Source: Escherichia coli (GTDB lineage: Bacteria; Pseudomonadota; Gammaproteobacteria; Enterobacterales; Enterobacteriaceae). From it: DNA of 64,000 nt. The stretch lies in assembly GCA_002099625.1 (NCBI GenBank), contig GCA_002099625.1_4857.1; one strand, 5' to 3'. Below the pieces are notes generated by a model. That model saw nothing but the letters and a program-made list of their open reading frames with translations. It was not told the origin of the DNA and did not search any database. The position numbers were made by a program, and so were the translations under genes. Shown piece after piece: positions 1 through 64,000 of the stretch (positions are counted from its first letter, which is position 1; every line of letters starts with the position of its first letter).

Positions 1-208
1 CACCGCCCGGACACAGTTCAGAACGCCCGTAGTTGACCACGGCAAACTCACCCTTCTCCACTGTCACGACTGGTTCATCTTTGTCGCTAAATTTTACAGG
101 TGCGTCGGTTTCCCACATCGGTTTATACTGCGGGAAGTCCTGAATGGTAAAGGCGTTTACTGGCGCAGTAACGCAGAGTATAAACACAGCTAATACAGCA
201 CGCATCAT
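1..208 (-). CDS. secreted or periplasmic protein with N-terminal Sec signal peptide (3' end lies outside window)
   Basis: Minus-strand ATG at 208 (tandem ATG ATG) with GAGGA about 6 nt upstream; translation MMRAVLAVFILCVTAPVNA/FT... has a hydrophobic core and AXA-type cleavage site; reading frame open to position 1. Not in ORF track because partial. Confidence 0.45.
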   Translation of the reverse strand, partial: MMRAVLAVFILCVTAPVNAFTIQDFPQYKPMWETDAPVKFSDKDEPVVTVEKGEFAVVNYGRSELCPGG

Positions 209-210
209 AT

Positions 211-687
211 CTAGTCCTCTTCCAGATAGGGTAGAAGCCAGTCCATTTTCTCCAAACGGTGAATCATGTTGCGAGTGTTTGGCGATACCTGTAAGGCATC
301 ATGGAACTGTTTTTTGAAGTGATGCCAGTGATAAGAGAAAGGTTTTGTTGGATAGCCCGCTTCCTTGAGAACTTCTTCCCACTCCAACCTCTGGATAAGG
401 TGCTCGTCGACCAAAACCTCAACTAAAGCCTTCCAGGCACTCCGACGAAAATGCCGGGACAACCGACGTTTTAAATCGGCATAACTTTTTCTTTTACTGG
501 ACCGTATTGCTGGTGATGTCTTACTGTGATGAAAAGAACGTCTCGTAAGATTCAGAATCTTAACAGGAGTGCCCCTAAGCGAACTGTCTGCAATATTCAG
601 TTCATGCTGAGGAACAAGCTCCACACGGCGGATGACGTTTATACGGGTTCCATCCGTATCTCGTGTTTCGTAAGCAACACGTATCAT
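211..687 (-). CDS. hypothetical basic (Arg/Lys-rich) protein
   Basis: 158-aa ORF, ATG start, tightly packed between neighbours; Arg/Lys-rich middle region. No recognisable motif. Confidence 0.4.
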   Translation of the reverse strand: MIRVAYETRDTDGTRINVIRRVELVPQHELNIADSSLRGTPVKILNLTRRSFHHSKTSPAIRSSKRKSYADLKRRLSRHFRRSAWKALVEVLVDEHLIQRLEWEEVLKEAGYPTKPFSYHWHHFKKQFHDALQVSPNTRNMIHRLEKMDWLLPYLEED

Positions 688-704
688 TATACACTCTCGC
701 TCGT

Positions 705-1190
705 TTAGACGAAATGACCTTCTGCCATCGAAAGAAAAATGGGAACGCTTTCGGCGTAATGTGTTAAAAGCTTTTCCTCCGGTGGCGTGTGTGACGAAAT
801 AACATTGTAGTTCGTCATACGAAAATACCGTTGGCCGTCAGCAGCAATATACCATCGGTCAATCTGGAAGCCTTGTTGGTGAAAGAATCCTAGCGCGGGA
901 ATGTTGGTCGGGTGAACACGACAGCTGACGTGTTTACGATCGGAGTTCTGCTGAAGATACTTAAGCATAAATCTGCCGACACCGCCCCGGCGCGATTCTT
1001 CGGGCACAACCATATAGACCAAATGGCCAGGTTCCCATGCCATGATTCCCCGCACGATATCATCCTCAACAAACATCGTGAGTTTAATAGGCTCCTCACG
1101 GATACTGTTTAAGTCGCGCACCCATTCAACCAGTTCAGGATAAACATTCGCGGGAATCTTATCCTCGACCACATTAATAACAAGCATCAC
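705..1190 (-). CDS. GNAT-family N-acetyltransferase-like protein
   Basis: 161-aa ORF; segment RRGGVGRFMLKYL fits the GNAT motif A pattern (R/Q-x-x-G-x-G/A) used for acetyl-CoA binding; ATGA overlap with upstream gene. Confidence 0.45.
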   Translation of the reverse strand: MMLVINVVEDKIPANVYPELVEWVRDLNSIREEPIKLTMFVEDDIVRGIMAWEPGHLVYMVVPEESRRGGVGRFMLKYLQQNSDRKHVSCRVHPTNIPALGFFHQQGFQIDRWYIAADGQRYFRMTNYNVISSHTPPEEKLLTHYAESVPIFLSMAEGHFV

Positions 1191-1825
1191 TTCTCTCCAC
1201 TAAGCAGGTATCTGGCTTCTGCCAATGACAGGGACGGTTTTAACAGCATGTGTAGCGGCAGGATTGTTGAACGGTGAAACTGTGCCGGTGTTTTTGCCAG
1301 GTGTTCCAGATAGCGATTGACCGACATTTCTTGCCAATCGATAGTAGGACGAACCCAACTTATCTGTAACCATTTCCCCAATGAGACGTCACGCTTACCG
1401 CGTGGCATAATTATACTTAACTTGTACCCGTGGTCAAACTGTCGCGGTGGATGACCCGGCACCCAAGGAACCTCGGGACCTAGCACATCTGTGAGAAACC
1501 CTTCTTTAATTAACACATTTCTGATGGTAGCGAATATCCGTCCTCGTTGCACGGTGATCTCTTTGACATGCGCCATGGCATTTAGTTTACGTTTGGTAAT
1601 CGCAGTAGAGAGTGCACTAACAAACTGCCCTTCAACATACGGCGCGTTCAAACAGCTACGAAACGGCACGACGTAAAACGCTTCCCACAACACTTCTTCA
1701 ACCGCCGACAATAACAACGCTTCTTTCTCAGCTGCAGTAAAATCCACAGACAACATTTTGGTAAACGAACCTAATATAGTGCTAAACGGTAGTAGTACAG
1801 ACCGTTGACGAAATTGTAATTGCAT
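1187..1825 (-). CDS. hypothetical protein
   Basis: 212-aa ORF on the dominant coding strand, tight packing; no motif recognised. Confidence 0.5.
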   Translation of the reverse strand: MQLQFRQRSVLLPFSTILGSFTKMLSVDFTAAEKEALLLSAVEEVLWEAFYVVPFRSCLNAPYVEGQFVSALSTAITKRKLNAMAHVKEITVQRGRIFATIRNVLIKEGFLTDVLGPEVPWVPGHPPRQFDHGYKLSIIMPRGKRDVSLGKWLQISWVRPTIDWQEMSVNRYLEHLAKTPAQFHRSTILPLHMLLKPSLSLAEARYLLSGEK

Positions 1826-1872
1826 TTTTATATTCCTTTTGGTCTTGCTTACACAGTAATTTACGTAGACGT

Positions 1873-1916
1873 AATAAAAAAAATAAGAAGCCTCTTCTCC
1901 CGGAGGAGAAGAGGGC
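1873..1916 (-). terminator. intrinsic terminator downstream of 1921..2493
   Basis: GC-rich hairpin GCCTCTTCTCC-cgga-GGAGAAGAGGGC (1890-1916) followed on the minus strand by a T-rich run (plus-strand A-run 1873-1889). Confidence 0.6.
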
Positions 1917-1920
1917 TTAA

Positions 1921-2493
1921 TTACTCTTTAGGTGCGGTAGTCTGTTGCTTCGCGTTGCTCTTATTCAGCTTATACTCAACGACTTTGGCACCAATGGCCA
2001 TCGAATTGTAAGCAAGCGTCTTAATCGGCCATGTAAAGAACACGGCCTGAGCAAACAAAGGTAAGAGCGCCACAATCAACACATCCGTCAATTCTTGCGG
2101 ATAGTGCAGGTGTGTATCCCAGGCCATTGCTGCGGAGACCAGTACGGTGGTAAGCACCAGTAAAGCGATAAGGACTTTCTGAGGACCTTTTAAATTCGGC
2201 CACAGGGTCAATAACGTTTCTTTGGCGAGCTTTTCATCCATACTCTCCACAGCTGCTTTCGCCTGCGATTCAAACGTCTTCGCCATATTCCCAACCTGTT
2301 CAAGAATCAGGGGGCGCAATGACGTAAGAATCACGTTAGCGGGTTTAGTAACATCAATTTCGACATCACTTCCCAAAGCGGTCTGAGCGGCTGCTTTTAG
2401 TCGGGTGCTCTCTTCCAGGCTTAATTTATTGGTGCCCGCCTGGATAAGAACATCCAACACATCCGTCGAGGCTTCTTGCAAAGACTGCGACAT
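1921..2493 (-). CDS. hypothetical integral membrane protein
   Basis: 190-aa ORF with two or more hydrophobic helices (LIALLVLTTVLVSAAMAW; VLIVALLPLFAQAVFFTWPI). Confidence 0.5.
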   Translation of the reverse strand: MSQSLQEASTDVLDVLIQAGTNKLSLEESTRLKAAAQTALGSDVEIDVTKPANVILTSLRPLILEQVGNMAKTFESQAKAAVESMDEKLAKETLLTLWPNLKGPQKVLIALLVLTTVLVSAAMAWDTHLHYPQELTDVLIVALLPLFAQAVFFTWPIKTLAYNSMAIGAKVVEYKLNKSNAKQQTTAPKE

Positions 2494-2495
2494 CG

Positions 2496-3146
2496 CTATT
2501 TCCTCCGGCGTCTTCCTTTCTGCTTACCGGCCTTAGCTTTAGGAACTTTAACCTTGGGCGGAAGGAGACTATTTAGGTTTAATAAGTTGACCCTGACGAA
2601 GATATTACCCACCGCCACGGCATCGATACTGTGTTCATCCAATACCGATAAGTCGCACCGGGTATGGTTCGCGTAGAGTTTGGTCACCGCTTGTTGCATA
2701 TGCGATTTATCTGTACCCTTTGCTTCCACACCAACGTACGACTTCACAATAATAGGATTAAACCCATGGAGATATTTTTCGGGAAACACGTCCCAAAGCG
2801 TTCGCCGCAACATCAGTTGCAATTCCACCCCAGATTCGTACGCTGAGAGCTTAGCTCTTCGCATGAACGGAGTTTCGGTAGCGACAAAAGTCGGCCTTGC
2901 CAGTTTTAAAAACTCACGAAAGCGTTCTTCTAATTCTACCAAACGCGCATCGCGTTTCCCTACGCACTCACCAAAAGAGCCATTGTGCGTAGGGTCCGCA
3001 ACATGAGCCGTGCCCGCCCAGACAACTTCACCTTGAGGTTGGCCAAATTCCCAGTCGATAACCGCCATCCCAAGATGGGCAGTACCGGGGTCAACAGCCG
3101 CAATCCTCACCATACTGTCGGGTAACCTCGGCTCAGGAATCAGCAT
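2496..3146 (-). CDS. ruvC: RuvC-like Holliday-junction resolvase with basic C-terminal tail
   Basis: N-terminal IAAVDPGTAHLGMAVID resembles the RuvC motif (I-x-G-I-DPG-S/T...G-x-G/A-VI); acidic ATETPF; C-terminal D-x-x-S-IDAVAVG resembles the RuvC D-x-x-DALAIA motif; tail PKVKVPKAKAGKQKGRRRRK. Confidence 0.6.
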   Translation of the reverse strand: MLIPEPRLPDSMVRIAAVDPGTAHLGMAVIDWEFGQPQGEVVWAGTAHVADPTHNGSFGECVGKRDARLVELEERFREFLKLARPTFVATETPFMRRAKLSAYESGVELQLMLRRTLWDVFPEKYLHGFNPIIVKSYVGVEAKGTDKSHMQQAVTKLYANHTRCDLSVLDEHSIDAVAVGNIFVRVNLLNLNSLLPPKVKVPKAKAGKQKGRRRRK

Positions 3147-4033
3147 CAGTTAGCTGTCCCTAAAAACCACGGTGCCGGCTGGCCGATACGGATGGTCAGT
3201 GACAGACGATCGTTGGTCTGTGCCAGGTTAGTGAACAGGGAGATGTAGTACAACGCCTGCACACCGATAGCTTCGTCGTAGCTGAACTGTGAACCGGTAG
3301 CCGACTCACCCGTTTCAGGGGTATCAACGCCAGAGCACAGCGCAATTTCAGAGATAATCGAACTGCGTGGCGTACCACGTAGAATCGCCGTCACGTTCAT
3401 GTATTCCTGAACATCAAACTCAGTCCATGGAATCACCAGGTCCGCGCCCGATTCAACATAACGACCGTCGGGGATCTCTACAGTGCCGTCATCGTCGTAA
3501 TCGTAGTCTGGGAGTTCTTTCGGTACCGGGTTCAGTTCCGCATCGGTATAGACGAAATCTTTGACGGTTTCAACACCGTTTTCGCGAGTGATATCCAGGT
3601 CAGTGGTCTTCACTGCGCGCATGTCGATACGTTTCAGATAATACGCCCAGTAATCCCGCGCGCCGATAGTTTCACGAGTACGGAAAGCGTACTGTTTACG
3701 TTGCTCATCAGATAAGTCATTATCCAATGTACGCAGTACCAATGGAACGCGCGAGAACATCCCTGACGTAATCGGGGATTTCGCGACAGGAACAACGTCT
3801 GCCACAACATCAGACTGATCAACGATGTGACCACGGTTACCCACGCACATGTATCCTAAATGCGGACGTGTAGCGCCATCGGGAACTTTCGAGGTCATGA
3901 GTTTATAAAACTCGTTCATCGTGGATTTCTGTGGGTACTGCACGTCAGCACCTGTCAATAACGCGGTCGTAAGTCGCATCGCGTTAAGAGTCACTGTTGA
4001 CAGTTTACCGTCGTAAACTTTGGTGTTAGCCAT
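3146..4033 (-). CDS. hypothetical protein
   Basis: 295-aa ORF, TAATG-type overlap with downstream gene; no motif recognised. Confidence 0.5.
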   Translation of the reverse strand: MANTKVYDGKLSTVTLNAMRLTTALLTGADVQYPQKSTMNEFYKLMTSKVPDGATRPHLGYMCVGNRGHIVDQSDVVADVVPVAKSPITSGMFSRVPLVLRTLDNDLSDEQRKQYAFRTRETIGARDYWAYYLKRIDMRAVKTTDLDITRENGVETVKDFVYTDAELNPVPKELPDYDYDDDGTVEIPDGRYVESGADLVIPWTEFDVQEYMNVTAILRGTPRSSIISEIALCSGVDTPETGESATGSQFSYDEAIGVQALYYISLFTNLAQTNDRLSLTIRIGQPAPWFLGTAN

Positions 4034-4553
4034 TTAAAAATTCTCCTGGGCGAAACCCGTCGAGTGCCCGTTTAGTTACCAGCTGCGCCAGCTTACGGGG
4101 AGTTGGGTCAACAAAAGTAATCGCAATCGTGCCTTTGAAAGATAGATGGTGCGGGATTAAGCGCGCCTCATACGATTCCATTTCCGGGGTAATCGGTTCA
4201 ACCATGATATCGTAGGTGTCAAGCTGGAGACCCAGCTCATCGACAATATACGGAACTAATTCATGGCTCCATTCTGCCGCACCCTTCGGGACTTCAACCG
4301 TTACGTCTTTAAGTAACTTGTTTAAGTCCGCACGAGTCAGGTAAAACTCTTGGGTGCCGTGTACCCCATTTACAAAGCGCGCCGCAACTTTAGACTCCAC
4401 ACCTTTAGCGCGTCGCTCTGCTTGGGTTAACGGCCACACCCCACGTGGGTTAAACTCGTAGTTATTTTCACTATACGATAACTTAAAAACGTAATTGATT
4501 CTCTCAACCAGAATCTGTTTCGGGGTTTTTGATAAATCTATACGGTATCCCAT
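4026..4553 (-). CDS. hypothetical protein
   Basis: 175-aa ORF on coding strand, short overlap with next gene. Confidence 0.5.
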   Translation of the reverse strand: MGYRIDLSKTPKQILVERINYVFKLSYSENNYEFNPRGVWPLTQAERRAKGVESKVAARFVNGVHGTQEFYLTRADLNKLLKDVTVEVPKGAAEWSHELVPYIVDELGLQLDTYDIMVEPITPEMESYEARLIPHHLSFKGTIAITFVDPTPRKLAQLVTKRALDGFRPGEFLNG

Positions 4554-4560
4554 AAGTCTC

Positions 4561-6744
4561 TCACTTTGGTAATTGGTCTAGCCGGAAGCCATCCATGTCA
4601 CGGTCGGCCACGCGCTCGGCAAGCGTCCACTCCTCAAATGACGTCCGCACACGGATAACATCAATAGGCGGCTGTACCATATCGATCACAACATCCTGCT
4701 CGACCTTCACGCGGATACCAGGGTAGACATTCATCCGCAACTTAATACGTTGCGGGATTGCCATTTCCTTTATCACGGGAGCGACAGGGATGGGCTTATC
4801 CGTCGTCATGAATGAACTACGGCTCACACGCTGCACGTCTGTCAGAGGGTAAATGATATTTGTTGTATCGGCAGCCTCTGCGAGAATATCATCCAGAATC
4901 GGGATGACTGGGTCGGTGACATCGTAGGTGTCAGAACCCATACGTGCGGCAAAATGGACAGTGTACGACGAGAGTTTCGTCATTAACCGCACCATCGCGC
5001 GTTGTATTTCAGCTTGTGAGACAGACGCACGTGTTTCCAGATTAGTGGCCACGTTTAAAGCGTCGGTGGCGATGTCCTGCCAGGTTTCCGCGGAGACTAA
5101 CTCGTAATCAAAACCAAACGTTTTGAAGAACTCGTCGTAATCGCGGTAAGGTAGGTCAAGATCGCACTTATAGTCACGGTAATGGTAGGTAAACAGCATT
5201 GTGCCGGCAGCACGGTCGGCTAGCTTGTGTCGATTATACGAGTAACGGTAACGACGACGCTTCTGCACCATGATTTCGCTGATTTCATCGTACAGCTCAT
5301 CTGCAGACATCAAATTGCCGATAACTTCATGATGCGTGTCCGTGTAATAGTTAATCAACGCATTAAAACGGCCGGGCCATGAGCTTGGCAGATGCTGCTC
5401 CATCTCATCAAAACCAACCCAGCGTTTGATTAGCACACCAAACACGTTCCACACCGGGATTTTATCCAGTGCTACACCCGAATAACCTTTGAAGCTCGCA
5501 TACAAGAACAGTGCCAGCAGCTCTTTTGAAGTGAGCTTTAGCGTGTCCCCGTTCGTTGGGTTAAGAATTTCGTGGTAAATGTTGTACTGTCCACGTGCCA
5601 CGATATGCATCCACTCGTTGAACAAGCCATGCATAAATTCCCAACGTTCGATGGCCTCTGGGTCAATCGCCGTTACCTCAACTAACTTCGTTGGCAGGTT
5701 CGGATACTGCGTCAAGCTCAAACGCCGATCGAGGTCTTCCTGATAGTCAGGTTCGTGCACTGGGTTATTGTACGCCAGATTGATTTCTTTCTGGATGATG
5801 TCAGTTGTGCTAACAATGTCCAGGTCACGACCCGAGTCACGTTCAGTATAGTTAAGCGATGACTGGTAGCCGATCGGGAGAGGTGTCAGGTCATCATCAC
5901 TGCCCGTCGTCGGGTCGTGAATCTGCTGGGCGACCTTATATCCAACAGCAGGCATACCCCAACCCGTCAGCAGGGTGTCAATCATCCAGGTAAAGATTTC
6001 TTCCTTACCAGAGTTACGTTCCCAGTAACGGATGTTGCGATACAGTGTGAATTTCTGCTTGAGGGTCAGGTACGGCATGAACTCGTGCAGTTCTTGGTGC
6101 GAAGCCAAGAACTCGGTCACGTAGTAGGAGTGCGTTTCGGTCGTAAACTGTAACCGTTTGCGGATGTACATGATAAGCCCCGGCCACACCGGGTACTGCT
6201 GCATGTAAAAGGCCAGTACGAAACAGTCGTTGTGAACTTTCCAGCCATCGGCCATGAACCGCACATGTGCCGCACGAATAAAGTTCTCAATATGTGTAAT
6301 TAACGACGTCTCCTGCGGTTCAACTAAAGCAGGATCGTAATACAAAATTGAGCAGTCATCGACACGTATCGCGTATGCAATATCAATCGGATTGAAAGTG
6401 CCTCGAATATATACTGCGTAGTCCGGATACTCGGCGATTAAGTCGTCGATATACTCCGGGTTAGAACGATATACGTTTGAGGTCTTTTTATGACGGGAGA
6501 GGTTCTGCGTCGTTAACTCTATCTGCTCTTGCGTGTCGAGTGACGTAATGTATATCGGCTTGTCGATTGCATGTCGTTTACCTGCTAAGTGTAGGTAATA
6601 CCGCCACGTCTCACGGTTCTCGGAAACGAAACCGCCGTTTTTGGTTATTGCCAGGTTCATCTGTTGTGCGATGCTCTCTGATTTGACAATCAGGGATTTC
6701 GCTAACTGGATAGCCTGGTCACGAAAAATGTTAAATCTCTGCAT
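4561..6744 (-). CDS. hypothetical large protein (727 aa)
   Basis: Long ORF; the track start at 6756 is a TTG, first in-frame ATG is at 6744 (MQRFNIFRDQ...). Start lies 11 bp from the divergent plus-strand start at 6756. Confidence 0.55.
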   Translation of the reverse strand: MQRFNIFRDQAIQLAKSLIVKSESIAQQMNLAITKNGGFVSENRETWRYYLHLAGKRHAIDKPIYITSLDTQEQIELTTQNLSRHKKTSNVYRSNPEYIDDLIAEYPDYAVYIRGTFNPIDIAYAIRVDDCSILYYDPALVEPQETSLITHIENFIRAAHVRFMADGWKVHNDCFVLAFYMQQYPVWPGLIMYIRKRLQFTTETHSYYVTEFLASHQELHEFMPYLTLKQKFTLYRNIRYWERNSGKEEIFTWMIDTLLTGWGMPAVGYKVAQQIHDPTTGSDDDLTPLPIGYQSSLNYTERDSGRDLDIVSTTDIIQKEINLAYNNPVHEPDYQEDLDRRLSLTQYPNLPTKLVEVTAIDPEAIERWEFMHGLFNEWMHIVARGQYNIYHEILNPTNGDTLKLTSKELLALFLYASFKGYSGVALDKIPVWNVFGVLIKRWVGFDEMEQHLPSSWPGRFNALINYYTDTHHEVIGNLMSADELYDEISEIMVQKRRRYRYSYNRHKLADRAAGTMLFTYHYRDYKCDLDLPYRDYDEFFKTFGFDYELVSAETWQDIATDALNVATNLETRASVSQAEIQRAMVRLMTKLSSYTVHFAARMGSDTYDVTDPVIPILDDILAEAADTTNIIYPLTDVQRVSRSSFMTTDKPIPVAPVIKEMAIPQRIKLRMNVYPGIRVKVEQDVVIDMVQPPIDVIRVRTSFEEWTLAERVADRDMDGFRLDQLPK

Positions 6745-6755
6745 CGGAGACCCCA

Positions 6756-9500
6756 ATGGAAGATATTAGTAAATTAACGGGCGACCCCGCGGTAGCTGCC
6801 ATACTGCGTAAGTCCACGAGCCCGTCGGCTCAGCAGCAACGCGGTAAGCGTGAAGATGGCGGCGTTACACCAACCCGTACAGAACTCACGGGCATTGCGA
6901 GTAGCCGCATTCGCACCGTTAAAAATGCCGAACGTATCTTTGATGCGCTCCCTGAGTTAGAGGTCATTGTTACCATCGCGACCTCCTCACTCCTGTCCAC
7001 AAAAGATTTGATTAACACCACGCTGATTTACGACAACGTGGCTGATATCCCGATCGACCTGCGTCAACAGTTGTTGGAACCTGTGCGTGAATTCCATGAC
7101 CACACGCGCCAGTTACCCAACAAACTGTATCAGTGGATTTACGATGCACTGAAATCCAAAGGCGCGAGCCCGGTGTTGCTGATTTCAGATACCGGATTCG
7201 ATGAACTCTTCGGCTTAAAGCCGTCTGTTGCAACCGAATCGTTGCGCCGTAGCCAATCTGACTTCTTTGAACGTCAGTTGGGTATCCTGGGCAAGATTGG
7301 CGGTGAAAACAAACCGAAGGTTGGTGTAGAAAGTATTCTGGGCCGTGCACGTGGCGCTGACAAGCCCACCAAGCCACAAACCATTAAACTTAACTTTGCA
7401 GCAGCCCCTAACAGTCCGTTTAAAGCAGACGGTATGTTAGCTTCCCTGGATATCGTTATCACCGACAACCCGCGTATTACCCTGCTACCAGAGGCTTATC
7501 GCCGTGTGGCACAGGAGAATGCTCGCACCGGCCTGTTCGGTCAGTTAGAGCAGTACGCATATGAACAACCTTCTACGCCGACAGGTGCGTCAGAGTATAA
7601 CGCTGACCAGTTCACAGACAGTGAACAAGAGAAGGCAAAACTCGGTTTAATCAACATCGGCGACCTCAACGAAGCGTACCAGAAAACGCCTGAGCAAAAG
7701 CTTTACGGCGAAGTACCGAAGATGAGTTTCTCCGATGCCAACAAAATCGAATACACGGAACGATTACTGCCAGCAGAGTCCACACTCCCGCTCGTTATCG
7801 GCGACGATGTTCGTAACCCCATAGGTTATCTGGCCATCGTTGACGAAATGGGTAACTTCATTAACTCGCGCTCCACACTTTACGGTGATGCGAACTTCAT
7901 GAACTACCTGAACAACGACGGTATGGTGGATTCAACAATCAACCGTGCGAATCTGGGGATGGGCAACACAACCCGAATCACACCAGACATTGCTAACCGC
8001 TTAACAGCGCGTTATGGTGAAATTGCTGAAGACCAGCTAACCAAAGCTCTGGGTGAGGCGTTGGGTGGTGCTGAGATTAGCATGACAGTAACCGAAACGT
8101 TCAGCCGTATCATGCTGGCGCGCCATCTGGCAAAACGTCATACGCAGGTTATCTATATTCCTGCGGAAAACCTTTGCTATTTTGCCACGGACTTTGATGA
8201 AGATGGTATCGGTGTATCTATTACCGAACGCTCGTTCGTTATCTCTACTGTCCGTATGGCGCTGTTGTTCGCTACCATGAACTCTGCGGTGTTGAACTCT
8301 GCACGTCACATGCAGTACGACATTGAGTTGGCACCAGATGACATGAACGGTCAGAAAACAATTGACCAGCTGAAAACAGACATCATGAACTCCTATAACC
8401 GTCGTCAACCGATGTGGGGGGACATGAACGACACCTGGGCAATGACGACAAACGCAGGTATTGCGTTTAACGTTATTGGTAACGACTACTACGGTAGTAC
8501 CAAAGTGTCTGTGTCGGACACTACGCCGGATTATAAATACCCGGATAAGGATTTCGACGAAGGTCTGTTACGACGTACTTGTCACATCGCAGGTGTTGAC
8601 CCTGACCTGGTAATGACCCCCGAGAACATCGAGTTTGCTTCACAGATCTTCTCTAAATCGTTACTGGTCACCCAGCAGGTTGTTAAGAAGCAAGAGATTC
8701 TCTCTAAGCCACTGACACGTTACGTAGTTAATGGGATGTTGGCCTCTCCGTCGTTGCAATCAGCGATGATTAAAATCATTGCAGAGTACATCAATGCTAA
8801 CGGCAATGGGATGACTACTGACCAGATTACGAAAAAGGTCTCTGAGTATCTGGCTGCGTTTATCAACGGTATGAAAGTAACCTTACCACCGCCAGACACC
8901 TCTGCAGCAGCTTCGCAGATGGAGCTGTTCGATAAACGTACGGAGTTCTTTGAGAAGCTGGCTGATCTGGTTGTAACGGATGACATTGCTGCGCAACTCC
9001 AGCAAGAAGGTATCTCGATGGACCCGAACGATCTGAAGACGATGATCAAATCCTTCTATACGCGCAACTGGCTGCGTAAACAAGGTATTGAAACCGACTT
9101 CTTCGATCTGGTTTACGACGATGATTCTCGTCAGGACAACATCACCATGATGACTGATGAAGCGATGGCTGCTTCGAAAACGCTGATTCAATTGGCGAAA
9201 CGTTTCACCGGGCGACTGGAAACGTTAGCGAAGAATGCCGACCTTGATCCTAACGATGCTTCCGGCGGATTCGGTGGTGGTTTTGATGCGGGCGGTGACA
9301 CCGGCGGTGGTGATGGGGATCTCGGCGGTGGGGGTGACGATGATTTAGACCTCGATCTCGATACGGATAACGGCACCGGTGGTGATAGTACAGAGGAAAC
9401 TACTGAGTCGACCGAAACCACGGAAACAACTACCGAGGGAACGGAAGGCACAGAAGGCGGTGAAGGAACTACCGACGACAACCCAGACAACGTCCTCTAA
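6756..9500 (+). CDS. hypothetical large protein (914 aa) with acidic Gly/Asp/Glu/Thr-rich low-complexity C-terminal tail; possibly virion-associated
   Basis: ATG with GGAGA 5 nt upstream; last ~75 aa are GGFGGGFDAGGDTGGGDGDLGGGGDDDLDLDLDTDNGTGGDSTEETTESTETTETTTEGTEGTEGGEGTTDDNPDNVL; followed by a strong bidirectional terminator. Confidence 0.6.
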   Translation: MEDISKLTGDPAVAAILRKSTSPSAQQQRGKREDGGVTPTRTELTGIASSRIRTVKNAERIFDALPELEVIVTIATSSLLSTKDLINTTLIYDNVADIPIDLRQQLLEPVREFHDHTRQLPNKLYQWIYDALKSKGASPVLLISDTGFDELFGLKPSVATESLRRSQSDFFERQLGILGKIGGENKPKVGVESILGRARGADKPTKPQTIKLNFAAAPNSPFKADGMLASLDIVITDNPRITLLPEAYRRVAQENARTGLFGQLEQYAYEQPSTPTGASEYNADQFTDSEQEKAKLGLINIGDLNEAYQKTPEQKLYGEVPKMSFSDANKIEYTERLLPAESTLPLVIGDDVRNPIGYLAIVDEMGNFINSRSTLYGDANFMNYLNNDGMVDSTINRANLGMGNTTRITPDIANRLTARYGEIAEDQLTKALGEALGGAEISMTVTETFSRIMLARHLAKRHTQVIYIPAENLCYFATDFDEDGIGVSITERSFVISTVRMALLFATMNSAVLNSARHMQYDIELAPDDMNGQKTIDQLKTDIMNSYNRRQPMWGDMNDTWAMTTNAGIAFNVIGNDYYGSTKVSVSDTTPDYKYPDKDFDEGLLRRTCHIAGVDPDLVMTPENIEFASQIFSKSLLVTQQVVKKQEILSKPLTRYVVNGMLASPSLQSAMIKIIAEYINANGNGMTTDQITKKVSEYLAAFINGMKVTLPPPDTSAAASQMELFDKRTEFFEKLADLVVTDDIAAQLQQEGISMDPNDLKTMIKSFYTRNWLRKQGIETDFFDLVYDDDSRQDNITMMTDEAMAASKTLIQLAKRFTGRLETLAKNADLDPNDASGGFGGGFDAGGDTGGGDGDLGGGGDDDLDLDLDTDNGTGGDSTEETTESTETTETTTEGTEGTEGGEGTTDDNPDNVL

Positions 9501-9562
9501 ACAAAAAAGAAAAAGAAATAAGGTTTACCTCTCCCTTCGGGGAGAGGTACCTTTTCTTTTTT
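9501..9562. terminator. bidirectional intrinsic terminator between convergent genes
   Basis: Hairpin TACCTCTCCC-ttcg-GGGAGAGGTA (9526-9549) flanked by an A-run upstream and CTTTTCTTTTTT downstream, so it has a U-tract on either strand. Confidence 0.7.
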
Positions 9563-9863
9563 AATCTTCTGTAGCAGCTTTGGGTTTATTAACCAGTTCG
9601 TCGAGCATGATACCAATCGCCAGAGGGTCGTTCTGGAAAGGTTCTAGCTTTTCCAATACCTTTGTATCCTTTGCTGCTTTTAACGCCTTCAGGAGGCCTT
9701 TACGGGCGTTATAGAAGATTTGCCAGCGACGTCCATGACTGATCGCTGTTTTGGCTTTGTGGAAGTCGGCTAAGAAAGCTTCAGTCGCTTTGTTTTCAGG
9801 TAACTCAAAGCGAAAACGCACACTACGCTCAAAATCCATGTTGACAACAATGAACTTTACCAT
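9561..9863 (-). CDS. hypothetical protein
   Basis: 100-aa ORF, ATG start with GAGG nearby; preceded by an AT-rich palindrome. Confidence 0.45.
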   Translation of the reverse strand: MVKFIVVNMDFERSVRFRFELPENKATEAFLADFHKAKTAISHGRRWQIFYNARKGLLKALKAAKDTKVLEKLEPFQNDPLAIGIMLDELVNKPKAATED

Positions 9864-9875
9864 GCTCGAACCTCA

Positions 9876-9894
9876 TTATAGAGCTACTCTATAA
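9876..9894. promoter_or_regulatory. perfect 8-bp-arm inverted repeat TTATAGAG-cta-CTCTATAA next to the RBS of 9561..9863
   Basis: Read directly; on the minus strand it reads TTATAGAGtagCTCTATAAtGAGGttcgagcATG, i.e. a hairpin or operator immediately 5' of the SD and containing a TATAAT hexamer. Confidence 0.4.
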
Positions 9895-9897
9895 TAA

Positions 9898-10164
9898 TTA
9901 CGCCAGCGTAATGTGGTACTTATCAATGTCAGGGAATCGCTCTTTGATCATCCCGCAGAACATATCTAGCACCGGATCAGTTTTTGCGGCCTTCTCCATC
10001 TCAGGAAAAACGCTACGCAGTGGCACGCCAGGGTTCTGCCCTGCCGTTTTCTTAAGCTCTTCTTTATACTTTGCCAACAGAGATTTAACCCCTGTTGTCT
10101 TCGGGAAGCCACACCCTGCGACCCCATCGTTTTCAAAATAGATTACTGCTTCAACACTAGACAT
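9898..10164 (-). CDS. hypothetical small protein
   Basis: Track ORF starts at a GTG (10182); in-frame ATG at 10164 (MSSVEAVIYFEND...) has GGAG about 9 nt upstream. Confidence 0.45.
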   Translation of the reverse strand: MSSVEAVIYFENDGVAGCGFPKTTGVKSLLAKYKEELKKTAGQNPGVPLRSVFPEMEKAAKTDPVLDMFCGMIKERFPDIDKYHITLA

Positions 10165-10184
10165 TTTAATACTCCATTTCACGG

Positions 10185-10222
10185 TAGAATAAAAAATAAT
10201 AATAGGAGACCCGAAGGTCTCC
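10185..10222 (-). terminator. intrinsic terminator downstream of 10230..11906
   Basis: Hairpin GGAGACC-cgaa-GGTCTCC (10205-10222) followed on the minus strand by a T-rich run (plus-strand GAATAAAAAATAATAATAG). Confidence 0.6.
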
Positions 10223-10229
10223 GTATTAC

Positions 10230-11906
10230 TTAGTACAACACTGGTGCAGTTTTCTCACCATTGCTCAGAAGCAGATAGGTGTGCTGCGGCAGCTGCATCA
10301 ATACAATTGCATGTGGCACGTTTTCCTGCACAGCTTCGTAGATAGATACAACAGGGTCTGCGGTATTGCCCAAAGACGCTACCGTAACCACATCATGCTT
10401 ATCAACGGAATGGTACATGCCTGGAATTACAATAGTGAACTGGCTCTGAATCAGATTAACTACTTTGCCGGAATCGCTCAGCTTAATAGTCAGTTTGCGC
10501 AGAGAGTTCGCCACCATCAAGAACAGGTCACGGAACCAGTCTTCATATTCACTGACGCCGTTGTCGCCAGCGGTTGCAGTGAACAGATCTTTTACGAAGA
10601 AATCAATATCGCTGATTTTGCGTTCGAAATCGATGGCTTTGAACTTCGGCACATCTTTACCGCGCTTAGTGCCCAGCGACAGCGCATTGTGTACCAAGAA
10701 CGTGATGTTCGCCAGGTACGCATTAGCAAAGCGAGAAATCTCACTGATAACCACTTCTGCTTCGCTGCTGTTCGCAATCGCATAATCGTGCAGTTCTTTC
10801 GTGTTCTTACGCAGTTCATCGATCGTACGTTTCACCTTAGCCATGATAGTTTCAACATCTTCTACCAGCGCCAGGCTGTCGAGATCGGATTTCAACGCGT
10901 CGTGCTTAGCAACAAATTGCTTCATGCGTTCGCACATATCAGTGTTAACACCGACCAGATACGCGCGATAACTATCCCGTGCACGCACAATCAGGTCAGC
11001 CCCGTCGTAGAAAACAACCTCTTCATTACCGTTAAAGATATCTTGCAACGGTGTAGCCCAATCACGCGTTTCCGCGTAAACAGATTGCTTAATGCGACTG
11101 TTAGCTTCCTTCGCTGGAATCGACATTTTAAGCTCGGGGGTTTTCAGCTCGTGAAGTGCGTAGTCTTCCATCAAATCAATCTCCTGCAGAATGTTGTTAA
11201 TTGGGCCATTGGTAGTGTCCTTCTCGGTTTCTTCTGTTGCGCCGAGTGGGGAAAGCACTGGGTTATTAACTGTAGCATTAGACACCGGCATTGGTTGTAC
11301 AGGCACCTGTGCTGGTTCAGGCTGGGGCTGTTGTGCTGTGGCTGGGACTACTTGCGCCGGTTGTGGGTTCAGGATAGGATCACTAACCAGGTTAAGACCT
11401 GCACCGCCAGCAATCACGGTTAGTGCCGCATCCGTGTTACCAATCTTAACGCCACCGGATGGCGCAGAAGACATGGTCAAGCCATCAGTAACACGCACAC
11501 CGCCAGAACTGTTACCGCCCAGTAACCCGCCTGCGTTGCTACCACCACCTAAACCACCACTGCCACCCAAACCGCCGGACTGCTGAGAACGAATTTCGGC
11601 AAGAATCTTACCGACTTGTTCCCAAGCATTAACCAGTTTGGTGTGACGATCGTCGTTATACGCGTCGCCTGCGTTATGCACCTGCTGATAGGCAGCTGCT
11701 TTATACGCATCGACTGCATATGCGATAACCTGTGCTTCACTACCCCCTTTGGATGCTGCCCATGCCGCAACATACGTCGCAATCTTTAACGCCTGATCTG
11801 GCGGAATGCTACGACTACGCATCACGTTATTCAACTGCGACAGTACCGCGTCCTGATCGAGGTGTTTAACGATGACGTTTTTGATTTGTTCAACAGTAAT
11901 GCTCAT
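10230..11906 (-). CDS. hypothetical two-domain protein with internal Gly-rich and Pro/Gln-rich linkers
   Basis: 558-aa ORF; internal SGGLGGSGGLGGGSNAGGLLGGNSSGG followed by PQPAQVVPATAQQPQPEPAQVPVQPMPV; AGGAG RBS upstream. Confidence 0.55.
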   Translation of the reverse strand: MSITVEQIKNVIVKHLDQDAVLSQLNNVMRSRSIPPDQALKIATYVAAWAASKGGSEAQVIAYAVDAYKAAAYQQVHNAGDAYNDDRHTKLVNAWEQVGKILAEIRSQQSGGLGGSGGLGGGSNAGGLLGGNSSGGVRVTDGLTMSSAPSGGVKIGNTDAALTVIAGGAGLNLVSDPILNPQPAQVVPATAQQPQPEPAQVPVQPMPVSNATVNNPVLSPLGATEETEKDTTNGPINNILQEIDLMEDYALHELKTPELKMSIPAKEANSRIKQSVYAETRDWATPLQDIFNGNEEVVFYDGADLIVRARDSYRAYLVGVNTDMCERMKQFVAKHDALKSDLDSLALVEDVETIMAKVKRTIDELRKNTKELHDYAIANSSEAEVVISEISRFANAYLANITFLVHNALSLGTKRGKDVPKFKAIDFERKISDIDFFVKDLFTATAGDNGVSEYEDWFRDLFLMVANSLRKLTIKLSDSGKVVNLIQSQFTIVIPGMYHSVDKHDVVTVASLGNTADPVVSIYEAVQENVPHAIVLMQLPQHTYLLLSNGEKTAPVLY

Positions 11907-11937
11907 TGTAAATAATACTCCTTAAGAGATGTAATAA

Positions 11938-13716
11938 TTAGCGGCCGATTTTAGCAATGTCTTCTTCGGTCGGTCTGATGTACGGGTCCAGTTTAGGATT
12001 CCGCATCATTACCAAACTTGGGTTGGTCTTCATGTACGGGTTGAGGATGTTCGCCTTAAACGGTGCCGACTTAGGAATATAATAGACGTTACCACATTCC
12101 AGATGCGACGCGGATGCGTGCTTAGTACGGTCGTTCAAGTTAACGGTCTTGCCTCCTTTCTTCGAACGCTTAGCATCGGTTTCGGTTTGACCGATGGCGT
12201 GCGTAGACACTGCCAATACCATTGATTCTGTAGAGGCATTGAAGAAACTGATACCGCCGTTGCTCGTAATGGTGCGCATCACCAGATTGAGCACGATCTG
12301 TTTGTTCAGTGCGTCTCGAATAGACTTCGCCGCTGTCTCTGGAGTCCGATGTTCCAACTGCCCCAGCTTCCAACGTATTTTCGAGATCGTTGTGGTAAAG
12401 CCACGTTGGCCCAACAGTAAGTAATCGGTTACCGTGAGACGTTTTCCGTACATAGACGGAATATCATCTTGTTTGGTAAGACGAGTACGCACCATCAGCT
12501 GCGTGGTATACCAGAGGAAATCAAACATATCCAAATCATCAGGGATGGACGGATCGTTTGCCATCAGCTCACCACGGAAGGTGCTGTTGACATAGCGTTC
12601 ACATTCCTGGAAGTGGCTGTCCATACTGCGACTCAGTTCGATATCCGAAGGCTTCAGTCCGCGAATACTGCGGCCCAACACTTCACGCCAAGACGCTGCA
12701 GAGTTGAGGTTTGCAATATCTTCGTCCATTGCCATTTCATTAATCTGTGTAAACAGCCCCGGCAGTGTTGGTGCACGACCGTTCTTACTGTTCTGTTTAC
12801 CTGCGTAATAGTGCGCCGCTTTGAAGAATGCGGCAGTCGCTACCAGCAACAGATGTTCGTTTTGATCCCAACGCCCTGCATCGGTGTTAGGCATATCTTC
12901 ACGTTTAACCAACAGCACGTACTGGATGGTCTTCGCGAGTTGTGGCTCACCGGATTGAATCACCACATACTTCGTTAAGTCCACATCACGTACTTTAATT
13001 GCTGGCCAAATCGCCACATCAACGCCCGCATAACGCTTCACGGCTTGTTTAAAGCCATAACGCCCAAAGAGCCAATACATCAGTGGCTTCTCATCGGTGT
13101 CGTGTCCAATCTGTCCGGTTGAGACAAACAGATTCGATGTACCTGGCAAGAACAGCTGCTCAGGGCGACCATTCACCAGAATCTTCGTTGGTTTCTTACA
13201 GAACTTGATCGACACCTTGCGAGTGAAGTCAAAGTTAATAAAGATACCACCATGCTCACGACATATACCAGGTTGATGGATTACAGGTGCTACGTGGTAC
13301 GTTGTACCATAGTAGTTCATTAAGCCGCCACGACGAATAAACGGCAGGCTCATTGGTCGTTGTACCGGGCGAGGATCACCTGGAACTCGGAACGAGGCCA
13401 TTACCATATACGTGTCAGTGGATGAGATGTTAATAATTGACCGGCCACGATTATTTCGTGAATTGTTATCCGACTTCGATAACTTAAAGATAAAAGCTTC
13501 AAACGGCGACATTTGGCGACAACCTAGTACCGTTAACCCTTCTGGTAATTTCGGGTTATCGATTTCATCATACGTCAACTCACGACGTAGAATGGTTGCC
13601 ACACGATCATGTATCCCATCTTTAGCTTGTGTGTACCCAACTCCTTCTGCAATTGCACGATTAAAAGGCACTATTTCGCCTGCCTCTTTAATCTTCCTAA
13701 TCGCATCTTTAAACAC
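11938..13716 (-). CDS. hypothetical protein (592 aa)
   Basis: Long ORF on coding strand; no motif recognised. Confidence 0.55.
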   Translation of the reverse strand: MFKDAIRKIKEAGEIVPFNRAIAEGVGYTQAKDGIHDRVATILRRELTYDEIDNPKLPEGLTVLGCRQMSPFEAFIFKLSKSDNNSRNNRGRSIINISSTDTYMVMASFRVPGDPRPVQRPMSLPFIRRGGLMNYYGTTYHVAPVIHQPGICREHGGIFINFDFTRKVSIKFCKKPTKILVNGRPEQLFLPGTSNLFVSTGQIGHDTDEKPLMYWLFGRYGFKQAVKRYAGVDVAIWPAIKVRDVDLTKYVVIQSGEPQLAKTIQYVLLVKREDMPNTDAGRWDQNEHLLLVATAAFFKAAHYYAGKQNSKNGRAPTLPGLFTQINEMAMDEDIANLNSAASWREVLGRSIRGLKPSDIELSRSMDSHFQECERYVNSTFRGELMANDPSIPDDLDMFDFLWYTTQLMVRTRLTKQDDIPSMYGKRLTVTDYLLLGQRGFTTTISKIRWKLGQLEHRTPETAAKSIRDALNKQIVLNLVMRTITSNGGISFFNASTESMVLAVSTHAIGQTETDAKRSKKGGKTVNLNDRTKHASASHLECGNVYYIPKSAPFKANILNPYMKTNPSLVMMRNPKLDPYIRPTEEDIAKIGR

Positions 13717-13727
13717 ACCGGCCTCCC

Positions 13728-14732
13728 TCAGAGAATCATCCCAACGAGTGCTACCCCTGCAGCCAAATACGCGGGAATGGATTTCAAGAACTCCGAGCTA
13801 TCTTTTCGCTGATAAGCTCGGGACTCGTATTGGTCTTTACGAACATCGGAACGCAACTTAAGCTCATTCGTCTGGATTGCGTTAAGGGTGTTAATCCTCT
13901 CCTTCTCCAGCGCCAGATTATTAAGTTGCGTACGATAATCGAGGTCTTGCCGATTCTTTTTCTCATCGAGATCTTGCAACTTGGCCTGATACGTGGCTTC
14001 CAGCTTCGCACGAACATCTCGCAACTCTGGAATGTTATCGAGCCACCGATAACGCCTCGCTTCATCTTCAGATGCAAACGCCCGGAACGGGGACATCGGG
14101 TCATCGAAAGCGTACATTATCATCTTACCCCCTTCGACACACTCCGCACCACCGATTACCATGTAAATACCCTCGTCGTAATACTTCGATCGAATCGGTT
14201 CGACTTCCAACATCGTTGTATAGAACCTCAGCCACTTTAAAGGTGCTGGGTCTTCGTACTTCTGCACAACTACCACGCCCAAGGCAAATTCTTTACGATC
14301 CCCTCCAGGCTTACCAATAACCTCAGAATCGAGTTTTACTGGTTGGGTAGAGAAAGCCATTCCTAGCTTCTTCAACACCACCAAGTCGCCTCGCATTAAT
14401 GCACCGATATCATCAACTACATACATCAGCGTTGTTTCGCCGTTCGTAGTTAATTCCTTACATATCTGCGCATACTGCTTTGGCGAATGTGCGTCGCGCA
14501 AACCAGATAGGTTAGCACCGTTCGCAAACACCGTATAGGTCACGTAAATAACAATCCCAAATTCCGCCGCTGTGGTGGACGACGGGGCTAAAACAAAATG
14601 CCCGCCACTGAGTTCAGTGACGTAAATGGGAAACCCGGTATTATTTTCGTACGTGATAGTCTTCGACACGGCACCACGGTGCATGGGCCGCTGGGTTAGC
14701 GTTGGCTGAACGTCTAAATCATAACGGTTCAT
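13728..14732 (-). CDS. hypothetical protein with coiled-coil region and C-terminal transmembrane anchor
   Basis: Track start at 14756 is a TTG; first ATG at 14732 (MNRYDL...). C-terminus ...FLKSIPAYLAAGVALVGMIL is hydrophobic; 15-mer promoter motif lies 39 nt upstream of the ATG. Confidence 0.5.
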   Translation of the reverse strand: MNRYDLDVQPTLTQRPMHRGAVSKTITYENNTGFPIYVTELSGGHFVLAPSSTTAAEFGIVIYVTYTVFANGANLSGLRDAHSPKQYAQICKELTTNGETTLMYVVDDIGALMRGDLVVLKKLGMAFSTQPVKLDSEVIGKPGGDRKEFALGVVVVQKYEDPAPLKWLRFYTTMLEVEPIRSKYYDEGIYMVIGGAECVEGGKMIMYAFDDPMSPFRAFASEDEARRYRWLDNIPELRDVRAKLEATYQAKLQDLDEKKNRQDLDYRTQLNNLALEKERINTLNAIQTNELKLRSDVRKDQYESRAYQRKDSSEFLKSIPAYLAAGVALVGMIL

Positions 14733-14771
14733 TGAGCATCCCAGTAATAATACCAAAAGAATTATTCACGT

Positions 14772-14786
14772 AGATAATATCTATCT
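14772..14786 (-). promoter_or_regulatory. conserved 15-mer AGATAATATCTATCT (copy 1 of 5), putative phage promoter
   Basis: Exact 15-mer shared with four other sites; 39 nt upstream of the ATG of 13728..14732 on the minus strand. Confidence 0.55.
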
Positions 14787-14837
14787 CAGATTACTTTGGG
14801 CACGGGTTCATACCCAGTGCCCGTAACGTAAAAAACT

Positions 14838-15536
14838 TTAGGGTATTAGGCGTTGGGCTATTTCGCGGAGTTGGTCGCGGGTTAAATCAGCCAACTTCTG
14901 GTCGCCGAAGCCCAACTTCAGACCCAGCTCGTATCCAGCTTGCGGATACGTGTTCGTGTTTGCTACTGAGAGGAGTGCATCGGCTATCTTTACCATCGTT
15001 AACTCGAGAGACGCATACGGGGCGGGGATCGGCTGATTCACGATTTGGTAATTATAACGCACTGCGGCGTTATCGTAGTCAAACTCCATCCTTCTGCCGA
15101 GAACGTTAAACGACTCCGCAGAATAACTACCAAATGGGTGATTGGCTTTTTCCCACAAATCTTTCCGTTCAGTAAACCCAGTCGCGAAGTTCTGACGTAT
15201 GGTGTCGAATATTTGCGTTGCCTGGCTAGGGTGTATATTTTTCAGCTCATTGTAGTCGTAGTCGGCGATGGAATATAGAGTGAACACAACACCGTTTATA
15301 TTTAACTGCGGATAATCCATCCGCAGACTATCATCACCTTGTAAATGAAGTTCCCACATCCTCACCCACTGCAATATCGCACTTACCGCATCGTGACTGA
15401 GATAAAAATTAGTAGGTTCTTCAGAATTTTCACGGAAGGGAACAGAGCATTCCGATGCAAAAAAGCCGGCTGCCATAAATCCTCTGCCGTCGAACATAGG
15501 CGCAACTAATCTTGATTTTTCTAAATTGATTACCAT
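14838..15536 (-). CDS. hypothetical protein
   Basis: 232-aa ORF, ATG with AAGGAGA RBS; promoter motif 40 nt upstream, terminator further upstream. Confidence 0.55.
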   Translation of the reverse strand: MVINLEKSRLVAPMFDGRGFMAAGFFASECSVPFRENSEEPTNFYLSHDAVSAILQWVRMWELHLQGDDSLRMDYPQLNINGVVFTLYSIADYDYNELKNIHPSQATQIFDTIRQNFATGFTERKDLWEKANHPFGSYSAESFNVLGRRMEFDYDNAAVRYNYQIVNQPIPAPYASLELTMVKIADALLSVANTNTYPQAGYELGLKLGFGDQKLADLTRDQLREIAQRLIP

Positions 15537-15576
15537 TACTGTCTCCTTAAGTTAAAACCGAACGACTCTCTCCCTA

Positions 15577-15591
15577 AGATAATATCTATCT
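15577..15591 (-). promoter_or_regulatory. conserved 15-mer AGATAATATCTATCT (copy 2 of 5), putative phage promoter
   Basis: Exact 15-mer; sits between the capsid-candidate terminator (15602-15640) and the start of 14838..15536, 40 nt from the ATG. Confidence 0.55.
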
Positions 15592-15601
15592 ATAAATTTT
15601 T

Positions 15602-15640
15602 AGAAAAAAAGAAAAAGCTTACTCCCCGAAGGGAGTAAGC
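15602..15640 (-). terminator. intrinsic terminator downstream of the major capsid candidate
   Basis: Hairpin GCTTACTCCC-cgaa-GGGAGTAAGC (15617-15640) followed on the minus strand by TTTTTCTTTTTTTCT. Confidence 0.7.
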
Positions 15641-15671
15641 TAATCTTAGGCAACGTAATCCTTACGGATTA

Positions 15672-17969
15672 TTAGCCGCCAGCGCCTTCACCGCCAGTAC
15701 CTGGCTGGGTACCGCCGCCAACATCACCAGCATTACCACCGTCAGTACCGCCGGTACCGTTGGAAGTAGTAGTGACGTTGAACGCCAGTTTCTCTTCCAC
15801 GAACTTGGTGATACCTTTAATCCAGATCAGACCAGTGATCGGGCAGTGGCAGATGTGCGCGTTACGAGGCTGTACTGCCAGCTCTTTGCTGGTAGCGCCG
15901 TTACGCTGGATGTTGATGTTGGTTACCATGATCGGAGACCAGAAGTGGTTACCCCAGTTCAGAACACAGTAAGAACCATCATCAGCGGTTGGAACTTTCA
16001 GAACCCACTGCAGGCGGCGAGTCCAGCTGCCGTCAGCTTCGTTCTTCACACGCCAGCGGTCATCGTTGGTGGTGATAACTTCGTACTCGTAGCGATCGCC
16101 CAGCAGACGCTGGTCACCCTGAACCAGCAGCAGCATTGCAGCAGTCGGTTCGTCAGTTGCGATAACAACTTTCGGCAGTGCGTTCGGGTCCGCAGTCAGC
16201 AGGCGCAGAGCCGGCATGAAGCGAGAGTCCTGGATAGCACGAGTTACCTGGTCACCGATACGCTGTACCAGACCCTGACGGGCGTTGATGAGCGCATCTT
16301 TGGTATCCAGAGACTGGATCACTTTGTCCACTTCGTAGTCGCTTTCGCTGTACCACGGAGCAACCCAGTGACGGCCCAGGCCGCGGATAGCAGGTTTGTC
16401 CCACGGAGTGATCATGGACGCAGCTGCGTTCTTAACCGCTTCGGTGTAAGACAGAGTCTGAGTGATAGCCAGCATTTCGTTACGGATGTTAACCGCAGAA
16501 ACGAGGTCGTCCAGACGTTCGGTGTCGTCGTATTCAACGCCAACCGGAGATTTGGTCATGATCGGAGAACCGTACTGCAGTTTGTAGTTCTCTTGTTCCC
16601 AAATCGGGTCGAGCAGAAGGCCCTGGGTTCTCCGGTTCTCGTTGGTACGAGTACCGTCGAAGCGCCAGCCCAGCAGCTCCAGTTTCAGGTTGTCGATGAT
16701 CACTTTACCGGTGCCGCTTTCGATATCAACAGCAGTACCAGTTGCGTCGTACAGACCTTCGATTTCCAGAGACGGTGCAGTCACGTCAACACGACCAGAG
16801 AACTGACCGTTGGTGAACAGAGACATGCTGATGTTCATGGAATAACGAATGGTGTAATCGTTCTGTGCCAGAGCGGCCAGTGCCGGGATTTCAGCACCTT
16901 TCCAGTCCAGAGACTTGGCGTTCAGGGAGAACACGGTGCGACGGAACTGCAGGACCAGCTCACGGCCATCACCTTCAGGAGGACGCTGGAAAGTAGCGAA
17001 CTGCATGTCGCGTACGTTCAGTTTGATCAGCGCACCATCTTTCGCTTCTTCGGTCGGCTTACGCACAGACAGCAGCAGGCTACCCAGCGCCGCACCCGGT
17101 GCGATTTCGTCGGTTTCATCGTAACCTTCCTGCACGATACCCGGATGGGCAGACAGCTGGAACAGGTTCAGACGACGTTCAGAGAAGCTCAGGTAGTTGG
17201 TCGGATACGCCGGCACACGACCCAGCTGAACGTTTTCGTTTTCGATGATGTCTTCGGATACGAAGAACTTCGCGTTCTCGCCGGTTTCCATCACGTAAGG
17301 AACGATACGGATAGCATCGTCCTGCAGGACTTTGTGGTTAGACAGCGCGTTATGCAGCGGCTGACGGTTGTCTTCAACCACGTCTTTGGTCAGCAGGGCG
17401 TTCAGGATACCACGAGTTACAGTAGTAACTTTGGTACGAACGGTGATGCCGACGTCGTTGGTGTCCACAGTGATGGTCGGGAACAGGGTTTCTGCAAACT
17501 TGGATTGAGTTTCCAGAGCACGCACGTTCAGCGTCCAGGTCAGACCCAGGTTTTTGTCCAGGTCTTTGTTGGTGTAGTATTCGGTTGCGACCAGCGGAGT
17601 TTTACCGTAGTCAGCAGCCAGAGATGCTGCACCGGAAATAGCGATCGGCATGTAGCTGGCATATTCCGGCTTCGCGCTCTCAGCAGCAACACGGGTCATG
17701 AAGTCATCTTCGTGACCGGCAGCAGCCAGAATCATCGCAGAAGCAACCTGAGCAGCGTGGCTCATGGTTTTGCCAGGGTTTACAGCTTCGTAGTGCTGCT
17801 GAGCAGTGTCACGCAGGTTGGTGAAGCCGGCAGCATTTTTACGTACAGATTCGCCAACGGCTACGGTTTGCCATACGTCATTAGCGGAAGAGCCTGCCTT
17901 GGCAGCAGCGACCAGAGCATTGCCCTGCTGAACCAGCTGGTCCAGACTAGCGATACGGGTATCTTTCAT
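15672..17969 (-). CDS. putative major capsid protein (765 aa) with Ala-rich propeptide-like N-terminus and Gly-rich C-terminal tail; tail sheath is the alternative
   Basis: Strongly host-like codon bias (CTG, CGT, GGT, AAC dominate), own strong terminator, size in the range of phiKZ-type capsid proteins; N-terminal ~130 aa contain several S/A/G-x-E sites (AGHE, VGE, VATE). No homology search done. Confidence 0.45.
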   Translation of the reverse strand: MKDTRIASLDQLVQQGNALVAAAKAGSSANDVWQTVAVGESVRKNAAGFTNLRDTAQQHYEAVNPGKTMSHAAQVASAMILAAAGHEDDFMTRVAAESAKPEYASYMPIAISGAASLAADYGKTPLVATEYYTNKDLDKNLGLTWTLNVRALETQSKFAETLFPTITVDTNDVGITVRTKVTTVTRGILNALLTKDVVEDNRQPLHNALSNHKVLQDDAIRIVPYVMETGENAKFFVSEDIIENENVQLGRVPAYPTNYLSFSERRLNLFQLSAHPGIVQEGYDETDEIAPGAALGSLLLSVRKPTEEAKDGALIKLNVRDMQFATFQRPPEGDGRELVLQFRRTVFSLNAKSLDWKGAEIPALAALAQNDYTIRYSMNISMSLFTNGQFSGRVDVTAPSLEIEGLYDATGTAVDIESGTGKVIIDNLKLELLGWRFDGTRTNENRRTQGLLLDPIWEQENYKLQYGSPIMTKSPVGVEYDDTERLDDLVSAVNIRNEMLAITQTLSYTEAVKNAAASMITPWDKPAIRGLGRHWVAPWYSESDYEVDKVIQSLDTKDALINARQGLVQRIGDQVTRAIQDSRFMPALRLLTADPNALPKVVIATDEPTAAMLLLVQGDQRLLGDRYEYEVITTNDDRWRVKNEADGSWTRRLQWVLKVPTADDGSYCVLNWGNHFWSPIMVTNINIQRNGATSKELAVQPRNAHICHCPITGLIWIKGITKFVEEKLAFNVTTTSNGTGGTDGGNAGDVGGGTQPGTGGEGAGG

Positions 17970-17981
17970 TTCAAGTTTACC

Positions 17982-18506
17982 TTATTTAGATAAATGACAT
18001 GCGTACAACTGCGTCAGCACTTCGTGCGCAGCAAACTGCGTCGACGTACTGAACGTATCATCCACGACACGAGTCTTGGGACGCATATATTTAAAAAGTT
18101 CTGCGCAGAACATCTTTTTCGCAGCGTGGTCTTCACTTAAAGAAAAACCCGGTCCGGATTTAGCTTCTGCAAAAGACGCCACAACAACATCGCCACGTTG
18201 TGAGAACACCCAACGTAAACGACCGTCGAATGATTCCCCATATAAATCAGCAAGGGTTTCATTCGTACCTTTCTCAACCAGGTTTAAGACCTGGTCATAA
18301 TAAAGAGTCGGAAGTGCAGGTGGTGCCATAATCGATTTATAAATCGAAATAGGGTCACTCACTGGCAGTATGATGGAACTAAAGCCCGACGAGCAGTCAT
18401 ATAACCAGTTAAAGAAGCTTGCTTGGAGTTCCTCCAACTTTTTAACGCCAGCCCCTTTATCTATGTTAGATTGAACTTCCCACGGTGGACTAAAACGAAT
18501 TTGCAT
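17982..18506 (-). CDS. hypothetical protein
   Basis: Track ORF extends to 18560 and overlaps the divergent plus gene; the ATG at 18506 (MQIRFSPPWEV...) with GGAG about 10 nt upstream is the likelier start. Confidence 0.45.
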   Translation of the reverse strand: MQIRFSPPWEVQSNIDKGAGVKKLEELQASFFNWLYDCSSGFSSIILPVSDPISIYKSIMAPPALPTLYYDQVLNLVEKGTNETLADLYGESFDGRLRWVFSQRGDVVVASFAEAKSGPGFSLSEDHAAKKMFCAELFKYMRPKTRVVDDTFSTSTQFAAHEVLTQLYACHLSK

Positions 18507-18520
18507 TTTAAGGATGCTCC

Positions 18521-20083
18521 ATGAATAGTAAAATGATGTTGATAACCGCCTTAGCCGCACTGTATACAGAATCTATGCTGACGGACCCTAGCAAGGATCA
18601 TGATGTCATAAGAAAAGTTCTGATGCAGATCAAGCTTCCGGAATATGCGGAAGATGGCGAAGAGCGCTTTGCACTCATCGAGATCAAGGACATTATCACA
18701 TCTATCATAGACGGCGGCATGGAATACGACCACGCGAGCGTTATGAAGCGCTTGAAGCTGGCCACCACTCAAGTACGTCCTCTATACGATACGATTACCA
18801 AATTCCTCGAAGACGATTTGCCCGAGGAAGAAGACAAACGTACCGAGCATCTTAATCGACAACTGTCTCAATATTATTTCCAATTACGTCAATGTTTACA
18901 GAGCGTCGAACTCAAAACAAAAATGGGTCGCGCGTTCGGAGCATTGAATGGAACTGAGACACGTGTTGATCTGAACACCGCAGTGCTCGAACTCAAAGAG
19001 GCGCTATCTACGTTCGGTGAACGCTCTCATAATAAGATTCCATCACTGGTTGGTGAGCTGGTTACGGATAATCGTGCTCCGTTTGTTAAAGTGTTCGACT
19101 CGATTAACAAGAAAGCAGCAGGTAATGGTTTGCAGACGGGCTGGAAAGCCATTAACCAAATGCTCGGTTGTAACAAAGGGATTACCGAAGAACTGTGGCT
19201 AATGCCGGCGTTACCTTTTAACTGTAAGTCTTTGTTCAGTCTCTTACTGAGCTTGTCGATTCCTATCTTCAACACGCCTGAGAAAGTAATGGCGGATGTG
19301 AAGGGCACACTGCAACCAATTATTCTTGACTTGAGTTTAGAAAACGAACTCGACGTTAACTTAGCTTACGGCTATCAAGCACTGTACGGTCATTTTGAAG
19401 GACAAGTTCCACAGATGACCATTGCCCAAGATGCGACCGCTGAAGAGAAGTTAGCACACACAACAGCAATGTCTGATTACCTCTGTGGTAAGATTCGCGC
19501 AAACGGTTGGGACTACGTTTTCCAAAAGCACACCAACTCCGATTTTAAAGTGCACTACATCAACGACCTTATTCTCGACTTACGTCGTCGCGGTTATCAT
19601 GTTGTTGGCATTCGCGCAGACTACTTAGGCACAATCAGCAAAGCAGGACACGGCAACGGTATTGCCGGGAGTGATATCAAAGAAATTTATCGTATTGCTC
19701 GTAACATCCAAGTGGTACGCAACCGTGGGTTCTTAATTGCCCCACACCAGATTTCCCCAGAAGGTAAGCGCTTAAAAGCGTTAGACCCGGTAGGTTTCTG
19801 TAAGAACTTACCTGGTCGTGGTCTTTACGATAGTTGTTCGAGCCTTGATAACGAGGCCGATGGTGAAATGTATTTTAACAAGCGTGTGGTCAACGGCCAT
19901 AGCTTCTTAGAAGTTCAACGCGGTAAGCACCGCACCATTATCGATACTAAAGAATCTTATCACTACACAGTGATACCTTTCCAGGATGTTGGCATCCTGC
20001 CTTGGGATTGTGATAAAGAAGAAACCGTAACAGCGTCGTCTATCAACTTCTTCACCGGTGGAATGGGTGATGATTTGTTCTAA
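18521..20083 (+). CDS. hypothetical protein (520 aa)
   Basis: ATG with AAGGA 6 nt upstream; lone plus-strand gene in a minus-strand block; followed by GC-rich hairpins. Confidence 0.55.
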   Translation: MNSKMMLITALAALYTESMLTDPSKDHDVIRKVLMQIKLPEYAEDGEERFALIEIKDIITSIIDGGMEYDHASVMKRLKLATTQVRPLYDTITKFLEDDLPEEEDKRTEHLNRQLSQYYFQLRQCLQSVELKTKMGRAFGALNGTETRVDLNTAVLELKEALSTFGERSHNKIPSLVGELVTDNRAPFVKVFDSINKKAAGNGLQTGWKAINQMLGCNKGITEELWLMPALPFNCKSLFSLLLSLSIPIFNTPEKVMADVKGTLQPIILDLSLENELDVNLAYGYQALYGHFEGQVPQMTIAQDATAEEKLAHTTAMSDYLCGKIRANGWDYVFQKHTNSDFKVHYINDLILDLRRRGYHVVGIRADYLGTISKAGHGNGIAGSDIKEIYRIARNIQVVRNRGFLIAPHQISPEGKRLKALDPVGFCKNLPGRGLYDSCSSLDNEADGEMYFNKRVVNGHSFLEVQRGKHRTIIDTKESYHYTVIPFQDVGILPWDCDKEETVTASSINFFTGGMGDDLF

Positions 20084-20216
20084 CGAACACTGGGGAGCTT
20101 AGGCTCCCCTACGGGCAGTTTATGCGTCCTGCCAAGATCAAAAAAAAATACGACGAACTATTTATATGCATGGAATTACCCGAGTGTTCCAGCACTCGGG
20201 TAAGAGTTATTTCATG

Positions 20217-20363
20217 TTAACTTTTGTTTAGTAGTATTTCACCTCCTAAACCCTTGATACGACGAACAGTGTTCTGCTTGGGCGCAGTCAACTGTTGTAC
20301 ACGTTGGTTGAATTGGGTTTGCTTAACGTAATAGTTAAGTATTTGCGAACGTAGTTGTTCCAT
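20217..20363 (-). CDS. small Gln-rich protein (48 aa), paralogue 1 of a tandem pair
   Basis: ATG at 20363 with AAGGAGG RBS; MEQLRSQILNYYVKQTQFNQRVQQLTAPKQNTVRRIKGLGGEILLNKS; followed by hairpin CCCGAGTG-ttccag-CACTCGGG (20179-20200). Track ORF is a longer upstream extension. Confidence 0.4.
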   Translation of the reverse strand: MEQLRSQILNYYVKQTQFNQRVQQLTAPKQNTVRRIKGLGGEILLNKS

Positions 20364-20476
20364 GTAGTGCCTCCTTAGGCAGGTTGTTAATATATCGCTG
20401 CGCTGTGGTGGTACACAATGCACCGATATACTGTCACGGGAGTTAAAAGGGGTGCTCGAACACCCCTGGTTAGTGT

Positions 20477-20632
20477 TACTTCTTATTGAAGATGATGTCA
20501 CCTCCTAGTCCTTTAATGGTACGGGTGGAAGTCTGCGTTGGGCGGCTAACCTCTTGCAGACGTTGTTGAAAAGCGACTTGTTTCAGCTGTTGCTGACGCA
20601 GTTGTTGCATAAAGGTATTCATGTTAACCTCT
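20477..20632 (-). CDS. small Gln-rich protein (51 aa), paralogue 2 of a tandem pair
   Basis: ATG at 20632 with GAGG RBS; MNTFMQQLRQQQLKQVAFQQRLQEVSRPTQTSTRTIKGLGGDIIFNKK; shares the C-terminal motif R-x-IKGLGG(D/E)I with paralogue 1; followed by hairpin AGGGGTG-ctcgaa-CACCCCT (20448-20467). Confidence 0.4.
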
Positions 20633-20648
20633 AAGTGGATGTGAATAA

Positions 20649-20688
20649 GCTCTCTCCTTCGGGAGAGAGCGCCTTTTATTTTCTTTTC
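20649..20688 (+). terminator. plus-strand-oriented hairpin plus T-tract with no plus-strand gene upstream
   Basis: GCTCTCTCC-ttcg-GGAGAGAGC (20649-20670) followed by GCCTTTTATTTTCTTTTCGG on the plus strand; sits back-to-back with the minus terminator at 20691-20729. Confidence 0.4.
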
Positions 20689-20690
20689 GG

Positions 20691-20729
20691 AAAATAAATA
20701 TAAAACCCTCTTACCCGAAGGTAAGAGGG
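20691..20729 (-). terminator. intrinsic terminator downstream of 20736..21596
   Basis: Hairpin CCCTCTTAC-ccgaag-GTAAGAGGG (20706-20729) followed on the minus strand by TTTTATATTTATTTT. Confidence 0.6.
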
Positions 20730-20735
20730 GTACTA

Positions 20736-21596
20736 CTACGGTTTATAATCAACTTCGTTGATCTTGCCGCAAGCCGGACAAGCAATGTTCATTGTCTGCG
20801 AAGTATAGCGATGGGTTCTCGGTACTGTAGCGACATGGTTGCGGTTACAGCCGGAACACGTCCAGCCAACCACTGGTGCCTTCGATTGTTTCTGGGCAGG
20901 TGTGTCTTCTTTTAACAATGCGACTACCGCGTGAAATTTACGAAGCTCTGCGTTAACATGCGCTTCCCAGTCGGCGTCCAAACGCGCCGTGAACCAACGT
21001 TGAATCTTCTGGCCAAGTCCGTCTTGATTTTCTTCTTCATGGGACATCACAAACTTGAGATTTGCACGACCCCATTGCACGACGTTCTCTACTTTAATCC
21101 CGTCTACGGTGTCGCTGATTGGCGTATAGTTAAAAGTTGGATAGGTGAGATAACAAGCTTCAGCTGTTGCAAAGACAGTATTGCCTTCAAACAGTGCCAT
21201 GGCCTCATCGCCCTTAGCATCCTTCTGTGCGGCTTCCAATCGTGGGCAATGGAAACCTTCAAGTTGCTGGATTTTGGTCGTTAGCACATTGATACCCTGT
21301 AGCACGGCAATGCGCTTTTTGCTGTCTGTGATCGTCGCCATTACCTTGCACAACGCGCGCGAGATAGCGCTATACATTGACGTTTTGCGGTTTTCATCGA
21401 GGAAACGCTCTTGCTGCTCCAGGTCGTAAGAAGACAGGCCGTAGCTCTGCCCTTCGACCAACACGACATAAGTACGACGTTTGTCGCGGTCCAGCTGGAC
21501 AATGGCCGCATCGGTTAACGGATCGCTAGCCAATACTTCGTGGTTGGGAGGTAGGGGGAAATCCGAACTTTTGATAAAATCAGTAATGCTGTACAT
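20736..21596 (-). CDS. hypothetical protein with C-terminal zinc-ribbon (four Cys)
   Basis: 286-aa ORF; C-terminus CSGCNRNH...CPACGKINEV is a C-x2-C...C-x2-C pattern; AAGGA RBS. Confidence 0.55.
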   Translation of the reverse strand: MYSITDFIKSSDFPLPPNHEVLASDPLTDAAIVQLDRDKRRTYVVLVEGQSYGLSSYDLEQQERFLDENRKTSMYSAISRALCKVMATITDSKKRIAVLQGINVLTTKIQQLEGFHCPRLEAAQKDAKGDEAMALFEGNTVFATAEACYLTYPTFNYTPISDTVDGIKVENVVQWGRANLKFVMSHEEENQDGLGQKIQRWFTARLDADWEAHVNAELRKFHAVVALLKEDTPAQKQSKAPVVGWTCSGCNRNHVATVPRTHRYTSQTMNIACPACGKINEVDYKP

Positions 21597-21599
21597 TTT

Positions 21600-22022
21600 T
21601 TAGTCCTTAAGAGAGTTAATAAAGTCATCTAAACTAATATCACGGAATGGGAAGTAAACACCTTCAAGCGGAATCGTGTAGTGTTCACTAATGGCACGTT
21701 GCCAATCCAGAACAGTTGCAGGGTAGTTCACAACCTCAAAGTTAGGATGCGTGATTGGCGGAATTGCGTTGTAAACATAGCCGTTAATATTTTTCGATGG
21801 GAACGCTGCACGGAACTTCGGCTCCATGTAGAACATTTCTTCTTTTACTTCCTGGCCTTCCCAGAAACGATAGCCACCCTTACCGTCAGGAATATAAATC
21901 GCCTTGTCACGGGGTATAGGGGAATCCTTGGATAGCGGAACAAATCGCCCGTACTGGTCAAGAACCATCCAGTCAGTGTCATTCTTTAAATACTTTTGGA
22001 GCTTCTCATTAATCATTTTCAT
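21600..22022 (-). CDS. hypothetical protein
   Basis: Track ORF extends to 22097 across a terminator hairpin; the ATG at 22022 (MKMINEKLQKY...) with AAGGA RBS is the likelier start. Confidence 0.45.
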   Translation of the reverse strand: MKMINEKLQKYLKNDTDWMVLDQYGRFVPLSKDSPIPRDKAIYIPDGKGGYRFWEGQEVKEEMFYMEPKFRAAFPSKNINGYVYNAIPPITHPNFEVVNYPATVLDWQRAISEHYTIPLEGVYFPFRDISLDDFINSLKD

Positions 22023-22033
22023 GTTCCTTAGGC

Positions 22034-22061
22034 AAAAAATAATACCACCCGTAGGTGGTAT
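22034..22061 (-). terminator. intrinsic terminator downstream of 22075..22263
   Basis: Hairpin TACCACC-cgta-GGTGGTA (22043-22060) followed on the minus strand by TATTATTTTTTGCC. Confidence 0.5.
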
Positions 22062-22074
22062 TAAATTATCTATA

Positions 22075-22263
22075 CTACTTCTTCCCGAGTTCCCCACGGA
22101 ACTTCGCCAGCTCTTCTTTCCAGTCCGGCTTCGGTAGTGCGCTTTTCGGCCCCACGATAAACGTACGTTCTGAGGTTTGCGGATTCACCTCTACTGTTTC
22201 GTTATCTTCCACTTCGCGAAGCACGATTCCGTTTTTACCATCGTAATTAACTAAAACGCCCAT
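22075..22263 (-). CDS. hypothetical small protein (62 aa)
   Basis: ORF in a chain of TAATG-overlapping small genes. Confidence 0.35.
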   Translation of the reverse strand: MGVLVNYDGKNGIVLREVEDNETVEVNPQTSERTFIVGPKSALPKPDWKEELAKFRGELGKK

Positions 22264-22445
22264 TAGTAAATCTCCTGCTGCATTGGAAACACATTACCTG
22301 TCGGTGAGACGAGTAAGACTTGCGCGGTAACGTGAACAATTTCTTCTTCGTCCTGATGACGAACACCGTTAGTGAGATTATCCCACTCACGTTTAACACG
22401 AGGGTGAGATAAGAACTCGGCAAACTGCGTATCAGAAAAGTCCAT
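22263..22445 (-). CDS. hypothetical small acidic protein (60 aa)
   Basis: ATG at 22445 shares a TAATG overlap with the stop of the upstream mini-gene; MDFSDTQFAEFLSHPRVKREWDN... Confidence 0.35.
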   Translation of the reverse strand: MDFSDTQFAEFLSHPRVKREWDNLTNGVRHQDEEEIVHVTAQVLLVSPTGNVFPMQQEIY

Positions 22446-22588
22446 TAGCCGCGACCTGTGCACATGGCAACAGAGTTACCGTTATCGATGCATTTGTTGT
22501 AATCTTGAGTTACAGTGATAGACAGTACCGCGAAAGCAACAACAGCAACGATTGCGAAGATGGCACGTTTATGGTTACGAGTTAACAT
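22445..22588 (-). CDS. small single-pass membrane protein (47 aa), below the ORF-track size cutoff
   Basis: ATG at 22588 with AGGAG 8 nt upstream; MLTRNHKRAIFAIVAVVAFAVLSITVTQDYNKCIDNGNSVAMCTGRG; first gene after the 24-bp promoter motif. Confidence 0.4.
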   Translation of the reverse strand: MLTRNHKRAIFAIVAVVAFAVLSITVTQDYNKCIDNGNSVAMCTGRG

Positions 22589-22640
22589 GGTAATACTCCT
22601 TTAGCTTAATAGTCGATTGAGTTGATAGATTGTCTTCTAT

Positions 22641-22664
22641 CACCTAGGTAATATATATCTGAAA
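22641..22664 (-). promoter_or_regulatory. conserved element CACCTAGGTAATATATATCTGAAA (copy 1 of 2), putative phage promoter
   Basis: 24/24 identity with 31146-31169 and similar over ~40 bp; about 50 nt upstream of the ATG at 22588; minus-strand reading contains TATATATTAC. Confidence 0.5.
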
Positions 22665-22695
22665 TTATTTTTATTCAGAGTACACCCTCTATAAC

Positions 22696-22725
22696 GCTCT
22701 CAAACGCGTTTTGAGAGCTTTTATC
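22696..22725 (+). terminator. perfect 9-bp-stem hairpin with downstream TTTT on the plus strand, in an intergenic regulatory island
   Basis: GCTCTCAAA-cgcgt-TTTGAGAGC (22696-22718) followed by TTTTATCAC; no plus-strand gene upstream, so it may be an RNA structure or a binding-site palindrome rather than a terminator. Confidence 0.35.
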
Positions 22726-22727
22726 AC

Positions 22728-22786
22728 TTTAGAGGGTCGTTCTACCGTTAGAGTGGCTTTAGAAGGTTGTGTGTGCGTTTAGAGGG
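22728..22786. repeat. four imperfect direct repeats of TTAGAG(G/T)G-like units
   Basis: TTTAGAGGG (22728-22736), GTTAGAGTGG (22747-22756), TTTAGAAGG (22758-22766), TTTAGAGGG (22778-22786), spaced 11-20 bp. Confidence 0.45.
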
Positions 22787-22823
22787 CTAAAATAAAGAGA
22801 CCTGGTCTCACAAGGAGACCAGG
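22786..22823 (-). terminator. intrinsic terminator downstream of 22831..23628
   Basis: Hairpin CCTGGTCTC-acaag-GAGACCAGG (22801-22823) followed on the minus strand by TCTCTTTATTTTAGC. Confidence 0.6.
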
Positions 22824-22830
22824 CACACTT

Positions 22831-23628
22831 TTACATCAAATCCAGGCTCTGAGAGACCGCAACTTCCGGTTCACTGATGCCGCTGGTCACTGACAATGTA
22901 AAGCGACGATCGTTAATCACTTCAACTGCCTCGCTCGCACGCAGTGAATACTTATCGGCGATTGGCAGTACACTGTTATCGTTCTGTGGCGGCAGAATCT
23001 GTGCCGGGAACGGAATGTACGAGTTGAAAGTGATATACGGACCGACTTGCATCATCGGGAACACTTCGTTCACGTTATTCGACATCCCTTCATCCGAAGA
23101 GATAACGGAGTGACGCAGACAGGCACGCAAGCCAACGGTGTACTCCGGATCGCGCGATTCGCCGATCAGTGCGAAACGGAACACGTTGAAATCGTAGTCG
23201 TCTGCAGCGAAGTGTTCTGGCAGGATACGCTGTACGTATTCAGGGTAAGTGGTCACGTCACCCGGAATAACATTCACGGCGAGTTTCTGTGCCAGGAAAT
23301 ACGCATTCGCGAAACCGTACTGCCCCGCCAGCGCAGCTGATATCGGTGCAGTGGTTACGCAGTGCAGGAACAAGTGATAACCCAGCCCGCCTTTATCTTC
23401 GATTGCCAGGTCCTTCTTACTCTGCACACCGTCAGCAGTATAAATAACTGCCACTGTTTTATCCAACGTTGATGCCATGACAAAATCCAACTGCACCTCA
23501 CCGCTTTGCGGCAGTACCTTAACCAGGCGATCCCAGAGCTTGGTCGGTTTGGTGAAGTTAGCGGCTTCGTACGCATCAATGTCGAGAACAGTTTGGCCGG
23601 TCATGCGAAAGGTGTGAATCGCTTTCAT
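22831..23628 (-). CDS. hypothetical protein
   Basis: 265-aa ORF on coding strand. Confidence 0.55.
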   Translation of the reverse strand: MKAIHTFRMTGQTVLDIDAYEAANFTKPTKLWDRLVKVLPQSGEVQLDFVMASTLDKTVAVIYTADGVQSKKDLAIEDKGGLGYHLFLHCVTTAPISAALAGQYGFANAYFLAQKLAVNVIPGDVTTYPEYVQRILPEHFAADDYDFNVFRFALIGESRDPEYTVGLRACLRHSVISSDEGMSNNVNEVFPMMQVGPYITFNSYIPFPAQILPPQNDNSVLPIADKYSLRASEAVEVINDRRFTLSVTSGISEPEVAVSQSLDLM

Positions 23629-23671
23629 TGCAATATTTTCCTTAAGGTTACTTACGGGTCATACTAGATGA

Positions 23672-24985
23672 CTAAGCTGTAAATTTTTCATCTTTGAGCC
23701 AAAGACTCAGTTGTGATTGGGTGTTATAGCGTCCTGATGCCATCGTTTGACCGTCGACAGCAGACTGGAACACTTCACCCACCAACGTGCCGTAGCGGGT
23801 ATAGACCCCATACTCGTTGGCAAAAACGTATTTTACTGGCATACCGGGATATAGGATGCCGTGCGTTGATCGGTTCCAGGTTGTTTGCACAATCGTACCC
23901 AGACCCATCTCCAGTTTAGACCGCTGTGGTTTATCGGTATCGCTAAAGTGCTTATCAGGATCGATTGGTGCGTTAACCACACCACCTGGATACGCAGCAG
24001 GGTCGGCCTGTGCCACAAATTTATCAGGTGTGGTCATACTGATGTCGCCAGGCGTAAATGAACTACTACGCCCATCCAACACACGTACAGACCCTACCCG
24101 GTAACCCGTACCCTGGTTAAGCGCGGCCTGGTCACGGTATTCCAAACTACTGGTGTCGCCGCCACAAATCAGATAGATAACATTACCCGCGATATCGGTG
24201 GTGCGGTCAATGTGAGCAGCCTGTTCACGAGGCAAGTTATAAATGACCAGTTTAGGCTTCGTTGTGTTATTAAACTTCAACGAGTCCCAAGGTCGATACA
24301 GATACCATCGTTGTAGGTATTGGAAGACCCCAATACCTTTGCTGTAAACACCGTAATGGTTCTGCAGATAATCAAACACGCTTAAGAAGTCTTCGGAGTC
24401 TGGTATAACGATGTCCCGATATGCCTGCTGTTCTTCTTCATCGTATTCAATCCCTTTCAACTGCCCCTCTGCAGCCACCCCTTCCGGCAACGTATCCGCC
24501 AATATCGAGCGAGCCACTGTTAACCCATCTGTTTCGTGGTAGATGCCGCCCACTTGACGATTACGCAGGAACCACATCGACTCATCCATCAGCTCCAATG
24601 TTACCAATGCGATAGATTTCTCATCAGACTGACTCAAGAACATCGTCGGTGATTCCGCGTTGTGGTCGCGGTTATTTATCACGATGCCGCGGTAGTTAAA
24701 GACCCCTGCGATTTTCTGTCCACGACGCAGTAACAGCTTTACCTTCAAATCCCCTTCTGCGGACGATGTGATCATTCGCATGTGGCTGTAGGGGATAGCC
24801 AAGGTGAGATGTGTCAATAAACAGATATCACGCGTAAAGTGACCGGTGTGAATGATAGACAGCATCTTCAACACCGTCACTGGGGCACCGTGCACCGTGA
24901 GGAATATCCCGTAGTCGATAGCCGGTAACCCCCGAGCATTAGCGATGTGACCGTTCGCCATCTGTTGTAACCGACCAAACGACAT
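23672..24985 (-). CDS. hypothetical protein (437 aa)
   Basis: Long ORF on coding strand; no motif recognised. Confidence 0.55.
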   Translation of the reverse strand: MSFGRLQQMANGHIANARGLPAIDYGIFLTVHGAPVTVLKMLSIIHTGHFTRDICLLTHLTLAIPYSHMRMITSSAEGDLKVKLLLRRGQKIAGVFNYRGIVINNRDHNAESPTMFLSQSDEKSIALVTLELMDESMWFLRNRQVGGIYHETDGLTVARSILADTLPEGVAAEGQLKGIEYDEEEQQAYRDIVIPDSEDFLSVFDYLQNHYGVYSKGIGVFQYLQRWYLYRPWDSLKFNNTTKPKLVIYNLPREQAAHIDRTTDIAGNVIYLICGGDTSSLEYRDQAALNQGTGYRVGSVRVLDGRSSSFTPGDISMTTPDKFVAQADPAAYPGGVVNAPIDPDKHFSDTDKPQRSKLEMGLGTIVQTTWNRSTHGILYPGMPVKYVFANEYGVYTRYGTLVGEVFQSAVDGQTMASGRYNTQSQLSLWLKDEKFTA

Positions 24986-25524
24986 TAGCGACCTCCTCGG
25001 GCTCTATAAGCGTACTCAATACGTTTCATAATCGTATCATTAAAACGGTGGAGTTTAGACTCCAGGCGGACCTGTCCAAATAACGACTGAACACAGTCCG
25101 CCATCGTTGCGGTGGGTTTCTTGAAATACCCGTAGCGGTTAGCCACAGGAAACAGTTTCGAAGCCAGCACATTGAACTGACGCAACCCTTCGATAGGGAC
25201 TTCCCGGTAAATCAGCGTCGGGTTCTCCAGATAGTTCAGCCAGTCCGCAAGGTGTTCCATAATCCACCCGTACACTTTAATCCCGTCATGCGGGTCGTGT
25301 ACATCCAACGCACCACCTGTCGCTAAATACTCGGCAGCTTCTGAGGGGTGCAGATAGATAGGCTTCATGTTCAGTAACAACGCTTGTCGTTTCTTCGGGT
25401 CTTCTGGCAAGAACAATCCGTGTTCCTGACTGGCGTAGGTTGTGATGGTTGCGTATTCCGGTACCCGGAAGAACACCCACGCTTTAAACAGCATAAATGC
25501 TGCACTGCGCTTCTTCTCCGACAT
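24985..25524 (-). CDS. hypothetical protein
   Basis: 179-aa ORF, overlap-coupled to neighbours. Confidence 0.5.
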   Translation of the reverse strand: MSEKKRSAAFMLFKAWVFFRVPEYATITTYASQEHGLFLPEDPKKRQALLLNMKPIYLHPSEAAEYLATGGALDVHDPHDGIKVYGWIMEHLADWLNYLENPTLIYREVPIEGLRQFNVLASKLFPVANRYGYFKKPTATMADCVQSLFGQVRLESKLHRFNDTIMKRIEYAYRARGGR

Positions 25525-25526
25525 TA

Positions 25527-26882
25527 CTACCTCGCGTATTTCAAAATCACGTAGACCATCGGGACGTAATAGAACTGACTGTCCTTCGGTAAAGCCAGCA
25601 CCAATTCTGCTAAACGCGCAGCCACTTCACTAGGTACTGGTTGTTTGTTCAGATACAGGTACAAACAATGCTCCAGAACCGAGCTATACGAGCCGCTATA
25701 GAACGTTTCGCTTAACAGGTAGGGTTTATACGTCAACGGCAGAAAAGCCACCATATCCTCGCCTGCGTTGCCCTGATACTCAGGGAACATAACCGGTTCG
25801 AATGCTTCGAACTCTGGCCACTCCCCATCGTACGTTGCCAACTGACGAATCTGTGATGTAAAGTAACGCGTTGAACTGAACTGTGACCATGCGATGGTGT
25901 TGCGGGTCTGCATCGTTCTGAACGTGCGCGGGTTAACTGCGCTGCATTCTTTCTCGACGTAAGGTAGCAGTTCTGGCTGTTGATTTAACAACACCGTGAA
26001 CAGCGTTTCGATATCTTGCACGGGTTTCGGCGGGTGCGGGTAAATACGGATATCTTTACCAACGGTTCGAAGACCGATACCCTTCACAAACATCGCCAAG
26101 AAGACGTCGTAGTAGCCGCCTGCCTTTAACCCGTCGAGTTTCCAGTCGCGTGGATAAGCAAGGGTTTCTAAACTGGTATCGTAGAAGCGACGGACAAACG
26201 TCGTCTCAATGTCCTTAATGCGGTCTCCCAGCTCCAGGAACGTACGATATTCGTTGGGGGTCAGTAAGGTATCACCACCGGTCCACGCACGCTCACGGAC
26301 GTAATGGAGCGTTCTGACGGTACACAGACGAATCGTCTCTGCAATCTGCGGCGTAATCTCGTACAACATCGTGTAACGTATTTGATACGTTGCAATTTTG
26401 TTGTTCGACATTCGGGTAACGGTAGTGATGTTAAACAGTCCGTGTCGATGATCACCTATTGGGGCAACGAAGAAGTCTCCTTCATTCGGTGTAATCGATG
26501 CTACCAAGGTCGACGTCCCGGTCAGTTCGAAAGTCTTACGTTGTTCGTCCTGCGTACGGTCGAGCGGTGCGTTAACACGTAATGACAGATTAACAATCTT
26601 AAGCAGCTGTTGCGTAGGGCTGTCATTCTGAGTATCGAACATCGTCTTCGGATCGTTACGACCCGACAACGCGTGATAAAAATCAACCGGCCATTCAGAA
26701 CCTTCGTTGTATTGCAGGAGATACTGTTTCGGAATCCTGTCGAAGTCCGTTACCGTGGTGCGGGTTGGAATCGTTACCAAGTTGCTGGCTTCTTTCACCC
26801 CGTCCTGCGGTTTATTGATAATCGGAATTTCAGGTTCAACAGGAACGAATTTAGTATCACCCCTCTTGTTCGCCTTGAGCAT
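25527..26882 (-). CDS. hypothetical protein (451 aa)
   Basis: Long ORF on coding strand. Confidence 0.55.
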   Translation of the reverse strand: MLKANKRGDTKFVPVEPEIPIINKPQDGVKEASNLVTIPTRTTVTDFDRIPKQYLLQYNEGSEWPVDFYHALSGRNDPKTMFDTQNDSPTQQLLKIVNLSLRVNAPLDRTQDEQRKTFELTGTSTLVASITPNEGDFFVAPIGDHRHGLFNITTVTRMSNNKIATYQIRYTMLYEITPQIAETIRLCTVRTLHYVRERAWTGGDTLLTPNEYRTFLELGDRIKDIETTFVRRFYDTSLETLAYPRDWKLDGLKAGGYYDVFLAMFVKGIGLRTVGKDIRIYPHPPKPVQDIETLFTVLLNQQPELLPYVEKECSAVNPRTFRTMQTRNTIAWSQFSSTRYFTSQIRQLATYDGEWPEFEAFEPVMFPEYQGNAGEDMVAFLPLTYKPYLLSETFYSGSYSSVLEHCLYLYLNKQPVPSEVAARLAELVLALPKDSQFYYVPMVYVILKYAR

Positions 26883-28359
26883 TATCGGCTCCTCTGATGG
26901 CTATAATCGTGGTATTAAATTGCGTCAACAGGACACGGCGATAGAACTTCGTGATTTCATCAATCACACTTGGTGGTAACACAGGTTTATCCCACCACCA
27001 ATCCGGGCAATCCCAATCTGGGAATAACCACTCAATAAGCACTTTTGCCGCTTTTGGATAAAGATGCAGTGGCCATAAGTCCAGATTACGCCAGTCGTGT
27101 ATTGCCGACTCTGTTAAGTAGTACGCTTTCTCGACATGAACTTCACGGTTACGTAGCGAGAAGACACCGTTTTCCCAATGGTAGAAACGTGGTTCAATGA
27201 TTTGACCGTTCTCGAACAACTCCATACGGATAATGCCCGTCTGACCTGTCGGGTCTATCGTGCGGCAGTGTTCAATATAAGGAACCACCTCAGCGTTCCA
27301 AACATACGGCAGGTCGTCAATGCTACAAACTTCAGGATCGGTCATGTTTTCTTCACCGAATGCTACATCGGTGCCGAACACATGCAGAAGCTTTGCTTTT
27401 AGCGGCGAGTGTGTACGTTCAAACTGTTCTGTCGGTGACAGCAGATACGGTAGGCGTAAGAACTGGCGAGATTCATTAATCCACCAAGTACCGTCAAGGT
27501 TCTTTTGCTGTTGGTGACGTTGCACGCCCTCTTCATTACTCACAAACGGTGGGTCTATCTCAGGCCACCATTCATCAGGCAACGGTGTCTGGTTGATGAT
27601 GTACGGGTAGGTAATCACCACCTCTTCGGGTCGCTGATATGAGAAGCGTATAACGAAGCTGGTCTCGTAATGGTTTTCGTCGTTATCCCAGGTAGGAGAG
27701 ATAACATCGTAAACCGTCTCGATACGGGTTGGTGCGTAGCGTACCGCTAAGACATTCTGACCACCGGCGACATTACCTGTGGTGAAAACGTCTGGTGTGA
27801 AGTGCGCCTTTAGATAATCTTTAAAGTCGTCGTACTTCGGCACACGTGTCCCTGCGGCGATATAGCATTCGTTCAATAGCTTAAGCGCGGGCTTTGGAAT
27901 CAGGTAGTACGCTTCGGATTCCGTCATGGTCGAATAGCGACCCATGTCGATAAGTGAATCCAGGCGGTTCGCCCAACGTAACAATTCGTCGCGTGATGGG
28001 CCGACACGCCGGAGCGTGATGGTCACGTTATACATTACGCGGACAGGAGCAGCGCGTACTTGGTCTTCGGGATTATGGAAGAATGGAATCTCTGCCGCTA
28101 ACCCAACTTGACGGTTAATGCGTGCGCGTTCATCACGTTCTTCTTCCACTTCGACGTAGACACGGTTCGGTGCTGAATAGTCCACCGGTGTCTCATCGCC
28201 GAGCGTAGAGCCTGGCTGATGGGCGGTGTTGAAGCTATCCGTGAAAACAACACTGGCACGTTCAATACCAGATTCGTTTAGCACACGTTCTACGACGCCG
28301 TCGACCACAGCTTTGCGCATGGTCTTGTCCAACGACGGAATTTCAAAATACTGTTGCAT
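26857..28359 (-). CDS. hypothetical protein (500 aa)
   Basis: Long ORF on coding strand; Trp-rich N-terminal region. Confidence 0.55.
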   Translation of the reverse strand: MQQYFEIPSLDKTMRKAVVDGVVERVLNESGIERASVVFTDSFNTAHQPGSTLGDETPVDYSAPNRVYVEVEEERDERARINRQVGLAAEIPFFHNPEDQVRAAPVRVMYNVTITLRRVGPSRDELLRWANRLDSLIDMGRYSTMTESEAYYLIPKPALKLLNECYIAAGTRVPKYDDFKDYLKAHFTPDVFTTGNVAGGQNVLAVRYAPTRIETVYDVISPTWDNDENHYETSFVIRFSYQRPEEVVITYPYIINQTPLPDEWWPEIDPPFVSNEEGVQRHQQQKNLDGTWWINESRQFLRLPYLLSPTEQFERTHSPLKAKLLHVFGTDVAFGEENMTDPEVCSIDDLPYVWNAEVVPYIEHCRTIDPTGQTGIIRMELFENGQIIEPRFYHWENGVFSLRNREVHVEKAYYLTESAIHDWRNLDLWPLHLYPKAAKVLIEWLFPDWDCPDWWWDKPVLPPSVIDEITKFYRRVLLTQFNTTIIAIRGADNAQGEQEG

Positions 28360-28395
28360 TAGCTGTCCCTCGTTGTAGTCATATCACTGGCCTAA

Positions 28396-28430
28396 AACGC
28401 AAAAAAAAGAAAGGGAGCCGAAACTCCCTT
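28396..28430 (-). terminator. intrinsic terminator downstream of 28437..28766
   Basis: Hairpin AAGGGAG-ccgaaa-CTCCCTT (28411-28430) followed on the minus strand by TCTTTTTTTTGCGTTTT. Confidence 0.65.
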
Positions 28431-28436
28431 CGTGTT

Positions 28437-28766
28437 TTAGTGGGCCAGCCAAGCTAGCTGCCACTTCTTACATTTTATTCCGCTGTGTCCAACCGGATTG
28501 CGGATAATGTCCATCGTTTTCCCGACAACGAATTCAATCATCTTGTCTGATAGCATTTTACCCATCGCGATAGAGAGGGCCGTAACCTGATCAGGGTCAT
28601 CGATGTACGCATAGACCGGCTCATTACTGCCGAAGATAAGATAGAAGGAACCCTCGCAGGCCACGATTGAGGTCAGTGGCACGATGCACCCGGTATACAC
28701 TCTCGCCAGTTCAGCCGCTTTTGGGGTTACTTCCATTACGTAACCCTTAACAGATTTCTTTTCCAC
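28437..28766 (-). CDS. hypothetical protein
   Basis: 109-aa ORF immediately downstream of the DHFR gene. Confidence 0.5.
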   Translation of the reverse strand: MEKKSVKGYVMEVTPKAAELARVYTGCIVPLTSIVACEGSFYLIFGSNEPVYAYIDDPDQVTALSIAMGKMLSDKMIEFVVGKTMDIIRNPVGHSGIKCKKWQLAWLAH

Positions 28767-28767
28767 T

Positions 28768-29319
28768 TTAAACTCCAGCGATACGATTTAAAATTTGATA
28801 CGTCCAACGGTGCGTGTGTTTCTGGCCGTCGGGTAAATGGGTCATGGTGTAGTCGACTTGAAAAACATCTCTGTCGATTTCTGGGAAGAAAGCATCGGCA
28901 CCTTCAACAGCGATGTCAATACGCGATAGATAGATACGATCCACTCGAGCGAGGGTTTGATGATAAATTGATGCGCCACCAATAATCATCACCTCTTGCT
29001 CTTTCCCGGTATCTTTCTCAATACGTTCCAGAGCTTTGATAGCTAAGTCAATACTCGTGTGATACGTCACCAAACGCATGTCCGTGTGTTCTTCCCGGCC
29101 ACTAATATAAGCTTCTGGGTTACGAGTAACGATTAAGTTACCGCGGTTAGGCAAAGGACGACAACCTAACGATTCCCAGGTCTTACTACCCATGATAACG
29201 TTCTTCCCTGTGGTAATTGCCTTAAAGTTAGCCAGGTCGGCAGGCAGACGCCACGGCAGTTCATTGTTTTTACCGATGGCATTGTTGCGGTCCATCGCGA
29301 CGATAATAGAGAGTTTCAC
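28768..29319 (-). CDS. folA: dihydrofolate reductase
   Basis: 183 aa; IVAMDRNNAIGKNNELPWRLPADLANFK... and VIMGSKTWESLGCRPLPNRGNLIVTR... match the canonical DHFR N-terminal half (compare E. coli FolA [32 protein letters not shown]...[21 protein letters not shown]), plus MIIGGASIYHQTLARVDRIYLSRID. Confidence 0.85.
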   Translation of the reverse strand: MKLSIIVAMDRNNAIGKNNELPWRLPADLANFKAITTGKNVIMGSKTWESLGCRPLPNRGNLIVTRNPEAYISGREEHTDMRLVTYHTSIDLAIKALERIEKDTGKEQEVMIIGGASIYHQTLARVDRIYLSRIDIAVEGADAFFPEIDRDVFQVDYTMTHLPDGQKHTHRWTYQILNRIAGV

Positions 29320-29687
29320 GGTTTGCTCCTACGGGCTTTAGATAATTCTTTCATTGCGTGGCGTAAATGGCGACTAAATTCAAGACGGCTATACGAGAAT
29401 GTCACCGGATAGTCCAGAATCACCGACAGTGATACCGTTCTGGCATCCACATCGACCAACAGACTGTTCGTACAGCAACCTGCAAACATCCCACCACCAA
29501 CCAACGGCCTCTTAAGCCTAATAGTTAGCGTGCCAAGCCATTCCCTGTCGCCGAGCAGCAACAAGGCCTCTGCCAGGTCTTCTTCAACTATCGCTAGACA
29601 GTATTCGTCATCTCGTACACGGAGGCGAATCTGCGGTTCTACGTTTGCGGTTTCTGGCATCATCTCAAATTTAAATTTATCGGTCAT
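29316..29687 (-). CDS. hypothetical protein
   Basis: 123-aa ORF, ATGA-coupled to the DHFR gene. Confidence 0.5.
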   Translation of the reverse strand: MTDKFKFEMMPETANVEPQIRLRVRDDEYCLAIVEEDLAEALLLLGDREWLGTLTIRLKRPLVGGGMFAGCCTNSLLVDVDARTVSLSVILDYPVTFSYSRLEFSRHLRHAMKELSKARRSKP

Positions 29688-29693
29688 CTCACA

Positions 29694-29727
29694 ATCCCAA
29701 AAAAGAAGGTGGCTTGTTAGGCCACCT
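29694..29727 (-). terminator. intrinsic terminator downstream of 29735..30280
   Basis: Hairpin AAGGTGGC-ttgttag-GCCACCTT (29705-29727) followed on the minus strand by CTTTTTTGG. Confidence 0.55.
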
Positions 29728-29734
29728 TATTAAA

Positions 29735-30280
29735 TCATTGAACCATACGCTGCGCGTCGTAAGACGGTGCGAGGTTCACAACACGACCATGTAGAGTTTG
29801 CTCTGCTTCGTCTAACAGGTCATCGCGTACGAGCGTCTGGCGAATGTAAAGCGTTGCCCGTATCCCCTCAGCGCTGTAAGGCGCGGTGACCATTTTGGTC
29901 TGGTAACCTTCAATCGTCACCGGAACACGCTCGCCATTACGACGAACAAAATGCTCCAGCTTACCGTAATCGTGACTGCAGACTTTAGACATGTCAGACA
30001 ATCCCGCATCGATTAAGTATTTCCAAAGACTGACGATGCCTTCTGAGCAATGTTTGTTAAGTTCACCTTCGACGACAAACTCGTACCCACCGTACGTTAG
30101 AATGTGCGTGCCTGCTGAACGACGGTCACATTCTAAAATGAACACGCCCAGACCAATCATAACCGGACGTGGGATTGTCATGACACTGGTACTAAATTGC
30201 AGCGTAGTAACCTCATCCCAAAGGGGCGATGATTTGTCGTTGCTTACACTAATAACATCTTTGAGATTGACACGTTTCAT
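29735..30280 (-). CDS. hypothetical protein
   Basis: 181-aa ORF on coding strand. Confidence 0.5.
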   Translation of the reverse strand: MKRVNLKDVISVSNDKSSPLWDEVTTLQFSTSVMTIPRPVMIGLGVFILECDRRSAGTHILTYGGYEFVVEGELNKHCSEGIVSLWKYLIDAGLSDMSKVCSHDYGKLEHFVRRNGERVPVTIEGYQTKMVTAPYSAEGIRATLYIRQTLVRDDLLDEAEQTLHGRVVNLAPSYDAQRMVQ

Positions 30281-30338
30281 TATAAATACTCCTTACGATT
30301 AATGGTCGATTACATACGGTTTCAGGCTAACGTAATAT

Positions 30339-31100
30339 TTACGCTGCTGGTTCTTCAGCGGTTTTCACTTCAACTGGTTTCATCAACGAGTTCGCACAGT
30401 CGAAGATAGCATCCAGGAAACCACGGAACGGCTTCATGGCTTCACGCTGGGCGTTCTGACGTTCTTCTTCAATTGCTTCTTCTTGCGCCTGAATTTCTTC
30501 AGCAGTCAGCTCTGGGTGTTCCGTCATGCTTTCTGCCAGGGTCATCACTTTCGGCTGCGCATTCAGAATCGGAATACGGCGGATGACCTTGGTGATATTC
30601 CCGAGCTTCATGCCACCCAGCATGGTATCGAACAGCGTACCGAAATCTTGCAGTGGGTCTTCGCTGATTTCCAGTACCGCCGGAGTCGCAACCAGACCAA
30701 AGGCAATGACCAATTCAACGGCAGTGTCAGTGACGTGCGCAGCGAACGGGGTGTCTTCCATCTGCAGGTAATTGTTGCCATTATAGGTCACCGGAATGAA
30801 TTTGATTTCTTCCCCTTTCTTCAGTCGCAGTGTATCGACTGCGGCTTTGTACTGAACTTCGTACAGTTCCGGTTTAACACCGTCAACGTTATCCAGTGTA
30901 AAGAGCAGGTCACCAACCGCCATACGGCGCGGCAGTTTGCGTTTGTTGATTTCGCGCAGCCAGACTTGTAAGCCGGTGAATTGAATTGGGGACAGTCTAA
31001 TTTTAAAGCCGTTGGTTGCTTGCAGGATAGCACCGTCGTCTTCGCTACGTTCGATAGAGCCATTAGCCAGAGTAAGCAGATTGATAGTTTTCATTTTCAT
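30339..31100 (-). CDS. hypothetical protein
   Basis: 253-aa ORF; first gene downstream of the second copy of the 24-bp promoter motif. Confidence 0.5.
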   Translation of the reverse strand: MKMKTINLLTLANGSIERSEDDGAILQATNGFKIRLSPIQFTGLQVWLREINKRKLPRRMAVGDLLFTLDNVDGVKPELYEVQYKAAVDTLRLKKGEEIKFIPVTYNGNNYLQMEDTPFAAHVTDTAVELVIAFGLVATPAVLEISEDPLQDFGTLFDTMLGGMKLGNITKVIRRIPILNAQPKVMTLAESMTEHPELTAEEIQAQEEAIEEERQNAQREAMKPFRGFLDAIFDCANSLMKPVEVKTAEEPAA

Positions 31101-31145
31101 ATTCCTTAAGTAATGGTCAGTTAGTAAAGCAAATCATTGTTTGCT

Positions 31146-31169
31146 CACCTAGGTAATATATATCTGAAA
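31146..31169 (-). promoter_or_regulatory. conserved element CACCTAGGTAATATATATCTGAAA (copy 2 of 2), putative phage promoter
   Basis: 24/24 identity with 22641-22664; lies between the terminator 31187-31227 and the ATG at 31100, about 45 nt upstream. Confidence 0.5.
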
Positions 31170-31186
31170 ATTATTGTAATCGGAGA

Positions 31187-31227
31187 CAAAAAAAGAAGAG
31201 GTAAATCCCCCACCGAAGTGGGGGATT
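31187..31227 (-). terminator. intrinsic terminator downstream of tandem paralogue A
   Basis: Hairpin AATCCCCC-accgaagt-GGGGGATT (31204-31227) followed on the minus strand by TACCTCTTCTTTTTTTGTC. Confidence 0.65.
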
Positions 31228-31238
31228 CGCCAGTCTAA

Positions 31239-32498
31239 TTACTTAGACTTTTCATACGCACCGATACCAGCGCTGATGTAGCCGTTAACGCCGGCGATCA
31301 GGTTTTTCTGGCCAGTTGCAACGCAACGTTCGGTCCAGGAGATGTACTGGTTCGCAACGGTGATTGCACGACGCGCAACACGGACGTTGGAAGTCAGTTC
31401 AGCATTGTCATCGATCTTCACGCCGTCGATACGTTTCAGCAGCGCCTCAATAGCCCGCTCGTACGATTCTTGAGCCTGGTTATTTTTGTGGTACGCTTTC
31501 ACGTTCTCTTCGACTGCTTTACCCAGCTGGTTGAAGAACGCAACCAGAGAAGACAGCGTCTGAGCAGACGGAGTAGAAACAGATTTTTCTACGCTGCCTT
31601 CAGCATCGATAACGGTGAAGGAAGCTTCCAGGTCATCCCCGTTCACTTTCACGTCAGCTTTACCGATCTGGTTACCCAGCAGTTGAACTTCGCCCGCTTT
31701 GCCTGCAGTGGCTTTGTTAACCGCTGCTGCGAAGCCGCTGTTCAGTTTGCCGCCTTCAACTGCGCTGACCATGCTGGTTGCAGCTTTGACCACTGCATCC
31801 TGCTCGCCGTAGATGCTGCCGATAGTAGACAGAACACCTTTCAGTGCATTGATGTCGTCACCAACAAACTTACCACCGGTGGTCAGGTTCTTAATGAACC
31901 CACCGCTAATGGTGTCTTTCTTCTGCTTGCCCAGGCCACGCAGAGCCGCGTCATATTTCTTAGCGCGCGCCTGAATGGATTTACCCTGGTTGCTGAACTT
32001 GAGCCAGCGATCTTTGATTTTACGGCCTTGTTCTTTCAGCCAGTCGAAGATACGCTGCAGGAACGCTTTGATGTCGTCCCACAGTGATTCGCGAGCAACC
32101 TGACGGCGTTTACGTGCGCCGTAAGATTCCTGCGCAACGCTTACGCGGTGATCAAATGCCCAACGTTTACGGATAGATTCCTGCGCAACGTCCAGCTGCT
32201 CAGCAGCTTCGTCAGGCATATCTTCTTCCACTTCCATTGGCTCTTCGCCATCTTCGCCTTCACCGTCAGCGGCGGCTTCAGCAGCATCAACTGCATCCAG
32301 CTGTGCATCAGTTTCGTCACCGTCTTCTGCCAGCACGTCTGCTTCTGCGTCCAGCTGGTCGATCGGTTTGGTGTCATGCTCGATGTCAGCCAGAGTACCT
32401 TCCACGGACTCAGCCGGCAGCTCGATACCATCTGGAACGACAGTGCCTGCGCCTTCGACAGATTCACGAGCGAGTTTACTTTTTACAAAGTTTGCCAT
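31239..32498 (-). CDS. abundant alpha-helical Ala/Lys-rich protein, tandem paralogue A (419 aa); candidate internal head or scaffold-like virion protein
   Basis: Strong codon bias; N-terminal 15 aa (MANFVKSKLARESVE) and C-terminal AGIGAYEKSK identical to the neighbouring gene; acidic N-terminal ~105 aa ending VAQE then basic SIRKRWA. Confidence 0.6.
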   Translation of the reverse strand: MANFVKSKLARESVEGAGTVVPDGIELPAESVEGTLADIEHDTKPIDQLDAEADVLAEDGDETDAQLDAVDAAEAAADGEGEDGEEPMEVEEDMPDEAAEQLDVAQESIRKRWAFDHRVSVAQESYGARKRRQVARESLWDDIKAFLQRIFDWLKEQGRKIKDRWLKFSNQGKSIQARAKKYDAALRGLGKQKKDTISGGFIKNLTTGGKFVGDDINALKGVLSTIGSIYGEQDAVVKAATSMVSAVEGGKLNSGFAAAVNKATAGKAGEVQLLGNQIGKADVKVNGDDLEASFTVIDAEGSVEKSVSTPSAQTLSSLVAFFNQLGKAVEENVKAYHKNNQAQESYERAIEALLKRIDGVKIDDNAELTSNVRVARRAITVANQYISWTERCVATGQKNLIAGVNGYISAGIGAYEKSK

Positions 32499-32575
32499 CT
32501 TTTTCTATCCTCTAGGCGGTACGCCGTGTACCGCCATTAATGATTTGTCAACTGACGTTCAGTACGTAAAGCGGA

Positions 32576-33853
32576 TTAAGCTTTAGACTTTTCGTACGCG
32601 CCAATACCAGCACCGATGTAGCCGTTCAGGCCGCTGATAACAGTGTTACCAACGTGAGCCACAGCACGGTTCAGAGTCTGGTAGTTACGCACAGCCTGGT
32701 CAGCCGCAGTGCGTGCATTACGCAGCGCTTCCCACTCGCCTTCGTCGTTGGATTTTTTCAGAGCGGCAGCAGCTTTGGCAGCAGCCTCTTCCAGTTTCTC
32801 AACGTCAGCGTCGTAGCTGCGGAAGTCTTGCAGGACTTTCTCGAAGCCTTTACCGATAACGTCCAGGGCAGACGCAGCAGATGCCAGTGCAGAAATAGCC
32901 GGAGTAGCGATTTCTTTCGTTTCAGAAACGTCACCCGTCGACAGGAAGGCCACTGCGGTGAATTCCTGACCGCCTGCCAGAGTTTTGCTGCCGGTCTGTA
33001 CATAGGCGTTGCCTGGCAGTGCCAGAACTTTCTGACCGCCTTCGCCGTCTTCGAATTGCGGCAGTGCGCGCAGTTTCTTCGCAGCGGTACCAAACAGGGC
33101 AACGTCAACAGCGCCTTTAGCAGCGGTTGCGGTACCGTCTGAAGTTTTGGTGATCGCTACAGCAGAGTCAGCCGCCTGAGAGGACAGCTTGTTGATGGCA
33201 TCTTTCGCTTTACCGCCGGTCAGCTCTTTCGCGATAGCGATAGAGTTGGCCACATCGAATTCACCTTCGATAGACAGTTTGCTAATAAAGCCACCAGAAA
33301 TGTTTTCTTTCTTCTGTTTGCCGAGCTTACGCAGCATCTCCTGGTAAGCTTTCGCACGTTTCTGCGCGGACTTACCAACGTTGATGTACTTCAGTTTCAG
33401 CTCTTTCGCTTTCGCGATAACTGCTTTACACAGTTCAACGAAGCGTTCGAACAGATCTTTCAGGGTTTCTTTCCAGCCTTCCTGAGCTGCTTTGGTCATG
33501 CCACGGCCGCGACGATAAGATTCGCGTGCCAGTTTGGTACGATCGATAGCCCAACGCTTACGGATAGATTCCTGCGCCACTTCGGTGTGAGCGATGGCTT
33601 CTTCAGGCATCTCTTCACCGTTTTCGATTTTTTCGTCAGCAGCGTCGATAGCAGCTTCGGTACGCTCGGTATCAGCAGCCAGGGTTTCCTGGTCACCATC
33701 GAGCTGTTCCAGCTGACCGTCGATAGACGCAACTTCTGCCAGCTGAACGTCGATGTTCTCTTCTGCCGGTTCAACGTTGCTCAGACCGTCGATTACGTCG
33801 CCGGTAGCTTCAACGGACTCGCGGGCGAGTTTACTTTTTACAAAGTTTGCCAT
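32576..33853 (-). CDS. abundant alpha-helical Ala/Lys-rich protein, tandem paralogue B (425 aa)
   Basis: Same N- and C-terminal peptides as paralogue A; shared internal blocks AQESIRKRWA, LGKQKK-x-x-ISGGFI, GLNGYI-x-AGIGAYEKSK; codon-biased. Confidence 0.6.
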   Translation of the reverse strand: MANFVKSKLARESVEATGDVIDGLSNVEPAEENIDVQLAEVASIDGQLEQLDGDQETLAADTERTEAAIDAADEKIENGEEMPEEAIAHTEVAQESIRKRWAIDRTKLARESYRRGRGMTKAAQEGWKETLKDLFERFVELCKAVIAKAKELKLKYINVGKSAQKRAKAYQEMLRKLGKQKKENISGGFISKLSIEGEFDVANSIAIAKELTGGKAKDAINKLSSQAADSAVAITKTSDGTATAAKGAVDVALFGTAAKKLRALPQFEDGEGGQKVLALPGNAYVQTGSKTLAGGQEFTAVAFLSTGDVSETKEIATPAISALASAASALDVIGKGFEKVLQDFRSYDADVEKLEEAAAKAAAALKKSNDEGEWEALRNARTAADQAVRNYQTLNRAVAHVGNTVISGLNGYIGAGIGAYEKSKA

Positions 33854-33886
33854 TTGTTTCGGTTCCTTTGGTTATAACCCAATTAC

Positions 33887-33920
33887 ACGCCCCTAGATAA
33901 GGGGCCCCCTTAGGGACGTG
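33887..33920. promoter_or_regulatory. nested dyad symmetry (CACGCCCCTA ... TAGGGACGTG enclosing TAAGGGG-c-CCCCTTA) between 33910..34467 and paralogue B
   Basis: Read directly; overlaps the stop codon of the upstream gene and lies about 35 nt upstream of the paralogue B start; no U-tract on the minus strand. Confidence 0.35.
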
Positions 33921-34467
33921 CGATTTTTAAAAACACTGCTAACGACGAGATCATATCGGATAACCCGTTCGGACGTGTCAACCAACGTGCCAGCAGTTCG
34001 TGGTCTGCATAAGATAATAGACGCCGGTCAGGCGTGTACGTCTGATGCGCAGTTCCCATACGGCGAACTTGCCCACTACGACCGTAAGCCGCAGCAAGAA
34101 GTCGTGAGCCCAGAGAACCAGTTCGCTCTACTTGCTTAGTAGAGTGGATATCGTTCATGTACGATACCAGAAGAACGGACCACTGTCCTGTTGACACTGT
34201 ACGGCGTTTACCGTCAAGTATGAACGATGCAGTTTCGTTATAGAACGTATTAAACGTAAAACCGACCTGCGGATATTCGTCATATAATACTTGTTGGACA
34301 GAGTCAGCGCCCATCATGCGGAAATACGGCAACACAACGGCTGCAGCTTCCAGGGTTTCATGTATCAGTTCGTCGTCATGAACCAGCACGGGGTTTTGGG
34401 TCAGTTTCGCCATGTAGTTTTTAATCAACTTCTCGGCGAGGTTAAAATTCTGGTCATTGTCAAACAT
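33910..34467 (-). CDS. hypothetical protein
   Basis: 185-aa ORF on coding strand. Confidence 0.5.
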   Translation of the reverse strand: MFDNDQNFNLAEKLIKNYMAKLTQNPVLVHDDELIHETLEAAAVVLPYFRMMGADSVQQVLYDEYPQVGFTFNTFYNETASFILDGKRRTVSTGQWSVLLVSYMNDIHSTKQVERTGSLGSRLLAAAYGRSGQVRRMGTAHQTYTPDRRLLSYADHELLARWLTRPNGLSDMISSLAVFLKIARP

Positions 34468-34490
34468 GAGACTCTCCTGATAATACGGTC

Positions 34491-35423
34491 TTAGACCAGA
34501 CCGTATTTTTTCTCCAGACGTTCACGTTTGTACTTGAGTTCCATCAAACGCTTTTCGTGCGCTTCGATGAGTTTCTCAATGTGCACGTCCCCTTCACCGG
34601 CAGCCAGTTGTTTCTTGTACAACAGAATACGCAGCTCAGTCGCTTTCGCGGCTTCCACGCACTCGTCGTAACGATCCATTTGCCATTCTGCAATGTTCAG
34701 ACGCACGCGGTAAATAATCGACAGCGGGAACGGAACGGAGGACATACCCAGTGGGTCAGTGGTGTTCGAACCGAACTGCTGAACCAATTGGCTATATGTC
34801 TCTTCGTCAAACACCGCTTCAGGTATCTCAGCGTAGTCTGCTTTCAGTTTGGTAATGGGGGTTGCCAGGACGCGCACCGCAATACAGAAAGACGTCTTAC
34901 GAGTTTGCAGATACTGAAGGTCTTTCGGACCGATTCCCTTCACTGCAATGTTCGAGTCTTGTACAGCGGCAATCTCTTCGGCCGTGATGTAGTTAATCAG
35001 GGTGCTAGCGTAACCGACGAAGAATTCGATCATATCCAGCAACTGCAACACGGTTTGTTTGTTGAACGTTAGAGATGATGTCACTAACGTCTTCCCGATG
35101 TCGCGGTCGATACACTGCTCCAGGAAAGGTCGCAGCGCCTGTACGTTCTGCATAGACGCGATGACGTACTCCAGCATACTTGCGTTACGTAACCCTTTAA
35201 CTTCCAAACCGGAGCTATGCAGGTACTTAACGATTTCAGTAGAAAGGTCAGCAACAGGCTTCGCTTTAAATGGCTTACCCTGGATACTTCCTACCAGTTC
35301 CTGGAGGTTCTGGAACTGTGGCTCTAACGCAGCAATCGAGTCGCAGTTAGATGACAGTTGGTTTTTTAAGTTCGTGGCTTCGAAGCTCGGCAGCAACATC
35401 GCCAACATATTCGGAATCGGCAT
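34491..35423 (-). CDS. hypothetical protein
   Basis: Track ORF starts at 35468 and overlaps the upstream gene by 35 nt; the ATG at 35423 (MPIPNMLAML...) just after the upstream stop is the likelier start. Confidence 0.5.
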   Translation of the reverse strand: MPIPNMLAMLLPSFEATNLKNQLSSNCDSIAALEPQFQNLQELVGSIQGKPFKAKPVADLSTEIVKYLHSSGLEVKGLRNASMLEYVIASMQNVQALRPFLEQCIDRDIGKTLVTSSLTFNKQTVLQLLDMIEFFVGYASTLINYITAEEIAAVQDSNIAVKGIGPKDLQYLQTRKTSFCIAVRVLATPITKLKADYAEIPEAVFDEETYSQLVQQFGSNTTDPLGMSSVPFPLSIIYRVRLNIAEWQMDRYDECVEAAKATELRILLYKKQLAAGEGDVHIEKLIEAHEKRLMELKYKRERLEKKYGLV

Positions 35424-35433
35424 TCTTTTCCCC

Positions 35434-36552
35434 TTACAGTACCGGATTCGCGCCGACGCGATAGGCATCGATGATTTTGTTTACATCGCCGCTACCGGAC
35501 TTCGCCTTGCTAAAGTCTGATTTGTCGAGTTCTTGAGACCCGGTCTGACCACGCGTATAAATGGTTACACGGTTCCAGGTCTGGTCGACAACCACGTAGT
35601 AAACAGTCAGGGTGTCTTTGAACACACGCTGGCGGATATTGTAATCATCGAAGTCACCGCCCAGCTGAGCAGTCAGATCGTCGATAGTTTCTTGAGAAAC
35701 CACCATAACCGAAGACGCGTTGTTGATGGATGGGCTCAGCGTCAGCAGGCCAGACAGCCAGTTGGCGTTTTTCTTTTCCATCATCTTACGGTAATAACCG
35801 GACTTATCACGGAAGCGGTTCTTACGGTATTCTTCAATGAGGTCATTACACAGCGCGATATCTTTCGCGTAGCTGAGAGAACCGACCTTCGCACGCAGCA
35901 CACGTTCCCAGAAGGTTTTGGTTTGATCGCTGAACGCAATGAGCGTTTTCATTTCGTCGGTCGGCAGAGACTTCACATCAAGACGCAGACGCATCGGCAG
36001 CTCGACTTTATTACCGTCACGTTCGAAGGTAACAGAGAACACTTTACCGTTGGACAGACCTTCTTGATCATGCAGGAGCTTCAGCGTGTTGTTCGGCAGC
36101 ACAGAACCTGCGGACGATTCAGTCGCTACTTTGTTATCGGATTTCTGGCGACGGGATTCACCGACCGCAAGCCCGATTTTATCGTATGACGGCAGCGCGT
36201 GACGGGAGGACTCGCCGATTGCGAAAGACGCTAAGCGAGAACCCGAACGTGCAGCCGCGTCGAGGGCATTACGACGGGTGCTAACCTGGTCAAGCGTACC
36301 AAGGATATCAACCTCAGGAACACCTACCAGAATTGAGATGGCGGTAAGTTGGTTGCCCGCGAGCAGGATTTGGATTTTCTCCAGAATACCTGGCAGGTAA
36401 TCTAAGCCCAACAGACTTTGTTCAACCAGCGTGGTGTGCTCGTTGTACAGCACAGAGTTGAATTCTTCCGTCGATTCCGCCCGCTGGCGAAGCAGCATGG
36501 GAAACTTAGAAAGAAAGGAGACGAGCGATGTCTCAAATGTTTTTTCTGCCAT
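35434..36552 (-). CDS. hypothetical protein (372 aa)
   Basis: ATG at 36552 with GGAG on the minus strand inside the palindrome CTCCGGAG shared with the divergent plus-strand gene. Confidence 0.55.
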   Translation of the reverse strand: MAEKTFETSLVSFLSKFPMLLRQRAESTEEFNSVLYNEHTTLVEQSLLGLDYLPGILEKIQILLAGNQLTAISILVGVPEVDILGTLDQVSTRRNALDAAARSGSRLASFAIGESSRHALPSYDKIGLAVGESRRQKSDNKVATESSAGSVLPNNTLKLLHDQEGLSNGKVFSVTFERDGNKVELPMRLRLDVKSLPTDEMKTLIAFSDQTKTFWERVLRAKVGSLSYAKDIALCNDLIEEYRKNRFRDKSGYYRKMMEKKNANWLSGLLTLSPSINNASSVMVVSQETIDDLTAQLGGDFDDYNIRQRVFKDTLTVYYVVVDQTWNRVTIYTRGQTGSQELDKSDFSKAKSGSGDVNKIIDAYRVGANPVL

Positions 36553-36574
36553 TTTTAACTAAACTCCGGAGTTA

Positions 36575-37837
36575 ATGATGAGTAACGAGACCGATAAGAA
36601 CGATCCGGGGTATGACCCGAATACCGACTACGACAATTCGTATCAAAACCCGAATAATATCGATGCAGTACCATCGGTCGCCGACTACTTTGACCGTCGA
36701 CTGTCCGATGCGAAACCCACCACGGCGTACAACGTTAATGATGAGTTATCGGGTTGGAATGACCGTATCCGTCTTACGTTAGGTTTGGGTCTGGCTGCGC
36801 AGCGTGTGACCAACCCCTACATGGGGTTCAACCATATGATGGCGTCGAACCCGACGCCTGTTAACCGTGAGTACGGTGGCCTAACCTTCATTACCCGCCC
36901 TGACTTCAACTTGTGCTTTGACAACATTGCCAACTCGCGCAAGATGTCGAACATGGCTTCTCAGCCGAAATCGTCACTCGACTATTCCATTCTGGCAGCG
37001 TTAGACCCAGATTTTGAATTGGGGTTCTCTGATTCACCGATGGAAGATGGACGAAGAAAGAACCGTTTGGGCACGCCATTCATGAAGGACATTATGTTTG
37101 ACAATCTTCAGGCATTCATACCATTGCTGAGTACGCAGATGCTGAGCCTCTCGGGGATGCCTGACCAGTCTGTCGATAACTGGATGTCTGAAGAAGGTTT
37201 AATGCGCGAACAGTGGGGTATGGTTGACTCCACACATGAAATCAATAACCAGTACAGCATGTCAATGTCGCTGAACAACCCATACGGCAACCCTATCATG
37301 CGAATGATGGGCGTGTGGCTGGAATATATGTCCGGCATTAAGATGGGTAAGTTCAAACCGAAGATGCGTAATTCCATCCAACGTCGCATTGACTACCAGT
37401 CGAGGATGTACGGGTTTAAATACGACGCGCTCGGAAACATCACTCGTTTCTGGACAGCGTGTGTTTGTTGGCCAATGAACGATAACGCCGGTCAAATGGC
37501 GAATGTCGATAACACCAAGCCTCAATTAAATGACGACACCACAATTAACCTCAACTGGCAATGCATCGGGGCGCGCTTCGATGACCCATTGTACATGGAG
37601 ATGTTCAACTTGACGGTGTCTATGTTTAACCCGGATATGATGCCGCAACCAGGGAGCGTTGCAGCGGGCAACTTTATCCCGATTGCTGAAGACCAGCTTG
37701 TGCCGATTGCACCACAGCTACTACCGCTGTTCAACTACTACGGCTATCCGCACATCGACTCCCTGCGTCGTAAACTGACCTGGTATGTTTATCAGGCAGA
37801 TTACCAATTCATCCTTAAACGAGCGGGCTTACTGTAA
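36575..37837 (+). CDS. hypothetical protein (420 aa)
   Basis: ATG at 36575 with GGAG 10 nt upstream; only 22 bp separate it from the divergent minus-strand start. Confidence 0.55.
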   Translation: MMSNETDKNDPGYDPNTDYDNSYQNPNNIDAVPSVADYFDRRLSDAKPTTAYNVNDELSGWNDRIRLTLGLGLAAQRVTNPYMGFNHMMASNPTPVNREYGGLTFITRPDFNLCFDNIANSRKMSNMASQPKSSLDYSILAALDPDFELGFSDSPMEDGRRKNRLGTPFMKDIMFDNLQAFIPLLSTQMLSLSGMPDQSVDNWMSEEGLMREQWGMVDSTHEINNQYSMSMSLNNPYGNPIMRMMGVWLEYMSGIKMGKFKPKMRNSIQRRIDYQSRMYGFKYDALGNITRFWTACVCWPMNDNAGQMANVDNTKPQLNDDTTINLNWQCIGARFDDPLYMEMFNLTVSMFNPDMMPQPGSVAAGNFIPIAEDQLVPIAPQLLPLFNYYGYPHIDSLRRKLTWYVYQADYQFILKRAGLL

Positions 37838-40797
37838 TGACTACGAAAACGTACGACGCATTATCGAAAGACTTGCTACTGATGGCACATAACCCATCAG
37901 CAATGCAGTCATTAATGCTGAACCAGCTCCAAGACGTGCAGGACGCCGACGGGCAAATCCTGCTACGTGACCCGACCGACCCGGTGGTCTACATGACCGA
38001 AGTCGGAATTACGATGGGTCACACGATTATCCAGGGCGATCGGGACACCATTCCGAAAATGTTCCCCTCTATGGCACAAACTCACGACGATCTGTTTCGC
38101 CATATGTCTGACGTGGATTATGTCGATGTTTTTGCCCAGCCATCACAAGCGACCTTACTGTTGCTTCTAGATGTCGACTCTCTATTAGCGAAGGCGATGC
38201 CGTTAAACGTGGCAGGTATTCGTAAAGTCGTGATTCCACGGGATACCGTCTTTACTGTTTCAGGTTACAACTTTGCCATTCAGTATCCCATCGAAATTCG
38301 AGTGCTGCCGTATGGTACCGTTGATAATCCAGCCTTCCAGGTCTTGTGGATTACCGAAACCCAGTCACCGATATCGCCCGTAACCACTAACGCGTTGGAC
38401 TGGGAACTGACAAGTGTTCCTAGCACACCGTCGCAGATACTGGCTATCCGTATTCCGGTGATGCAGTACAGTGTAAAGGACGAGAACGATACGTTGTTGG
38501 GGCAGAACACGTTTGTGATGACGCGCACGTTCACCAACAAGTTCTTCTACGCACGGGTGTGGAATAAACCGTCCAATTCAAACACCTGGACAGAAATCCA
38601 CCACACGCACAGTCGTGACGTTTACGATCCAAACACACCTACGGCGCTGATTCAAGTCGTTAACCAATCCATTCGCTGTACGATACCGTCTATCTACATG
38701 GCGAAGAACCTGGTAAGTGGTGAAATCCGCATGGACGTATATACGACCATCGGGCCACTCGACCTCGACGTTTCTGCATTTCCGGCGGACGAATACACCT
38801 TCTCATTGCGCGACTTGAACGGTGAATACGACGCGGGATACATCAATCCGTTGAAATCATTCTCCATCAAAATGTTGGTTGCGGAAGAAGGCAGTTACGC
38901 CACCGGGGGGCGTACACAACTTTCGTTTGATGAGCTGCGTGACCGTGTGGTAAACAATGCAGTGGGGATTCGCAAACTGCCAGTAACAGAGAAACAGTTA
39001 GAAGCCACGGTATCGGATTACGGCCTGACCTTGTCCAAGCCGAACGATTACGTAACTGGGCGTACTTACTTCCTGACTGCGCCGATGCCGGAGTCCACGT
39101 TATCTAAAGTGAGTTCCCCTATCGGGACCATCACCGCCCCGCTGTACTTTAGCTGGGATGAACTGGTGAAACTGCCGACGGTCCGTATTAACGGCAACCG
39201 TTTGACGATTGAGCCGGATACGCTGTATCGCTTCACGGATACCAGTCTGCAAATCGATGCGGAGATGACCATCCTTGCGAAGACCATGCGTAAAGAAGAT
39301 TTGGTTAACGCGGGTAACACTAACCGTTACCTGTTCACGCCGTTCCATTACGTGGTGGACATTAACAACAAATCTTGCGATGTTCGTATTTACCAACTCG
39401 ATAAACCGCAGTTGAACTCAAAACGTTTCGTTAGCACCAACGTGACAACGGAGCTGAGTGTTGTCACTGCAGATTATCAGATTGAGAAAACGAGCGAAGG
39501 TTATATCCTGCGCACTGTGACTAAGTCAGAACCGCCATACCAGGCGTTAAGTGATGACCAAGTCTTTGCACAGATTTCCTTCTCGCCACGCAACGCAGAC
39601 GGTAAGTTGGCGTACATCAACGGCACCTTAGTGGGTCGTCAAGGTTCGGAGCGTGTATGGGAATTCTTGTTGAAAACCAATCTCGATGTTGACCGTAACG
39701 ATGAGCTGATTATCAACAACACCCGAATCACCACCGAAGTGGATGTGGACACACCTGCACCGTTGTTAACCGAGTATAACGTGTTCTACGGCTGTACGGG
39801 TTACTACCCCGGTAATTACGAACGCGCTGAAATGGATACAATGATTGTACCGCCTGCACGCGATGGTATTGGGATTACTCATGAGATTTTCAAAATCGAG
39901 CTGGGTAAAGCCATGTCCTATTACTGGCGAAAAGCACGTGCAGTAACAGACAGCATCAACTACGAATACTACCAGAAGGATGTTCTGGCGTATTGGGAAA
40001 AGGATGTTATTAAAACCAAAGACGATGGTGTAACGCCTGAGTATACGTACGACCCTAATGCTGTTCCACCGTTGCAAATCACGTACCTGCATCGCAAAGG
40101 CGATCCGAAAATAGACCCGGCCACCGGTGAACAAGAAATCGCACACCACGTTGGGGAGCAAATCTTCGACGGGAACGGTCAGCCTATTATTGCGAAGCCG
40201 CGCAGTATTAAGTTCCGTAGTGAAATGGCTGTCTTTGATGCCCGTTATAAGTTCGCAACCACGAAAGCGGTTAAAACGTACCTTGATAGCGTAATTGACA
40301 ACATCATCAACTATGTTACGGTGGTACTGCCTAATCTGAAACCGCTGCTGTTGGAGCAAACTGAAGGCTTCTTTGTTCCTATCACCACGATGGGTTATAT
40401 CGACGTACGTACCGAAGACGGGGTTGTGTCACCACTGCCTGCTGAAAACCAGTTCACTGTCAAATATTACCTCACGGCAGCGAACCGCGCAAACAGCGAG
40501 CTTCTGGCACAAATCCGGAAACGGACTTCGCAAGTCATTAACGATTATCTGTCAACACATCTGACCGTTTCAGCAACCGAGATTGGTAATGCGCTACGCA
40601 CCACGCTTAACGATGCCATTATCGGTGTTGAACTCGACGACATGGGGCCAGATAAAGACCTGCGACTGTTCACTGTCATCACCGAAGCGGCACGTGCCAC
40701 GATTGGTAAGAAGCTCGATATCGAAGCCAATGGCGACATCGGTTTGAAAGATGACATCGTACTGTCGTACAACCGTCACGATACCGAAAAAGAATAA
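37837..40797 (+). CDS. hypothetical large protein (986 aa), possibly virion structural
   Basis: Long ORF ATGA-coupled to the upstream gene; followed by a strong bidirectional terminator; no motif recognised. Confidence 0.6.
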   Translation: MTTKTYDALSKDLLLMAHNPSAMQSLMLNQLQDVQDADGQILLRDPTDPVVYMTEVGITMGHTIIQGDRDTIPKMFPSMAQTHDDLFRHMSDVDYVDVFAQPSQATLLLLLDVDSLLAKAMPLNVAGIRKVVIPRDTVFTVSGYNFAIQYPIEIRVLPYGTVDNPAFQVLWITETQSPISPVTTNALDWELTSVPSTPSQILAIRIPVMQYSVKDENDTLLGQNTFVMTRTFTNKFFYARVWNKPSNSNTWTEIHHTHSRDVYDPNTPTALIQVVNQSIRCTIPSIYMAKNLVSGEIRMDVYTTIGPLDLDVSAFPADEYTFSLRDLNGEYDAGYINPLKSFSIKMLVAEEGSYATGGRTQLSFDELRDRVVNNAVGIRKLPVTEKQLEATVSDYGLTLSKPNDYVTGRTYFLTAPMPESTLSKVSSPIGTITAPLYFSWDELVKLPTVRINGNRLTIEPDTLYRFTDTSLQIDAEMTILAKTMRKEDLVNAGNTNRYLFTPFHYVVDINNKSCDVRIYQLDKPQLNSKRFVSTNVTTELSVVTADYQIEKTSEGYILRTVTKSEPPYQALSDDQVFAQISFSPRNADGKLAYINGTLVGRQGSERVWEFLLKTNLDVDRNDELIINNTRITTEVDVDTPAPLLTEYNVFYGCTGYYPGNYERAEMDTMIVPPARDGIGITHEIFKIELGKAMSYYWRKARAVTDSINYEYYQKDVLAYWEKDVIKTKDDGVTPEYTYDPNAVPPLQITYLHRKGDPKIDPATGEQEIAHHVGEQIFDGNGQPIIAKPRSIKFRSEMAVFDARYKFATTKAVKTYLDSVIDNIINYVTVVLPNLKPLLLEQTEGFFVPITTMGYIDVRTEDGVVSPLPAENQFTVKYYLTAANRANSELLAQIRKRTSQVINDYLSTHLTVSATEIGNALRTTLNDAIIGVELDDMGPDKDLRLFTVITEAARATIGKKLDIEANGDIGLKDDIVLSYNRHDTEKE

Positions 40798-40843
40798 AAA
40801 GCACTACCCTCTCCTTCGGGAGAGGGTAGCCTTTTATTTTATT
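40793..40843. terminator. bidirectional intrinsic terminator between convergent genes
   Basis: Hairpin CTACCCTCTCC-ttcg-GGAGAGGGTAG (40804-40829) with CTTTTATTTTATTC downstream and an A-run upstream. Confidence 0.7.
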
Positions 40844-42572
40844 CGCCGTCAAGCATGTTTTTGCGATTATTGCCTTTCACCAACGGGTTACGTTTGGCCA
40901 GGTTCAGTATCGTCTGCAGTGTAGCGGCAGCACCGCAACAACGACGCACCAACGACAGGTTACGTCGCAAGCCGACGAAGAGGTCTTCATCCCCGTCTGG
41001 GGAGAATAACACCATCGAGAGTTCACGACCGTCGGTACGCAGGCCAGAAGGCTGATTAAGCTCATTCATGATGACTTCGCTAATCAGGTTAACGTATTCA
41101 ACGTTATCCTTGGTTGCTTTCTGGAACTGCTCCAACACTTTAATCGTGTTGTTAACCGCCTTATCCAGCGCACTGTAACGATTCAGGTTAGTCGCAGCGG
41201 TGTCGTTGGTAAAGCCTTGTTTACCTAACGTTACCACTACAGCCAGCAACTCACGTTCGTCACCAACCGATAACGTGCCTGCCTGGCGCATTTGCTCTAA
41301 GCACTCGCGTCCCAAGAACGCAGATGCTTGTGCGTTGACCAATACCTTACCAGGCACGAAGTCCACACCATCATCATGACCCACTAAACCACGAACTTTG
41401 TTTTCTGGGATAACGACCAAAGGTGCAGTAGCGTATTCGAATCCTTTGCGGGAAACGTCGCTGATGATGAAGTTCATCGTGGTGTTCAGCTGCGCTAACG
41501 CCTGACCGAAAATAAGCGCGGTGTCGTGTGCTGCTTTGTTAACTTGCTTACCGTTGTGCGTGGTGGTTGAACCTTGCTGATTCTTAAAACCTTCGGCGAC
41601 GCTTGGGTCAATCATCGCTTTAAAGGCACTCTGGAGCGAGCCAAAGTAGCCGATAAGTTCGCTGGCAACATTCGACATCTGATGGAAGTTCAACAGGTTC
41701 GGAATACGCACACCGGCTTCGCGAGCAGACTTCGGTAACGCCTGCCAGGCTTTCTTACCCACTTCAATCGGGTAGATACCGTACGTCACGTTATGTTGTA
41801 ACAGGGTATCTAACAGATCGTGAATAACCTGCTGGCTTGACTGACGTTTCTTAGTGTAGCCTTTGAACAACTCAGTGAACGGCGAACGACCCAGTGCGCT
41901 GCTCAAGTCGTTCAGATACTCTTCCGCGTTCATGTTCGTAAACACTTCGTCGGCCATCGCGATAGCCAAGTTCAGGTTTTCCAGGTCACGACCTTTCAGA
42001 CCCTTAGAGGCTTCGATGTATGCATCTTTCACTGCGCTGATTTTCAGCTGACCGATGATAGTGTTTTCGGTCTGGGAGAAACTCTCTGCTTTTTCGCCGA
42101 CTTTCTCAGCGTAACCTTCGCCGTCGAATTCGCCATTACCAGCAAACCCGTTACCATTGCTGATAATCCAACCGATGATTTTGATAATCGCGGTCATGAT
42201 TAACACAACCAATCCCACTTTACCTGCATTTGCCCAGGATTCGAGCGCAACAATAGTCTCTTTCTGGTGCGTGCGGGTATAGTTCGAGGTCAGGATTTTG
42301 CGAACGGCTTCGGGAATTGTACCTGGGCGAGAAGATTCAACCGCGACGGCGACATCTTTCGACAGACCTGCGCGACGAACTTCGTCAAGAATCGCTTCAA
42401 TTTGCAGAATCAGTCGAGAGCCGTAGATTAAGTCGGCTTCGTTGCGTTGCATGTACAGATTGAGCTGGTTGACAGAATCAATACGCTCGGCCATACGTGA
42501 ACGCAGGACTTCACCGATCTCCCCCAAACGCCATTTGGGGTGGGTGGCGTTACCTGTCATTTCCATGCTCAT
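40839..42572 (-). CDS. hypothetical protein with one predicted transmembrane helix (577 aa)
   Basis: Long ORF; hydrophobic segment VGLVVLIMTAIIKIIGWII. Confidence 0.55.
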   Translation of the reverse strand: MSMEMTGNATHPKWRLGEIGEVLRSRMAERIDSVNQLNLYMQRNEADLIYGSRLILQIEAILDEVRRAGLSKDVAVAVESSRPGTIPEAVRKILTSNYTRTHQKETIVALESWANAGKVGLVVLIMTAIIKIIGWIISNGNGFAGNGEFDGEGYAEKVGEKAESFSQTENTIIGQLKISAVKDAYIEASKGLKGRDLENLNLAIAMADEVFTNMNAEEYLNDLSSALGRSPFTELFKGYTKKRQSSQQVIHDLLDTLLQHNVTYGIYPIEVGKKAWQALPKSAREAGVRIPNLLNFHQMSNVASELIGYFGSLQSAFKAMIDPSVAEGFKNQQGSTTTHNGKQVNKAAHDTALIFGQALAQLNTTMNFIISDVSRKGFEYATAPLVVIPENKVRGLVGHDDGVDFVPGKVLVNAQASAFLGRECLEQMRQAGTLSVGDERELLAVVVTLGKQGFTNDTAATNLNRYSALDKAVNNTIKVLEQFQKATKDNVEYVNLISEVIMNELNQPSGLRTDGRELSMVLFSPDGDEDLFVGLRRNLSLVRRCCGAAATLQTILNLAKRNPLVKGNNRKNMLDGE

Positions 42573-43012
42573 GAAATTTGCCCTTTCAATTCTGCCATGT
42601 AGAAACCAACCACTTCCATAAAGCGGCTAATCCACAGACCGACGGTTTCCCAGATATCTTCCCCGAGTGCCTGGTTGAAAATCTCACGAACTGAGAAACT
42701 TTCCAGAGCTTTAGCGCCACCATACACGTTGCAGTAACGATTGCAGTACAGACCCACGGTCATGTCCTCAATCACGCCCAAATCAACACAGTACAGCTCG
42801 TTAACGTCAGAGACGATGTTACGCATTACCGGACGTAAAAACGTCCCAGCGGCCTCTGCAGCGCCATATTGGCCATTATCAGCCAGTACCGCGTTATACG
42901 CCAGTGAGAAAGCAACCAGGCCGGTCAAAGCACGTTGGGCGTGTACACCTTTCCCTTCGTTGGTACGTTTGAAATCCAGTACCAGGTTATTTAAAGAAAC
43001 TTTATGCGTCAT
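42569..43012 (-). CDS. hypothetical protein
   Basis: 147-aa ORF, ATGA-coupled. Confidence 0.5.
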   Translation of the reverse strand: MTHKVSLNNLVLDFKRTNEGKGVHAQRALTGLVAFSLAYNAVLADNGQYGAAEAAGTFLRPVMRNIVSDVNELYCVDLGVIEDMTVGLYCNRYCNVYGGAKALESFSVREIFNQALGEDIWETVGLWISRFMEVVGFYMAELKGQIS

Positions 43013-43027
43013 GTTAAGTACCCTTAC

Positions 43028-44380
43028 TTAGGAAGAAGTCGCCTGACTAAGCTTCGCAGAAGCCACACGCAGGTCATTAGAAAGATAGCGTTCCATCGTA
43101 CGCTGATAATCCACCCCAGCACGTTCACGACGACCACCAGGGGTCAACGTTTTCATGATGAAGCTAAAGACGTTGTCTTTGTCTTTCACGGTTTTCAGTA
43201 ATTCGTCGATAGACGCAATGCCCTGCAGAATACGTTTACGATGTTCGTTCGCTTCTTTCGTGGTGCTACCTTTTAAGGTGTTCAGCTCCTCCACTAAGTT
43301 ACGACGCATCGTCTCAAAACGTTCCTGCGGCGGATCGTAGATGGTGTTGCGTGGGTCGTTCACAATCAGGCCGAACGCGACTGAGATAGTCGTGAAGAAC
43401 AGGCCGACTGGGTTGGACGATGCCACAATCAGCAGCGAAACGTTAAGCATTTCCAGCATCAGATGCACACCGTAGTTCATGTACGACGCGTTCCGGCAGA
43501 GATAGAATTGAGACGTTTCGATTTTGTACAGGGCTGACGCCAGGTACGGGGCTGCACCAAAGCGAGCTGCGAAGTCATCTGCAGCACGTTCCCAGGTACG
43601 GTTAGCGAACCCTTCCGAACCGGTAACAAACGGACGCTCAAGCAGAATGTCTGTCACCAGATGCATGTAGATGTTCTCTTTAGACATCTCTTTGCAGATA
43701 GTTTCCGGCTGATTCACTTTGGTGTTCAGCATACGTTCAACGTCTTTTACGACTTTCAAACGCACAGTCGGGTCTTCGGTTTGCATCATGCGGTTCGCTG
43801 CAGCATCCGCAATCAGGTTCGTTACTACCGTACGCATCAAGGTACGGAAATAGTAATAGACGTGGCCGACTTCATGTAGAATAATCGCCGCGACTTCTAA
43901 ATCCGTTAACTCGATACCGGTCAGTAGTTTCGGGGTCAGCCAAAGTGGGGACGGCACCTTGCTGAGTTCGCCTGAAAGCTTCGCATTTTTATCGTCGAAC
44001 TCGCCGTTCAGCTCGTTCTCTTTTAAGAACTTACTGTAGACATCCAGGTCGGTGTTGCCCTGCACCATCTTGCGTTGCAGGTCGGCGATGATTGGGTTGT
44101 TCGCGTCGAGCTTCGGTGGCTCCACACCCGCAAACACAACGTCCGCCACACCTAAGTCGGACCCGTTACGAGGCAGGACTGTAATACCGTTGTTGTCAAA
44201 GACCCAGGCAGCAATACCAGAACTCTGATAACCCGCTGGCGAGAAGTCGCCCGCATCACGGAACTTACGTACCACTTCCGCCAAAGAGGCGAGTTTCTTT
44301 TTATCTTGGAATCCGATGGACTCCGAGGCCACGGCTTTCGCGTCGGCCAACGAGGTTATGTGCTTTTGCCAGTGTCCCAT
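43028..44380 (-). CDS. HExxH zinc-metallopeptidase-like protein
   Basis: 450-aa ORF containing AAIILHEVGHVYYY (HExxH in a hydrophobic helix context); the third zinc ligand was not identified. Confidence 0.45.
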   Translation of the reverse strand: MGHWQKHITSLADAKAVASESIGFQDKKKLASLAEVVRKFRDAGDFSPAGYQSSGIAAWVFDNNGITVLPRNGSDLGVADVVFAGVEPPKLDANNPIIADLQRKMVQGNTDLDVYSKFLKENELNGEFDDKNAKLSGELSKVPSPLWLTPKLLTGIELTDLEVAAIILHEVGHVYYYFRTLMRTVVTNLIADAAANRMMQTEDPTVRLKVVKDVERMLNTKVNQPETICKEMSKENIYMHLVTDILLERPFVTGSEGFANRTWERAADDFAARFGAAPYLASALYKIETSQFYLCRNASYMNYGVHLMLEMLNVSLLIVASSNPVGLFFTTISVAFGLIVNDPRNTIYDPPQERFETMRRNLVEELNTLKGSTTKEANEHRKRILQGIASIDELLKTVKDKDNVFSFIMKTLTPGGRRERAGVDYQRTMERYLSNDLRVASAKLSQATSS

Positions 44381-44450
44381 TTAGACGTTCCTTTTAGAAA
44401 ATACGTTACCCACAAATCAGTATAGCAGACACCATATTTGAGAGTAGACC

Positions 44451-46235
44451 ATGGAAATCAATACCTATTACGCACCCGAGGATGTCATCGCTAAAGAGTG
44501 CAAGCACGTCGCTTATGCGACGGACGAAGAAAAAGAAAATGACTTTGTCCTCATCAAAGAGGTCATCCATACTAAGGATGGCAGGCTTATCCCGCGCTTG
44601 GTAATGCGTGAGAATTTAAAGCGTCCGGTGTACGTTACCCGTGAAGAATATCGTAACCACCAGGAGAAAAAAGAGTTCGAAGAAAAAGGAAAATGTCAAG
44701 AACTCTGGACTACTGATGCGCAGATGGCGAAGACGTTGCAGATGGGTTTAGGTGCGCGTTTCCCTGACCCGAAAAAGAACCTGCGGCGTGTTTGTACTAG
44801 CCCGTACGTTTATTGGGCCGACTTACCGATTACCAGCTGGATTAAACAGAAATACTTAAAACGCTGGCCGAACAACATCAGTCCTAACCGTCTTTGCGTA
44901 TACGACGTGGAGACCAACGAAAAGGACGGCACGAAGGAACCCTGGATCGTGTCATTTATCTTAGATGATGAAATCCATTTCTTTGGTGCTAAGAACTATA
45001 TGGACCGTATCGGTAAAAACGCGGAAGAAGTCATTCTCAAAAAAGCACAGGAACTGTTAAGCAAAATCGAGTTCGACGAGAAAGACAAAAAGACTGGCGA
45101 GAAGGTGACAAAGACCAAAGACATTATCAGTGGTTATAAAATCTTCACCTATACCTGCGCTACAGCAGGGCAGTGTATCGTCAGGATGTTCGAAGAGATT
45201 CATCCGCGTCTTCCTGATTTGCTGGTCGCATGGAACCACCAGTTCGATATTTCACGCATGTTAGAAACCTTGCAGAAAGAAGGTATCGATCCGCTGGGTG
45301 TCTTTAACCATCCGGATGTGCCGGAGAAATACCGTCGTCTGTGGTTTAAAGAAGACCAGGCGAACAAAAAGACGGAATCCAAGTCACTCACCAAAGCACC
45401 GTCTCAACAGTGGCACGTACTCTACTGTACTGCGTCTTTCTACTGTGTGGATGCCATGGTGCTGTTTCGTTCGTTGCGTGTCCACGAAGGGCAACGTCCT
45501 TCGTACAAGTTATCTGCCATACTGTACACCGAACTCGGTTTACACAAACTCGACATTCCTGGACTGCCGTATGAAGATAACCTGCAATGGCACATAAAAG
45601 CACAACGGGACTACCCTGCCGAATATGCCGTATACAACATGATGGATAACTTGTTAATCGTGTTGCTGGATAAGAAGACGAACGACCTGTCTTCAGCAAT
45701 ATCCATTCTGGCAGGTTTCTCAATGTACGATATCTTCCCGTCGCTACCAAAACGTATCTGCGTGGCCTTTACCTATTATCTGTATGACAAAGGATACGTC
45801 ATCGGTTCCGTAGGGTCTGCAATGCGTAACGATTACGATGAAGAGGTTATCGGTACAGACGGTTGGATTGTTACCCTGACGGCATGTATGAATGCTGAGA
45901 ACGGTCTGAATAACATTCTGGAGGAGATTGACGAATATTACTCTGCGTTCCGTGGTCAAACTGCGGATGCGGACTTAACCCAGGCTTACCCATCGGCCAC
46001 AAACATGATGAACCAGTCTCGTGAGACCACACTCATTGAGCTGCTATCCATCAATGGGGTTAGTGAAGAGATTCGACGTCGCACGGGCGTCAACTTAACT
46101 GCTGGGCGAGTTAATGCCATGGAAATAGCGACAGACTTCTTCTGCTTACCGGACAAAGACACTGTCCTGTCTACGTTCTTACGTAAGCAAGGGGAAGTAG
46201 TGACAGAGCCTATGGAGTACATCTGCGGGTTCTAA
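44451..46235 (+). CDS. DnaQ-like 3'-5' exonuclease domain protein, probable N-terminal fragment of a split family-B DNA polymerase
   Basis: Exo I LCVYDVETNE (D-x-E), Exo II AWNHQFDISRM (N-x2-3-FD), Exo III YAVYNMMDNL (Y-x3-D) in the correct order and spacing; no clear polymerase motifs A/B/C in this 594-aa ORF. Confidence 0.6.
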   Translation: MEINTYYAPEDVIAKECKHVAYATDEEKENDFVLIKEVIHTKDGRLIPRLVMRENLKRPVYVTREEYRNHQEKKEFEEKGKCQELWTTDAQMAKTLQMGLGARFPDPKKNLRRVCTSPYVYWADLPITSWIKQKYLKRWPNNISPNRLCVYDVETNEKDGTKEPWIVSFILDDEIHFFGAKNYMDRIGKNAEEVILKKAQELLSKIEFDEKDKKTGEKVTKTKDIISGYKIFTYTCATAGQCIVRMFEEIHPRLPDLLVAWNHQFDISRMLETLQKEGIDPLGVFNHPDVPEKYRRLWFKEDQANKKTESKSLTKAPSQQWHVLYCTASFYCVDAMVLFRSLRVHEGQRPSYKLSAILYTELGLHKLDIPGLPYEDNLQWHIKAQRDYPAEYAVYNMMDNLLIVLLDKKTNDLSSAISILAGFSMYDIFPSLPKRICVAFTYYLYDKGYVIGSVGSAMRNDYDEEVIGTDGWIVTLTACMNAENGLNNILEEIDEYYSAFRGQTADADLTQAYPSATNMMNQSRETTLIELLSINGVSEEIRRRTGVNLTAGRVNAMEIATDFFCLPDKDTVLSTFLRKQGEVVTEPMEYICGF

Positions 46236-46287
46236 AACAAAAAAAAGAAAGGCCTCTCTACCCTAGGGTAGAGAGGTACTTTTATTT
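46236..46287. terminator. bidirectional intrinsic terminator between convergent genes
   Basis: Hairpin CCTCTCTACC-ctag-GGTAGAGAGG (46253-46276) with TACTTTTATTT downstream and AAAACAAAAAAAAGAAA upstream. Confidence 0.7.
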
Positions 46288-46786
46288 AGCCGCCGAAGGC
46301 GTGCATAACCAGCGAACGCAGGTCCGGGTCGTTCAAGCGACGGGCCAGGCGGTCAACGTCGTTGGTATCACGGAAACGGCCTTTATCGGCGCAACGTGCG
46401 TAACGAATCAGCATGTTAATAAAGATAACGAAGACTTCACGTTCGTCACGATTCGGGAAGTTCTCACTGATACGGTTATTAGCAGCCGGTGCGTAGAAAA
46501 TACCGTTACGGTGCTTATTAGCCGCTTCTACAAAGGCGTAGAAACCATCCAGGAAGGCCTGACCGCGCAGTTTAAACAGCTCACGGAAAGAGTGATGCAG
46601 CTTATTATACGCATCTTTCTCAGCCTGGGTACCAGATGGTTTACGTGGGCCGGCATTGTTACCTGCTTCATCGAGCATCGTGGTGATCAGTTTAACACGA
46701 TATTGGTCGTCGTTGCTGTAAGAAGCGCTATCACGGACCACGCCTTCTGTACGCGGGTCAAGGGTAGTAGTGTCTTTCTTAGTCAT
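46286..46786 (-). CDS. hypothetical protein
   Basis: Track ORF starts at 46861 and overlaps the upstream gene by 62 nt; the ATG at 46786 (MTKKDTTTLDPRT...) is the likelier start. Confidence 0.45.
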   Translation of the reverse strand: MTKKDTTTLDPRTEGVVRDSASYSNDDQYRVKLITTMLDEAGNNAGPRKPSGTQAEKDAYNKLHHSFRELFKLRGQAFLDGFYAFVEAANKHRNGIFYAPAANNRISENFPNRDEREVFVIFINMLIRYARCADKGRFRDTNDVDRLARRLNDPDLRSLVMHAFGG

Positions 46787-46799
46787 GAGGAAACAATCC

Positions 46800-48098
46800 T
46801 TAGGTGATGTGGAATTTAGGGATGTACTCTTTAACCACGGTTTCACGACCGTGCATCGCACCCATTGCAGTGGTCATAACGTTCGAGAAGCCGGAAGAGA
46901 TATCCGCAGCGATTGCCCGTGGCTCTTCTGCTTTGTGTGCAGAGGCGCACGCCGCACAACAGTCTACGTGACCTTGCTGACATAAGATGGGTCGGCGGAG
47001 TCGAACAACTTTACCAAATTGAGTTTTCAAATACTCTTCAGTAAGTTGGGTAACTTTACCGTTAATCATCGCGTTCATGCCAACATAACGCTTGTAGTTA
47101 TACTGGTTAATTACAAGTGCATGTGTCAGTTTTGTCCCGCAATCTCCAGGCACGATTTTGTGGTTCTGGAAGATCATCTGGATGATACGTACTTGCTCCC
47201 CGCCCTTGGCAGTTTCTGCACCACGCATGAAGGAACCTTCTCGCGTATCATTGAATTTCTCTACCAGATACTTCATCCCGGTCTGATCAACTTCCATCAG
47301 ACTCGTTGGGATTAAGGTAAAATCTGCCCCTTCTTTAAAAGCGGTCTGAATACCGTACATCAGCATCAGCTTACGGCGACGCATACGCGCTTTAGGCGAG
47401 CTGTAGAACTCAACGGACTGGTCGCCACTCAACCACTCTTTATCAAGTTCGTCGAGAGCTTTTTCAATCATAACGATAACCGCAGGGTTATCCAGCTCGT
47501 CTTTATGCTTCAACAGCAACGCATCACGTACCTTATACGCGTCAGGATGCGTTGTAAGGCTTCTAATAGTACCGGTTGGGGCTATCCCACGACACAACGG
47601 GGCAAGCTCGTGTAGACCCCCTACAAAGCGTCCTATCATGTATGGTCGAATCGCGTCTTCGTTGTCTGGATCGGTGTCATCATATTCCACACAACGTTCG
47701 TACATCTCTTTACGGTAGGCTAGCGGGTCACGAGACTCTGCCAGATACGGGAGACGGGTACCGAAAGCGTAATAGATAGCAATCCAGTTAAAGACATAGC
47801 GACCCACGGTAGTCGGAATAGGACCAGCTAAACCTGGGTACATCTCAGGACGCAATTCAAACTGCTCTTCCGGCACGAACAGCTCTTCATCTTTTTTGCA
47901 CCCTTCAATCGGCACCCACTTGGTTTCTTCGTTTTCCCAGTAATGGGGCAAGCCGTCAATGTAGTTCAGGTCGTATTGCTCAGGTGGCTCACCTTTTTCA
48001 TTAAAGATAGCCACGTTGAAAACCGCAATACGCCACACCAGTCTACGCCAAGCTTCTGCTTTACACGCAGCGACCAGATAATCAATCTTGTTCATCAT
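46800..48098 (-). CDS. hypothetical protein with Cys-rich C-terminal cluster (432 aa)
   Basis: Long ORF; C-terminal CQQGHVDCCAACASAHK suggests a metal-binding site. Confidence 0.55.
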   Translation of the reverse strand: MMNKIDYLVAACKAEAWRRLVWRIAVFNVAIFNEKGEPPEQYDLNYIDGLPHYWENEETKWVPIEGCKKDEELFVPEEQFELRPEMYPGLAGPIPTTVGRYVFNWIAIYYAFGTRLPYLAESRDPLAYRKEMYERCVEYDDTDPDNEDAIRPYMIGRFVGGLHELAPLCRGIAPTGTIRSLTTHPDAYKVRDALLLKHKDELDNPAVIVMIEKALDELDKEWLSGDQSVEFYSSPKARMRRRKLMLMYGIQTAFKEGADFTLIPTSLMEVDQTGMKYLVEKFNDTREGSFMRGAETAKGGEQVRIIQMIFQNHKIVPGDCGTKLTHALVINQYNYKRYVGMNAMINGKVTQLTEEYLKTQFGKVVRLRRPILCQQGHVDCCAACASAHKAEEPRAIAADISSGFSNVMTTAMGAMHGRETVVKEYIPKFHIT

Positions 48099-48966
48099 CT
48101 ACCTCCGCGTCCCCACTAGCGTATATGACTTTCAACGCTTCCAATCCTTTCCGCAAGATTTCTCCAGGCGGGACGTTGTCGACGTTCAACAGGGCAAGGT
48201 TCTTTTCTAAGTCACCGTAAGCCCCGTCAAACTCCGCATGAGGAATAATCGATAAGCCCACTGCATACATTGTCAGCAAATCAATTTCGCTAATGTCTTC
48301 TACGCGAAACTCTAACGACTGCTGCACTACCGTTAAGTCTGGCTCAGCAGGCAGATTCATAAAGACAAACGCTGACGGGTTCTCAGGGAACAACCGCAAG
48401 TAAGTGACGATACGCTCTTGGCGCACATCATCGCTGTTTCGTTTCTGGCTTTCCAACGACTCTGCTGCTAAGAAGTTTTCCATCACGGTAAGCACGCGTG
48501 GACTTACAACAGTAATCAGGTCTTCAAAGTGCAGGTTTTCGTCACCGTAAACATAACGACACATGTTCTCCAGGATATACTCTGGTGTCTCACCAGAGGA
48601 GACGATCCCGTAAAGAGCGTCGCTATCTTCAAACTCTTCGAAGGCTTCCAACACACCGTGAAGGATACGTACGGTTTCTTTCGGTTTCTGGAAGACGATT
48701 TGTGGATTAAGTCCGATACCGAGGCGGTTGCCTAATCCAACCGCTACCTTCACGATAATGGATTCCAGACGGACAGTTTCGTCCGCGGGGTCAGACAACG
48801 GGTTGCTATAAACATCGGATAACGCCACATCGTAACCGTAATCCATACCGAGCGTCACTAAATCTAGCATCGGTGCTGCACGACCTTCGTGACGGTTGAC
48901 TGTCAATACAGCCGCATAGTCGGTATAAATATCAATCATGGCTCTGTTCCATAGTGAAAAGGGCAT
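48082..48966 (-). CDS. hypothetical protein
   Basis: 294-aa ORF on coding strand. Confidence 0.5.
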   Translation of the reverse strand: MPFSLWNRAMIDIYTDYAAVLTVNRHEGRAAPMLDLVTLGMDYGYDVALSDVYSNPLSDPADETVRLESIIVKVAVGLGNRLGIGLNPQIVFQKPKETVRILHGVLEAFEEFEDSDALYGIVSSGETPEYILENMCRYVYGDENLHFEDLITVVSPRVLTVMENFLAAESLESQKRNSDDVRQERIVTYLRLFPENPSAFVFMNLPAEPDLTVVQQSLEFRVEDISEIDLLTMYAVGLSIIPHAEFDGAYGDLEKNLALLNVDNVPPGEILRKGLEALKVIYASGDAEVDDEQD

Positions 48967-48979
48967 TCATACCAAGGCG

Positions 48980-49010
48980 AATAAAAAAAGAAAACGGGGC
49001 CGAAGCCCCG
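48980..49010 (-). terminator. intrinsic terminator downstream of 49019..49390
   Basis: Hairpin CGGGGC-cgaa-GCCCCG (48995-49010) followed on the minus strand by TTTTCTTTTTTTATTCGCC. Confidence 0.6.
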
Positions 49011-49018
49011 AATTTCTA

Positions 49019-49390
49019 TTAATGTCCCGTCAGATCTTTCTCCAGCTCCTTTAACGCACGTTCACCTGCCACCTGTTCGCCGGCTTTGGCGATAATCGCT
49101 TTGCGACGACGGATGTTGTCGAGCATCAGGAGTATCTGCCAGCGAGGGCGGTCGAGGAACTCGTCTATCGACATCCGGTAGTTTTCACCGACCTCTTCAC
49201 GTAAGTAAGTGGCGTACCAGATATCGTAAAGACTACCGTATACCGGGTTTTCAAAATCCGACAACCCTACCTGATGGTCGCCGGTATTAAGAGCCAGTGT
49301 ACGGTCATACGCTTCCAGAAGCTCGTTATGGGCTTCCTGATACGTAATAGGACGTGTGCTACGCTGCTTGAAGAGAGAGGTGGTATCCAT
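49019..49390 (-). CDS. hypothetical protein
   Basis: 123-aa ORF. Confidence 0.5.
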   Translation of the reverse strand: MDTTSLFKQRSTRPITYQEAHNELLEAYDRTLALNTGDHQVGLSDFENPVYGSLYDIWYATYLREEVGENYRMSIDEFLDRPRWQILLMLDNIRRRKAIIAKAGEQVAGERALKELEKDLTGH

Positions 49391-49434
49391 CTTGAGCGTT
49401 GTGATGATTTGCTCGGACGGAACGTCTTCCTGGT

Positions 49435-51405
49435 CTAGCCAATATCGGCGTATTGATCCAGCAAGAATTTCTGAATCTCGGACACCACTCGAGAGAGCAC
49501 GAAAAAAACCCTGTCCGGTGAGATGGTAACAATACCACGATACAGACCGTCTTTCTCGCCGTGTGTTTTACCGCACGCCGGGCAGCGTTTACCCATGTAA
49601 CCGAATACCGCTAAACGTGTACGTTCGTTGTATTCAGCAATTGCGTTTTCAAACTGGCCAACGTAGATACGGTCGGAAGACAGCTCTTCTAGCATCTCAA
49701 CGATTTTCGCTGTGTCGGTTTCAGTTTGTGGGATAACCTGCATTTCACCGTTTACTTCACGTTGCTCGTTAACAGTGATAGATTTCACCATGTGAGCATA
49801 GCGCGTTAAGCGACGGGCTTCCGCAGTTAAACGCATATGGGATTCACGTTCACGCTCGGTAGCAAATTCAGACAGCGCTGCCGTAGTTGACGCGTTAACA
49901 TCTTCAATCCACTTCTCAGTGGAGTCAAAGAAGCTACCCAGGGTAGAACGGCCAAATTCAACACGCACGTCGTGGTATTCAAATACCGAGGATGGGTCAA
50001 CCTGATGCGCCGCGATATATTCGCGCTGTTCAGCAATGGAAATCACTGGACGCTCAGTACCGCGTTGACGTGCCCACAGTTGTTTCTGCAGGTCGCTAAA
50101 CAGACCGGAACCGAAACGGATACAGCGTGCGATATTCAGCTTCACATCTTCCTGCTGAGTACAACCGTCCTCACCGCACATCAGCGTCCATGGAATACCA
50201 GACGGCCATTTCGCTTGCAGCGGACCCAGAATTACCAGCCAGTAGTCAGCCAGATCAATGGTATCCAACAGCACAGTACGCAGATCGTTACCCGCGCAGT
50301 CGATGGTTGCTTCAGTAACAAACTGAAGTGCGAATTCAACCATGTGACGCATGTACACACCAGAAGACGACGACAGCATCAAACCGTAGGTCTGCATACC
50401 GATGGTCGCAGTTTCCAGTGTGAGGCGCATGTCGAAGTCACAAAGGTCACGTTCATGCGGTGCGCGGAAGCCCACGTAGATACCTGTGGCCGGCAACCAA
50501 ACCATATTCGGAATACCCGACTTACGTACACGGCGCAAAGCAGCCAGCGCGCCAGTGTGCATATTGTCACGCGGTGCAATAGCACCAGAAGCCTTACCGT
50601 CCGGCAACATCACACGCTGTTCCCAAGCGGTGTCGCCACGGTCCAGTGCACCCGCGAATGCTGGTACGCCGTCCTGTAGACGTGGCGGGGTCATGTTCAA
50701 AGCACGATAGATGTCGTCGTATACCTGTTGCTGTTCAGGGCTTTCGAATAGCAGCCGGCCGTCTTTCGGTGAACGTTTAATATTACCGAGGAACTTTTGC
50801 AGGGAGTCTGCAATGATGTTAGGGTCTTGTTTCAGACCAATCAACATCTTCGACTGTGTCAGAATACGATCAGCTTCGTCTTCACCCATTTCGGCAGTTT
50901 CAGCTAAATGGGTATTACCGAAGTTAATCTCACGCACCTGTTGTTGTTCCGGAACCTTCGGTGCTGCATCTTCCATTTCTTTTACAGCCGGCTGGGCCGG
51001 TGCAACCGCTTCCGGAGCTTTTGGCTGCGGAGCAGGTTCTACCGCAGGCGCTTTCTCTACTACCGGTTCCGGGGCACGATGTAGGTGCTCCTGCACCTGT
51101 TCAGCAAAAGTCTGAGGTGCCGGTGGTACAGGCGCAGCAGGTTCAGGCAACGCCTCTTCTACAAACGTCGGACGCTCAAGCTTAGGCTCAGGACGATGAT
51201 AGTGTTGGTGATAAACTTCTTCTGCACGGGCAAAAGAAAAATCGGGATTGGCTTGTTTAATAGCCATGATGATTGCATCCGAGGTCGCGTCATCAGGCAC
51301 GGTCGGAAGAATCATCTCTTGTTGGGTAGCAGCCGCCACAGGGGCTGGCTGGTCGGGATTAGGGCGACGGGCATTACCCGGACGCTGATCTTGGATCTCA
51401 GACAT
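49435..51405 (-). CDS. hypothetical protein with Pro/Ala-rich N-terminal linker and C-terminal CxxC motif (656 aa)
   Basis: N-terminal PAAPVPPAPQ...APAVEPAPQPKAPEAVAPAQPAV; C-terminal KRCPACGKTHGE. Confidence 0.55.
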   Translation of the reverse strand: MSEIQDQRPGNARRPNPDQPAPVAAATQQEMILPTVPDDATSDAIIMAIKQANPDFSFARAEEVYHQHYHRPEPKLERPTFVEEALPEPAAPVPPAPQTFAEQVQEHLHRAPEPVVEKAPAVEPAPQPKAPEAVAPAQPAVKEMEDAAPKVPEQQQVREINFGNTHLAETAEMGEDEADRILTQSKMLIGLKQDPNIIADSLQKFLGNIKRSPKDGRLLFESPEQQQVYDDIYRALNMTPPRLQDGVPAFAGALDRGDTAWEQRVMLPDGKASGAIAPRDNMHTGALAALRRVRKSGIPNMVWLPATGIYVGFRAPHERDLCDFDMRLTLETATIGMQTYGLMLSSSSGVYMRHMVEFALQFVTEATIDCAGNDLRTVLLDTIDLADYWLVILGPLQAKWPSGIPWTLMCGEDGCTQQEDVKLNIARCIRFGSGLFSDLQKQLWARQRGTERPVISIAEQREYIAAHQVDPSSVFEYHDVRVEFGRSTLGSFFDSTEKWIEDVNASTTAALSEFATERERESHMRLTAEARRLTRYAHMVKSITVNEQREVNGEMQVIPQTETDTAKIVEMLEELSSDRIYVGQFENAIAEYNERTRLAVFGYMGKRCPACGKTHGEKDGLYRGIVTISPDRVFFVLSRVVSEIQKFLLDQYADIG

Positions 51406-52060
51406 TAGCCGCTTCCTCGGTTTCTACTACAACGTCGTTGTGATCGACGATGGCGTTTTTAGGGAGTTCTTTCGAATTATTAGCCAAAGCTTCGGCCAAC
51501 AGAACTTCGGCTTGTTCCACGGTATGACCGTTATTCAGCGCCTGCTTCACGAACTTCACTTTCGCGTTATACGTGGAGAAGATTTCGATACTGGTGCCCT
51601 GAATATCCATCGCAAGCATGTTTGCCCGCTGGTCAATCAGGGACAGTTCGGTGTGGTCGACGTGGAACTGGTCTTTGATTTCTTTCCACGTTTTGCTGTT
51701 ATCGTTCAGCATGTCAAACACCGGCACCGCCTTAGCGTCTGCCTCAACAATCAGTTTACCGAACAGCTCTTTGCCCTGTTGGCACATGCCAAGGAAAGCC
51801 GCCTGTGCTTCATCCAGCGCTTTCAATGTGAAAGCTTTCAGCTCTTCGTGCGCAATGGCTTCAGTTACTTCACGCTCCCGATCGATTTTGCCTGACAGGA
51901 ATTCGGTACTTTCGATAAACACAGCTTGTTTTTTCAACACAGACTGCATCATCGCCTTGACGAAATCGCGTGCGTCTTTACGTGGGTTATAAGCGGGTTT
52001 CTTTTTGCGACGACTCATCGTAATAATCCTTTTGAAATTAGGGGTTGGGTGTATACACAA
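51398..52060 (-). CDS. hypothetical protein with basic N-terminus
   Basis: 220-aa ORF; MSRRKKKPAYNPRK... Confidence 0.5.
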   Translation of the reverse strand: MCIHPTPNFKRIITMSRRKKKPAYNPRKDARDFVKAMMQSVLKKQAVFIESTEFLSGKIDREREVTEAIAHEELKAFTLKALDEAQAAFLGMCQQGKELFGKLIVEADAKAVPVFDMLNDNSKTWKEIKDQFHVDHTELSLIDQRANMLAMDIQGTSIEIFSTYNAKVKFVKQALNNGHTVEQAEVLLAEALANNSKELPKNAIVDHNDVVVETEEAANV

Positions 52061-52078
52061 TATACACCCAAAACGTGA

Positions 52079-52462
52079 TTAACTTGCATCGTGTGGAACA
52101 GTCACCCAATCGTGCCATTTTTCAGAGTAAAGCCGATAAGCCATCTTTGGATTCTGATCGACGCTACCGGCCGGGTTCTCATTCCACAACACGTACGTAT
52201 ATAACTCGTACGACGAAGTGTTACGGATACTTGACGTGCGGGTGACGTAGTACGTCAACCCGCGTTGGTTAAGGAACAGGCCGCTGTAATGTTCAGTGAC
52301 CATGTAGTAGTGAAACGCCTGGTTGATAGTGGCGTCGGTGCAGAGTTTCTTAGCGACGTCTTCTACGCCGGGATACGCCTTTAGAATGTTTTCGAGAAAA
52401 CTTGCTAAAGTCATTCCGATGTAGGGTGGCAGCGGCTCTGCTGGACGCGGCGGAGTGAGCAT
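52079..52462 (-). CDS. hypothetical protein
   Basis: 127-aa ORF; overlaps the 3' end of the helicase ORF in another frame, so the exact start is uncertain. Confidence 0.35.
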   Translation of the reverse strand: MLTPPRPAEPLPPYIGMTLASFLENILKAYPGVEDVAKKLCTDATINQAFHYYMVTEHYSGLFLNQRGLTYYVTRTSSIRNTSSYELYTYVLWNENPAGSVDQNPKMAYRLYSEKWHDWVTVPHDAS

Positions 52463-54056
52463 GTGATTTCCTTACAACGTAGGGGGATGTCGCGATACGG
52501 AACGACAATACGACATCCTTGAGTGATTTCTGGCGGGCATTCAGGTAATTGCAATGCTTCGGTACGTTATACGCATGGAATAACCACACCGTTGGGTCTA
52601 TTTCACCCCATTCGTTGTGGAGAATCTTACGTGGACGACCGGCCATCTGTTCGTTCAGTTGCTGGTCTTCTACCGGGGTTGAAATGTACATGTGTACCAA
52701 CCCAGGTTTATCGACCGCAGTCCCCGCTTTCCCCGGTGTGGAGATAGAGAAGTCTGCTTGGATAAAGTCGTCATACGAATCGCCTGCATTATATTTCGCC
52801 ACCATCAACGGATGGAATACAGGGTCACGCGATAACTTATCTTTCACATACTCGGTAAAGAACTCACACATCGCTACCGTAGCAAAGAGTATCAAACATT
52901 TTTGGCCAGGTTGATACCGTTTAAGGAACGATTTCTCAACCACATCCCAGATCATGTTCGCGTATTCTAAATGCAAGTTCTCTTTAATCAGCTTCCCTTC
53001 GAAGAGTTTGTGGTTATACGGCGTCATCTTCGACGCCCACCACGCAAACTTCTTATCATCCAGTCGATAGTACAACGCCTTCACGTCAACCACCGGAATG
53101 ATTGGAATACTGATTCGGTACTCCATTGGGAAACGTTCTAAATACCGCTCCGCGATAAAGGCTTTACTGCTACCCGGCTTAAGGGTTGCAGACATCTCTA
53201 TCGATGCCGGAGGGTTCAACATTATACCAGCCATGTAAACGAGGTGAAAATGCTCGTGCACCTCATCCATCGCCACCAGACCCACACCCAGAACATCATA
53301 AAACGTATCCAGGTCCACAGGGTTAGTCGCAGCAGTGTTAATGTACTCCTTCAGGAAACGCTGTAGAGAGACCGTGGGGAGGATTATTACCTTAATACCA
53401 CGACTATCTAACTCTCCCGACTTACCCATCTCCAGCGCGTCGTAAATCGCCTGTACGCCTGTACAAACTAACACCTCGTCACGAAGTATACGAAGTCCTG
53501 TTTCATCATCACAGACGTCAAACAGCCATTTGGGAACGTACGACGGACGGTGAATCAATGCGGTACGGGTTCCCCGTTTAACCATCGACTTCATACACGA
53601 CTTCGTCTTCCCACGACCTGTCTGAATGGCGAAGATTGTCTGTGGTCGGTTTGGATCGGACGCTGCATCCACAACCTCGTTCTGATAGTAGAAACGCGAC
53701 TCCGGATCGCTTTCTACCATCGAGAAGCCGTAGTTATCAAATGTACAGCAGTAAGGTGTTCCTCGCTCAGGATGGTGCTCTGTCAGCTTGTACTGAAAAG
53801 CATATTCAATTGCTGCTCGTTGGAGGATATGTTTAATCTTCTCAGCGAACACTTTATGGAAAATGAACGTCCTTAAAGACGGAATGTGGGCGTAGTACGC
53901 GTCACCGCGTTCCGTAGTTATTCGTCCATGTTGCTTGCCCATCTTTGGGGCGTGCATATTCTCTTCGGCCCACGCGAGTATGGCCCTTTCAGCCTGGCGG
54001 ATAGGGACTTCAACCCGTACCCCCATACTCGTGTAAGTCATTTGAATTTCTACCAT
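52350..54056 (-). CDS. superfamily-2 DExH-box helicase
   Basis: Walker A AIQTGRGKTKS; Walker B/DExH LVAMDEVHEH; motif III MSATLK; motif VI-like QMAGRPRK. Track start at 54113 translates the terminator hairpin; the ATG at 54056 (MVEIQMTYTS...) is the likelier start. Confidence 0.7.
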   Translation of the reverse strand: MVEIQMTYTSMGVRVEVPIRQAERAILAWAEENMHAPKMGKQHGRITTERGDAYYAHIPSLRTFIFHKVFAEKIKHILQRAAIEYAFQYKLTEHHPERGTPYCCTFDNYGFSMVESDPESRFYYQNEVVDAASDPNRPQTIFAIQTGRGKTKSCMKSMVKRGTRTALIHRPSYVPKWLFDVCDDETGLRILRDEVLVCTGVQAIYDALEMGKSGELDSRGIKVIILPTVSLQRFLKEYINTAATNPVDLDTFYDVLGVGLVAMDEVHEHFHLVYMAGIMLNPPASIEMSATLKPGSSKAFIAERYLERFPMEYRISIPIIPVVDVKALYYRLDDKKFAWWASKMTPYNHKLFEGKLIKENLHLEYANMIWDVVEKSFLKRYQPGQKCLILFATVAMCEFFTEYVKDKLSRDPVFHPLMVAKYNAGDSYDDFIQADFSISTPGKAGTAVDKPGLVHMYISTPVEDQQLNEQMAGRPRKILHNEWGEIDPTVWLFHAYNVPKHCNYLNARQKSLKDVVLSFRIATSPYVVRKSHAHSAASSRAAATLHRNDFSKFSRKHSKGVSRRRRRR

Positions 54057-54070
54057 GCTGCCCCTCTTCG

Positions 54071-54099
54071 CACAAAAAAAGAGGGGCGCAAGGCCCCTC
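54071..54099 (-). terminator. intrinsic terminator downstream of 54103..56208, overlapping the helicase RBS
   Basis: Hairpin GAGGGGC-gcaa-GGCCCCTC (54081-54099) followed on the minus strand by TTTTTTTGTG; the downstream CGAAGAGGGG can alternatively pair with the 3' arm. Confidence 0.55.
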
Positions 54100-54102
54100 G
54101 GT

Positions 54103-56208
54103 TTACAACTCAATTACCACAGCGGCTCCTAGGTCATCGTACAACGATGCCGGGATTTTGTACTCGGTATAAAAACCAACGCGATCGATATTCCCCTGCT
54201 GTCCTTCAAACAACAACATCGGAATTGCCGAGCGCAAACTAATGAGCGTGTTGTGATCGACAAACCGTTTCCCGGTGGCATTAGTAGAATCCTCACTGTC
54301 AAATCCTACTGCCGGGAACGGATTGGTTGGCGACTCTACACGAGATATCGCCAACATAATCGCAATATGCGTCATCGGTATACCACTCAGCTTACGCTGG
54401 ATATACTTAAACGTGTCCATCAACGCATAAGTACACTGTTTCTCTGTAGCACCACCCATCTCAACCAACGTCACTGGTTTCACACGACCTTGTTTCTTGT
54501 TCAGCTTCACAGTCGATGCCGTGTTGATGATTTCCACAATGTCTTCGTTCTTATCGGCAGCAATCGAACGGAGCTTGGTTTCTAAGCCGGCTACGAACTC
54601 TGCCATCGATTCAGAACGGTTGGTGTAGACCAGGACCGGGTGTTTCGGGTTCCATCCTTTTAAGGGGATTTCTACTGTCTTCTTCTCGATACGAATGTTC
54701 GCTCGTTGTTTCAAGAAGTAGTGCAGGAACGGTTTAGAGAAGTTCCCACAAACACCCATTCGCACATCGATAGAATCCGCAGCGATTATCTGCCCATCTT
54801 CTAAACGACGTTGGAAAGTTAAGTCGGTGATTTCTGGTAATGCCGTTTCATCAATTGCATCGAGATCTTCATGATACGCAATCTGGCTCAGCTCCGAATA
54901 AATTTTGTCGGTAACAACCAACTCGTATTCTGACCAATTCCCACGCTGTGGTTTTGGCAGCAAGCACAACCCTTTCAGAGAGTTATGTTTGTATTCGGTC
55001 ATATACTCACGCATACGTGGGGTGAGTACCAGGTTGAGCAGATAACGCAAGAAGTCAAGGTGCTTGGTAGAGAGAATTCCCTGTGTACCCTTTTCCGAGA
55101 TGGACGTGGACGCCAGGTGACCTGGTGACGTACCTTCAGAGAGGTTATAAATCAAATCCCCCATACAGGTCGCACAGATGGACTGATTCGCCATCTCTTT
55201 ACAGGTCATGGCACTACGGAAGACCAGCGGTTTGCCAACCAGGTCTGCGTATCCACCTTTCTCAAATCTCAACCACGGACCATTATCGCCTTCTAAACGA
55301 TAACGCATCCCCACCATCGCTTTATAGGCACGCTCATCCAGCTGCGTATCCTTAAACGTGTAGCGGTGTGCGTGAGTTGTACCGCAGTCGTCGTACGTGA
55401 AATACATCAGTACGTTTGCTGCCAACTGCAGTTTACGTGAGGCGTATTCTGCTTCGGCAATCTTGTCAGTGTTGTACAAGTGGGAACGTGAAGTTGCACC
55501 GGATTCTTTCAAACGCGAAATAACCGAGTGCATTCCGGTAAAGAAGCCTTCCCACACCTGATTGGTGTATACACGTGAGTCAATTTCTGACGTTTTACCA
55601 CGCACGAAGGCTTGCAGTACCTGGTTCATCTTCACAGTACCGTCCAGTACCGACATCACGACCGGGTTATACCGTAGCGCAGGGTCTTTGAAGATTTTCT
55701 CGATAAGCTTGTACGCTTCTTCAACCATATCCTGACCATCTTCATCGTAGCCAGTAGGGTATTGCACTTCCCACTGACGGATGAGTTCGAAGTTCGGGTG
55801 GTCGTAGATCTCCATCATCGTATCAAAGTCGATTGTCGTACAATAGGACAGCAAGTTCTTCACTGTCATGTTGAACGCATCGGCGTAGACATGTTGACTC
55901 AGGATATAACGCGTTTCAGCAAGGTCGACACCTGCTTTACGGGCCAGTACCGCTGCTTCCGACATAAAGTCCAGATGCAGGTCATCTGTTGCTACCTGAC
56001 CTGGACGATACGCCATGGTCGATGGAGTGGGCACCTGCGGATACAGACGCGACACACCCCAATACGGCCAGCTGAGTTTGATGTGGCGACTAGACATTTC
56101 CAACGACTTACCATCGTCGAATGTCACGTAATAACGCCCGCGTAGTTTCCACACCTGATCAGAGTTAAGCATACGCAAATCACGTACGTGTACAGAACGA
56201 CCCGCCAT
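54103..56208 (-). CDS. hypothetical large protein (701 aa); possible RNA polymerase beta-prime-like C-terminal fragment
   Basis: TAATG overlap with the RNAP beta fragment gene; EKGTQGILSTKH weakly resembles the beta-prime trigger-loop motif GTQLTMRTFH. The RNAP assignment is tentative and the NADFDGD motif is absent. Confidence 0.5.
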   Translation of the reverse strand: MAGRSVHVRDLRMLNSDQVWKLRGRYYVTFDDGKSLEMSSRHIKLSWPYWGVSRLYPQVPTPSTMAYRPGQVATDDLHLDFMSEAAVLARKAGVDLAETRYILSQHVYADAFNMTVKNLLSYCTTIDFDTMMEIYDHPNFELIRQWEVQYPTGYDEDGQDMVEEAYKLIEKIFKDPALRYNPVVMSVLDGTVKMNQVLQAFVRGKTSEIDSRVYTNQVWEGFFTGMHSVISRLKESGATSRSHLYNTDKIAEAEYASRKLQLAANVLMYFTYDDCGTTHAHRYTFKDTQLDERAYKAMVGMRYRLEGDNGPWLRFEKGGYADLVGKPLVFRSAMTCKEMANQSICATCMGDLIYNLSEGTSPGHLASTSISEKGTQGILSTKHLDFLRYLLNLVLTPRMREYMTEYKHNSLKGLCLLPKPQRGNWSEYELVVTDKIYSELSQIAYHEDLDAIDETALPEITDLTFQRRLEDGQIIAADSIDVRMGVCGNFSKPFLHYFLKQRANIRIEKKTVEIPLKGWNPKHPVLVYTNRSESMAEFVAGLETKLRSIAADKNEDIVEIINTASTVKLNKKQGRVKPVTLVEMGGATEKQCTYALMDTFKYIQRKLSGIPMTHIAIMLAISRVESPTNPFPAVGFDSEDSTNATGKRFVDHNTLISLRSAIPMLLFEGQQGNIDRVGFYTEYKIPASLYDDLGAAVVIEL

Positions 56209-58445
56209 TATTTATCCTCCCGAATTGGACGCACTAATTCAAAACCTTCACAGCGATGGATGTTACGTATCATCCTGTCAATCTGCGAATCACCCATTGG
56301 TAGTTTCTTACGATCGACCAGCACCCCTGGATTGGTTGGTGTTGGCGAGTTATACAGCCCCGTTACGATCGCACGGTGTACCGCTGGGTTATTAGCGCGG
56401 TCATGAGTTTCGGGGAAGTTGCCCGGACCAAAGCCGTCGGTAAGACGCTGCTCGGAAGGACCACCCCACTTCAACCCTTTCAGGTTAATCGGATATGAAC
56501 CACGTCCTTGGTTGGATGCATCAATACAACCCAAATAGTTCGTGTACATCGACGAGATACTGGAGAACTCACGACCGGTTTTATCCAGGCGCAGAGTCTC
56601 TACCATGCCGACGTAGAACTGGTTCTTCGTCCACTCTTTCTCACCCTGATAGTTAGTAATCAGTAGCTTAGACTTGCGTGGTGCATACTCGCCTAGAGCA
56701 CGGCAGATTTCTACCTGGGTGGCATTCAATTCGTGGGGAAGCCAGATACGAATCGTGAAGTCGTAAATCTCTTTAAAGAGTTCCAGACGTGACCCAGTAT
56801 CCGGGTGACTGGCATTGAGATAGAATGTCCAGCGTGGGTTATAGCGATCGATATAGTCCATCAGGATTTCCCAGGCTTCATCAACCTGGTTGGCGGCAAG
56901 TAATGGTTTCAACCGCATCTTCAACTGCTCGGATGCAGCAGACCAATACATGTGGAACAGCGCAGCATAAGTCGAACGACGAATTACGGCGTTCATGGAA
57001 CGAATGACATGCACACGTTCTCCGAACTCGTTAATCGGCATTTCTTCATCAGGCCGCACTGCGCCCACGATACCTTTTGTACCTGAACGGTCGGTGATTT
57101 TCGATGAGACGGTAACTGGGATTGGATAACGTACCACGATGCGTATCGTGTAACTACCAATTGGGTCCCAGAGACCACGCTGAACCGGCTGCGCCAGTTT
57201 GTTCAACACGTTCTTATCAGCAGAACGGTTATACTCGCCTTTGCGCATGGCTTCATCGTATTCACGACCAATCTCTTCACGGAAGTCGTTATAGACTTCA
57301 TACGTCTCAGAACAGAACGCCTTGTCGAGAATCTCAAACGCTTTCGGTGACCAGACAATATTCTTGTCCTTGGACATCGCAAAATAGAACCGCACGATAT
57401 CATTGTAAAAACGTTTCAAAGCGTTCGCGTAGTGATCTAACTCGCGTTTGTTCTCTTCGGTACATGCGATATTGTTAACACCACGATCGCATTTGGTTTC
57501 GTCCCGCCATACCTGAATATCAACGACACGAGAACCAGTACGTTCCATCTTTTCAAAGTCGCCAGCCTGACGCGCTTTGTAATGCTCAGGGTCGGCATCA
57601 ACATACTCACAACGGTCGAAGTGCGGAGAGATATGTTGTGTTTCGCCCACGTGTGAGTCAATAGCCGCCCACAGCTTATCGAAACGACGCGCGGCTATAA
57701 CCAACCCATCATCGCGAATTGCCTGTCCTTTATTGGGCAGGTACTGTGGTCGACGAACGCCATCAATACCCGTTGTCCCATACGTATCAAGCAGGTACTC
57801 GTCGTCGCGCAAGGTAAAGTCGATTGCACGCAAACCATAAGCGTGCATCGCCTTCGCTGCAGTTTCGGAGATGGTGTACGAGTCCTCGATAATGTCCGGG
57901 TGCGACATTGTCACAGTGTGCAGGTTGACCCCATCGACAAACTCACCGTCTTTCTGTGCCGGCAGCACGGTAAGCATTTCATCTTTTTCCAGGTGCTGAG
58001 TCTGCCCGCGCAGCAACGCCTGAAGTTTCCCAGTAGCCTCTTTCTTAGACGAGAAAATGTTATCGTGGTTGGTGTAATACTTGATATCGATTACATCAAT
58101 CATCACTTTGCGCTGGTTGGTTAAATCTGCGCGCGTGAAGAAGATAACATGTTGGAGCGGATCGTGATCCCCTTCACGACCATAGCGTGCAAAAACAGCT
58201 GCACGAGTAACACCTTCTTTGGTTGTGTAACTGCACACGGTACCACTATCTTCCACGATATCGTTAAAACAATAATCGTGGTAGTTCACATCAGCGCCGG
58301 TAAAATGGATAGTCGGGTCTGGATTGTCCAGTGGTACCGCCGACTTCATATGTCCACCCACCATTGAGGCACGTGCCCCAGATACGCCAGTGATATTCAC
58401 CTCACGGTCAGCAACGCTTGACATGAGTTCGACTGGTGTTTTCAT
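56208..58445 (-). CDS. multisubunit RNA polymerase beta subunit, C-terminal fragment (745 aa)
   Basis: DRSGTKGIVGAVRPDEEMPINEFGERVHVI aligns with the conserved bacterial RpoB block [30 protein letters not shown]; downstream LKGLKWGGPSEQR resembles LGGKAQFGGQR. ATG with AAGGAG RBS; promoter 15-mer 30 nt upstream. Confidence 0.65.
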   Translation of the reverse strand: MKTPVELMSSVADREVNITGVSGARASMVGGHMKSAVPLDNPDPTIHFTGADVNYHDYCFNDIVEDSGTVCSYTTKEGVTRAAVFARYGREGDHDPLQHVIFFTRADLTNQRKVMIDVIDIKYYTNHDNIFSSKKEATGKLQALLRGQTQHLEKDEMLTVLPAQKDGEFVDGVNLHTVTMSHPDIIEDSYTISETAAKAMHAYGLRAIDFTLRDDEYLLDTYGTTGIDGVRRPQYLPNKGQAIRDDGLVIAARRFDKLWAAIDSHVGETQHISPHFDRCEYVDADPEHYKARQAGDFEKMERTGSRVVDIQVWRDETKCDRGVNNIACTEENKRELDHYANALKRFYNDIVRFYFAMSKDKNIVWSPKAFEILDKAFCSETYEVYNDFREEIGREYDEAMRKGEYNRSADKNVLNKLAQPVQRGLWDPIGSYTIRIVVRYPIPVTVSSKITDRSGTKGIVGAVRPDEEMPINEFGERVHVIRSMNAVIRRSTYAALFHMYWSAASEQLKMRLKPLLAANQVDEAWEILMDYIDRYNPRWTFYLNASHPDTGSRLELFKEIYDFTIRIWLPHELNATQVEICRALGEYAPRKSKLLITNYQGEKEWTKNQFYVGMVETLRLDKTGREFSSISSMYTNYLGCIDASNQGRGSYPINLKGLKWGGPSEQRLTDGFGPGNFPETHDRANNPAVHRAIVTGLYNSPTPTNPGVLVDRKKLPMGDSQIDRMIRNIHRCEGFELVRPIREDK

Positions 58446-58475
58446 TCGTAAATGCTCCTTTTGGTTACCTCGGTA

Positions 58476-58490
58476 AGATAATATCTATCT
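58476..58490 (-). promoter_or_regulatory. conserved 15-mer AGATAATATCTATCT (copy 3 of 5), in a 66-bp divergent intergenic region
   Basis: Exact 15-mer; 30 nt from the minus-strand ATG at 58445 and 21 nt from the plus-strand ATG at 58512, so it could serve either gene. Confidence 0.55.
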
Positions 58491-58511
58491 GTTTTATTTT
58501 AAGGAGAGACG

Positions 58512-58835
58512 ATGCTAGATAAATTTGCTACCTTATCCGAAATAATACCTTCGCCTGATTCGACCAAGTATAAGGTGTTGCATGACTATACAGACTTCCT
58601 TCGCAAACACCCAGATACTACAGAAGAAGTTGTTGACCCAAAATATGCCTACCCAGAGGTACACAGTTTCTACGCGTACTGTCGTCTCAAACAGTACGAT
58701 AATAGTATTATTTATCCGATGATGTTAATGAACGGAATTTCTACTCCGTTTGATTTCACGCCAGAGATAAGGACCTTATTGGTTCCTAGTGTCGGTGTGG
58801 TAAGTAACATCTTATCGACTATCGTAGAATCTTGA
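58512..58835 (+). CDS. hypothetical small protein (107 aa), visibly more AT-rich than its neighbours
   Basis: ATG with AAGGAGAG RBS; lone plus-strand gene; lower GC and different codon usage by eye. Confidence 0.5.
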   Translation: MLDKFATLSEIIPSPDSTKYKVLHDYTDFLRKHPDTTEEVVDPKYAYPEVHSFYAYCRLKQYDNSIIYPMMLMNGISTPFDFTPEIRTLLVPSVGVVSNILSTIVES

Positions 58836-58866
58836 AAAAAAGAAGGGACGCCCAGTCCCTTCTTTC
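58834..58866. terminator. terminator hairpin between convergent genes
   Basis: Hairpin GAAGGGAC-gccca-GTCCCTTC (58842-58862) with an A-run upstream (U-tract for the minus strand) and a weak TTTCT downstream. Confidence 0.5.
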
Positions 58867-58872
58867 TAACGC

Positions 58873-60240
58873 TTAACGTAAATTAGCTGATGAGAATGGT
58901 AGGTTGCCTAAACTGCTGCTACTTCCGCCACCTAAACCACCCAGACCACCTAACACGTCACTACTCCCTCCTAAGAGGTTGGTGCTACCGCCGCCCAACT
59001 GCGTGCTACCCCCCAAGAGATTATTACTACTTCCCAGCAAACCAGAACCCAGACCACTTTCTTTCGTCACCGCATTACCACGCAGCGCCTCACCGAGAGA
59101 CAGTTCTTTAATTGTCCCTTTCGGTAAATGGCCGTTGTTCTCACGCAGCGCTTCCTGAATCTTCGGTGCTAACGCATTGAAGCTATTAGCTGAAGACGCC
59201 TGTTGCGCTTTCTTCGCACGGAAATAGTTTACCGGATCGTTGAGATCAAGATTTTCCTGCGGAGCTTGTTGAGAAGCTAAAGCAACGACCGGCTTTGTGC
59301 CGGCAGGTGTACGCCCGATACGGAAATCCGTTGCGGTGGTGTCTGTTGCCTGATCGGTGCGTGGGCCGGTATTATACGGCAGAGTTTGGATAACGTTATC
59401 ATAAACGCTCATGTTATCCAGTTGGCCAATCCATTCTTCTTCTAACGGACGCAGTGGAGTGTGGTCACGCAGACCACGAACCACTTGATTGTAGTTGGTC
59501 ACGTATTGTGCCCAACCGCGTGCCAAAGAACCGAAGTACGGACGCGGATCGTTAGAACCCGTAACCGAAGGATACCAACCAAACACTGCAGTGAGCAGGT
59601 TAAAGATAATGACCTTATCCTGCTTACGCTGGAGCTTGGCACCGAAGAATGTTGCCGTACCATCCAGCGACTCTTCTTCAAACATGTGTTTGTAGTTCGC
59701 CACACGGATATATTTGATACCTTCAATGGTCATATCGCTGGAGATGAAGATACTGGTGATCTTTGTCTTTTTATCTTCTTCCAGCAACCCGTAAACGTAG
59801 TTCTTCACTGCGTGCCAGCTCTGAACCAGTTTCTTATCCATCGTTGGATCTTTCAGGTCAGCACAAACCACATCGCTTAAAAACTTCTTGTACGCTGCCA
59901 GACGGATATTTTTTCCTTCGGCTGCTGTTTCCAAAATCGCATCGATTAACTCGAAGCTTTTCAGGAAGAGGTTCGCGTTGATGGCTTTCTTCAGGAAACG
60001 AATCGTTCCAGATTCGCCAGCCAGTACCGATTCACACAGTGGGTGGAACGCATGACATTCACTACCTTCGTCATCTTCCAACCCACGCTTAATCATCGCT
60101 GCAGTTGGAAGCACCAAGCGGCGCTTCACTTTGTTGTAGGTGAACATTGCCGGATGACCATCATCGATAGTCAGCATGTCACCTTCGAATCCGTATCCGA
60201 GCGAGGTCAGAAACGAACGGTAGAATTCAATCAATTTCAT
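58873..60240 (-). CDS. hypothetical protein with Gly/Leu/Ser-rich low-complexity C-terminal tail (455 aa)
   Basis: C-terminal ~60 aa GLGSGLLGSSNNLLGGSTQLGGGSTNLLGGSSDVLGGLGGLGGGSSSSLGNL... Confidence 0.55.
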   Translation of the reverse strand: MKLIEFYRSFLTSLGYGFEGDMLTIDDGHPAMFTYNKVKRRLVLPTAAMIKRGLEDDEGSECHAFHPLCESVLAGESGTIRFLKKAINANLFLKSFELIDAILETAAEGKNIRLAAYKKFLSDVVCADLKDPTMDKKLVQSWHAVKNYVYGLLEEDKKTKITSIFISSDMTIEGIKYIRVANYKHMFEEESLDGTATFFGAKLQRKQDKVIIFNLLTAVFGWYPSVTGSNDPRPYFGSLARGWAQYVTNYNQVVRGLRDHTPLRPLEEEWIGQLDNMSVYDNVIQTLPYNTGPRTDQATDTTATDFRIGRTPAGTKPVVALASQQAPQENLDLNDPVNYFRAKKAQQASSANSFNALAPKIQEALRENNGHLPKGTIKELSLGEALRGNAVTKESGLGSGLLGSSNNLLGGSTQLGGGSTNLLGGSSDVLGGLGGLGGGSSSSLGNLPFSSANLR

Positions 60241-60252
60241 GGTTAATAATCC

Positions 60253-61953
60253 TTAATCAATGAGACCGTTGCCGAGTCCGTTTCCGCCTATACCGCCTAA
60301 GCCACCACCCAGGTCAAGACCTCCAAGAGGATCTAAGCCACCTGTGTTAGTTGGAATGTTAGATAGCATTCGACCCCGGCCTTGGCCTTTCTCGAATTCT
60401 GTATAACCTTCTTCCACGGCTTTCAACAGCGTTGCGGTGTTCTGTGCCAGCTCACCAACGTATTTGAGATCGGTGGTGTTGCCGGTATGGAGACGGAATT
60501 GCATAAACGACGCGTAGGTGTAATATTCCAGCGGTTCGTCGTCGACACGGATTTCAATACGAGTAACGGTCCCCAACAATGCGGTGACCAGCATGTGGCA
60601 GCGAATATGGTTATGTTTAGTAACCTGAACCATCGCTTCTTTCATGTTCTGCAAGAAACGACGACCTAATGCAGCAGGTAACTGATGGTGCGTGATGCTG
60701 CTGACTGAGTTAGGAATAACTTCCAACGTAGGCTCTATCATGATATCTGTGTTGCGGTTATCAAAGACAAAGCTCACTTCACCAATCAGGTTACGTGACA
60801 TAATCGGCCCGATAGACATAGCCAGATCATACGCAACTAGACTACCCTGCGTGGAGAAGCCATTACGTCCAATCCAGTGGTCGGTTTGGTTAACCAGCCC
60901 TGCACCCAACCCACGGCGACTTGCCAGCGCCAGCGATTCACGGATACATTCATCCAACCGCATTGGGTTGACAATCGCATTACGCAAATCAGCCAAACGG
61001 AACGTCGCCTTACTGGTTGCTTTCCAACCGCCAGATACATCAGACATCCCGTTCTGGAGTGCTTGACGCATCGCAGCAATCAGTTCGTGGTTGCTGTAGT
61101 TACGGATAACACCACGCTGCTTCAATTCAGATTCAACGCCGATGGAGTTATTACCTGCAAAGAAGCTTTCCACGCTACCGAGTTCGGTATCTACCCCAGA
61201 GCTTGCCAGATACGCATTACTGATGGCAGATACGTAGTTTTCTGGACGCTGGAGTTGGGATACCATCAACTGTGGTGCAGAGCTACTGGTTGCGGATAGC
61301 ACAGAGTCGCTCGTTGGGACGAACTTCTCACCGCTATTCATTTCAATACGTTTTACCATGTCCGCTGCTTTCGCGATCGAAATGATATCTACCGTACTTT
61401 CTGTTTGACCTTCAACAGACAGCGCTTTCGATAAAACGTAGTTATCCAGTAGACGGAATGAGTCTGGGTTCAATGTTTTGCCGCCCAGGGCATCGTGTGT
61501 ATACGTTGCCTGTAAGCCGTAGATGTCGTTAATGTACAACACCATATCGTCCGGCAGCAGGCTACCCAGGCTGGTTTCTGCCTGACTGGTATAACCGGAT
61601 ACGATGTATTGCGTTTCCTGAGTGCGTGTTGCATTCAGAGGTTTAGCAATAAACACCGCCACGAAGTTAAAGATACCGGTATCACGTGATTCCCATTGGA
61701 ACTGTACAGGACGATTGTCATCATCGGACACGTTGATGAATGGACGCTCAAAACCATTCTGGGTGCCATCGAAGCCCACGATGGCAGATAATGCTTCTTG
61801 ATACTGCTGTGTTCCCACAGCTTTTTCCCCGCCCAGTTCAACCGCTGCTGCTAAGTCATCCAGTGCACCCGTCGATGCGTTAAAGCCGATGCGGCGACGA
61901 ACTTGCTCTGGAACATCGTAGACCGGATACATCAGTAGATTTACAAGCTGCAT
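60253..61953 (-). CDS. hypothetical protein with Gly/Leu-rich C-terminal tail (566 aa)
   Basis: C-terminus GGLDPLGGLDLGGGLGGIGGNGLGNGLID; adjacent to another Gly-tailed protein. Confidence 0.55.
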   Translation of the reverse strand: MQLVNLLMYPVYDVPEQVRRRIGFNASTGALDDLAAAVELGGEKAVGTQQYQEALSAIVGFDGTQNGFERPFINVSDDDNRPVQFQWESRDTGIFNFVAVFIAKPLNATRTQETQYIVSGYTSQAETSLGSLLPDDMVLYINDIYGLQATYTHDALGGKTLNPDSFRLLDNYVLSKALSVEGQTESTVDIISIAKAADMVKRIEMNSGEKFVPTSDSVLSATSSSAPQLMVSQLQRPENYVSAISNAYLASSGVDTELGSVESFFAGNNSIGVESELKQRGVIRNYSNHELIAAMRQALQNGMSDVSGGWKATSKATFRLADLRNAIVNPMRLDECIRESLALASRRGLGAGLVNQTDHWIGRNGFSTQGSLVAYDLAMSIGPIMSRNLIGEVSFVFDNRNTDIMIEPTLEVIPNSVSSITHHQLPAALGRRFLQNMKEAMVQVTKHNHIRCHMLVTALLGTVTRIEIRVDDEPLEYYTYASFMQFRLHTGNTTDLKYVGELAQNTATLLKAVEEGYTEFEKGQGRGRMLSNIPTNTGGLDPLGGLDLGGGLGGIGGNGLGNGLID

Positions 61954-61965
61954 TTTAAATACTCC

Positions 61966-63600
61966 TTAAGAATTAAACCATTCAACTTCTTCTAACTTGC
62001 GACGTGCATTCAACACCATAAACTCCGCCAGGCTATTGTGCAGTGACAAGTGAGGTATATAGTTTGGCTGATCCGTCTCACACTTCAGCAGCGCAGCTGC
62101 TTCTGGTGTAGCCCTGAGATGGAACAGATACGGGTTGATGTGATCCTTGTGTAACAAGGTCAGTGATTCCCGTGGTGTAGATTGCGGTTCGAGATTACGC
62201 GGGTTGCGATACTCCTGAAGATAATATCTATCTAAATCTGCTTTGAGTTCAGATCGAATTGGGTCGGCTGCATAACCGGCAGACATCTCAGAACGCACCA
62301 TATTGCAACTTAACAGTTGCGCAACGTCATACATTCCATAATTGAGATAAGTTGCCTGTGCCAACGCCATACCGTAGCGAAACGCTTCTGGCCCACATTC
62401 AGTATACGTCTTATAATGCGCGCTACGATGGAGTGCTAATGCGACTAACCATTCGTGCAACGTATAGACAGGACCGTCATGTGTTGCCAGTTGCGAATCA
62501 ATCAATAACTTAACATCTGCTGGAGCGGCATTATCCAGACGCATTGTTTTCAAGAAAGAGCGGTATTCTTTAAATACGTACTCGGTACGGACGTATTCTT
62601 TCATCTGTGCAGGAGAACGTGCCTGCACCAAATCCATGGCGTTTATCTTACCCTTTTCGCCATTGAATACCACACTTTCCGGATGCGCTTTTAACAGCAC
62701 CGGCTGGTTAGAGATTTTGTTTGCAAAACCTGTTTCAATCTCTTGTTTAACCAGAAAATACATGCCGGTGACGATATTGTTGTTAACCATGATTTCAACC
62801 GGTAATTCACCACCGACTTCACGGACAGCCAACAATTTAATAATAGCATACGCCAGGATATAATCTTCCATCATATCCGTGCCATAGCCCCGCACCGTAG
62901 CCAGTACCGACAAACTGGTGCTGTTCGTACCTTTGTTTGCCAGTTCTTTTTCTACCTTTTCCATCACTGTCTGTAGGAACCCACGCAGTTTCGGAATAGC
63001 AGGTAAAGACATGACTTCCGTGTCTTGAAGCATCTCCAGACAGTATGTCAGATTGTACACCATTTTCCGGTGTGTTTCGATTGGCAAGTTCTTACCTATC
63101 GGGAACGTCCCCATGGTGAGGAACACCGGAATATACGGTTTAATCATCAGAACCAGTATCAACAACTCGTAATAGTCCGGACGAATGTACGTCATCGCTT
63201 CCGGATAATTACTGTTCATTTCATCGTGCGTATCTTCCATGTTCTGCGGAATCCACAGCTTATCGATGGGATACAGCTTACGATACACTTCGGCCTTGTG
63301 GAACTTCGCAATCGTCTGCACAATCTTCGGCATGTGCTTACGCTGCGTTTCCGTCGATTCGTTTGCCAGCTCGTCCAGCATCAGATACGCCATGAACAGT
63401 TCATCTTGTTCGTCTGGCGTTAAATAATCCCACACGCGTTGTAATTCCATGAAGAGAATGTTGTCGCGTGCAATCTGTTTACCTTTAACAGTGATGTAGT
63501 CGGGTGCGTTGTTATCCTTCCGATAACGTAAGCCAATAAATGTGACCTCTTGACCGTGATGCTCGATTGTCATCCGGTCTTTAATCTTCGTAATTTTCAT
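61966..63600 (-). CDS. hypothetical protein (544 aa)
   Basis: ATG with GGAG RBS; promoter 15-mer 34 nt upstream; one further 15-mer copy is embedded in its 3' coding region. Confidence 0.55.
   Translation of the reverse strand: MKITKIKDRMTIEHHGQEVTFIGLRYRKDNNAPDYITVKGKQIARDNILFMELQRVWDYLTPDEQDELFMAYLMLDELANESTETQRKHMPKIVQTIAKFHKAEVYRKLYPIDKLWIPQNMEDTHDEMNSNYPEAMTYIRPDYYELLILVLMIKPYIPVFLTMGTFPIGKNLPIETHRKMVYNLTYCLEMLQDTEVMSLPAIPKLRGFLQTVMEKVEKELANKGTNSTSLSVLATVRGYGTDMMEDYILAYAIIKLLAVREVGGELPVEIMVNNNIVTGMYFLVKQEIETGFANKISNQPVLLKAHPESVVFNGEKGKINAMDLVQARSPAQMKEYVRTEYVFKEYRSFLKTMRLDNAAPADVKLLIDSQLATHDGPVYTLHEWLVALALHRSAHYKTYTECGPEAFRYGMALAQATYLNYGMYDVAQLLSCNMVRSEMSAGYAADPIRSELKADLDRYYLQEYRNPRNLEPQSTPRESLTLLHKDHINPYLFHLRATPEAAALLKCETDQPNYIPHLSLHNSLAEFMVLNARRKLEEVEWFNS
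62219..62233 (-). promoter_or_regulatory. conserved 15-mer AGATAATATCTATCT (copy 4 of 5), embedded in coding sequence
   Basis: Exact 15-mer inside 61966..63600 (encoding DRYYLQ), about 265 nt upstream of the start of 60253..61953; candidate internal promoter. Confidence 0.4.
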
Positions 63601-63634
63601 TATAGTTGAACTCCGCGAATAGTCGATTGCACTG

Positions 63635-63649
63635 AGATAATATCTATCT
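63635..63649 (-). promoter_or_regulatory. conserved 15-mer AGATAATATCTATCT (copy 5 of 5), putative phage promoter
   Basis: Exact 15-mer 34 nt upstream of the ATG at 63600. Confidence 0.55.
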
Positions 63650-63696
63650 CAATCTTCTTACAGTGTGTGTTGCAGGACCACGCATAAGCGTTAATA

Positions 63697-63735
63697 GCCC
63701 AAGGTTTCCCTTGGGCGTATTTTTTATTTTGTTTC
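63697..63735 (+). terminator. hairpin plus T-tract oriented for the plus strand, located just past the stop of a minus-strand gene
   Basis: GCCCAAGG-tttc-CCTTGGGC (63697-63716) followed on the plus strand by GTATTTTTTATTTTGTTTC; on the minus strand it is preceded by an A-tract and lacks a U-tract. Confidence 0.45.
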
Positions 63736-64000
63736 TTAGAGGAATTCGTCGTAAGAATCAGTGGTTGCTGGAGGTGCAGATTGTTGCTGTTGATAACCGC
63801 CGCTACGCTGACCGCCACCCTGGCCACCGCCGTATCCGCCACGACCGAAGCTACCACCACCTTGCTGGAATTCACGCGGCTTATATTTCTCTTCCAGGTT
63901 CTGTAAGAACTTCTCGAAGTTAGTGATAAACGCACGTGCACAGCGCTCAGCAAGTTCTAAATCAGAAACCTGCTGGCCGTCGCGGAAAATACGGAAACCT
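63736..64000 (-). CDS. protein with Gly/Gln-rich RGG/YGG-type tail and acidic C-terminal tip (N-terminus outside window)
   Basis: Frame read by hand: ...NLEEKYKPREFQQGGGSFGRGGYGGGQGGGQRSGGYQQQQSAPPATTDSYDEFL-stop. Differs from the track ORF 63600..63953, which runs across the promoter and hairpin in another frame. Confidence 0.45.
   Translation of the reverse strand, partial: GFRIFRDGQQVSDLELAERCARAFITNFEKFLQNLEEKYKPREFQQGGGSFGRGGYGGGQGGGQRSGGYQQQQSAPPATTDSYDEFL

Follow-up and report, generated by a model that had tools for sequence, protein, structure and literature searches.

Why should six otherwise unrelated proteins, all encoded within 64 kb of phage DNA, carry Gly-rich or acidic low-complexity segments? 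The stretch that we analyzed (64,000 nucleotides, below referred to as the window) shares about 99% identity with the Salmonella jumbo phage SPN3US and, as judged from this match, represents an SPN3US-like giant Salmonella phage. An earlier, sequence-only reading had listed six such segments on large proteins and proposed for them a shared property, such as flexible tethers or a common interaction partner. We found all six at the places named, but the region given for them starts at position 10,230 and thus leaves out the portal gene which it cites, and "large" does not apply to gp29, which has 217 aa in full. The maximal number of Gly residues per 25 aa is 12–15 in the six proteins and 7 or fewer in all other open reading frames (ORFs) of the window, giving a bimodal distribution. 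In a scan covering 236 kb of the 240-kb SPN3US genome, only these six of 264 ORFs reached at least 12 Gly per 25 aa (the next best had 11 and 10), while shuffling of residues within each protein gave a mean of 0.02 such proteins, and all six extreme segments of that genome fall within 58 kb. Our answer is that the six proteins fall into three functionally separate classes, not one, and that the sequences support a common partner or mutual cohesion only for gp31 (PicA), gp32 and gp78.

Table 1. Features of the window considered in the text (positions are those of the whole stretch)
Feature	Position	Strand	Assignment or content	Basis
gp81	6756–9500	+	Portal protein	phmmer to phiKZ portal 9xpe, E = 6e-48
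gp81 tail, residues 833–914	9252–9497	+	Gly/Asp/Glu/Thr, net charge -25	
gp78	10230–11906	-	Positional orthologue of phiKZ gp124 and Goslar gp38	
gp78 linker, residues ~105–232	11211–11594	-	Predicted disordered	
gp78 linker, first part	11469–11594	-	Gly/Leu	
gp78 linker, second part	~11247–11381	-	Pro/Gln	
Synteny anchor for gp78	11938–13716	-	Identity as given in PMC5105663	tblastn matches to phiKZ gp123, Goslar gp39 and others
gp75	15672–17969	-	Major capsid protein (MCP)	Pfam PF25620, E = 8e-226, residues 72–725
gp75 tail, residues 733–765	15675–15773	-	Gly/Thr/Ala, without hydrophobic residues	
gp33	58512–58835	+	Small gene	Annotation tables of relatives
gp32	58873–60240	-	Homologue of phiKZ gp70 and phiPA3 gp64	hhalign 99.9%, E = 6e-35
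gp32 tail, residues 388–455	58876–59079	-	Gly/Ser/Leu	
gp31	60253–61953	-	PicA/Imp1	Profile homology and synteny
gp30	61966–63600	-	Homologue of phiKZ gp68, sigma-like subunit of the non-virion RNA polymerase	blastp 4.8e-13 to phiKZ-like gp68 position
gp29, 3' part of gene	63736–64000	-	ChmC/Imp6	Frame read 63736–63999; full protein from SPN3US
gp29 C-terminal tail	~63739–63873	-	G/Y/Q/R, with acidic tip DSYDEFL	

The six segments are predicted to be intrinsically disordered low-complexity (LC) regions. In the AF2 model of gp32, pLDDT is 85–98 for residues 1–285 and about 30 for residues 387–455; in that of gp78, residues 1–110 are helical (pLDDT 70–80) and residues 111–232 have a pLDDT of 20–30. 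It could be argued that such regions are a neutral by-product, namely Gly runs produced by replication slippage or compositional drift where unstructured regions tolerate them, harmless and devoid of function. On one hand, the segments evolve more rapidly than the folded domains (18–46% vs 45–86% identity), their lengths vary, and even the window and the SPN3US reference (>98% identical) are distinguished there by small indels and clusters of substitutions. On the other hand, they are retained in every orthologue examined, including 28 additional gp32 clusters, and at the same position down to about 25–40% identity, so the tail conservation on which the earlier proposal depended was indeed found. 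They are also confined to 6 of 264 proteins, no tandem repeats were detected by TRF in the tail-coding DNA, and the periodic motifs and the peptide identity described below persist through codon changes. Removal of the ChmC tail moreover abolishes condensates in vitro (PMC11077065), and we consider a neutral origin of the segments unlikely.

The first class consists of early non-virion proteins of the phage nucleus and gene expression: ChmC (gp29), PicA/Imp1 (gp31), gp32 and gp78. Only the 3' end of the gp29 gene lies inside the window, the partial product ending with ...GGGSFGRGGYGGGQGGGQRSGGYQQQQSAPPATTDSYDEFL. Profile comparison with the phiKZ gp67 group (hhalign 98.8%, E = 8e-17) and gene order both identify gp29 as ChmC/Imp6 (phiPA3 gp61, phiKZ gp67, Goslar gp176), the Whirly-type RNA-binding protein of the phage nucleus, as gp29 occupies the ChmC position in the block SbcD-x-ChmC-sigma-like-PicA-gp70, conserved across Chimalliviridae. 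The protein is essential and absent from the virion (PMC5105663). Its C-terminus matches the published layout, in which a disordered stretch rich in Asn and Gly, and containing aromatic residues, leads to a short Ser/Asp/Glu tip, but in the SPN3US-like clade the tail is richer in Gly, Gln and Tyr and bears RGG-like Arg residues. [quoted passage not shown] The sigma-like neighbor gp30 (phiKZ numbering of gp68 as in PMC12571901) has no LC tail, with a maximum of 3 Gly per 25 aa.

Alignment of gp31 with distant PicA proteins, one of them phiKZ-like (hhalign 98.7%, E = 3e-16, 472 columns), together with synteny, identifies it as the chimallivirus protein importer PicA/Imp1 (phiKZ gp69). The phiKZ-like protein at the PicA position contains HWGGADHHTVA, corresponding to the PicA positions mutated in published work (H359 to A369). 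PicA/Imp1 has been described as forming one or two puncta on the nuclear shell, binding Imp6 (i.e., ChmC) and importing proteins selectively via surfaces of its folded domain; in the PicA/Imp1 papers and reviews searched we found no description of a C-terminal LC tail. In gp31 this tail comprises the last 37 aa (38% Gly, 8 Leu). Gly/Leu (or FG) tails are specific to the SPN3US-like clade, the phiKZ tail is Gln/Pro-rich, and RAY, SA002, Eowyn and Goslar have none, so that the PicA part of the pattern described below is lineage-limited.

The tail of gp32 (last 68 aa, 29% Gly, 14 Leu) follows a domain for whose fold a PDB structure search gave no match. Its homologue phiPA3 gp64 is associated with the nuclear shell, as is phiPA3 gp63 (PMC10245766). 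All chimalliviruses examined have the small gene gp33 at this place, on the opposite strand, with the gp70-like gene on one side and the RNA polymerase genes on the other. That gp78 is orthologous to phiKZ gp124 is suggested by synteny (MCP-x-nvRNAP beta-N-gp78-...-portal), architecture and a weak profile match of the C-terminal domain (hhalign 63%, E = 7e-5); its LC segment is internal, with 38% Gly in residues 105–146. The gp78 protein is essential and non-virion, and the amber mutant 78(am3) makes no late proteins (PMC5105663), while knock-down of phiKZ124 strongly changes phage transcription (PMC12571901).

What is new here is that PicA, gp32 and gp78 share a motif and change it in concert. 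Their LC segments are almost uncharged, with hydrophobic "stickers" (Leu in this phage) spaced on Gly/Ser/Asn "spacers". At 37–68 aa, they are far shorter than the cohesive domains known to form phases. Within each phage one motif is common to the three proteins, and it is replaced jointly in other phages: GGL/LLGG in the phage of the window, SFG/GFG in a metagenomic sister group, NPF in CR5, Met/Gln-rich sequence in phiKZ and RAY, and Arg/Asp/Ser-rich sequence in all three proteins of a Vibrio phage. Counts of Leu versus Phe are concordant across the three proteins in 10 of 10 phages of the clade. In CR5, whose proteome composition is the same as that of SPN3US, the gp32 and gp78 orthologues contain 8 of the 14 NPF tripeptides of a 70,929-aa proteome. 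Permutation tests gave p = 4e-4 for gp70-like versus gp124-like proteins and p = 3e-5 for gp70-like proteins versus PicA, although these tests ignore phylogeny and independent motif switches are few (about five flavors). With ChmC, used as a negative control, there was no motif matching (p = 0.8–0.9). Outside this control, the matching is weak in Goslar and Eowyn.

Could the common motif have been spread by gene conversion or duplication, rather than by shared binding? Identical or nearly identical peptides do occur in different proteins of one phage, such as the 15-mer YPQQGMYPQQQMMQP in two proteins of the RAY trio and ASNNNPF in different CR5 proteins; GGTGGTTTAGGTGG is common to gp32 and gp78, and repetitive GGT-rich DNA could promote exchange. 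However, the longest exact nucleotide matches between segments are merely 12–17 nt, and the NPF repeats of CR5, which recur every 9 residues, are spelled with varied codons. Of the 45 nt that encode the RAY 15-mer, 7 differ between the two copies, all of them synonymous changes and none altering an amino acid; this pattern indicates that, whatever its origin, the peptide is maintained by purifying selection. DNA exchange could therefore explain how the motif arose but not why it was retained, and as an account of the whole pattern it seems improbable. The same C-terminal end is also found on PicA and the gp70-like protein in two lineages (LGLV and FNY).

As the same sticker motif occurs in three proteins and is replaced in all of them together, we infer mutual binding or a common receptor. 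The chances seem to us about even that the segments of PicA, gp32 and gp78 interact at the phage nucleus, either with each other or with a single common partner, with the tails of ChmC, the portal and the MCP forming separate classes. Weak, multivalent, like-with-like cohesion, or one common phage-encoded receptor, would then gather the three proteins at one place, most likely at the one or two nuclear-shell puncta where PicA acts, and they might have a role in transport. Co-purification of phiKZ Imp1 with gp70 from E. coli was not seen, which argues against a strong binary PicA–gp70 complex, at least for phiKZ in the absence of infection.

The partner might instead be a host factor, with the stickers recruiting a bacterial protein such as DnaX/FtsZ, a chaperone or a protease adaptor. 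Hydrophobic peptides rich in Gly are typically clients of chaperones, which would fit this idea. For early phiKZ proteins, gp124 among them, a paper cites binding to DnaX and FtsZ; this would suggest a role directed at the host. Yet the motif flavor is independent of the host: phages of Erwinia amylovora alone display GGL, LLGG, NPF and Met/Tyr/Pro/Gln types, and the Salmonella phages SPN3US (GGL) and SA002 (Met/Gln/Pro) differ from each other. We thus give little weight to a host partner and retain a phage-encoded one, or mutual cohesion, as the preferred reading.

The two remaining classes are virion proteins. The C-terminal 82 aa of the portal protein gp81 contain 28% Gly and 25 Asp/Glu, with no Lys or Arg. 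The alignment with 9xpe extends into this tail, and tails of the same kind are present in the homologous portals of phiKZ (gp129) and Goslar (gp36), in a Vibrio phage and in all clade relatives; the tail is a polyanionic brush, conserved across Chimalliviridae. Judging from solved homologues, it comes after the C-terminal crown domain and would therefore be located in the interior of the head, where it may repel DNA or hold basic internal proteins. The portal papers examined assign no function to the tail, and in the mass-spectrometry papers on SPN3US the N-terminal propeptide alone is discussed. In gp75, alignment with the solved Goslar and phiKZ capsid proteins ends at residue ~733, near the end of those chains, and the last 33 aa (45% Gly) form a tail that is absent in phiKZ and Goslar and present, but variable, in 18 of 18 clade relatives. 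This extension without stickers is specific to the SPN3US-like clade and is probably a passive flexible appendage. That all six segments share one property, be it the same partner or the same tether in assembly at the nuclear shell where capsids dock, is therefore highly improbable, even with the phiPA3 portal located at the nuclear shell and binding ChmB (PMC10245766) and the segments clustered in the genome, because the charged portal tail and the MCP tail are unlike the uncharged, Leu-bearing trio, ChmC has its own function and does not co-vary with the others, the MCP tail is missing from phiKZ and Goslar, and the shell-docking face of the portal would be its clip side; the idea of a common partner holds for the trio only.

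Two known systems resemble the trio. In eukaryotic endocytosis, NPF repeats are bound by EH domains; in CR5-group phages, two unrelated proteins contain four [S/N]NPF repeats each, and the exact RAY 15-mer in two proteins, as well as the common C-terminal ends, resemble ligands competing for one pocket. This likeness is formal only, the phage receptor being hypothetical. The FG-nucleoporins offer an analogy of design, though not membership, as there is no homology to the trio, their repeat domains span hundreds of residues, and their stickers are Phe, whereas this phage uses Leu and other phage lineages use Met/Gln or even Arg/Asp repeats. Still, both follow the same design, in which regular hydrophobic stickers are set among disordered, nearly uncharged spacers of Gly/Ser/Asn/Thr/Gln, carried likewise by proteins tied to selective transport into a DNA compartment. 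In both systems different proteins bear compatible motifs, and the sister lineage of this phage literally uses SFG/GFG repeats.

The DNA analysed here belongs to the genome of an SPN3US-like phage. The capsid gene of the window is 99.0-99.9% identical at the DNA level to that of Salmonella jumbo phage SPN3US and close relatives, and the window corresponds, in reverse complement, to about 24-88 kb of SPN3US; SPN3US is a Seoulvirus, within the nucleus-forming Chimalliviridae. The sequence-only reading had pointed to Gly-rich or acidic low-complexity segments in six large proteins, and each of them is visible in the translations at the place claimed. The maximum number of Gly residues per 25-residue window is 12-15 in the six proteins and no higher than 7 in all other ORFs of the window. 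When SPN3US itself, assembled to 236 of its 240 kb (264 ORFs), was scanned in the same way, only the same six proteins reached 12 Gly per 25 residues, the next best having 11 and 10. As a mean of 0.02 proteins at this level is expected when the residues of each protein are shuffled, the opinion that six such proteins are unusual is borne out, far beyond chance. Every one of the extreme Gly-rich segments of the SPN3US genome lies inside 58 kb.

Genes bearing Gly-rich or acidic segments (positions in the window; source, GenBank annotation of SPN3US)
Gene	Product	Position	Strand	Remark
gp81	portal	6756-9500	+	
gp78		10230-11906	-	
gp75	major capsid protein	15672-17969	-	
gp32		58873-60240	-	
gp31		60253-61953	-	
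gp29		63736-63999	-	partial, in frame; 3' end alone inside the window

Several other features of this DNA need to be mentioned. A 715-aa ORF (15846-17993, + strand) runs antisense to the capsid gene, and the window maximum of G+C content (0.546) is found at 16001-18000; it is in all likelihood the shadow ORF of a gene with strong codon bias. The sole sizeable tandem repeat detected by TRF in the window is located in a coding region at 32124-32191 (26-bp unit, 2.7 copies, 66% matches). Amino-acid differences between the window and the SPN3US reference cluster in tails (window 9252-9497, 15675-15773 and 63739-63873): by eye, ~12 of about 17 differences in the portal fall within its last 82 residues, the capsid tail differs by an inserted Ala and an Asp/Asn change, and the tail of gp29 is one Gly shorter. 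Outside the window, SPN3US (143413-144220, - strand) and phage CR5 (136233-137038, - strand) share a conserved pair of adjacent small ORFs made nearly entirely of Cys/Gly/Ser/Thr repeats (CSGGCSSSCTGNC...).

A Pfam search gave no match for gp29, gp31, gp32 or gp78, the capsid protein being the only one recognised among the six, and in PHROGs these four proteins match only families of unknown function. Synteny told more, and names from the literature and profile-profile comparison were added to it. Gene order is constant (SbcD, a hypothetical protein, a ~250-aa protein, two proteins of ~520-560 aa, one of ~400-510 aa, a small gene on the opposite strand and two large genes of the non-virion RNA polymerase, nvRNAP) across phiKZ-like phages, a Vibrio phage, Salmonella SA002, Erwinia RAY, a Xanthomonas phage, Klebsiella Eowyn, Psa21, PS119XW and Goslar. 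In phiKZ, gp67 is ChmC/Imp6, a Whirly-fold RNA-binding protein, gp68 is a sigma-like RNA polymerase subunit and gp69 is PicA/Imp1, an essential selective nuclear import factor; the numbering of this phiKZ block agrees with the Eowyn ORF labels and with PMC12571901. The phiPA3 proteins gp61, gp63 and gp64 are ChmC, PicA and the homologue of phiKZ gp70, and all three localise to the nuclear shell. The gp29 protein is homologous to phiKZ gp67/phiPA3 gp61 (hhalign 98.8%, E = 8e-17, 161 columns, clade versus distant-phage alignment, the clade being the SPN3US-like phages), and its gene occupies the ChmC slot in the block of SbcD, one further gene, ChmC, sigma-like subunit, PicA and gp70. For gp31, homology to phiKZ gp69 was found with hhalign (98.7%, E = 3e-16, 472 columns), phiKZ not being reached by blastp and tblastn alone, and a 557-aa phiKZ-like protein carries HWGGADHHTVA at residues 359-369, in agreement with published PicA mutant positions. 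The N-terminal domain of gp32 is homologous to phiKZ gp70/phiPA3 gp64 (hhalign 99.9%, E = 6e-35); tblastn with gp32 reaches phiKZ-like phages, and its gene directly follows PicA in the conserved order. On these grounds of homology and gene position, we assign gp29 as ChmC, gp30 as the sigma-like subunit, gp31 as PicA and gp32 as the gp70-like protein. Shell puncta of PicA/Imp1 and the need for it in selective protein import are known from phiKZ, phiPA3, 201phi2-1 and Goslar, SPN3US not being among the phages concerned. By gene count from the RNA polymerase genes, gp32 had been a candidate for PicA; it was rejected, as the ~250-aa protein is ChmC and the 557-aa one fits the PicA mutants. A search of the PDB for folds similar to the AF2 model of gp32 gave no match (best E = 0.27).

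The small gene on the opposite strand between the gp70-like and RNA polymerase genes is gp33 (107 aa, window 58512-58835, + strand). Its place and orientation are kept in every chimallivirus locus examined, that is in phiKZ-like, Vibrio, SA002, RAY, Xanthomonas, Eowyn, Psa21, PS119XW and Goslar phages and in three metagenomic contigs.

The identity of gp78 is a more delicate matter. Its gene immediately follows that of nvRNAP beta-N and has the capsid gene on one side and the portal gene on the other; this is the slot of phiKZ gp124, Goslar gp38, RAY gp4 and their equivalents, and its architecture (N-terminal domain, low-complexity linker, C-terminal domain) is that of the gp124/gp38 family. 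The hhalign match to the gp124-like family is weak (63%, E = 7e-5, 136 C-terminal columns), and blastp gave nothing meaningful for homology to this family. As the slot matches that of gp124 while the sequence match is weak, we call gp78 a putative positional orthologue of phiKZ gp124. In SPN3US both gp29 and gp78 are essential non-virion proteins, and with a gp78 amber mutant late proteins stay below detection (PMC5105663). In phiKZ, transcription of the phage is strongly disturbed when phiKZ124 is knocked down (PMC12571901). Chimallin (ChmA) was considered for gp78 and rejected, since ChmA sits between the DNA polymerase and RNA polymerase beta genes. In SPN3US this place, outside the window, is taken by gp22 (15768-17621, + strand; annotated as hypothetical, next to the RNA polymerase beta gene gp23), which is probably chimallin, judging by its position as in Goslar and CR5.

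Conservation was assessed on two gene blocks taken from 12 and 18 IMG/VR relatives, from which orthologues were extracted, and on 28 further gp32 clusters. A search for related loci with gp78 as the query returned SPN3US only, and the capsid protein was used instead as the query for this region. A low-complexity segment is present at the same place in every orthologue examined. The segments diverge faster than the folded parts (in gp32, 18-46% versus 45-66% identity), so what is conserved is disorder, with flexible sequence; the objection that the tails might not be conserved in orthologues, raised together with the original observation, is thereby removed. Disorder prediction, proposed as a check at the same time, agrees: in AF2 models pLDDT is 85-98 for residues 1-285 of gp32 and about 30 for residues 387-455, while gp78 (mean pLDDT 43.5) has helices at residues 1-110 (70-80) and a linker at 111-232 with values of 20-30. 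In many gp32 homologues (proteins P0009-P0038) the low-complexity tail is followed by an aromatic end of the chain (...GGFRW, ...DGFHW, ...SFKW, ...GGFTW, ...SFNY, ...WGLGI), which looks like a conserved C-terminal anchor residue; gp32 of the window (58873-58890) ends with ...SSANLR, which is not aromatic.

The idea that a single property is shared by all six tails was not supported, as they fall into three classes by composition, but it found support for gp31, gp32 and gp78, whose common motif co-varies. Segments of these three proteins (37, 68 and 42 aa, in this order) are nearly uncharged (net -3, 0 and +1) and consist of Gly/Ser/Asn/Thr with 5-14 Leu and 0-1 Phe in the window proteins. Of the 82 residues of the portal tail, 25 are acidic and none is basic. 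The gp81 protein is homologous to solved chimallivirus portals (9xpe, phiKZ gp129, E = 6e-48; Goslar gp36, E = 2e-26), and the polyanionic tail is present also in phiKZ gp129 (the 9xpe alignment enters the tail), Goslar gp36, the Vibrio phage and all clade relatives. The published crown domain of the Goslar portal covers residues 778-923 of 969, and the acidic part, the last ~46 residues, lies beyond that description. The tail is family-wide, and the published structure descriptions we consulted offer no explanation of it. The capsid tail is composed of Gly/Thr/Ala, with no Leu, Phe or Met. The gp75 protein matches PhiKZ_MCP (PF25620) with 751.6 bits against a gathering cut-off of 27 over residues 72-725, and the tail is outside both this model and the solved homologues; because alignments to Goslar and phiKZ stop at about residue 733, where those chains end, it is an extension found only in the clade of SPN3US-like phages. 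Of gp75 and gp81, the SPN3US proteomics papers treat the N-terminal propeptides only.

The ChmC tail (...GGGSFGRGGYGGGQGGGQRSGGYQQQQSAPPATTDSYDEFL), rich in Gly/Gln/Tyr and with two Arg, consists of a disordered Asn/Gly-rich stretch followed by a Ser/Asp/Glu tip, and this layout is the same in 12 clade orthologues and 8 distant ones. Both the layout and the loss of RNA condensates upon tail deletion have been published. As a member of the ChmC family by sequence, gp29 would be a Whirly-fold tetramer that binds RNA and forms condensates. Single-stranded DNA-binding proteins (SSB) have an OB-fold, a Gly-rich linker and an acidic-hydrophobic tip, and gp29 resembles them in its tip, DSYDEFL; SSB was rejected, as homology places gp29 in the ChmC family and the Pfam search found no OB-fold family.

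The motif of PicA, gp32 and gp78 changes between phages, and it does so jointly. It is GGL/LLGG in all three proteins of SPN3US and phiEaH2-like phages and LLGG in Wellington-like phages; SFG/GFG repeats occur in all three proteins of one metagenomic group, and in the CR5/Derbicus/Phobos group the repeats of gp32 and gp78 are [S/N]NPF, with FSFG in PicA. Leu versus Phe counts are concordant across the three proteins in 10 of 10 clade phages. NPF is found 14 times among the 70,929 residues encoded by the complete CR5 genome; the gp32 orthologue (where it recurs at a spacing of exactly nine residues) and the gp78 orthologue account for eight, every other protein having at most one. Further away, the gp70-like and gp124-like segments of phiKZ and RAY are both rich in Met/Gln/Pro, and Vibrio phage pVp-JHP1101 (loci L036 and L054) has Arg/Asp/Ser repeats (RRDDRRSSRRDDRR...) in the gp70-like tail, gp124-like linker and PicA tail. 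The latter repeats, a charged version of otherwise uncharged segments, resemble eukaryotic RS/RD domains.

Co-variation was measured on the lowest-entropy 40-residue window of each protein, by comparing same-phage with other-phage similarity in a permutation test. Similarity was 0.54 versus 0.34 for gp70-like and gp124-like proteins (12 lineages, p = 4e-4), 0.54 versus 0.36 for gp70-like proteins and PicA (p = 3e-5) and 0.47 versus 0.41 for gp124-like proteins and PicA (p = 0.04), all in tests that ignore phylogeny and with about five independent motif types ("flavours"), each matched in two or three proteins. As a negative control, ChmC showed no same-phage excess with gp70-like or gp124-like proteins (p = 0.8-0.9). 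A prospective test on three new metagenomic contigs was consistent with co-variation of the three proteins but had little power, because all three were of the Leu type. PicA and the gp70-like protein end in identical residues in two lineages (LGLV in PS119XW and FNY in a metagenomic contig), and the match of their last five residues (p = 0.003, 19 lineages) modestly favours a shared pocket. The shared motif appears to be undescribed so far: in the library that we searched, only two papers bring together "phage nucleus" and "nucleoporin", neither of them on such tails, and a disordered tail goes unmentioned in the PicA paper, the Imp1 preprint and the 2025 review. The ChmC tail is already known, and so is the kind to which we assign the motif of the trio, assembly via low-complexity regions or short linear motifs.

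What keeps the motifs alike within a phage? A partner in the host is one answer. Four flavours are found among phages of Erwinia amylovora, so flavour does not follow the host, and a phage-encoded partner or self-association is therefore likelier. Copying of DNA, as by gene conversion, is another. The longest exact match of tail-coding DNA between genes is 14 nt in the window and 12-17 nt in CR5, RAY, the Vibrio phage and phiKZ; TRF found no tandem repeats in tail-coding DNA. In RAY, 15 residues (YPQQGMYPQQQMMQP) are identical in the gp70-like tail and the gp124-like N-terminus (L038:6489-8033 and L055:2926-5409), the two proteins being unrelated; their coding stretches differ at 7 of 45 nt, with 7 synonymous and 0 non-synonymous differences. 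NPF repeats are likewise written with varied codons. Genome-wide compositional bias is out, as the SPN3US and CR5 proteomes are equal in amino-acid composition. Taken together, these short matches, synonymous differences, varied codons and equal proteomes mean that the motifs are kept at the protein level, whatever their origin.

One plausible explanation, to which we would give an even chance, is that the segments of PicA, gp32 and gp78 act as sticker-and-spacer regions. Through weak, multivalent binding to each other or to one phage receptor, they would bring PicA, gp32 and gp78 together at a single site, for which the PicA puncta on the nuclear shell are the most plausible candidate. Some facts speak against it: PicA lacks the tail in several genera, phiKZ Imp1 did not co-purify with gp70 from E. 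coli, phiKZ gp124 is cited in one paper as binding host DnaX/FtsZ, and the orthology of gp78 and gp124 is putative. The protein identities and the three-class split are much firmer than this mechanism; should it be wrong, six look-alike tails would still have been sorted into three classes and the polyanionic portal tail recorded.

For nucleus-forming phages, the main open question is the passage of proteins and mRNA through the chimallin shell, the mechanism of which is named as a future direction in the 2025 review. PicA/Imp1, ChmC/Imp6 and phiPA3 gp64 have already been placed at the shell, and the co-varying motif is a candidate handle on what holds them. It names three proteins, including gp78 (gp124-like), not previously linked to the shell; it also marks the exact residues to mutate and predicts that tails of different flavour will not substitute for one another. 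An amber-mutant genetic system exists for SPN3US, gp29 and gp78 mutants included.

A bolder reading, which we regard as improbable, would have the import/export hub of the phage nucleus held by a cohesive phase of the three tails, perhaps made selective, as a convergent miniature FG barrier. It is just as doubtful, though conceivable within that reading, that the tails could change their chemistry freely (Leu, Phe, NPF, Met/Gln, Arg/Asp) provided that all partners change together; if true, such drift could prevent co-infecting phages from mixing their transport machinery.

FG nucleoporins differ from the segments described here in that their motifs are Phe-Gly and their domains are much longer than 100 residues, whereas in the window the sticker is Leu, in segments of a few tens of residues. 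They form a pore-anchored selective barrier bound by transport receptors, and the likeness of the trio to them is an analogy of sequence design only. On the side of that design, both are disordered and low in charge, with hydrophobic motifs repeated in polar spacers, and a sister lineage even uses SFG/GFG.

Follow-up and report, generated by a model that had tools for sequence, protein, structure and literature searches.

The closest described counterparts of the element reported here are the early promoters of jumbo phages that encode RNA polymerases (RNAPs). In AR9 the early promoter, which is used by the virion RNAP, has the form AAATATATATTAT-(6N)-G(+1), and its start sites were mapped experimentally and are independent of protein synthesis (PMC5312081). 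For OBP an early promoter of the form BSHAWWWWWTTTYARRYAKATATTATYWWADTG has been predicted (PMC7058600 Table 2). According to a review, which draws on Lavysh et al. 2016, an early motif of this sort can be detected in all jumbo phages that encode an RNAP (PMC7598289), and the genes for the non-virion RNAP subunits are expected to be early genes (PMC7598289). In SPN3US the virion RNAP consists of gp42, gp218, gp240, gp241 and gp244 (PMC5694885). In the accessible literature we found neither an SPN3US-specific promoter description or experimental start-site map nor, for any Seoulvirus, measurements of transcript 5' ends, of their timing or of the polymerase on which they depend.

Here we analyse a stretch of 64,000 nucleotides (the window) that is 99% identical to published SPN3US-type genomes and belongs to an SPN3US-like jumbo phage (Seoulvirus). 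We conclude with high confidence that a 15-mer repeated in this DNA forms the early-promoter core of this SPN3US-like, phiKZ-related phage. Because near-identical consensuses have been published for OBP and N1M2 and the review claims generality, this kind of promoter is already known; it has been described for phiKZ-related jumbo phages, and the element is, even on a generous reading, a further member of that class. An earlier note on this DNA had proposed a phage promoter recognised by a polymerase or factor of the phage itself instead of by host sigma70. Placement, conservation, the missing -35, the RNAP genes and the published consensuses all support that proposal, but the note did not recognise that the promoter class was known.

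Anatomy of the element and its likeness to published early promoters

An exact search of the window for AGATAATATCTATCT returned five copies, at 14772, 15577, 58476, 62219 and 63635, all on the plus strand and without mismatches, just as the earlier note had reported; none is expected by chance, and 100 shuffles that preserved dinucleotide composition yielded no match. Read on the gene (minus) strand the repeat is AGATAGATATTATCT. The claim that four copies lie 30-40 nt upstream of minus-strand starts also holds, the measured distances to the next ATG being 39 nt for 14772 (ATG 14732), 40 nt for 15577 (ATG 15536), 30 nt for 58476 (ATG 58445) and 34 nt for 63635 (ATG 63600). The start listed behind 14772, TTG 14756, agrees neither with the start in relatives nor with the PHROG alignment, and ATG 14732 was taken instead. 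The copy at 62219 lies inside a 544-aa ORF (61966..63600), with the next ATG 265 nt away.

The 15-mer is real, but it spans only -19 to -5 of an element of about 35 nt, and the note had missed two members of the same promoter family, the two-mismatch variants AGGTAATATATATCT at 22646 and 31151. On the gene strand the element comprises T at -32, AA at -29/-28, an A-rich tract, TTTC, AGATA(G/T)ATATTA(T/C)CT, four unspecified positions and an invariant G(+1) followed by A, with the consensus TTTCAGATAGATATTATCTAnGTG. With a position matrix of 41 nt, exactly seven sites are found in the window, namely the five exact copies and the two variants, all on the gene strand and at 34-47 bits, with a next-best score of at most 8 bits in the window and a maximum of 8 bits in shuffled sequence. 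Across 21 sites, positions -17 to -8, which hold the AT-rich ATATTA(Y) core, are invariant or nearly so, and conservation extends upstream to the -20 and -30 regions (TTTC at -23 to -20, A at -29/-28, T at -32); at the sequence level, all 21 sites have the invariant G at a distance of exactly 6 nt from the end of ATATTAY. The sites fall into two subclasses with coupled positions (G...T versus T...C), class I with the core AGATAGATATTATCT and class II with the core AGATATATATTACCT.

This anatomy agrees with that of published early promoters. The consensus TTTCAGATAGATATTATCTAnGTG agrees base for base with the early promoters predicted for Pseudomonas phage OBP (TTTYARRYAKATATTATYWWADTG) and Klebsiella phage N1M2 (PMC7058600 Table 2), and the window consensus AAAAAATTTCAGATAGATATTATCTAnGTG satisfies every position specified in them, the shared features being the upstream A/T tract, TTTCA, the K position, ATATTAT and the downstream GTG. 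In these phages, as here, the sites head early-type operons that include RNAP subunit genes, and both the OBP/N1M2 motif and the window element are predictions. The phages differ in genus and hosts, the present one being a Seoulvirus on Salmonella/E. coli, and the element described here has two coupled subclasses, class II having a conserved leader of its own. With the AR9 early promoter the element shares the ATATATTAT core and the 6-nt spacer to a G start (PMC5312081), strong sequence sensitivity, and placement on one strand and between genes, and the ATATTAT-(6N)-G(+1) register is also that of phiKZ and phiR1-37 (PMC5312081); AR9, however, infects Bacillus and carries uracil in its DNA, and the upstream half of its promoter is AAAT where the present element has TTTCAGATA. 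The early core of phiKZ and 201phi2-1, TATATTAC, is contained exactly in the class II form (PMC7058600 Table 2; PMC8244752, PMC11512511), and these phages share the conservation blocks at -10, -20 and -30 (PMC11512511) and leaders of about 30-40 nt (PMC8244752, PMC11512511). In 201phi2-1 an early promoter is not near every non-virion RNAP gene, whereas here one is found near the gp68-, gp71-73- and gp74-like genes.

Placement across the SPN3US genome and conservation in relatives

The 11-nt core has 16 matches in the complete SPN3US genome, all on the plus strand, which is the main coding strand; 14 of the 16 are fully intergenic in a genome that is 6.4% intergenic (binomial P = 1.9e-15). Copies scattered at random relative to genes or strand, which the earlier note had named as the outcome that would speak against a promoter, are not what is observed. 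Most of these sites lie 32-100 nt ahead of a start codon, the exception being a tandem pair, and five sites with one mismatch are likewise intergenic and ahead of genes. The total of about 21 sites genome-wide is lower than the 28-41 early promoters reported for phiKZ and AR9 (41 sites in AR9), so that weaker variants may have been missed. A one-mismatch core within a gene at SPN3US 50795, which has neither the G nor the context around it, was dropped as a chance match, and the remaining intragenic one-mismatch matches were also treated as chance. The element occurs in multiple copies, in one orientation and largely between genes, at the head of putative early operons.

SPAsTU (78% identity), Asesino, CR5, Machina and Kwan, which together represent five genera, keep the promoter sites at orthologous positions, and the flanks of these sites diverge while the promoter element stays.

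Sites, leaders and downstream genes in the window

All seven sites are read on the minus strand. The class I core at 15577..15591 (47.4 bits, predicted +1 G at 15572) would drive a 232-aa ORF (14838..15536) that has the Shine-Dalgarno sequence AAGGAG and an ATG 40 nt past the core. Directly upstream, a terminator-like hairpin with a T-run (15616..15641, minus strand; 11-pair stem, TTTTTCTTTTT tail) ends the major capsid gene 15672..17969. The claim that two copies follow an intrinsic terminator applies to this one, but not to 14772, where the hairpin has no T-run. The class I core at 14772..14786 (41.5 bits, predicted +1 G at 14767) would drive a 334-aa gene (ATG 14732, end 13728) and probably also the polymerase-like gene 11938..13716, the PHROG matches of these genes being phrog_7286 and phrog_2943 'polymerase'. 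The class II core at 22646..22660 (45.9 bits, predicted +1 G at 22641) precedes a 47-aa ORF (22445..22588), and its minus-strand leader contains a hairpin (22624..22641), the box AATCGACTAT (22609..22618), a Shine-Dalgarno sequence and the ATG at 22588. The second class II core, at 31151..31165 (45.1 bits, predicted +1 G at 31146), has a 5' hairpin at 31127..31146 and would drive a 253-aa ORF (30339..31100) and genes downstream; upstream of it lies a minus-strand terminator hairpin (TCCCCCACTTCGGTGGGGGA, 31206..31225) followed by a T-rich tract.

The remaining three sites lie before or within genes of the non-virion RNAP. The class I core at 58476..58490 (34.5 bits, predicted +1 G at 58471) lies in a divergent intergenic gap, is kept in six lineages and would drive non-virion RNAP genes on the minus strand: a 745-aa homolog of phiKZ gp71-73 (56208..58445; 7ogp_C, 1.8e-29 in a PDB sequence search) and a 701-aa homolog of gp74 (54103..56208; 7ogp_D, 1.2e-38 in the same search). 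The class I core at 63635..63649 (42.3 bits, predicted +1 G at 63630), whose leader contains AATCGACTAT (63619..63628), is intergenic in annotated relatives and would drive the 544-aa minus-strand homolog of phiKZ gp68 (61966..63600; 7ogp_B, 2.8e-06 over residues 47-434; phrog_3209), gp68 being the fifth subunit of the non-virion RNAP. The gp68-, gp71-73- and gp74-like genes each lie directly behind one promoter site. Within the gp68-like gene, the intragenic core at 62219..62233 (37.4 bits, predicted +1 G at 62214, codons L-D-R-Y-Y-L) is kept in six lineages, and in CR5 the amino acids change but the DNA agrees with the promoter variant found in that phage. From its predicted start to the next ATG (61953) is 261 nt, and this copy probably acts as a genuine internal promoter of the 566-aa and 455-aa genes that follow, ORFs for which no relative with a solved structure was found. 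Among ten downstream proteins Pfam gave no match, and PHROG assignments were mostly 'unknown function'.

The ortholog of gp42, a virion RNAP subunit, is 46800..48098, as assigned by position and size (PMC5694885); the matrix scan finds no promoter site before this virion-RNAP gene, and none before the minus-strand structural blocks in the window. The phage is of the type that encodes two split multisubunit RNAPs, one virion and one non-virion: the genome is SPN3US-type, the window encodes homologs of the non-virion RNAP, and SPN3US has a virion RNAP.

In many leaders a stem-loop starts exactly at the predicted +1 G, and one such 5' stem-loop has given way, between phages of 99% identity, to a different sequence that also folds; an Rfam search of the window gave no RNA family match. 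We rejected AATCGACTAT as a second (late) promoter class because it is absent at structural genes and keeps a fixed spacing of about 20 nt before start codons. A more far-reaching proposal, which we put forward only tentatively and hold to be rather unlikely, is that (i) the subclasses, I with AGATAGATATTATCT and II with AGATATATATTACCT and a stem-loop/AATCGACTAT/Shine-Dalgarno leader, form two separately evolving or regulated early sub-regulons, (ii) AATCGACTAT is a new post-transcriptional control site, and (iii) the intragenic promoter in the gp68-like gene is under DNA-level selection across five genera.

Recognition of the element and its meaning for SPN3US-type phages

That the element is a host sigma70-dependent early promoter, with TATTAT as the -10 hexamer and the start 7 nt downstream, is improbable. 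The early genes of many phages are transcribed by host RNAP, and the AT-rich TATTAT of class I is one position off TATAAT, at an equal distance to the start and in correct register to the invariant G, so that use by host RNAP is possible for class I; however, no TTGACA-like -35 is conserved at the 16-18 nt spacing expected of a sigma70 promoter (positions -36 to -30 are ACACTCA-like and of low information), the TG of an extended -10 is missing, and a sigma70 scan calls the motif TATTAT as -10 at no copy, with counts equal to those of shuffled sequence. In a sigma70 -10 hexamer the T at -7 is critical, and class II, with TATTAC, has C in its place. A sigma70 promoter was rejected on the absent -35, the scan counts and this C; it would also leave unexplained at least 15 invariant positions outside the hexamer in a conserved stretch of about 35 nt, and the homologous motifs of AR9 and phiKZ function independently of host RNAP and of new protein synthesis (PMC5312081, PMC7598289). 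We consider it most improbable, too, that the element is a palindromic operator of a phage DNA-binding regulator or a DNA-hairpin promoter of the N4 type. The inverted arms AGATA...TATCT to which the earlier note had drawn attention are indeed present, 5 bp long, in all five exact copies, and a gene for a helix-turn-helix protein lies behind one SPN3US site (94310..94675), but the symmetry is broken in class II (AGATA...TACCT), Asesino (...TATCC) and CR5 (ACATATATGTTATC); hence the arms are incidental and the operator and hairpin readings were rejected. The strict one-way orientation and fixed spacing to the G and to start codons would, moreover, not be needed by a symmetric operator.

As to the two phage polymerases, sequence alone cannot tell which one reads the element, and in 201phi2-1 some non-virion RNAP genes lie behind middle promoters (PMC11512511). 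Nevertheless, a promoter of the middle class, read by the non-virion RNAP, is very unlikely: given that three subunit genes of this enzyme stand directly behind sites, it cannot be the first to transcribe its own genes; its known promoters differ (TATG in phiKZ, AACA-(6N)-TA/G in AR9; PMC7598289); and the motif agrees with the early promoters that have been mapped in AR9 and phiKZ. By analogy with AR9, phiKZ and 201phi2-1, the early promoter is very probably read by the virion-carried phage RNAP, and we infer that the invariant G is the exact start site and that the promoter is active early.

In this model, a five-subunit virion RNAP, composed of the orthologs of SPN3US gp42, gp218, gp240, gp241 and gp244, would enter the cell together with the DNA and bind the extended AT-rich element centred near -10, host sigma70 not being needed. 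Transcription would start at the invariant G, 6 nt past ATATTAY, to give early mRNAs with leaders of 26-36 nt and often a 5' stem-loop at the start. These transcripts would encode the non-virion polymerase subunits (the gp68, gp71-73 and gp74 homologs), and the non-virion polymerase would then take over middle and late transcription.

The promoter map adds no new type of element. It provides a precise map of early promoters and predicted starts for SPN3US-type phages, with seven sites in the window and about 21 genome-wide, in a group in which SPN3US serves as a model for the genetics of giant phages and its relatives are considered for the biocontrol of Salmonella. It also shows that jumbo phages of Bacillus, Pseudomonas and enterobacteria share the core of the virion-polymerase promoter.

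Element structure and genomic placement

The window shares 99.3% identity with Escherichia phage vB_EcoM_EC001 and 98.9% with Salmonella phage SPN3US (genus Seoulvirus). These phiKZ-related jumbo phages, 240 kb in size, carry two split multisubunit RNA polymerases. On the window's plus strand AGATAATATCTATCT occurs in five exact copies, at 14772, 15577, 58476, 62219 and 63635, and 100 dinucleotide-preserving shuffles of the window yielded none. Because the genes here lie on the minus strand, the functional reading of this 15-mer is AGATAGATATTATCT. A mismatch-tolerant search of the window added two sites, at 22646 and 31151, that share an identical pair of substitutions (AGGTAATATATATCT; gene-strand form AGATATATATTACCT). 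The earlier note had placed four copies 30-40 nt upstream of minus-strand starts, and the distances to the next ATG, measured as 39, 40, 30 and 34 nt for four of the five, agree with this.

Alignment of 22 candidates drawn from the whole SPN3US genome, 21 of them credible and used for a position matrix, indicates that the 15-mer is the middle of a longer element. Its upstream part has T at -32, A at both -29 and -28, then a stretch rich in A, and TTTC at -23 to -20; the core AGATA(G/T)ATATTA(T/C)CT spans -19 to -5 and is followed by four weakly constrained bases, an invariant G and then A. The matrix, for which 7 of the 21 training sites are orthologous to the window's own sites and the other 14 are independent, finds exactly seven sites in the window, all on the minus strand and scoring 34-47 bits; the rest of the window reaches at most 8 bits, as does the shuffled-sequence maximum. 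Transcription is predicted to start at 14767, 15572, 22641, 31146, 58471, 62214 and 63630.

The sites fall into two coupled subclasses: class I, the five exact copies in the window, has G at -14 with T at -7, and class II (22646 and 31151) has T at -14 with C at -7. Among the 21 SPN3US sites, 13 are G-T, six T-C and two mixed. Given that a leader cassette is common to all T-C sites in SPN3US, the coupling may reflect duplication of promoter-leader modules instead of functional covariation.

Placement across SPN3US follows what the earlier note had anticipated for a promoter. All 16 exact matches to the 11-nt core ATAKATATTAY are on the plus strand, which carries 231 of the 264 genes, and 14 are fully intergenic in a genome that is 6.4% intergenic (binomial P = 1.9e-15). 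Most sites have a start codon 32-100 nt downstream, one member of a tandem pair is 239 nt from its start codon, and the five 1-mismatch sites are likewise intergenic and upstream of genes. None of these sites precedes any of the minus-strand virion structural gene blocks of SPN3US.

Conservation and the genes behind the sites

SPAsTU (78% identity) and Erwinia phage Asesino (68%) have sites at the orthologous positions upstream of two polymerase operons and one further gene, and CR5, Machina and Kwan share the two that precede the polymerase operons; the phages with conserved sites together represent five genera. The motif ATA(G/T)AT(A/G/T)TTATC and the G are retained; the neighbouring intergenic sequence has diverged.

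Homologs of the phiKZ non-virion RNAP subunits gp71-73 and gp74 lie downstream of copy 58476 (7ogp_C, 1.8e-29; 7ogp_D, 1.2e-38), copy 63635 is followed by a homolog of this enzyme's fifth subunit, gp68 (7ogp_B, 2.8e-06), and copy 14772 heads an operon with a polymerase-like gene (phrog_2943). The virion RNAP of SPN3US consists of gp42, gp218, gp240, gp241 and gp244 (PMC5694885); 46800..48098 is, by position and size, the gp42 ortholog, and the matrix scan of the window found no promoter site at this gene. The tandem promoters 15577 and 14772 flank a 232-aa minus-strand ORF (14838-15536, phrog_15414), which is intact in the window. In the SPN3US RefSeq sequence (reference piece L003:22500-22700), an internal deletion of ~610 nt leaves this ORF as a short stub and the promoters 198 nt apart.

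Copy 62219-62233 lies inside a 544-aa gp68-like ORF (61966..63600, minus strand), where it encodes L-D-R-Y-Y-L. Both the AAA upstream of it and the G are retained, and each of the six lineages examined, which span five genera, has this copy. In CR5 the residues DR are replaced by EI, and the DNA is still promoter-like, matching CR5's own variant AAATATAT..TTATC. Because the residues differ while the DNA tracks the CR5 promoter variant, selection appears to act on the DNA, and from these sequence comparisons copy 62219 is probably a functional, maintained internal promoter. Transcription from it would begin at 62214, giving a 261-nt leader ahead of the next gene.

A 117-aa TTG ORF (63600-63953, minus strand) overlaps promoter copy 63635; neither EC001 nor SPN3US has it annotated, and it is unlikely to be a gene.

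Features of the leaders

Predicted leaders in the window are 26-36 nt long, compared with the 31-40 nt typical of phiKZ (PMC8244752). In many leaders a stem-loop begins exactly at the predicted +1 G, with z < -1.5 in 10 of 22 and unrelated stem sequences; examples are 22624-22641 and 31127-31146 (minus strand) in the window and L003:6313-6332, among others, in SPN3US. The hairpin at 31146 and its SPN3US ortholog have wholly different sequences in phages that are 99% identical, and both fold. The +1 stem-loop may be a 5'-end stabiliser.

The 10-mer AATCGACTAT occurs in the window at 22609-22618 and 63619-63628 (minus strand) and in SPN3US eight times, always on the plus (coding) strand (23831, 65455, 93795, 94280, 166644, 167592, 222528 and 223318; ~0.2 expected). 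Six of the eight SPN3US copies are ~20-30 nt upstream of a start codon, adjoining the Shine-Dalgarno site on its upstream side. This leader element occurs with or without an early promoter close by.

A probable early promoter of the phiKZ-related type

The early promoters of AR9, which do not depend on protein synthesis and whose start sites were mapped with dRNA-seq and primer extension, have the form AAATATATATTAT-(6N)-G(+1), and in phiKZ and phiR1-37 the consensus element is followed, 6 nt downstream, by the start site (PMC5312081); the register here, ATATTAY-(6N)-G, is identical to that of AR9. Early promoters have been predicted for N1M2, OBP, 201phi2-1, EL and phiKZ (PMC7058600, Table 2), and the window consensus TTTCAGATAGATATTATCTAnGTG fits the predicted OBP/N1M2 motif TTTYARRYAKATATTATYWWADTG at all positions. 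Class II includes the phiKZ core TATATTAC, and promoters of phiKZ and 201phi2-1 are reported to be conserved at -10, -20 and -30 (PMC11512511). Because register, consensus and block conservation match these published promoters, the element belongs to a known family; according to a review, jumbo phages that encode an RNAP each have an identifiable motif of this kind (PMC7598289).

That the element is a host sigma70 promoter is very unlikely: TATTAT of class I is in the correct register for sigma70, but there is no conserved -35 or TG motif, a sigma70 scan leaves the sites uncalled, and class II has C at the position where sigma70 requires T-7. Recognition by the non-virion RNAP is less likely still, given that the genes for this enzyme are themselves behind these sites and it cannot be the first to transcribe them. 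The AGATA/TATCT inverted arms described in the earlier note are present in the exact copies, but this symmetry is lost in class II, Asesino and CR5, making a palindromic operator or hairpin promoter the least credible reading.

The earlier note's proposal of a phage promoter is instead borne out by placement, conservation, the genes behind the sites and the published consensuses. Together these indicate a real, functional feature of the kind already described as early promoters in phiKZ-related jumbo phages, so its novelty is low. Which enzyme reads the element, when it does so and where exactly transcription starts are inferred by homology. In the expected cascade the virion enzyme reads the early genes, including those for the non-virion RNAP (PMC7598289); here, the injected virion RNAP would transcribe early genes, those for the non-virion RNAP among them.

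Follow-up and report, generated by a model that had tools for sequence, protein, structure and literature searches.

Two small basic paralogues in a hairpin-bracketed cassette beside the helicase gene of an SPN3US-like jumbo phage

The locus and its two mini-genes

The window, by which we mean the whole stretch of 64,000 nucleotides analysed, shares 98.6% DNA identity with the Salmonella jumbo phage SPN3US. The 652-nt island considered here is a convergent junction, at which a minus-strand operon ending in gp70 meets a lone plus-strand gene, gp73 (18521..20083), encoding a DnaB-like helicase. Between these two neighbours lie two mini-genes, A and B, which are SPN3US gp71 and gp72 (SPN3US_0071/0072; YP_009153365/6; UniProt G5DEG5). 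Both are already known: they are annotated as hypothetical proteins in SPN3US and grouped in PHROG 18219, and the database entries for gp71/gp72 and phrog_18219 give no function. The phage is a lytic jumbo phage. The coding features are as follows.

20628..20631, minus strand: Shine-Dalgarno sequence of A, GAGG, 5 nt 5' of the ATG
20476..20622, minus strand: mini-gene A, 48 aa, orthologue of SPN3US gp71 (SPN3US_0071): MNTFMQQLRQQQLKQVAFQQRLQEVSRPTQTSTRTIKGLGGDIIFNKK
20370..20376, minus strand: Shine-Dalgarno sequence of B, AAGGAGG, partly inside a 5-bp hairpin (20368-20381)
20217..20363, minus strand: mini-gene B, 48 aa, 100% identical to SPN3US gp72 (AEP83905.1): MEQLRSQILNYYVKQTQFNQRVQQLTAPKQNTVRRIKGLGGEILLNKS

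A first, sequence-only reading of this DNA had described two tandem, Gln-rich paralogues of ~48 aa, each with its own Shine-Dalgarno sequence. The ribosome-binding sites are indeed present (GAGG for A, AAGGAGG for B), and the paralogy holds, the two proteins being 51% identical across 47 residues (E = 3e-14) with R-x-IKGLGG(D/E)I common to both. The richness in Gln, however, belongs to the A lineage only (12 residues in A vs about 5 in Erwinia-phage homologues). Both proteins cover positions 1-48 of the 48-position PHROG 18219 profile, with E = 1.4e-25 for A and 6.8e-27 for B. The exact A sequence is present in NCBI (WP_176215074.1); relative to SPN3US gp71, the gene carries a compensated +1/-1 indel in the linker, giving SRPTQ for TRQPQ. 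The ORF track was said to report only one mini-gene, as a spurious 94-aa extension. The 94-aa ORF (20217-20501) does extend B from a GTG start, as claimed, but A is separately listed too. Diagnostic tryptic peptides are expected from gp71 (GLGGDIIFNK, QVAFQQR, LQEVTRQPQTSTR) and from gp72 (SQILNYYVK, QTQFNQR, VQQLTAPK, GLGGEILLNK), and the expected set also includes LQEVSRPTQTSTR.

Coding evidence, copy number, and protein family

Comparative sequence analysis identifies A and B as genuine paralogous protein-coding genes under purifying selection. The sense frame alone is open in 20 of the 20 loci compared, the third codon position varies most (column entropies of 0.85, 0.61, and 1.30 for positions 1, 2, and 3), and the dN/dS of the mini-genes lies between 0.06 and 0.42, with dS saturated between genera. 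In the related loci shown, a GGAG/GAGG-like element is found 5' of the ATG. That the ORFs might be lacking in related genomes had been named beforehand as what would speak against them; they are present, and syntenic, in 36 phage records.

In Seoulvirus, Machinavirus, and Wellingtonvirus, one syntenic copy adjoins the DnaB-like helicase gene at its 3' end, and this position is kept in the three genera even with a different upstream neighbour. The orthologous position between a gp70-type operon and the helicase 3' end is confirmed in Seoulvirus and related genera. This synteny may reflect mere overall genome collinearity. By tblastn, two copies are found in 7 of 36 phage records, and the inter-copy spacer is confined to the two-copy phages, also matching an eighth, fragmented record (SPFM1). 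Phage 1252 carries a chimera of an A head and an SPN3US-type B tail, and SEGD1 and EC001 carry chimeras of an A head and an SPLA5c-type B tail; these A/B chimeras preserve the frame and the 48-aa length. Judging from the genomes compared, the single copy is the ancestral and sufficient state, and the second is dispensable, since most relatives are single-copy, several of them as A-head/B-tail chimeras. The same comparison indicates that the second copy has been lost repeatedly, via recombination within the KGLGG-coding core.

The family has a fixed length of 47-49 aa and is polar, without a transmembrane segment. Its strongly basic net charge, +5 to +7, is kept across very divergent members. 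In an 18-sequence alignment, M1, Q20, R21, K37-G41, I43, and K47 are invariant; at one further locus, outside this alignment, N replaces K37. The C-terminal tip is almost invariant and reads (I/V/L)-K-G-L-G-G-(D/E)-I-(I/L/V)-(F/L)-x-K. An amphipathic helix of 25 residues is predicted at the N-terminus, followed by a variable linker that contains Pro and by a turn at KGLGG(D/E)I that is only weakly predicted. In the AF2 model, which is of low confidence (pLDDT 67, pTM 0.31), these correspond to a helix at residues 2-25, disorder at 26-35, and a weak beta-turn at 36-43. The hydrophobic stripe of the helix is heptad-like in the alignment, with an a/d pattern.

Hairpins and other non-coding elements

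The non-coding features are listed below from high to low coordinate, with a strand where one is assigned.

20706..20729, minus strand: T1, 10-bp stem with a UUCG loop and a U-rich tail at about 20690-20705; terminator of the upstream operon ending in gp70
20675..20698: AT-rich palindrome TTTATTTTC/GAAAATAAA between T1 and H2, nearly invariant across genera
20649..20670: H2, GC-rich hairpin of 9 bp, followed by a T-run on the plus strand, where it is a canonical terminator
20448..20467, minus strand: HA, 8 nt past the A stop codon, with a GUG-N6-CAC apex, then UUUUAA; terminator-like for A
20391..20430, minus strand: I2, 5' stem-loop of the B unit, formed by an imperfect inverted repeat whose arms measure 17 nt
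20176..20203: HB (H3 class), 11-bp hairpin 13 nt past the B stop codon, with an invariant GTG-N6-CAC apex
20165..20168, plus strand: TATG, or CATA on the other strand; in 19 loci it keeps a distance of 7-9 nt from the hairpin
20140..20148: A9 on the plus strand, T9 on the minus; the tract counts 8-11 nt in every lineage and lies 10-18 nt from CATA
20114..20133: GGCAG-N10-CTGCC hairpin, conserved in sequence and loop between Seoulvirus and Machinavirus, with a single occurrence in the window
20092..20109: 7-bp GC hairpin, 8 nt past the helicase stop codon

Perfect hairpins of at least 7 bp are concentrated here, with 5 of the window's 40 falling inside the island, which makes up 1% of the window; their density is ~14x that of the rest. 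Terminator-like sites number 8 in 19500-21500 vs 1.7 ± 1.3 in shuffles, and the folding z-scores of the island range from -3.4 to -5.0.

Several of these stems are conserved by pairing rather than by sequence. Across genera, T1 shows compensatory changes in 8 of its 10 pairs, with 97.8% of cells paired, and the HB/H3 hairpin in 8 of 11, with 91.6% of cells paired vs at most 44% in slid controls. The arms of H2 are unrelated in sequence among Seoulvirus, Machinavirus, and Wellingtonvirus, and the pairing is preserved; on the minus strand, H2 forms a 5' stem-loop whose end lies 21-28 nt from the start codon in all lineages. I2 is confined to two-copy phages, and 27 nt separate its end from the B start codon. 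Compensatory changes are also found in the 20092-20109 hairpin of Erwinia phages (GGGGAGC/GCTCCCC vs CTGGAGAC/GTCTCCAG). Such compensatory stem changes argue for RNA structure rather than for protein-recognised DNA iterons. The mini-genes had been taken for independent units, and this is borne out: each has its own Shine-Dalgarno sequence and its 5' and 3' stem-loops, and they behave as insulated units because the flanking stem-loops are conserved by covariation across three phage genera.

Judged by the U-tract expected of an intrinsic terminator, T1 (minus strand) and H2 (plus strand) qualify, and HA does so in part (UUUUAA); HB/H3 on the minus strand and both hairpins after the helicase gene do not. 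The tail of HB is devoid of a U-tract on the minus strand and T-rich but weak on the plus strand, and in most lineages the H3-class 3' hairpin falls short of a canonical terminator. The back-to-back, opposite-facing terminators of the sequence-only reading are found at 20706-20729 (minus) and 20649-20670 (plus), and its two further hairpins after the 18521..20083 gene at 20092-20109 and 20114-20133. Its GC-rich hairpin after each mini-gene is also present in both cases, but a short U-tract follows A only, HB being non-canonical on the minus strand. The AT-rich palindrome at 20675-20698 arises from the facing T-tails of T1 and H2, and is possibly the site of the mini-gene promoter. Wellingtonvirus-type loci display three hairpin-CATAG modules in a single orientation.

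Promoters and possible antisense transcription

In phiKZ-type phages, early promoters, which serve the virion RNA polymerase, are marked near -10 by a conserved AT-rich stretch of about 10 nt; late promoters serve the non-virion RNA polymerase. A phage early-type motif, AGATA[G/T]ATATTA[T/C]CT, is present seven times on the window's minus strand, the nearest occurrence being at 22646-22660. Directly upstream of A and B, no early-promoter-like motif was found; the best match in the island is 11/15, a quality reached 35 times in the window. A search for sigma70-type promoters upstream of the mini-genes found none. Early expression, envisaged at the outset, is not indicated by this distribution of motifs.

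On the opposite strand, the TATG at 20165-20168 resembles the phiKZ-type late promoter consensus T(-3)ATG(+1) (PMC7598289) and could, from its sequence, be a candidate start for an RNA antisense to the mini-genes. This antisense transcript is a conjecture, because the TATG comprises 4 nt only and its extended form, YTATGNRGG, is not found again 5' of the window's late genes. The mini-ORFs sit between the helicase stop codon and H2, the first canonical helicase-sense terminator. At the window's other convergent junction, a canonical hairpin with a T-run serves as terminator, and plus-strand transcripts are therefore expected to need one.

Homology searches and rejected identities

From database searches at the sequence level, the protein family is clade-restricted and confined to this phage group. 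A word-indexed search of 5.8 billion proteins, with a single sequence and then a profile, and an exhaustive HMM search of 1.84 billion representatives returned the same clade and three Q-rich low-complexity matches only. No family was matched in Pfam or NCBIfam, and none of 18 members matches the PADLOC models of defence and counter-defence. Rfam returned no family above threshold; its sub-threshold, miRNA-like matches are due to the facing hairpins. In the accessible SPN3US papers and supplements, gp71 and gp72 are unmentioned, including among virion proteins, and a literature search found no mention of the KGLGG motif or of gp71/gp72. For the small regulators or effectors suggested by the sequence-only reading, neither a homologue, a fold match, nor a published experiment was thus found.

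Structural comparisons were equally silent. A profile search of the PDB gave nothing significant, the top match being uL29 at E = 0.77, and Foldseek with the low-confidence AF2 model found no match in the PDB. Mimicry of uL29 (PF00831) was rejected because the pairwise BLASTP comparison with E. coli uL29, made with an approximate uL29 sequence, gave E = 52; Pfam is silent here as well. The I-K-G-L-G-G stretch presumably resembles the GhG/GXXG of HhH/KH domains. The KH/HhH reading was discarded too: no such model is matched at E <= 10 by the 18 members, and the AF2 model predicts one helix and a weak turn only, where KH would require a beta-alpha-alpha-beta topology and HhH a helix-hairpin-helix. 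As for a replication origin, the GC skew displays no inflection near 20 kb.

Possible functions

The reading that we tentatively favour, plausible if still short of probable, is that the mini-protein is a basic ligand of a nucleic acid or of a nucleic-acid machine that folds on binding, produced from an insulated cassette antisense to helicase-sense transcription. The protein would have no stable fold of its own and would act stoichiometrically; its helix could pair with itself or with a partner helix, while the GLGG turn and the hydrophobic tip would dock on the target. This target would most likely be a nucleic acid or the machinery handling it, be it RNA, the ribosome, or the replication machinery of the adjoining genes, because the high positive charge is conserved and the Gln-Arg and Lys residues are invariant. 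Charge and these few invariant residues are the sole basis for a nucleic-acid target, no KH, HhH, or other nucleic-acid-binding model being matched. The mini-genes probably lie antisense within the helicase-sense transcript, since H2 is a canonical terminator for the helicase-sense strand only, and the TATG and the A-tract agree with this placement. They could be switched off while that strand is transcribed, and their own promoter would not be of the early type.

A more specific version, which we consider quite unlikely, is a self-contained timing switch. In it, the basic protein would recognise the hairpin with the GUG...CAC apex that follows its own gene, or hairpins of this kind in RNA or DNA, and a TATG-started antisense RNA ending at H2 would silence it at the onset of helicase-sense transcription. 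If true, the expression of the mini-protein and that of the replicative helicase would be coupled in opposition, a kind of control undescribed in nucleus-forming jumbo phages.

Less probable than the favoured ligand, yet a serious contender, is an effector acting between proteins, by helix packing and beta-strand addition rather than via nucleic acid: a small inhibitor or adaptor of a host protein serving takeover or counter-defence, or a partner of the neighbouring divergent DnaB-like helicase, as its loader or an accessory subunit. The predicted helix and short C-terminal hydrophobic strand are typical of fold-on-binding peptide ligands, hydrophobic positions follow the a/d heptad pattern, and many phage host-takeover proteins are of similar size. 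The 3' end of the helicase gene is moreover the constant neighbour in three genera while the upstream neighbour changes. Against such a role, no match was found in PADLOC or any other family library, and the mini-genes run towards the helicase gene from the opposite strand instead of being transcribed together with it. Very divergent members moreover keep a net charge of +5 to +7, which suits a polyanionic target better.

It is unlikely that the main function resides in the RNA or DNA itself, as terminators, antisense or small RNAs, or a replication origin by the helicase gene, with the ORFs incidental or weakly relevant. The ~14-fold hairpin density is in keeping with this, as are the sequence-conserved non-coding elements (the AT palindrome, GGCAGGACGCATAAACTGCC, the CATA motif, and the T8-11 run) and the three hairpin-CATAG modules of Wellingtonvirus-type loci, which resemble iterons or tandem promoters. 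However, the ORFs have a clear coding signature and are under purifying selection, and are therefore not incidental; no Rfam family reaches threshold, and the stems evolve by compensatory change, as RNA structure and not as DNA iterons.

Very improbable is a precursor cleaved after the invariant Gly-Gly, releasing a 7-residue signal, (D/E)I(I/L)(F/L)xK(R/K), or leaving a GG-ended 41-mer tag, by analogy with double-glycine leaders, arbitrium AimP, or ubiquitin-like modifiers. GLGG and the following acidic residue form the most conserved element of the family, and G-G-E agrees with S/A/G-x-E, a loose pattern quoted for the prohead protease of phiKZ-type phages (PMC5694885). Yet most family members have Asp, not Glu, after GG, position -4 is Gly instead of the hydrophobic residue of double-glycine leaders, and the N-terminus is free of any signal peptide or hydrophobic segment. 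Furthermore, no receptor, peptidase, or transporter gene is found among the adjacent genes, the phage is lytic, and the accessible SPN3US papers, supplements included, do not name the proteins as part of the virion.

That the ORFs are spurious, A and B resembling each other as a duplicated non-coding segment, is scarcely credible: they are very short and their translation is predicted from sequence, but the frame, substitution, and chimera data given above, with Shine-Dalgarno sequences at the right distance in the window, refute it as far as comparative sequence analysis allows.

Significance and comparison with known systems

SPN3US, most of whose genes are without an assigned function, is the genetic model for the nucleus-forming (phiKZ-like) enterobacterial jumbo phages. 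In it, gp71/gp72 are now a defined target, namely a small protein that is under selection, specific to this clade, and marked by the invariant tip KGLGG(D/E)I, in a conserved hairpin cassette; the natural one-copy and chimeric variants serve as deletion experiments. Should the antisense arrangement prove true, it would illustrate in a simple and testable form how a phage can time gene expression with its own RNA polymerases.

Among known systems, SPN3US gp71/gp72 (PHROG 18219) are the same genes as A and B, with nothing different in kind. The leader and propeptide systems fit poorly. Double-glycine leaders, those of class II bacteriocins and PCAT substrates, are N-terminal segments, 15-30 aa long, in which positions -4, -7, and -12 before the GG are hydrophobic; a longer cargo follows, and a C39-peptidase ABC transporter is encoded in an adjacent gene. 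In the 48-residue mini-proteins, GG occupies residues 40-41, Gly and Arg stand at -4 and -7, only 7 aa would remain as cargo, and no transporter is found among the neighbours. AimP has an N-terminal secretion signal, a mature C-terminal hexapeptide, and an adjacent AimR receptor gene, in temperate phages; here, the N-terminal helix is polar and amphipathic, the neighbours are gp70 and the helicase gene, and the phage is lytic. With excludon-type or convergent units and type I toxin-antitoxin systems, the locus has in common small ORFs faced by a conserved TATG and A-tract on the antisense strand. A type I toxin-antitoxin identity was nevertheless rejected, the mini-protein being polar and basic (+5 to +7) without a transmembrane segment, unlike a hydrophobic membrane toxin, and the antisense promoter and RNA being conjectural and putative.

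Small phage-encoded binders of host or replication machinery form a further comparison. Staphylococcus phage 77 ORF104, of 52 aa, reportedly binds the helicase loader DnaI. With ORF104 and T7 Gp2, the mini-proteins are alike in their size class of ~50 aa, in being mostly helical with a functional C-terminal tail, and in having their gene beside replication genes. They differ in that there is no sequence or fold similarity, and in that the mini-genes converge on the helicase gene without a common operon.

Phage morons, the terminator-flanked single-gene cassettes, likewise consist of a short gene that carries its own ribosome-binding site and stands between hairpins or terminators, amid larger conserved genes, and the second mini-gene copy is sporadic among close relatives, as a moron would be. 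In contrast, the first copy is conserved and syntenic in three genera, the mini-genes are without an identifiable promoter, and their 3' hairpin is a non-canonical terminator in most lineages. In sum, gp71/gp72 are an ordinary small phage gene pair rather than a new kind of system, and the present account is a useful description of a known locus.

The island and its flanking genes

Over the 1.4 kb around the island, DNA identity to SPN3US is 98.6%. This Salmonella phage (Seoulvirus) is a phiKZ-like jumbo phage of 240 kb, and its close relatives have Salmonella, E. coli, Proteus, and Erwinia as hosts. The 652-nt island separates gp73, encoding a DnaB-like helicase (18521-20083, plus strand; Pfam divDNAB, E = 1e-124), from gp70 (20736-21596, minus strand), whose product is reported to be essential and non-virion (PMC5105663). 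Its elements are the following.

Elements of the island, in minus-strand order from the gp70 stop codon to the helicase stop codon
gp70 stop codon
20729-20706, minus: T1, canonical terminator with UUCG loop and U-rich tail
between T1 and H2: AT palindrome
20670-20649: hairpin H2
20476-20622, minus: mini-gene A, 48 codons, preceded by Shine-Dalgarno GAGG
20467-20448, minus: hairpin HA, then UUUUAA
20430-20391, minus: I2, imperfect hairpin with 17-nt arms
20217-20363, minus: mini-gene B, 48 codons, preceded by Shine-Dalgarno AAGGAGG (partly paired)
20203-20176: hairpin HB
7 nt past HB: CATA
20148-20140: T9
20133-20114: GGCAG...CTGCC hairpin
20109-20092: GGGGAGC hairpin
helicase stop codon

The gp70 C-terminus forms a CxxC...CxxC zinc-ribbon-like tail (residues about 246-278), and its PHROG matches are weak (translational regulator, E = 0.002; Lar-like protein, E = 0.17). 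Its N-terminal domain shares merely 23% identity with Machina gp81, which has no counterpart of this tail. The helicase gene stands as a lone plus-strand gene amid minus-strand genes. Its ATG (18521) and that of gp74 (18506, minus strand) are 14 nt apart and their Shine-Dalgarno sequences overlap (18504-18523), so the promoters of the helicase and of the gp74/major-capsid block must sit within coding DNA. Plus-strand TATGATGGAA (18369-18378) is similar to TATGCATGGAA (20165-20175).

Two conserved mini-genes

The sequence-only reading had described two Gln-rich paralogues of ~48 residues, each with its own Shine-Dalgarno sequence. Both genes stand, with 5-6 nt between Shine-Dalgarno and ATG; their products share 51% identity (E = 3e-14) and the motif R-x-IKGLGG(D/E)I, and the 94-aa ORF reported there is indeed a spurious, GTG-started extension of B. 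Gln-richness holds for the A lineage and not for the rest of the family. The SPN3US annotation contains exactly these two genes as SPN3US_0071 and SPN3US_0072, each labelled "hypothetical protein"; B has the same sequence as AEP83905.1, and A is found unchanged at NCBI as WP_176215074.1. Both match PHROG 18219 over its full length (48-position profile, function unassigned). A literature search for gp71 and gp72 found no published statement on either protein.

The ORFs are conserved in related genomes: the gene occurs in 36 phage-collection records, each from a jumbo phage in the range of about 200-250 kb. A word-indexed profile search of 5.8 billion proteins and an exhaustive one of 1.84 billion representatives both returned this clade only, and Pfam, NCBIfam, PADLOC, PDB (sequence and fold), and Rfam gave nothing meaningful. 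Coding status was assessed on 20 gene copies from 17 loci, sampling Seoulvirus, Machinavirus (Machina, Huxley, pEa_SNUABM_6/10/43, pSal-SNUABM-04), Wellingtonvirus (pEa_SNUABM_11), and two IMG/VR contigs. The sense frame is the sole one without stops in all 20 copies, column entropy is 0.85, 0.61, and 1.30 bits at codon positions 1, 2, and 3, dN/dS ranges from 0.06 to 0.42 (dS being saturated between genera), and length is constant at 47-49 residues. This signature marks A and B as real protein-coding genes under selection, and it counters the readings of a spurious ORF or of a purely non-coding function; together with a peptide processed at GG, for which the expected family features are missing, these are unlikely or refuted.

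In an 18-sequence alignment, M1, Q20, R21, K37-G38-L39-G40-G41, I43, and K47 are invariant; in one additional locus, pEa_SNUABM_10, K37 is replaced by N. AlphaFold2, run with the family alignment, predicts a helix (2-25), a disordered linker (26-35), and a weak beta-turn (36-43), with a pLDDT of 67. In the same alignment, positions 1, 4, 8, 18, 22, and 25 are hydrophobic and 11 and 15 polar, which we read as a heptad stripe at a/d positions whose middle is polar. By our count, net charge stays at +5 to +7 in every lineage despite strong helix divergence. Relative to SPN3US gp71, gene A of the window carries a compensated -1/+1 indel in the linker (20536-20550; CGCCCAACG vs CGCCAACCG, SRPTQ vs TRQPQ), a segment that therefore tolerates local changes of frame.

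Copy number

By tblastn, two copies are present in seven of the 36 records: SPN3US (two records), Proteus phage 7, SPLA1a, SPLA3, SPLA5c, and MET_P1_082_240. The inter-copy spacer with I2 is limited to these and to an eighth record, the fragmented SPFM1. In phage 1252, SEGD1, and EC001, the single copy is a chimera whose first 114 or so nucleotides are those of A; the final 30 nucleotides are exactly SPN3US-type B in phage 1252, and in SEGD1 and EC001 they agree with SPLA5c-type B in 29 of 30 positions. The junction falls within the shared TAGGAGGTGA, coding LGG(D/E), and therefore the two-copy state was reduced to a single copy, apparently twice, a full 48-codon gene always being kept. A single copy thus suffices, with at least one retained. 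With dS saturated, A and B have diverged too far for a recent duplication; the closest relative of B is the single copy of SPAsTU (77% amino-acid identity).

A hairpin-bounded cassette

The impression of a hairpin-rich island is borne out: terminator-like sites number 8 vs 1.7 +/- 1.3 in shuffles, of the 40 perfect hairpins of 7 bp or more in the window, 5 lie in this 1% of its length, and folding z-scores range from -3.4 to -5.0. The idea of independent, insulated units also gains support, since a one-gene version of the cassette plan is found in all three genera and its hairpins covary. In small, loop-anchored alignments that bias the counts towards structure, pairing is retained at 97.8% in T1, where 8 of 10 pairs show compensatory changes, and at 91.6% in the post-gene hairpin, where 8 of 11 do (slid controls, at most 44%). 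The apex GTG-N6-CAC of the latter is invariant. The arms of H2 are unrelated in sequence among the genera, and a strong stem always ends 21-28 nt 5' of the ATG.

Hexaloops of the post-gene hairpin (window 20176-20203 and 20448-20467, with homologues in loci L002-L020) are reverse-complemented between near-identical phages (CTGTAA/TTACAG, CTCGAA/TTCGAG). This pattern indicates repeated loop inversion within the palindrome, and such flips are typical of neutral hairpin loops. In Wellingtonvirus-type loci, the spacer from mini-gene to helicase gene measures about 260-400 nt (L017 2647-3055, L015 1263-1530) and contains three hairpin-CATAG modules in one orientation, with A- and T-runs; these may represent promoters in tandem, small RNAs, or repeats of an iteron-like kind.

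Transcription

A 15-nt AT-rich motif, AGATA[G/T]ATATTA[T/C]CT, occurs seven times in the window, each time on the minus strand, behind a terminator and ahead of a gene block (matches, 9 vs 1.3 expected):

14772-14786, minus: early motif
15577-15591, minus: early motif
22646-22660, minus: early motif
31151-31165, minus: early motif
58476-58490, minus: early motif
62219-62233, minus: early motif
63635-63649, minus: early motif

Each copy is followed by a small hairpin. The motif agrees with the jumbo-phage early promoter description (PMC7598289) and probably represents this phage's consensus for early promoters, those of the virion RNA polymerase. The intergenic segment 22590-22832 (243 nt) contains some four CTCTAAA(G/C)-like direct repeats together with a hairpin (22696-22718), immediately upstream of the copy at 22646-22660. 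A 232-aa ORF (MVINLEKSRLVAPMFDGRG...; 14838-15536, minus strand) follows the major capsid gene; the equivalent SPN3US spot (L016 16407-16738) retains no more than a 27-aa remnant (MEVNLERSRLVAPMFDGRGSMANGHHV), flanked by two early motifs, which marks this site as a variable spot among otherwise near-identical phages.

The copy nearest to the island, at 22646-22660, heads the block ending with gp70 and T1. Upstream of A or B the early motif is absent (best match 11/15, equalled by 35 other window sites), no sigma70-like site was found near the mini-genes, and there is no TATG between T1 and the ATG; because of this, their mRNA would need either an unrecognised promoter in the AT-rich spacer, with the H2 stem-loop at its start, or T1 read-through. 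H2 has a proper T-run on the plus strand only and is scored there as a terminator facing T1; the back-to-back terminators noticed earlier are present. The hairpins directly 3' of the helicase stop codon lack a T-run; the window's other plus-strand gene ends in a canonical hairpin and T-run. In the simplest reading, the helicase-sense transcript would run across the mini-genes in antisense and end at H2.

A plus-strand TATG lies 7-9 nt from the post-gene hairpin in 19/19 copies and is preceded, about 20-27 nt upstream, by an A8-11 run; both agree with published features of phiKZ, T-3ATG+1 for the late class and AT-rich at -24 for the middle class (PMC7598289). An antisense promoter at this TATG is kept as a hypothesis only, because the window's late genes are not preceded by the extended motif.

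Possible function

On comparative grounds, the mini-genes encode a selected, insulated, clade-specific small basic protein. With modest confidence, we propose that it acts stoichiometrically as a fold-on-binding ligand of a polyanionic target, either nucleic acid or a nucleic-acid machine, and that its expression is opposed to helicase-sense transcription. The helix would supply pairing, and docking would fall to the invariant GLGG turn and its hydrophobic tip. The main rival to this polyanion ligand is an effector that acts purely on protein targets, or an accessory of the helicase. As genes, A and B are already in the public record and of low novelty; what is new is descriptive, namely the conserved cassette, its covarying hairpins, the drop in copy number through recombination in the core, and a putative antisense arrangement.
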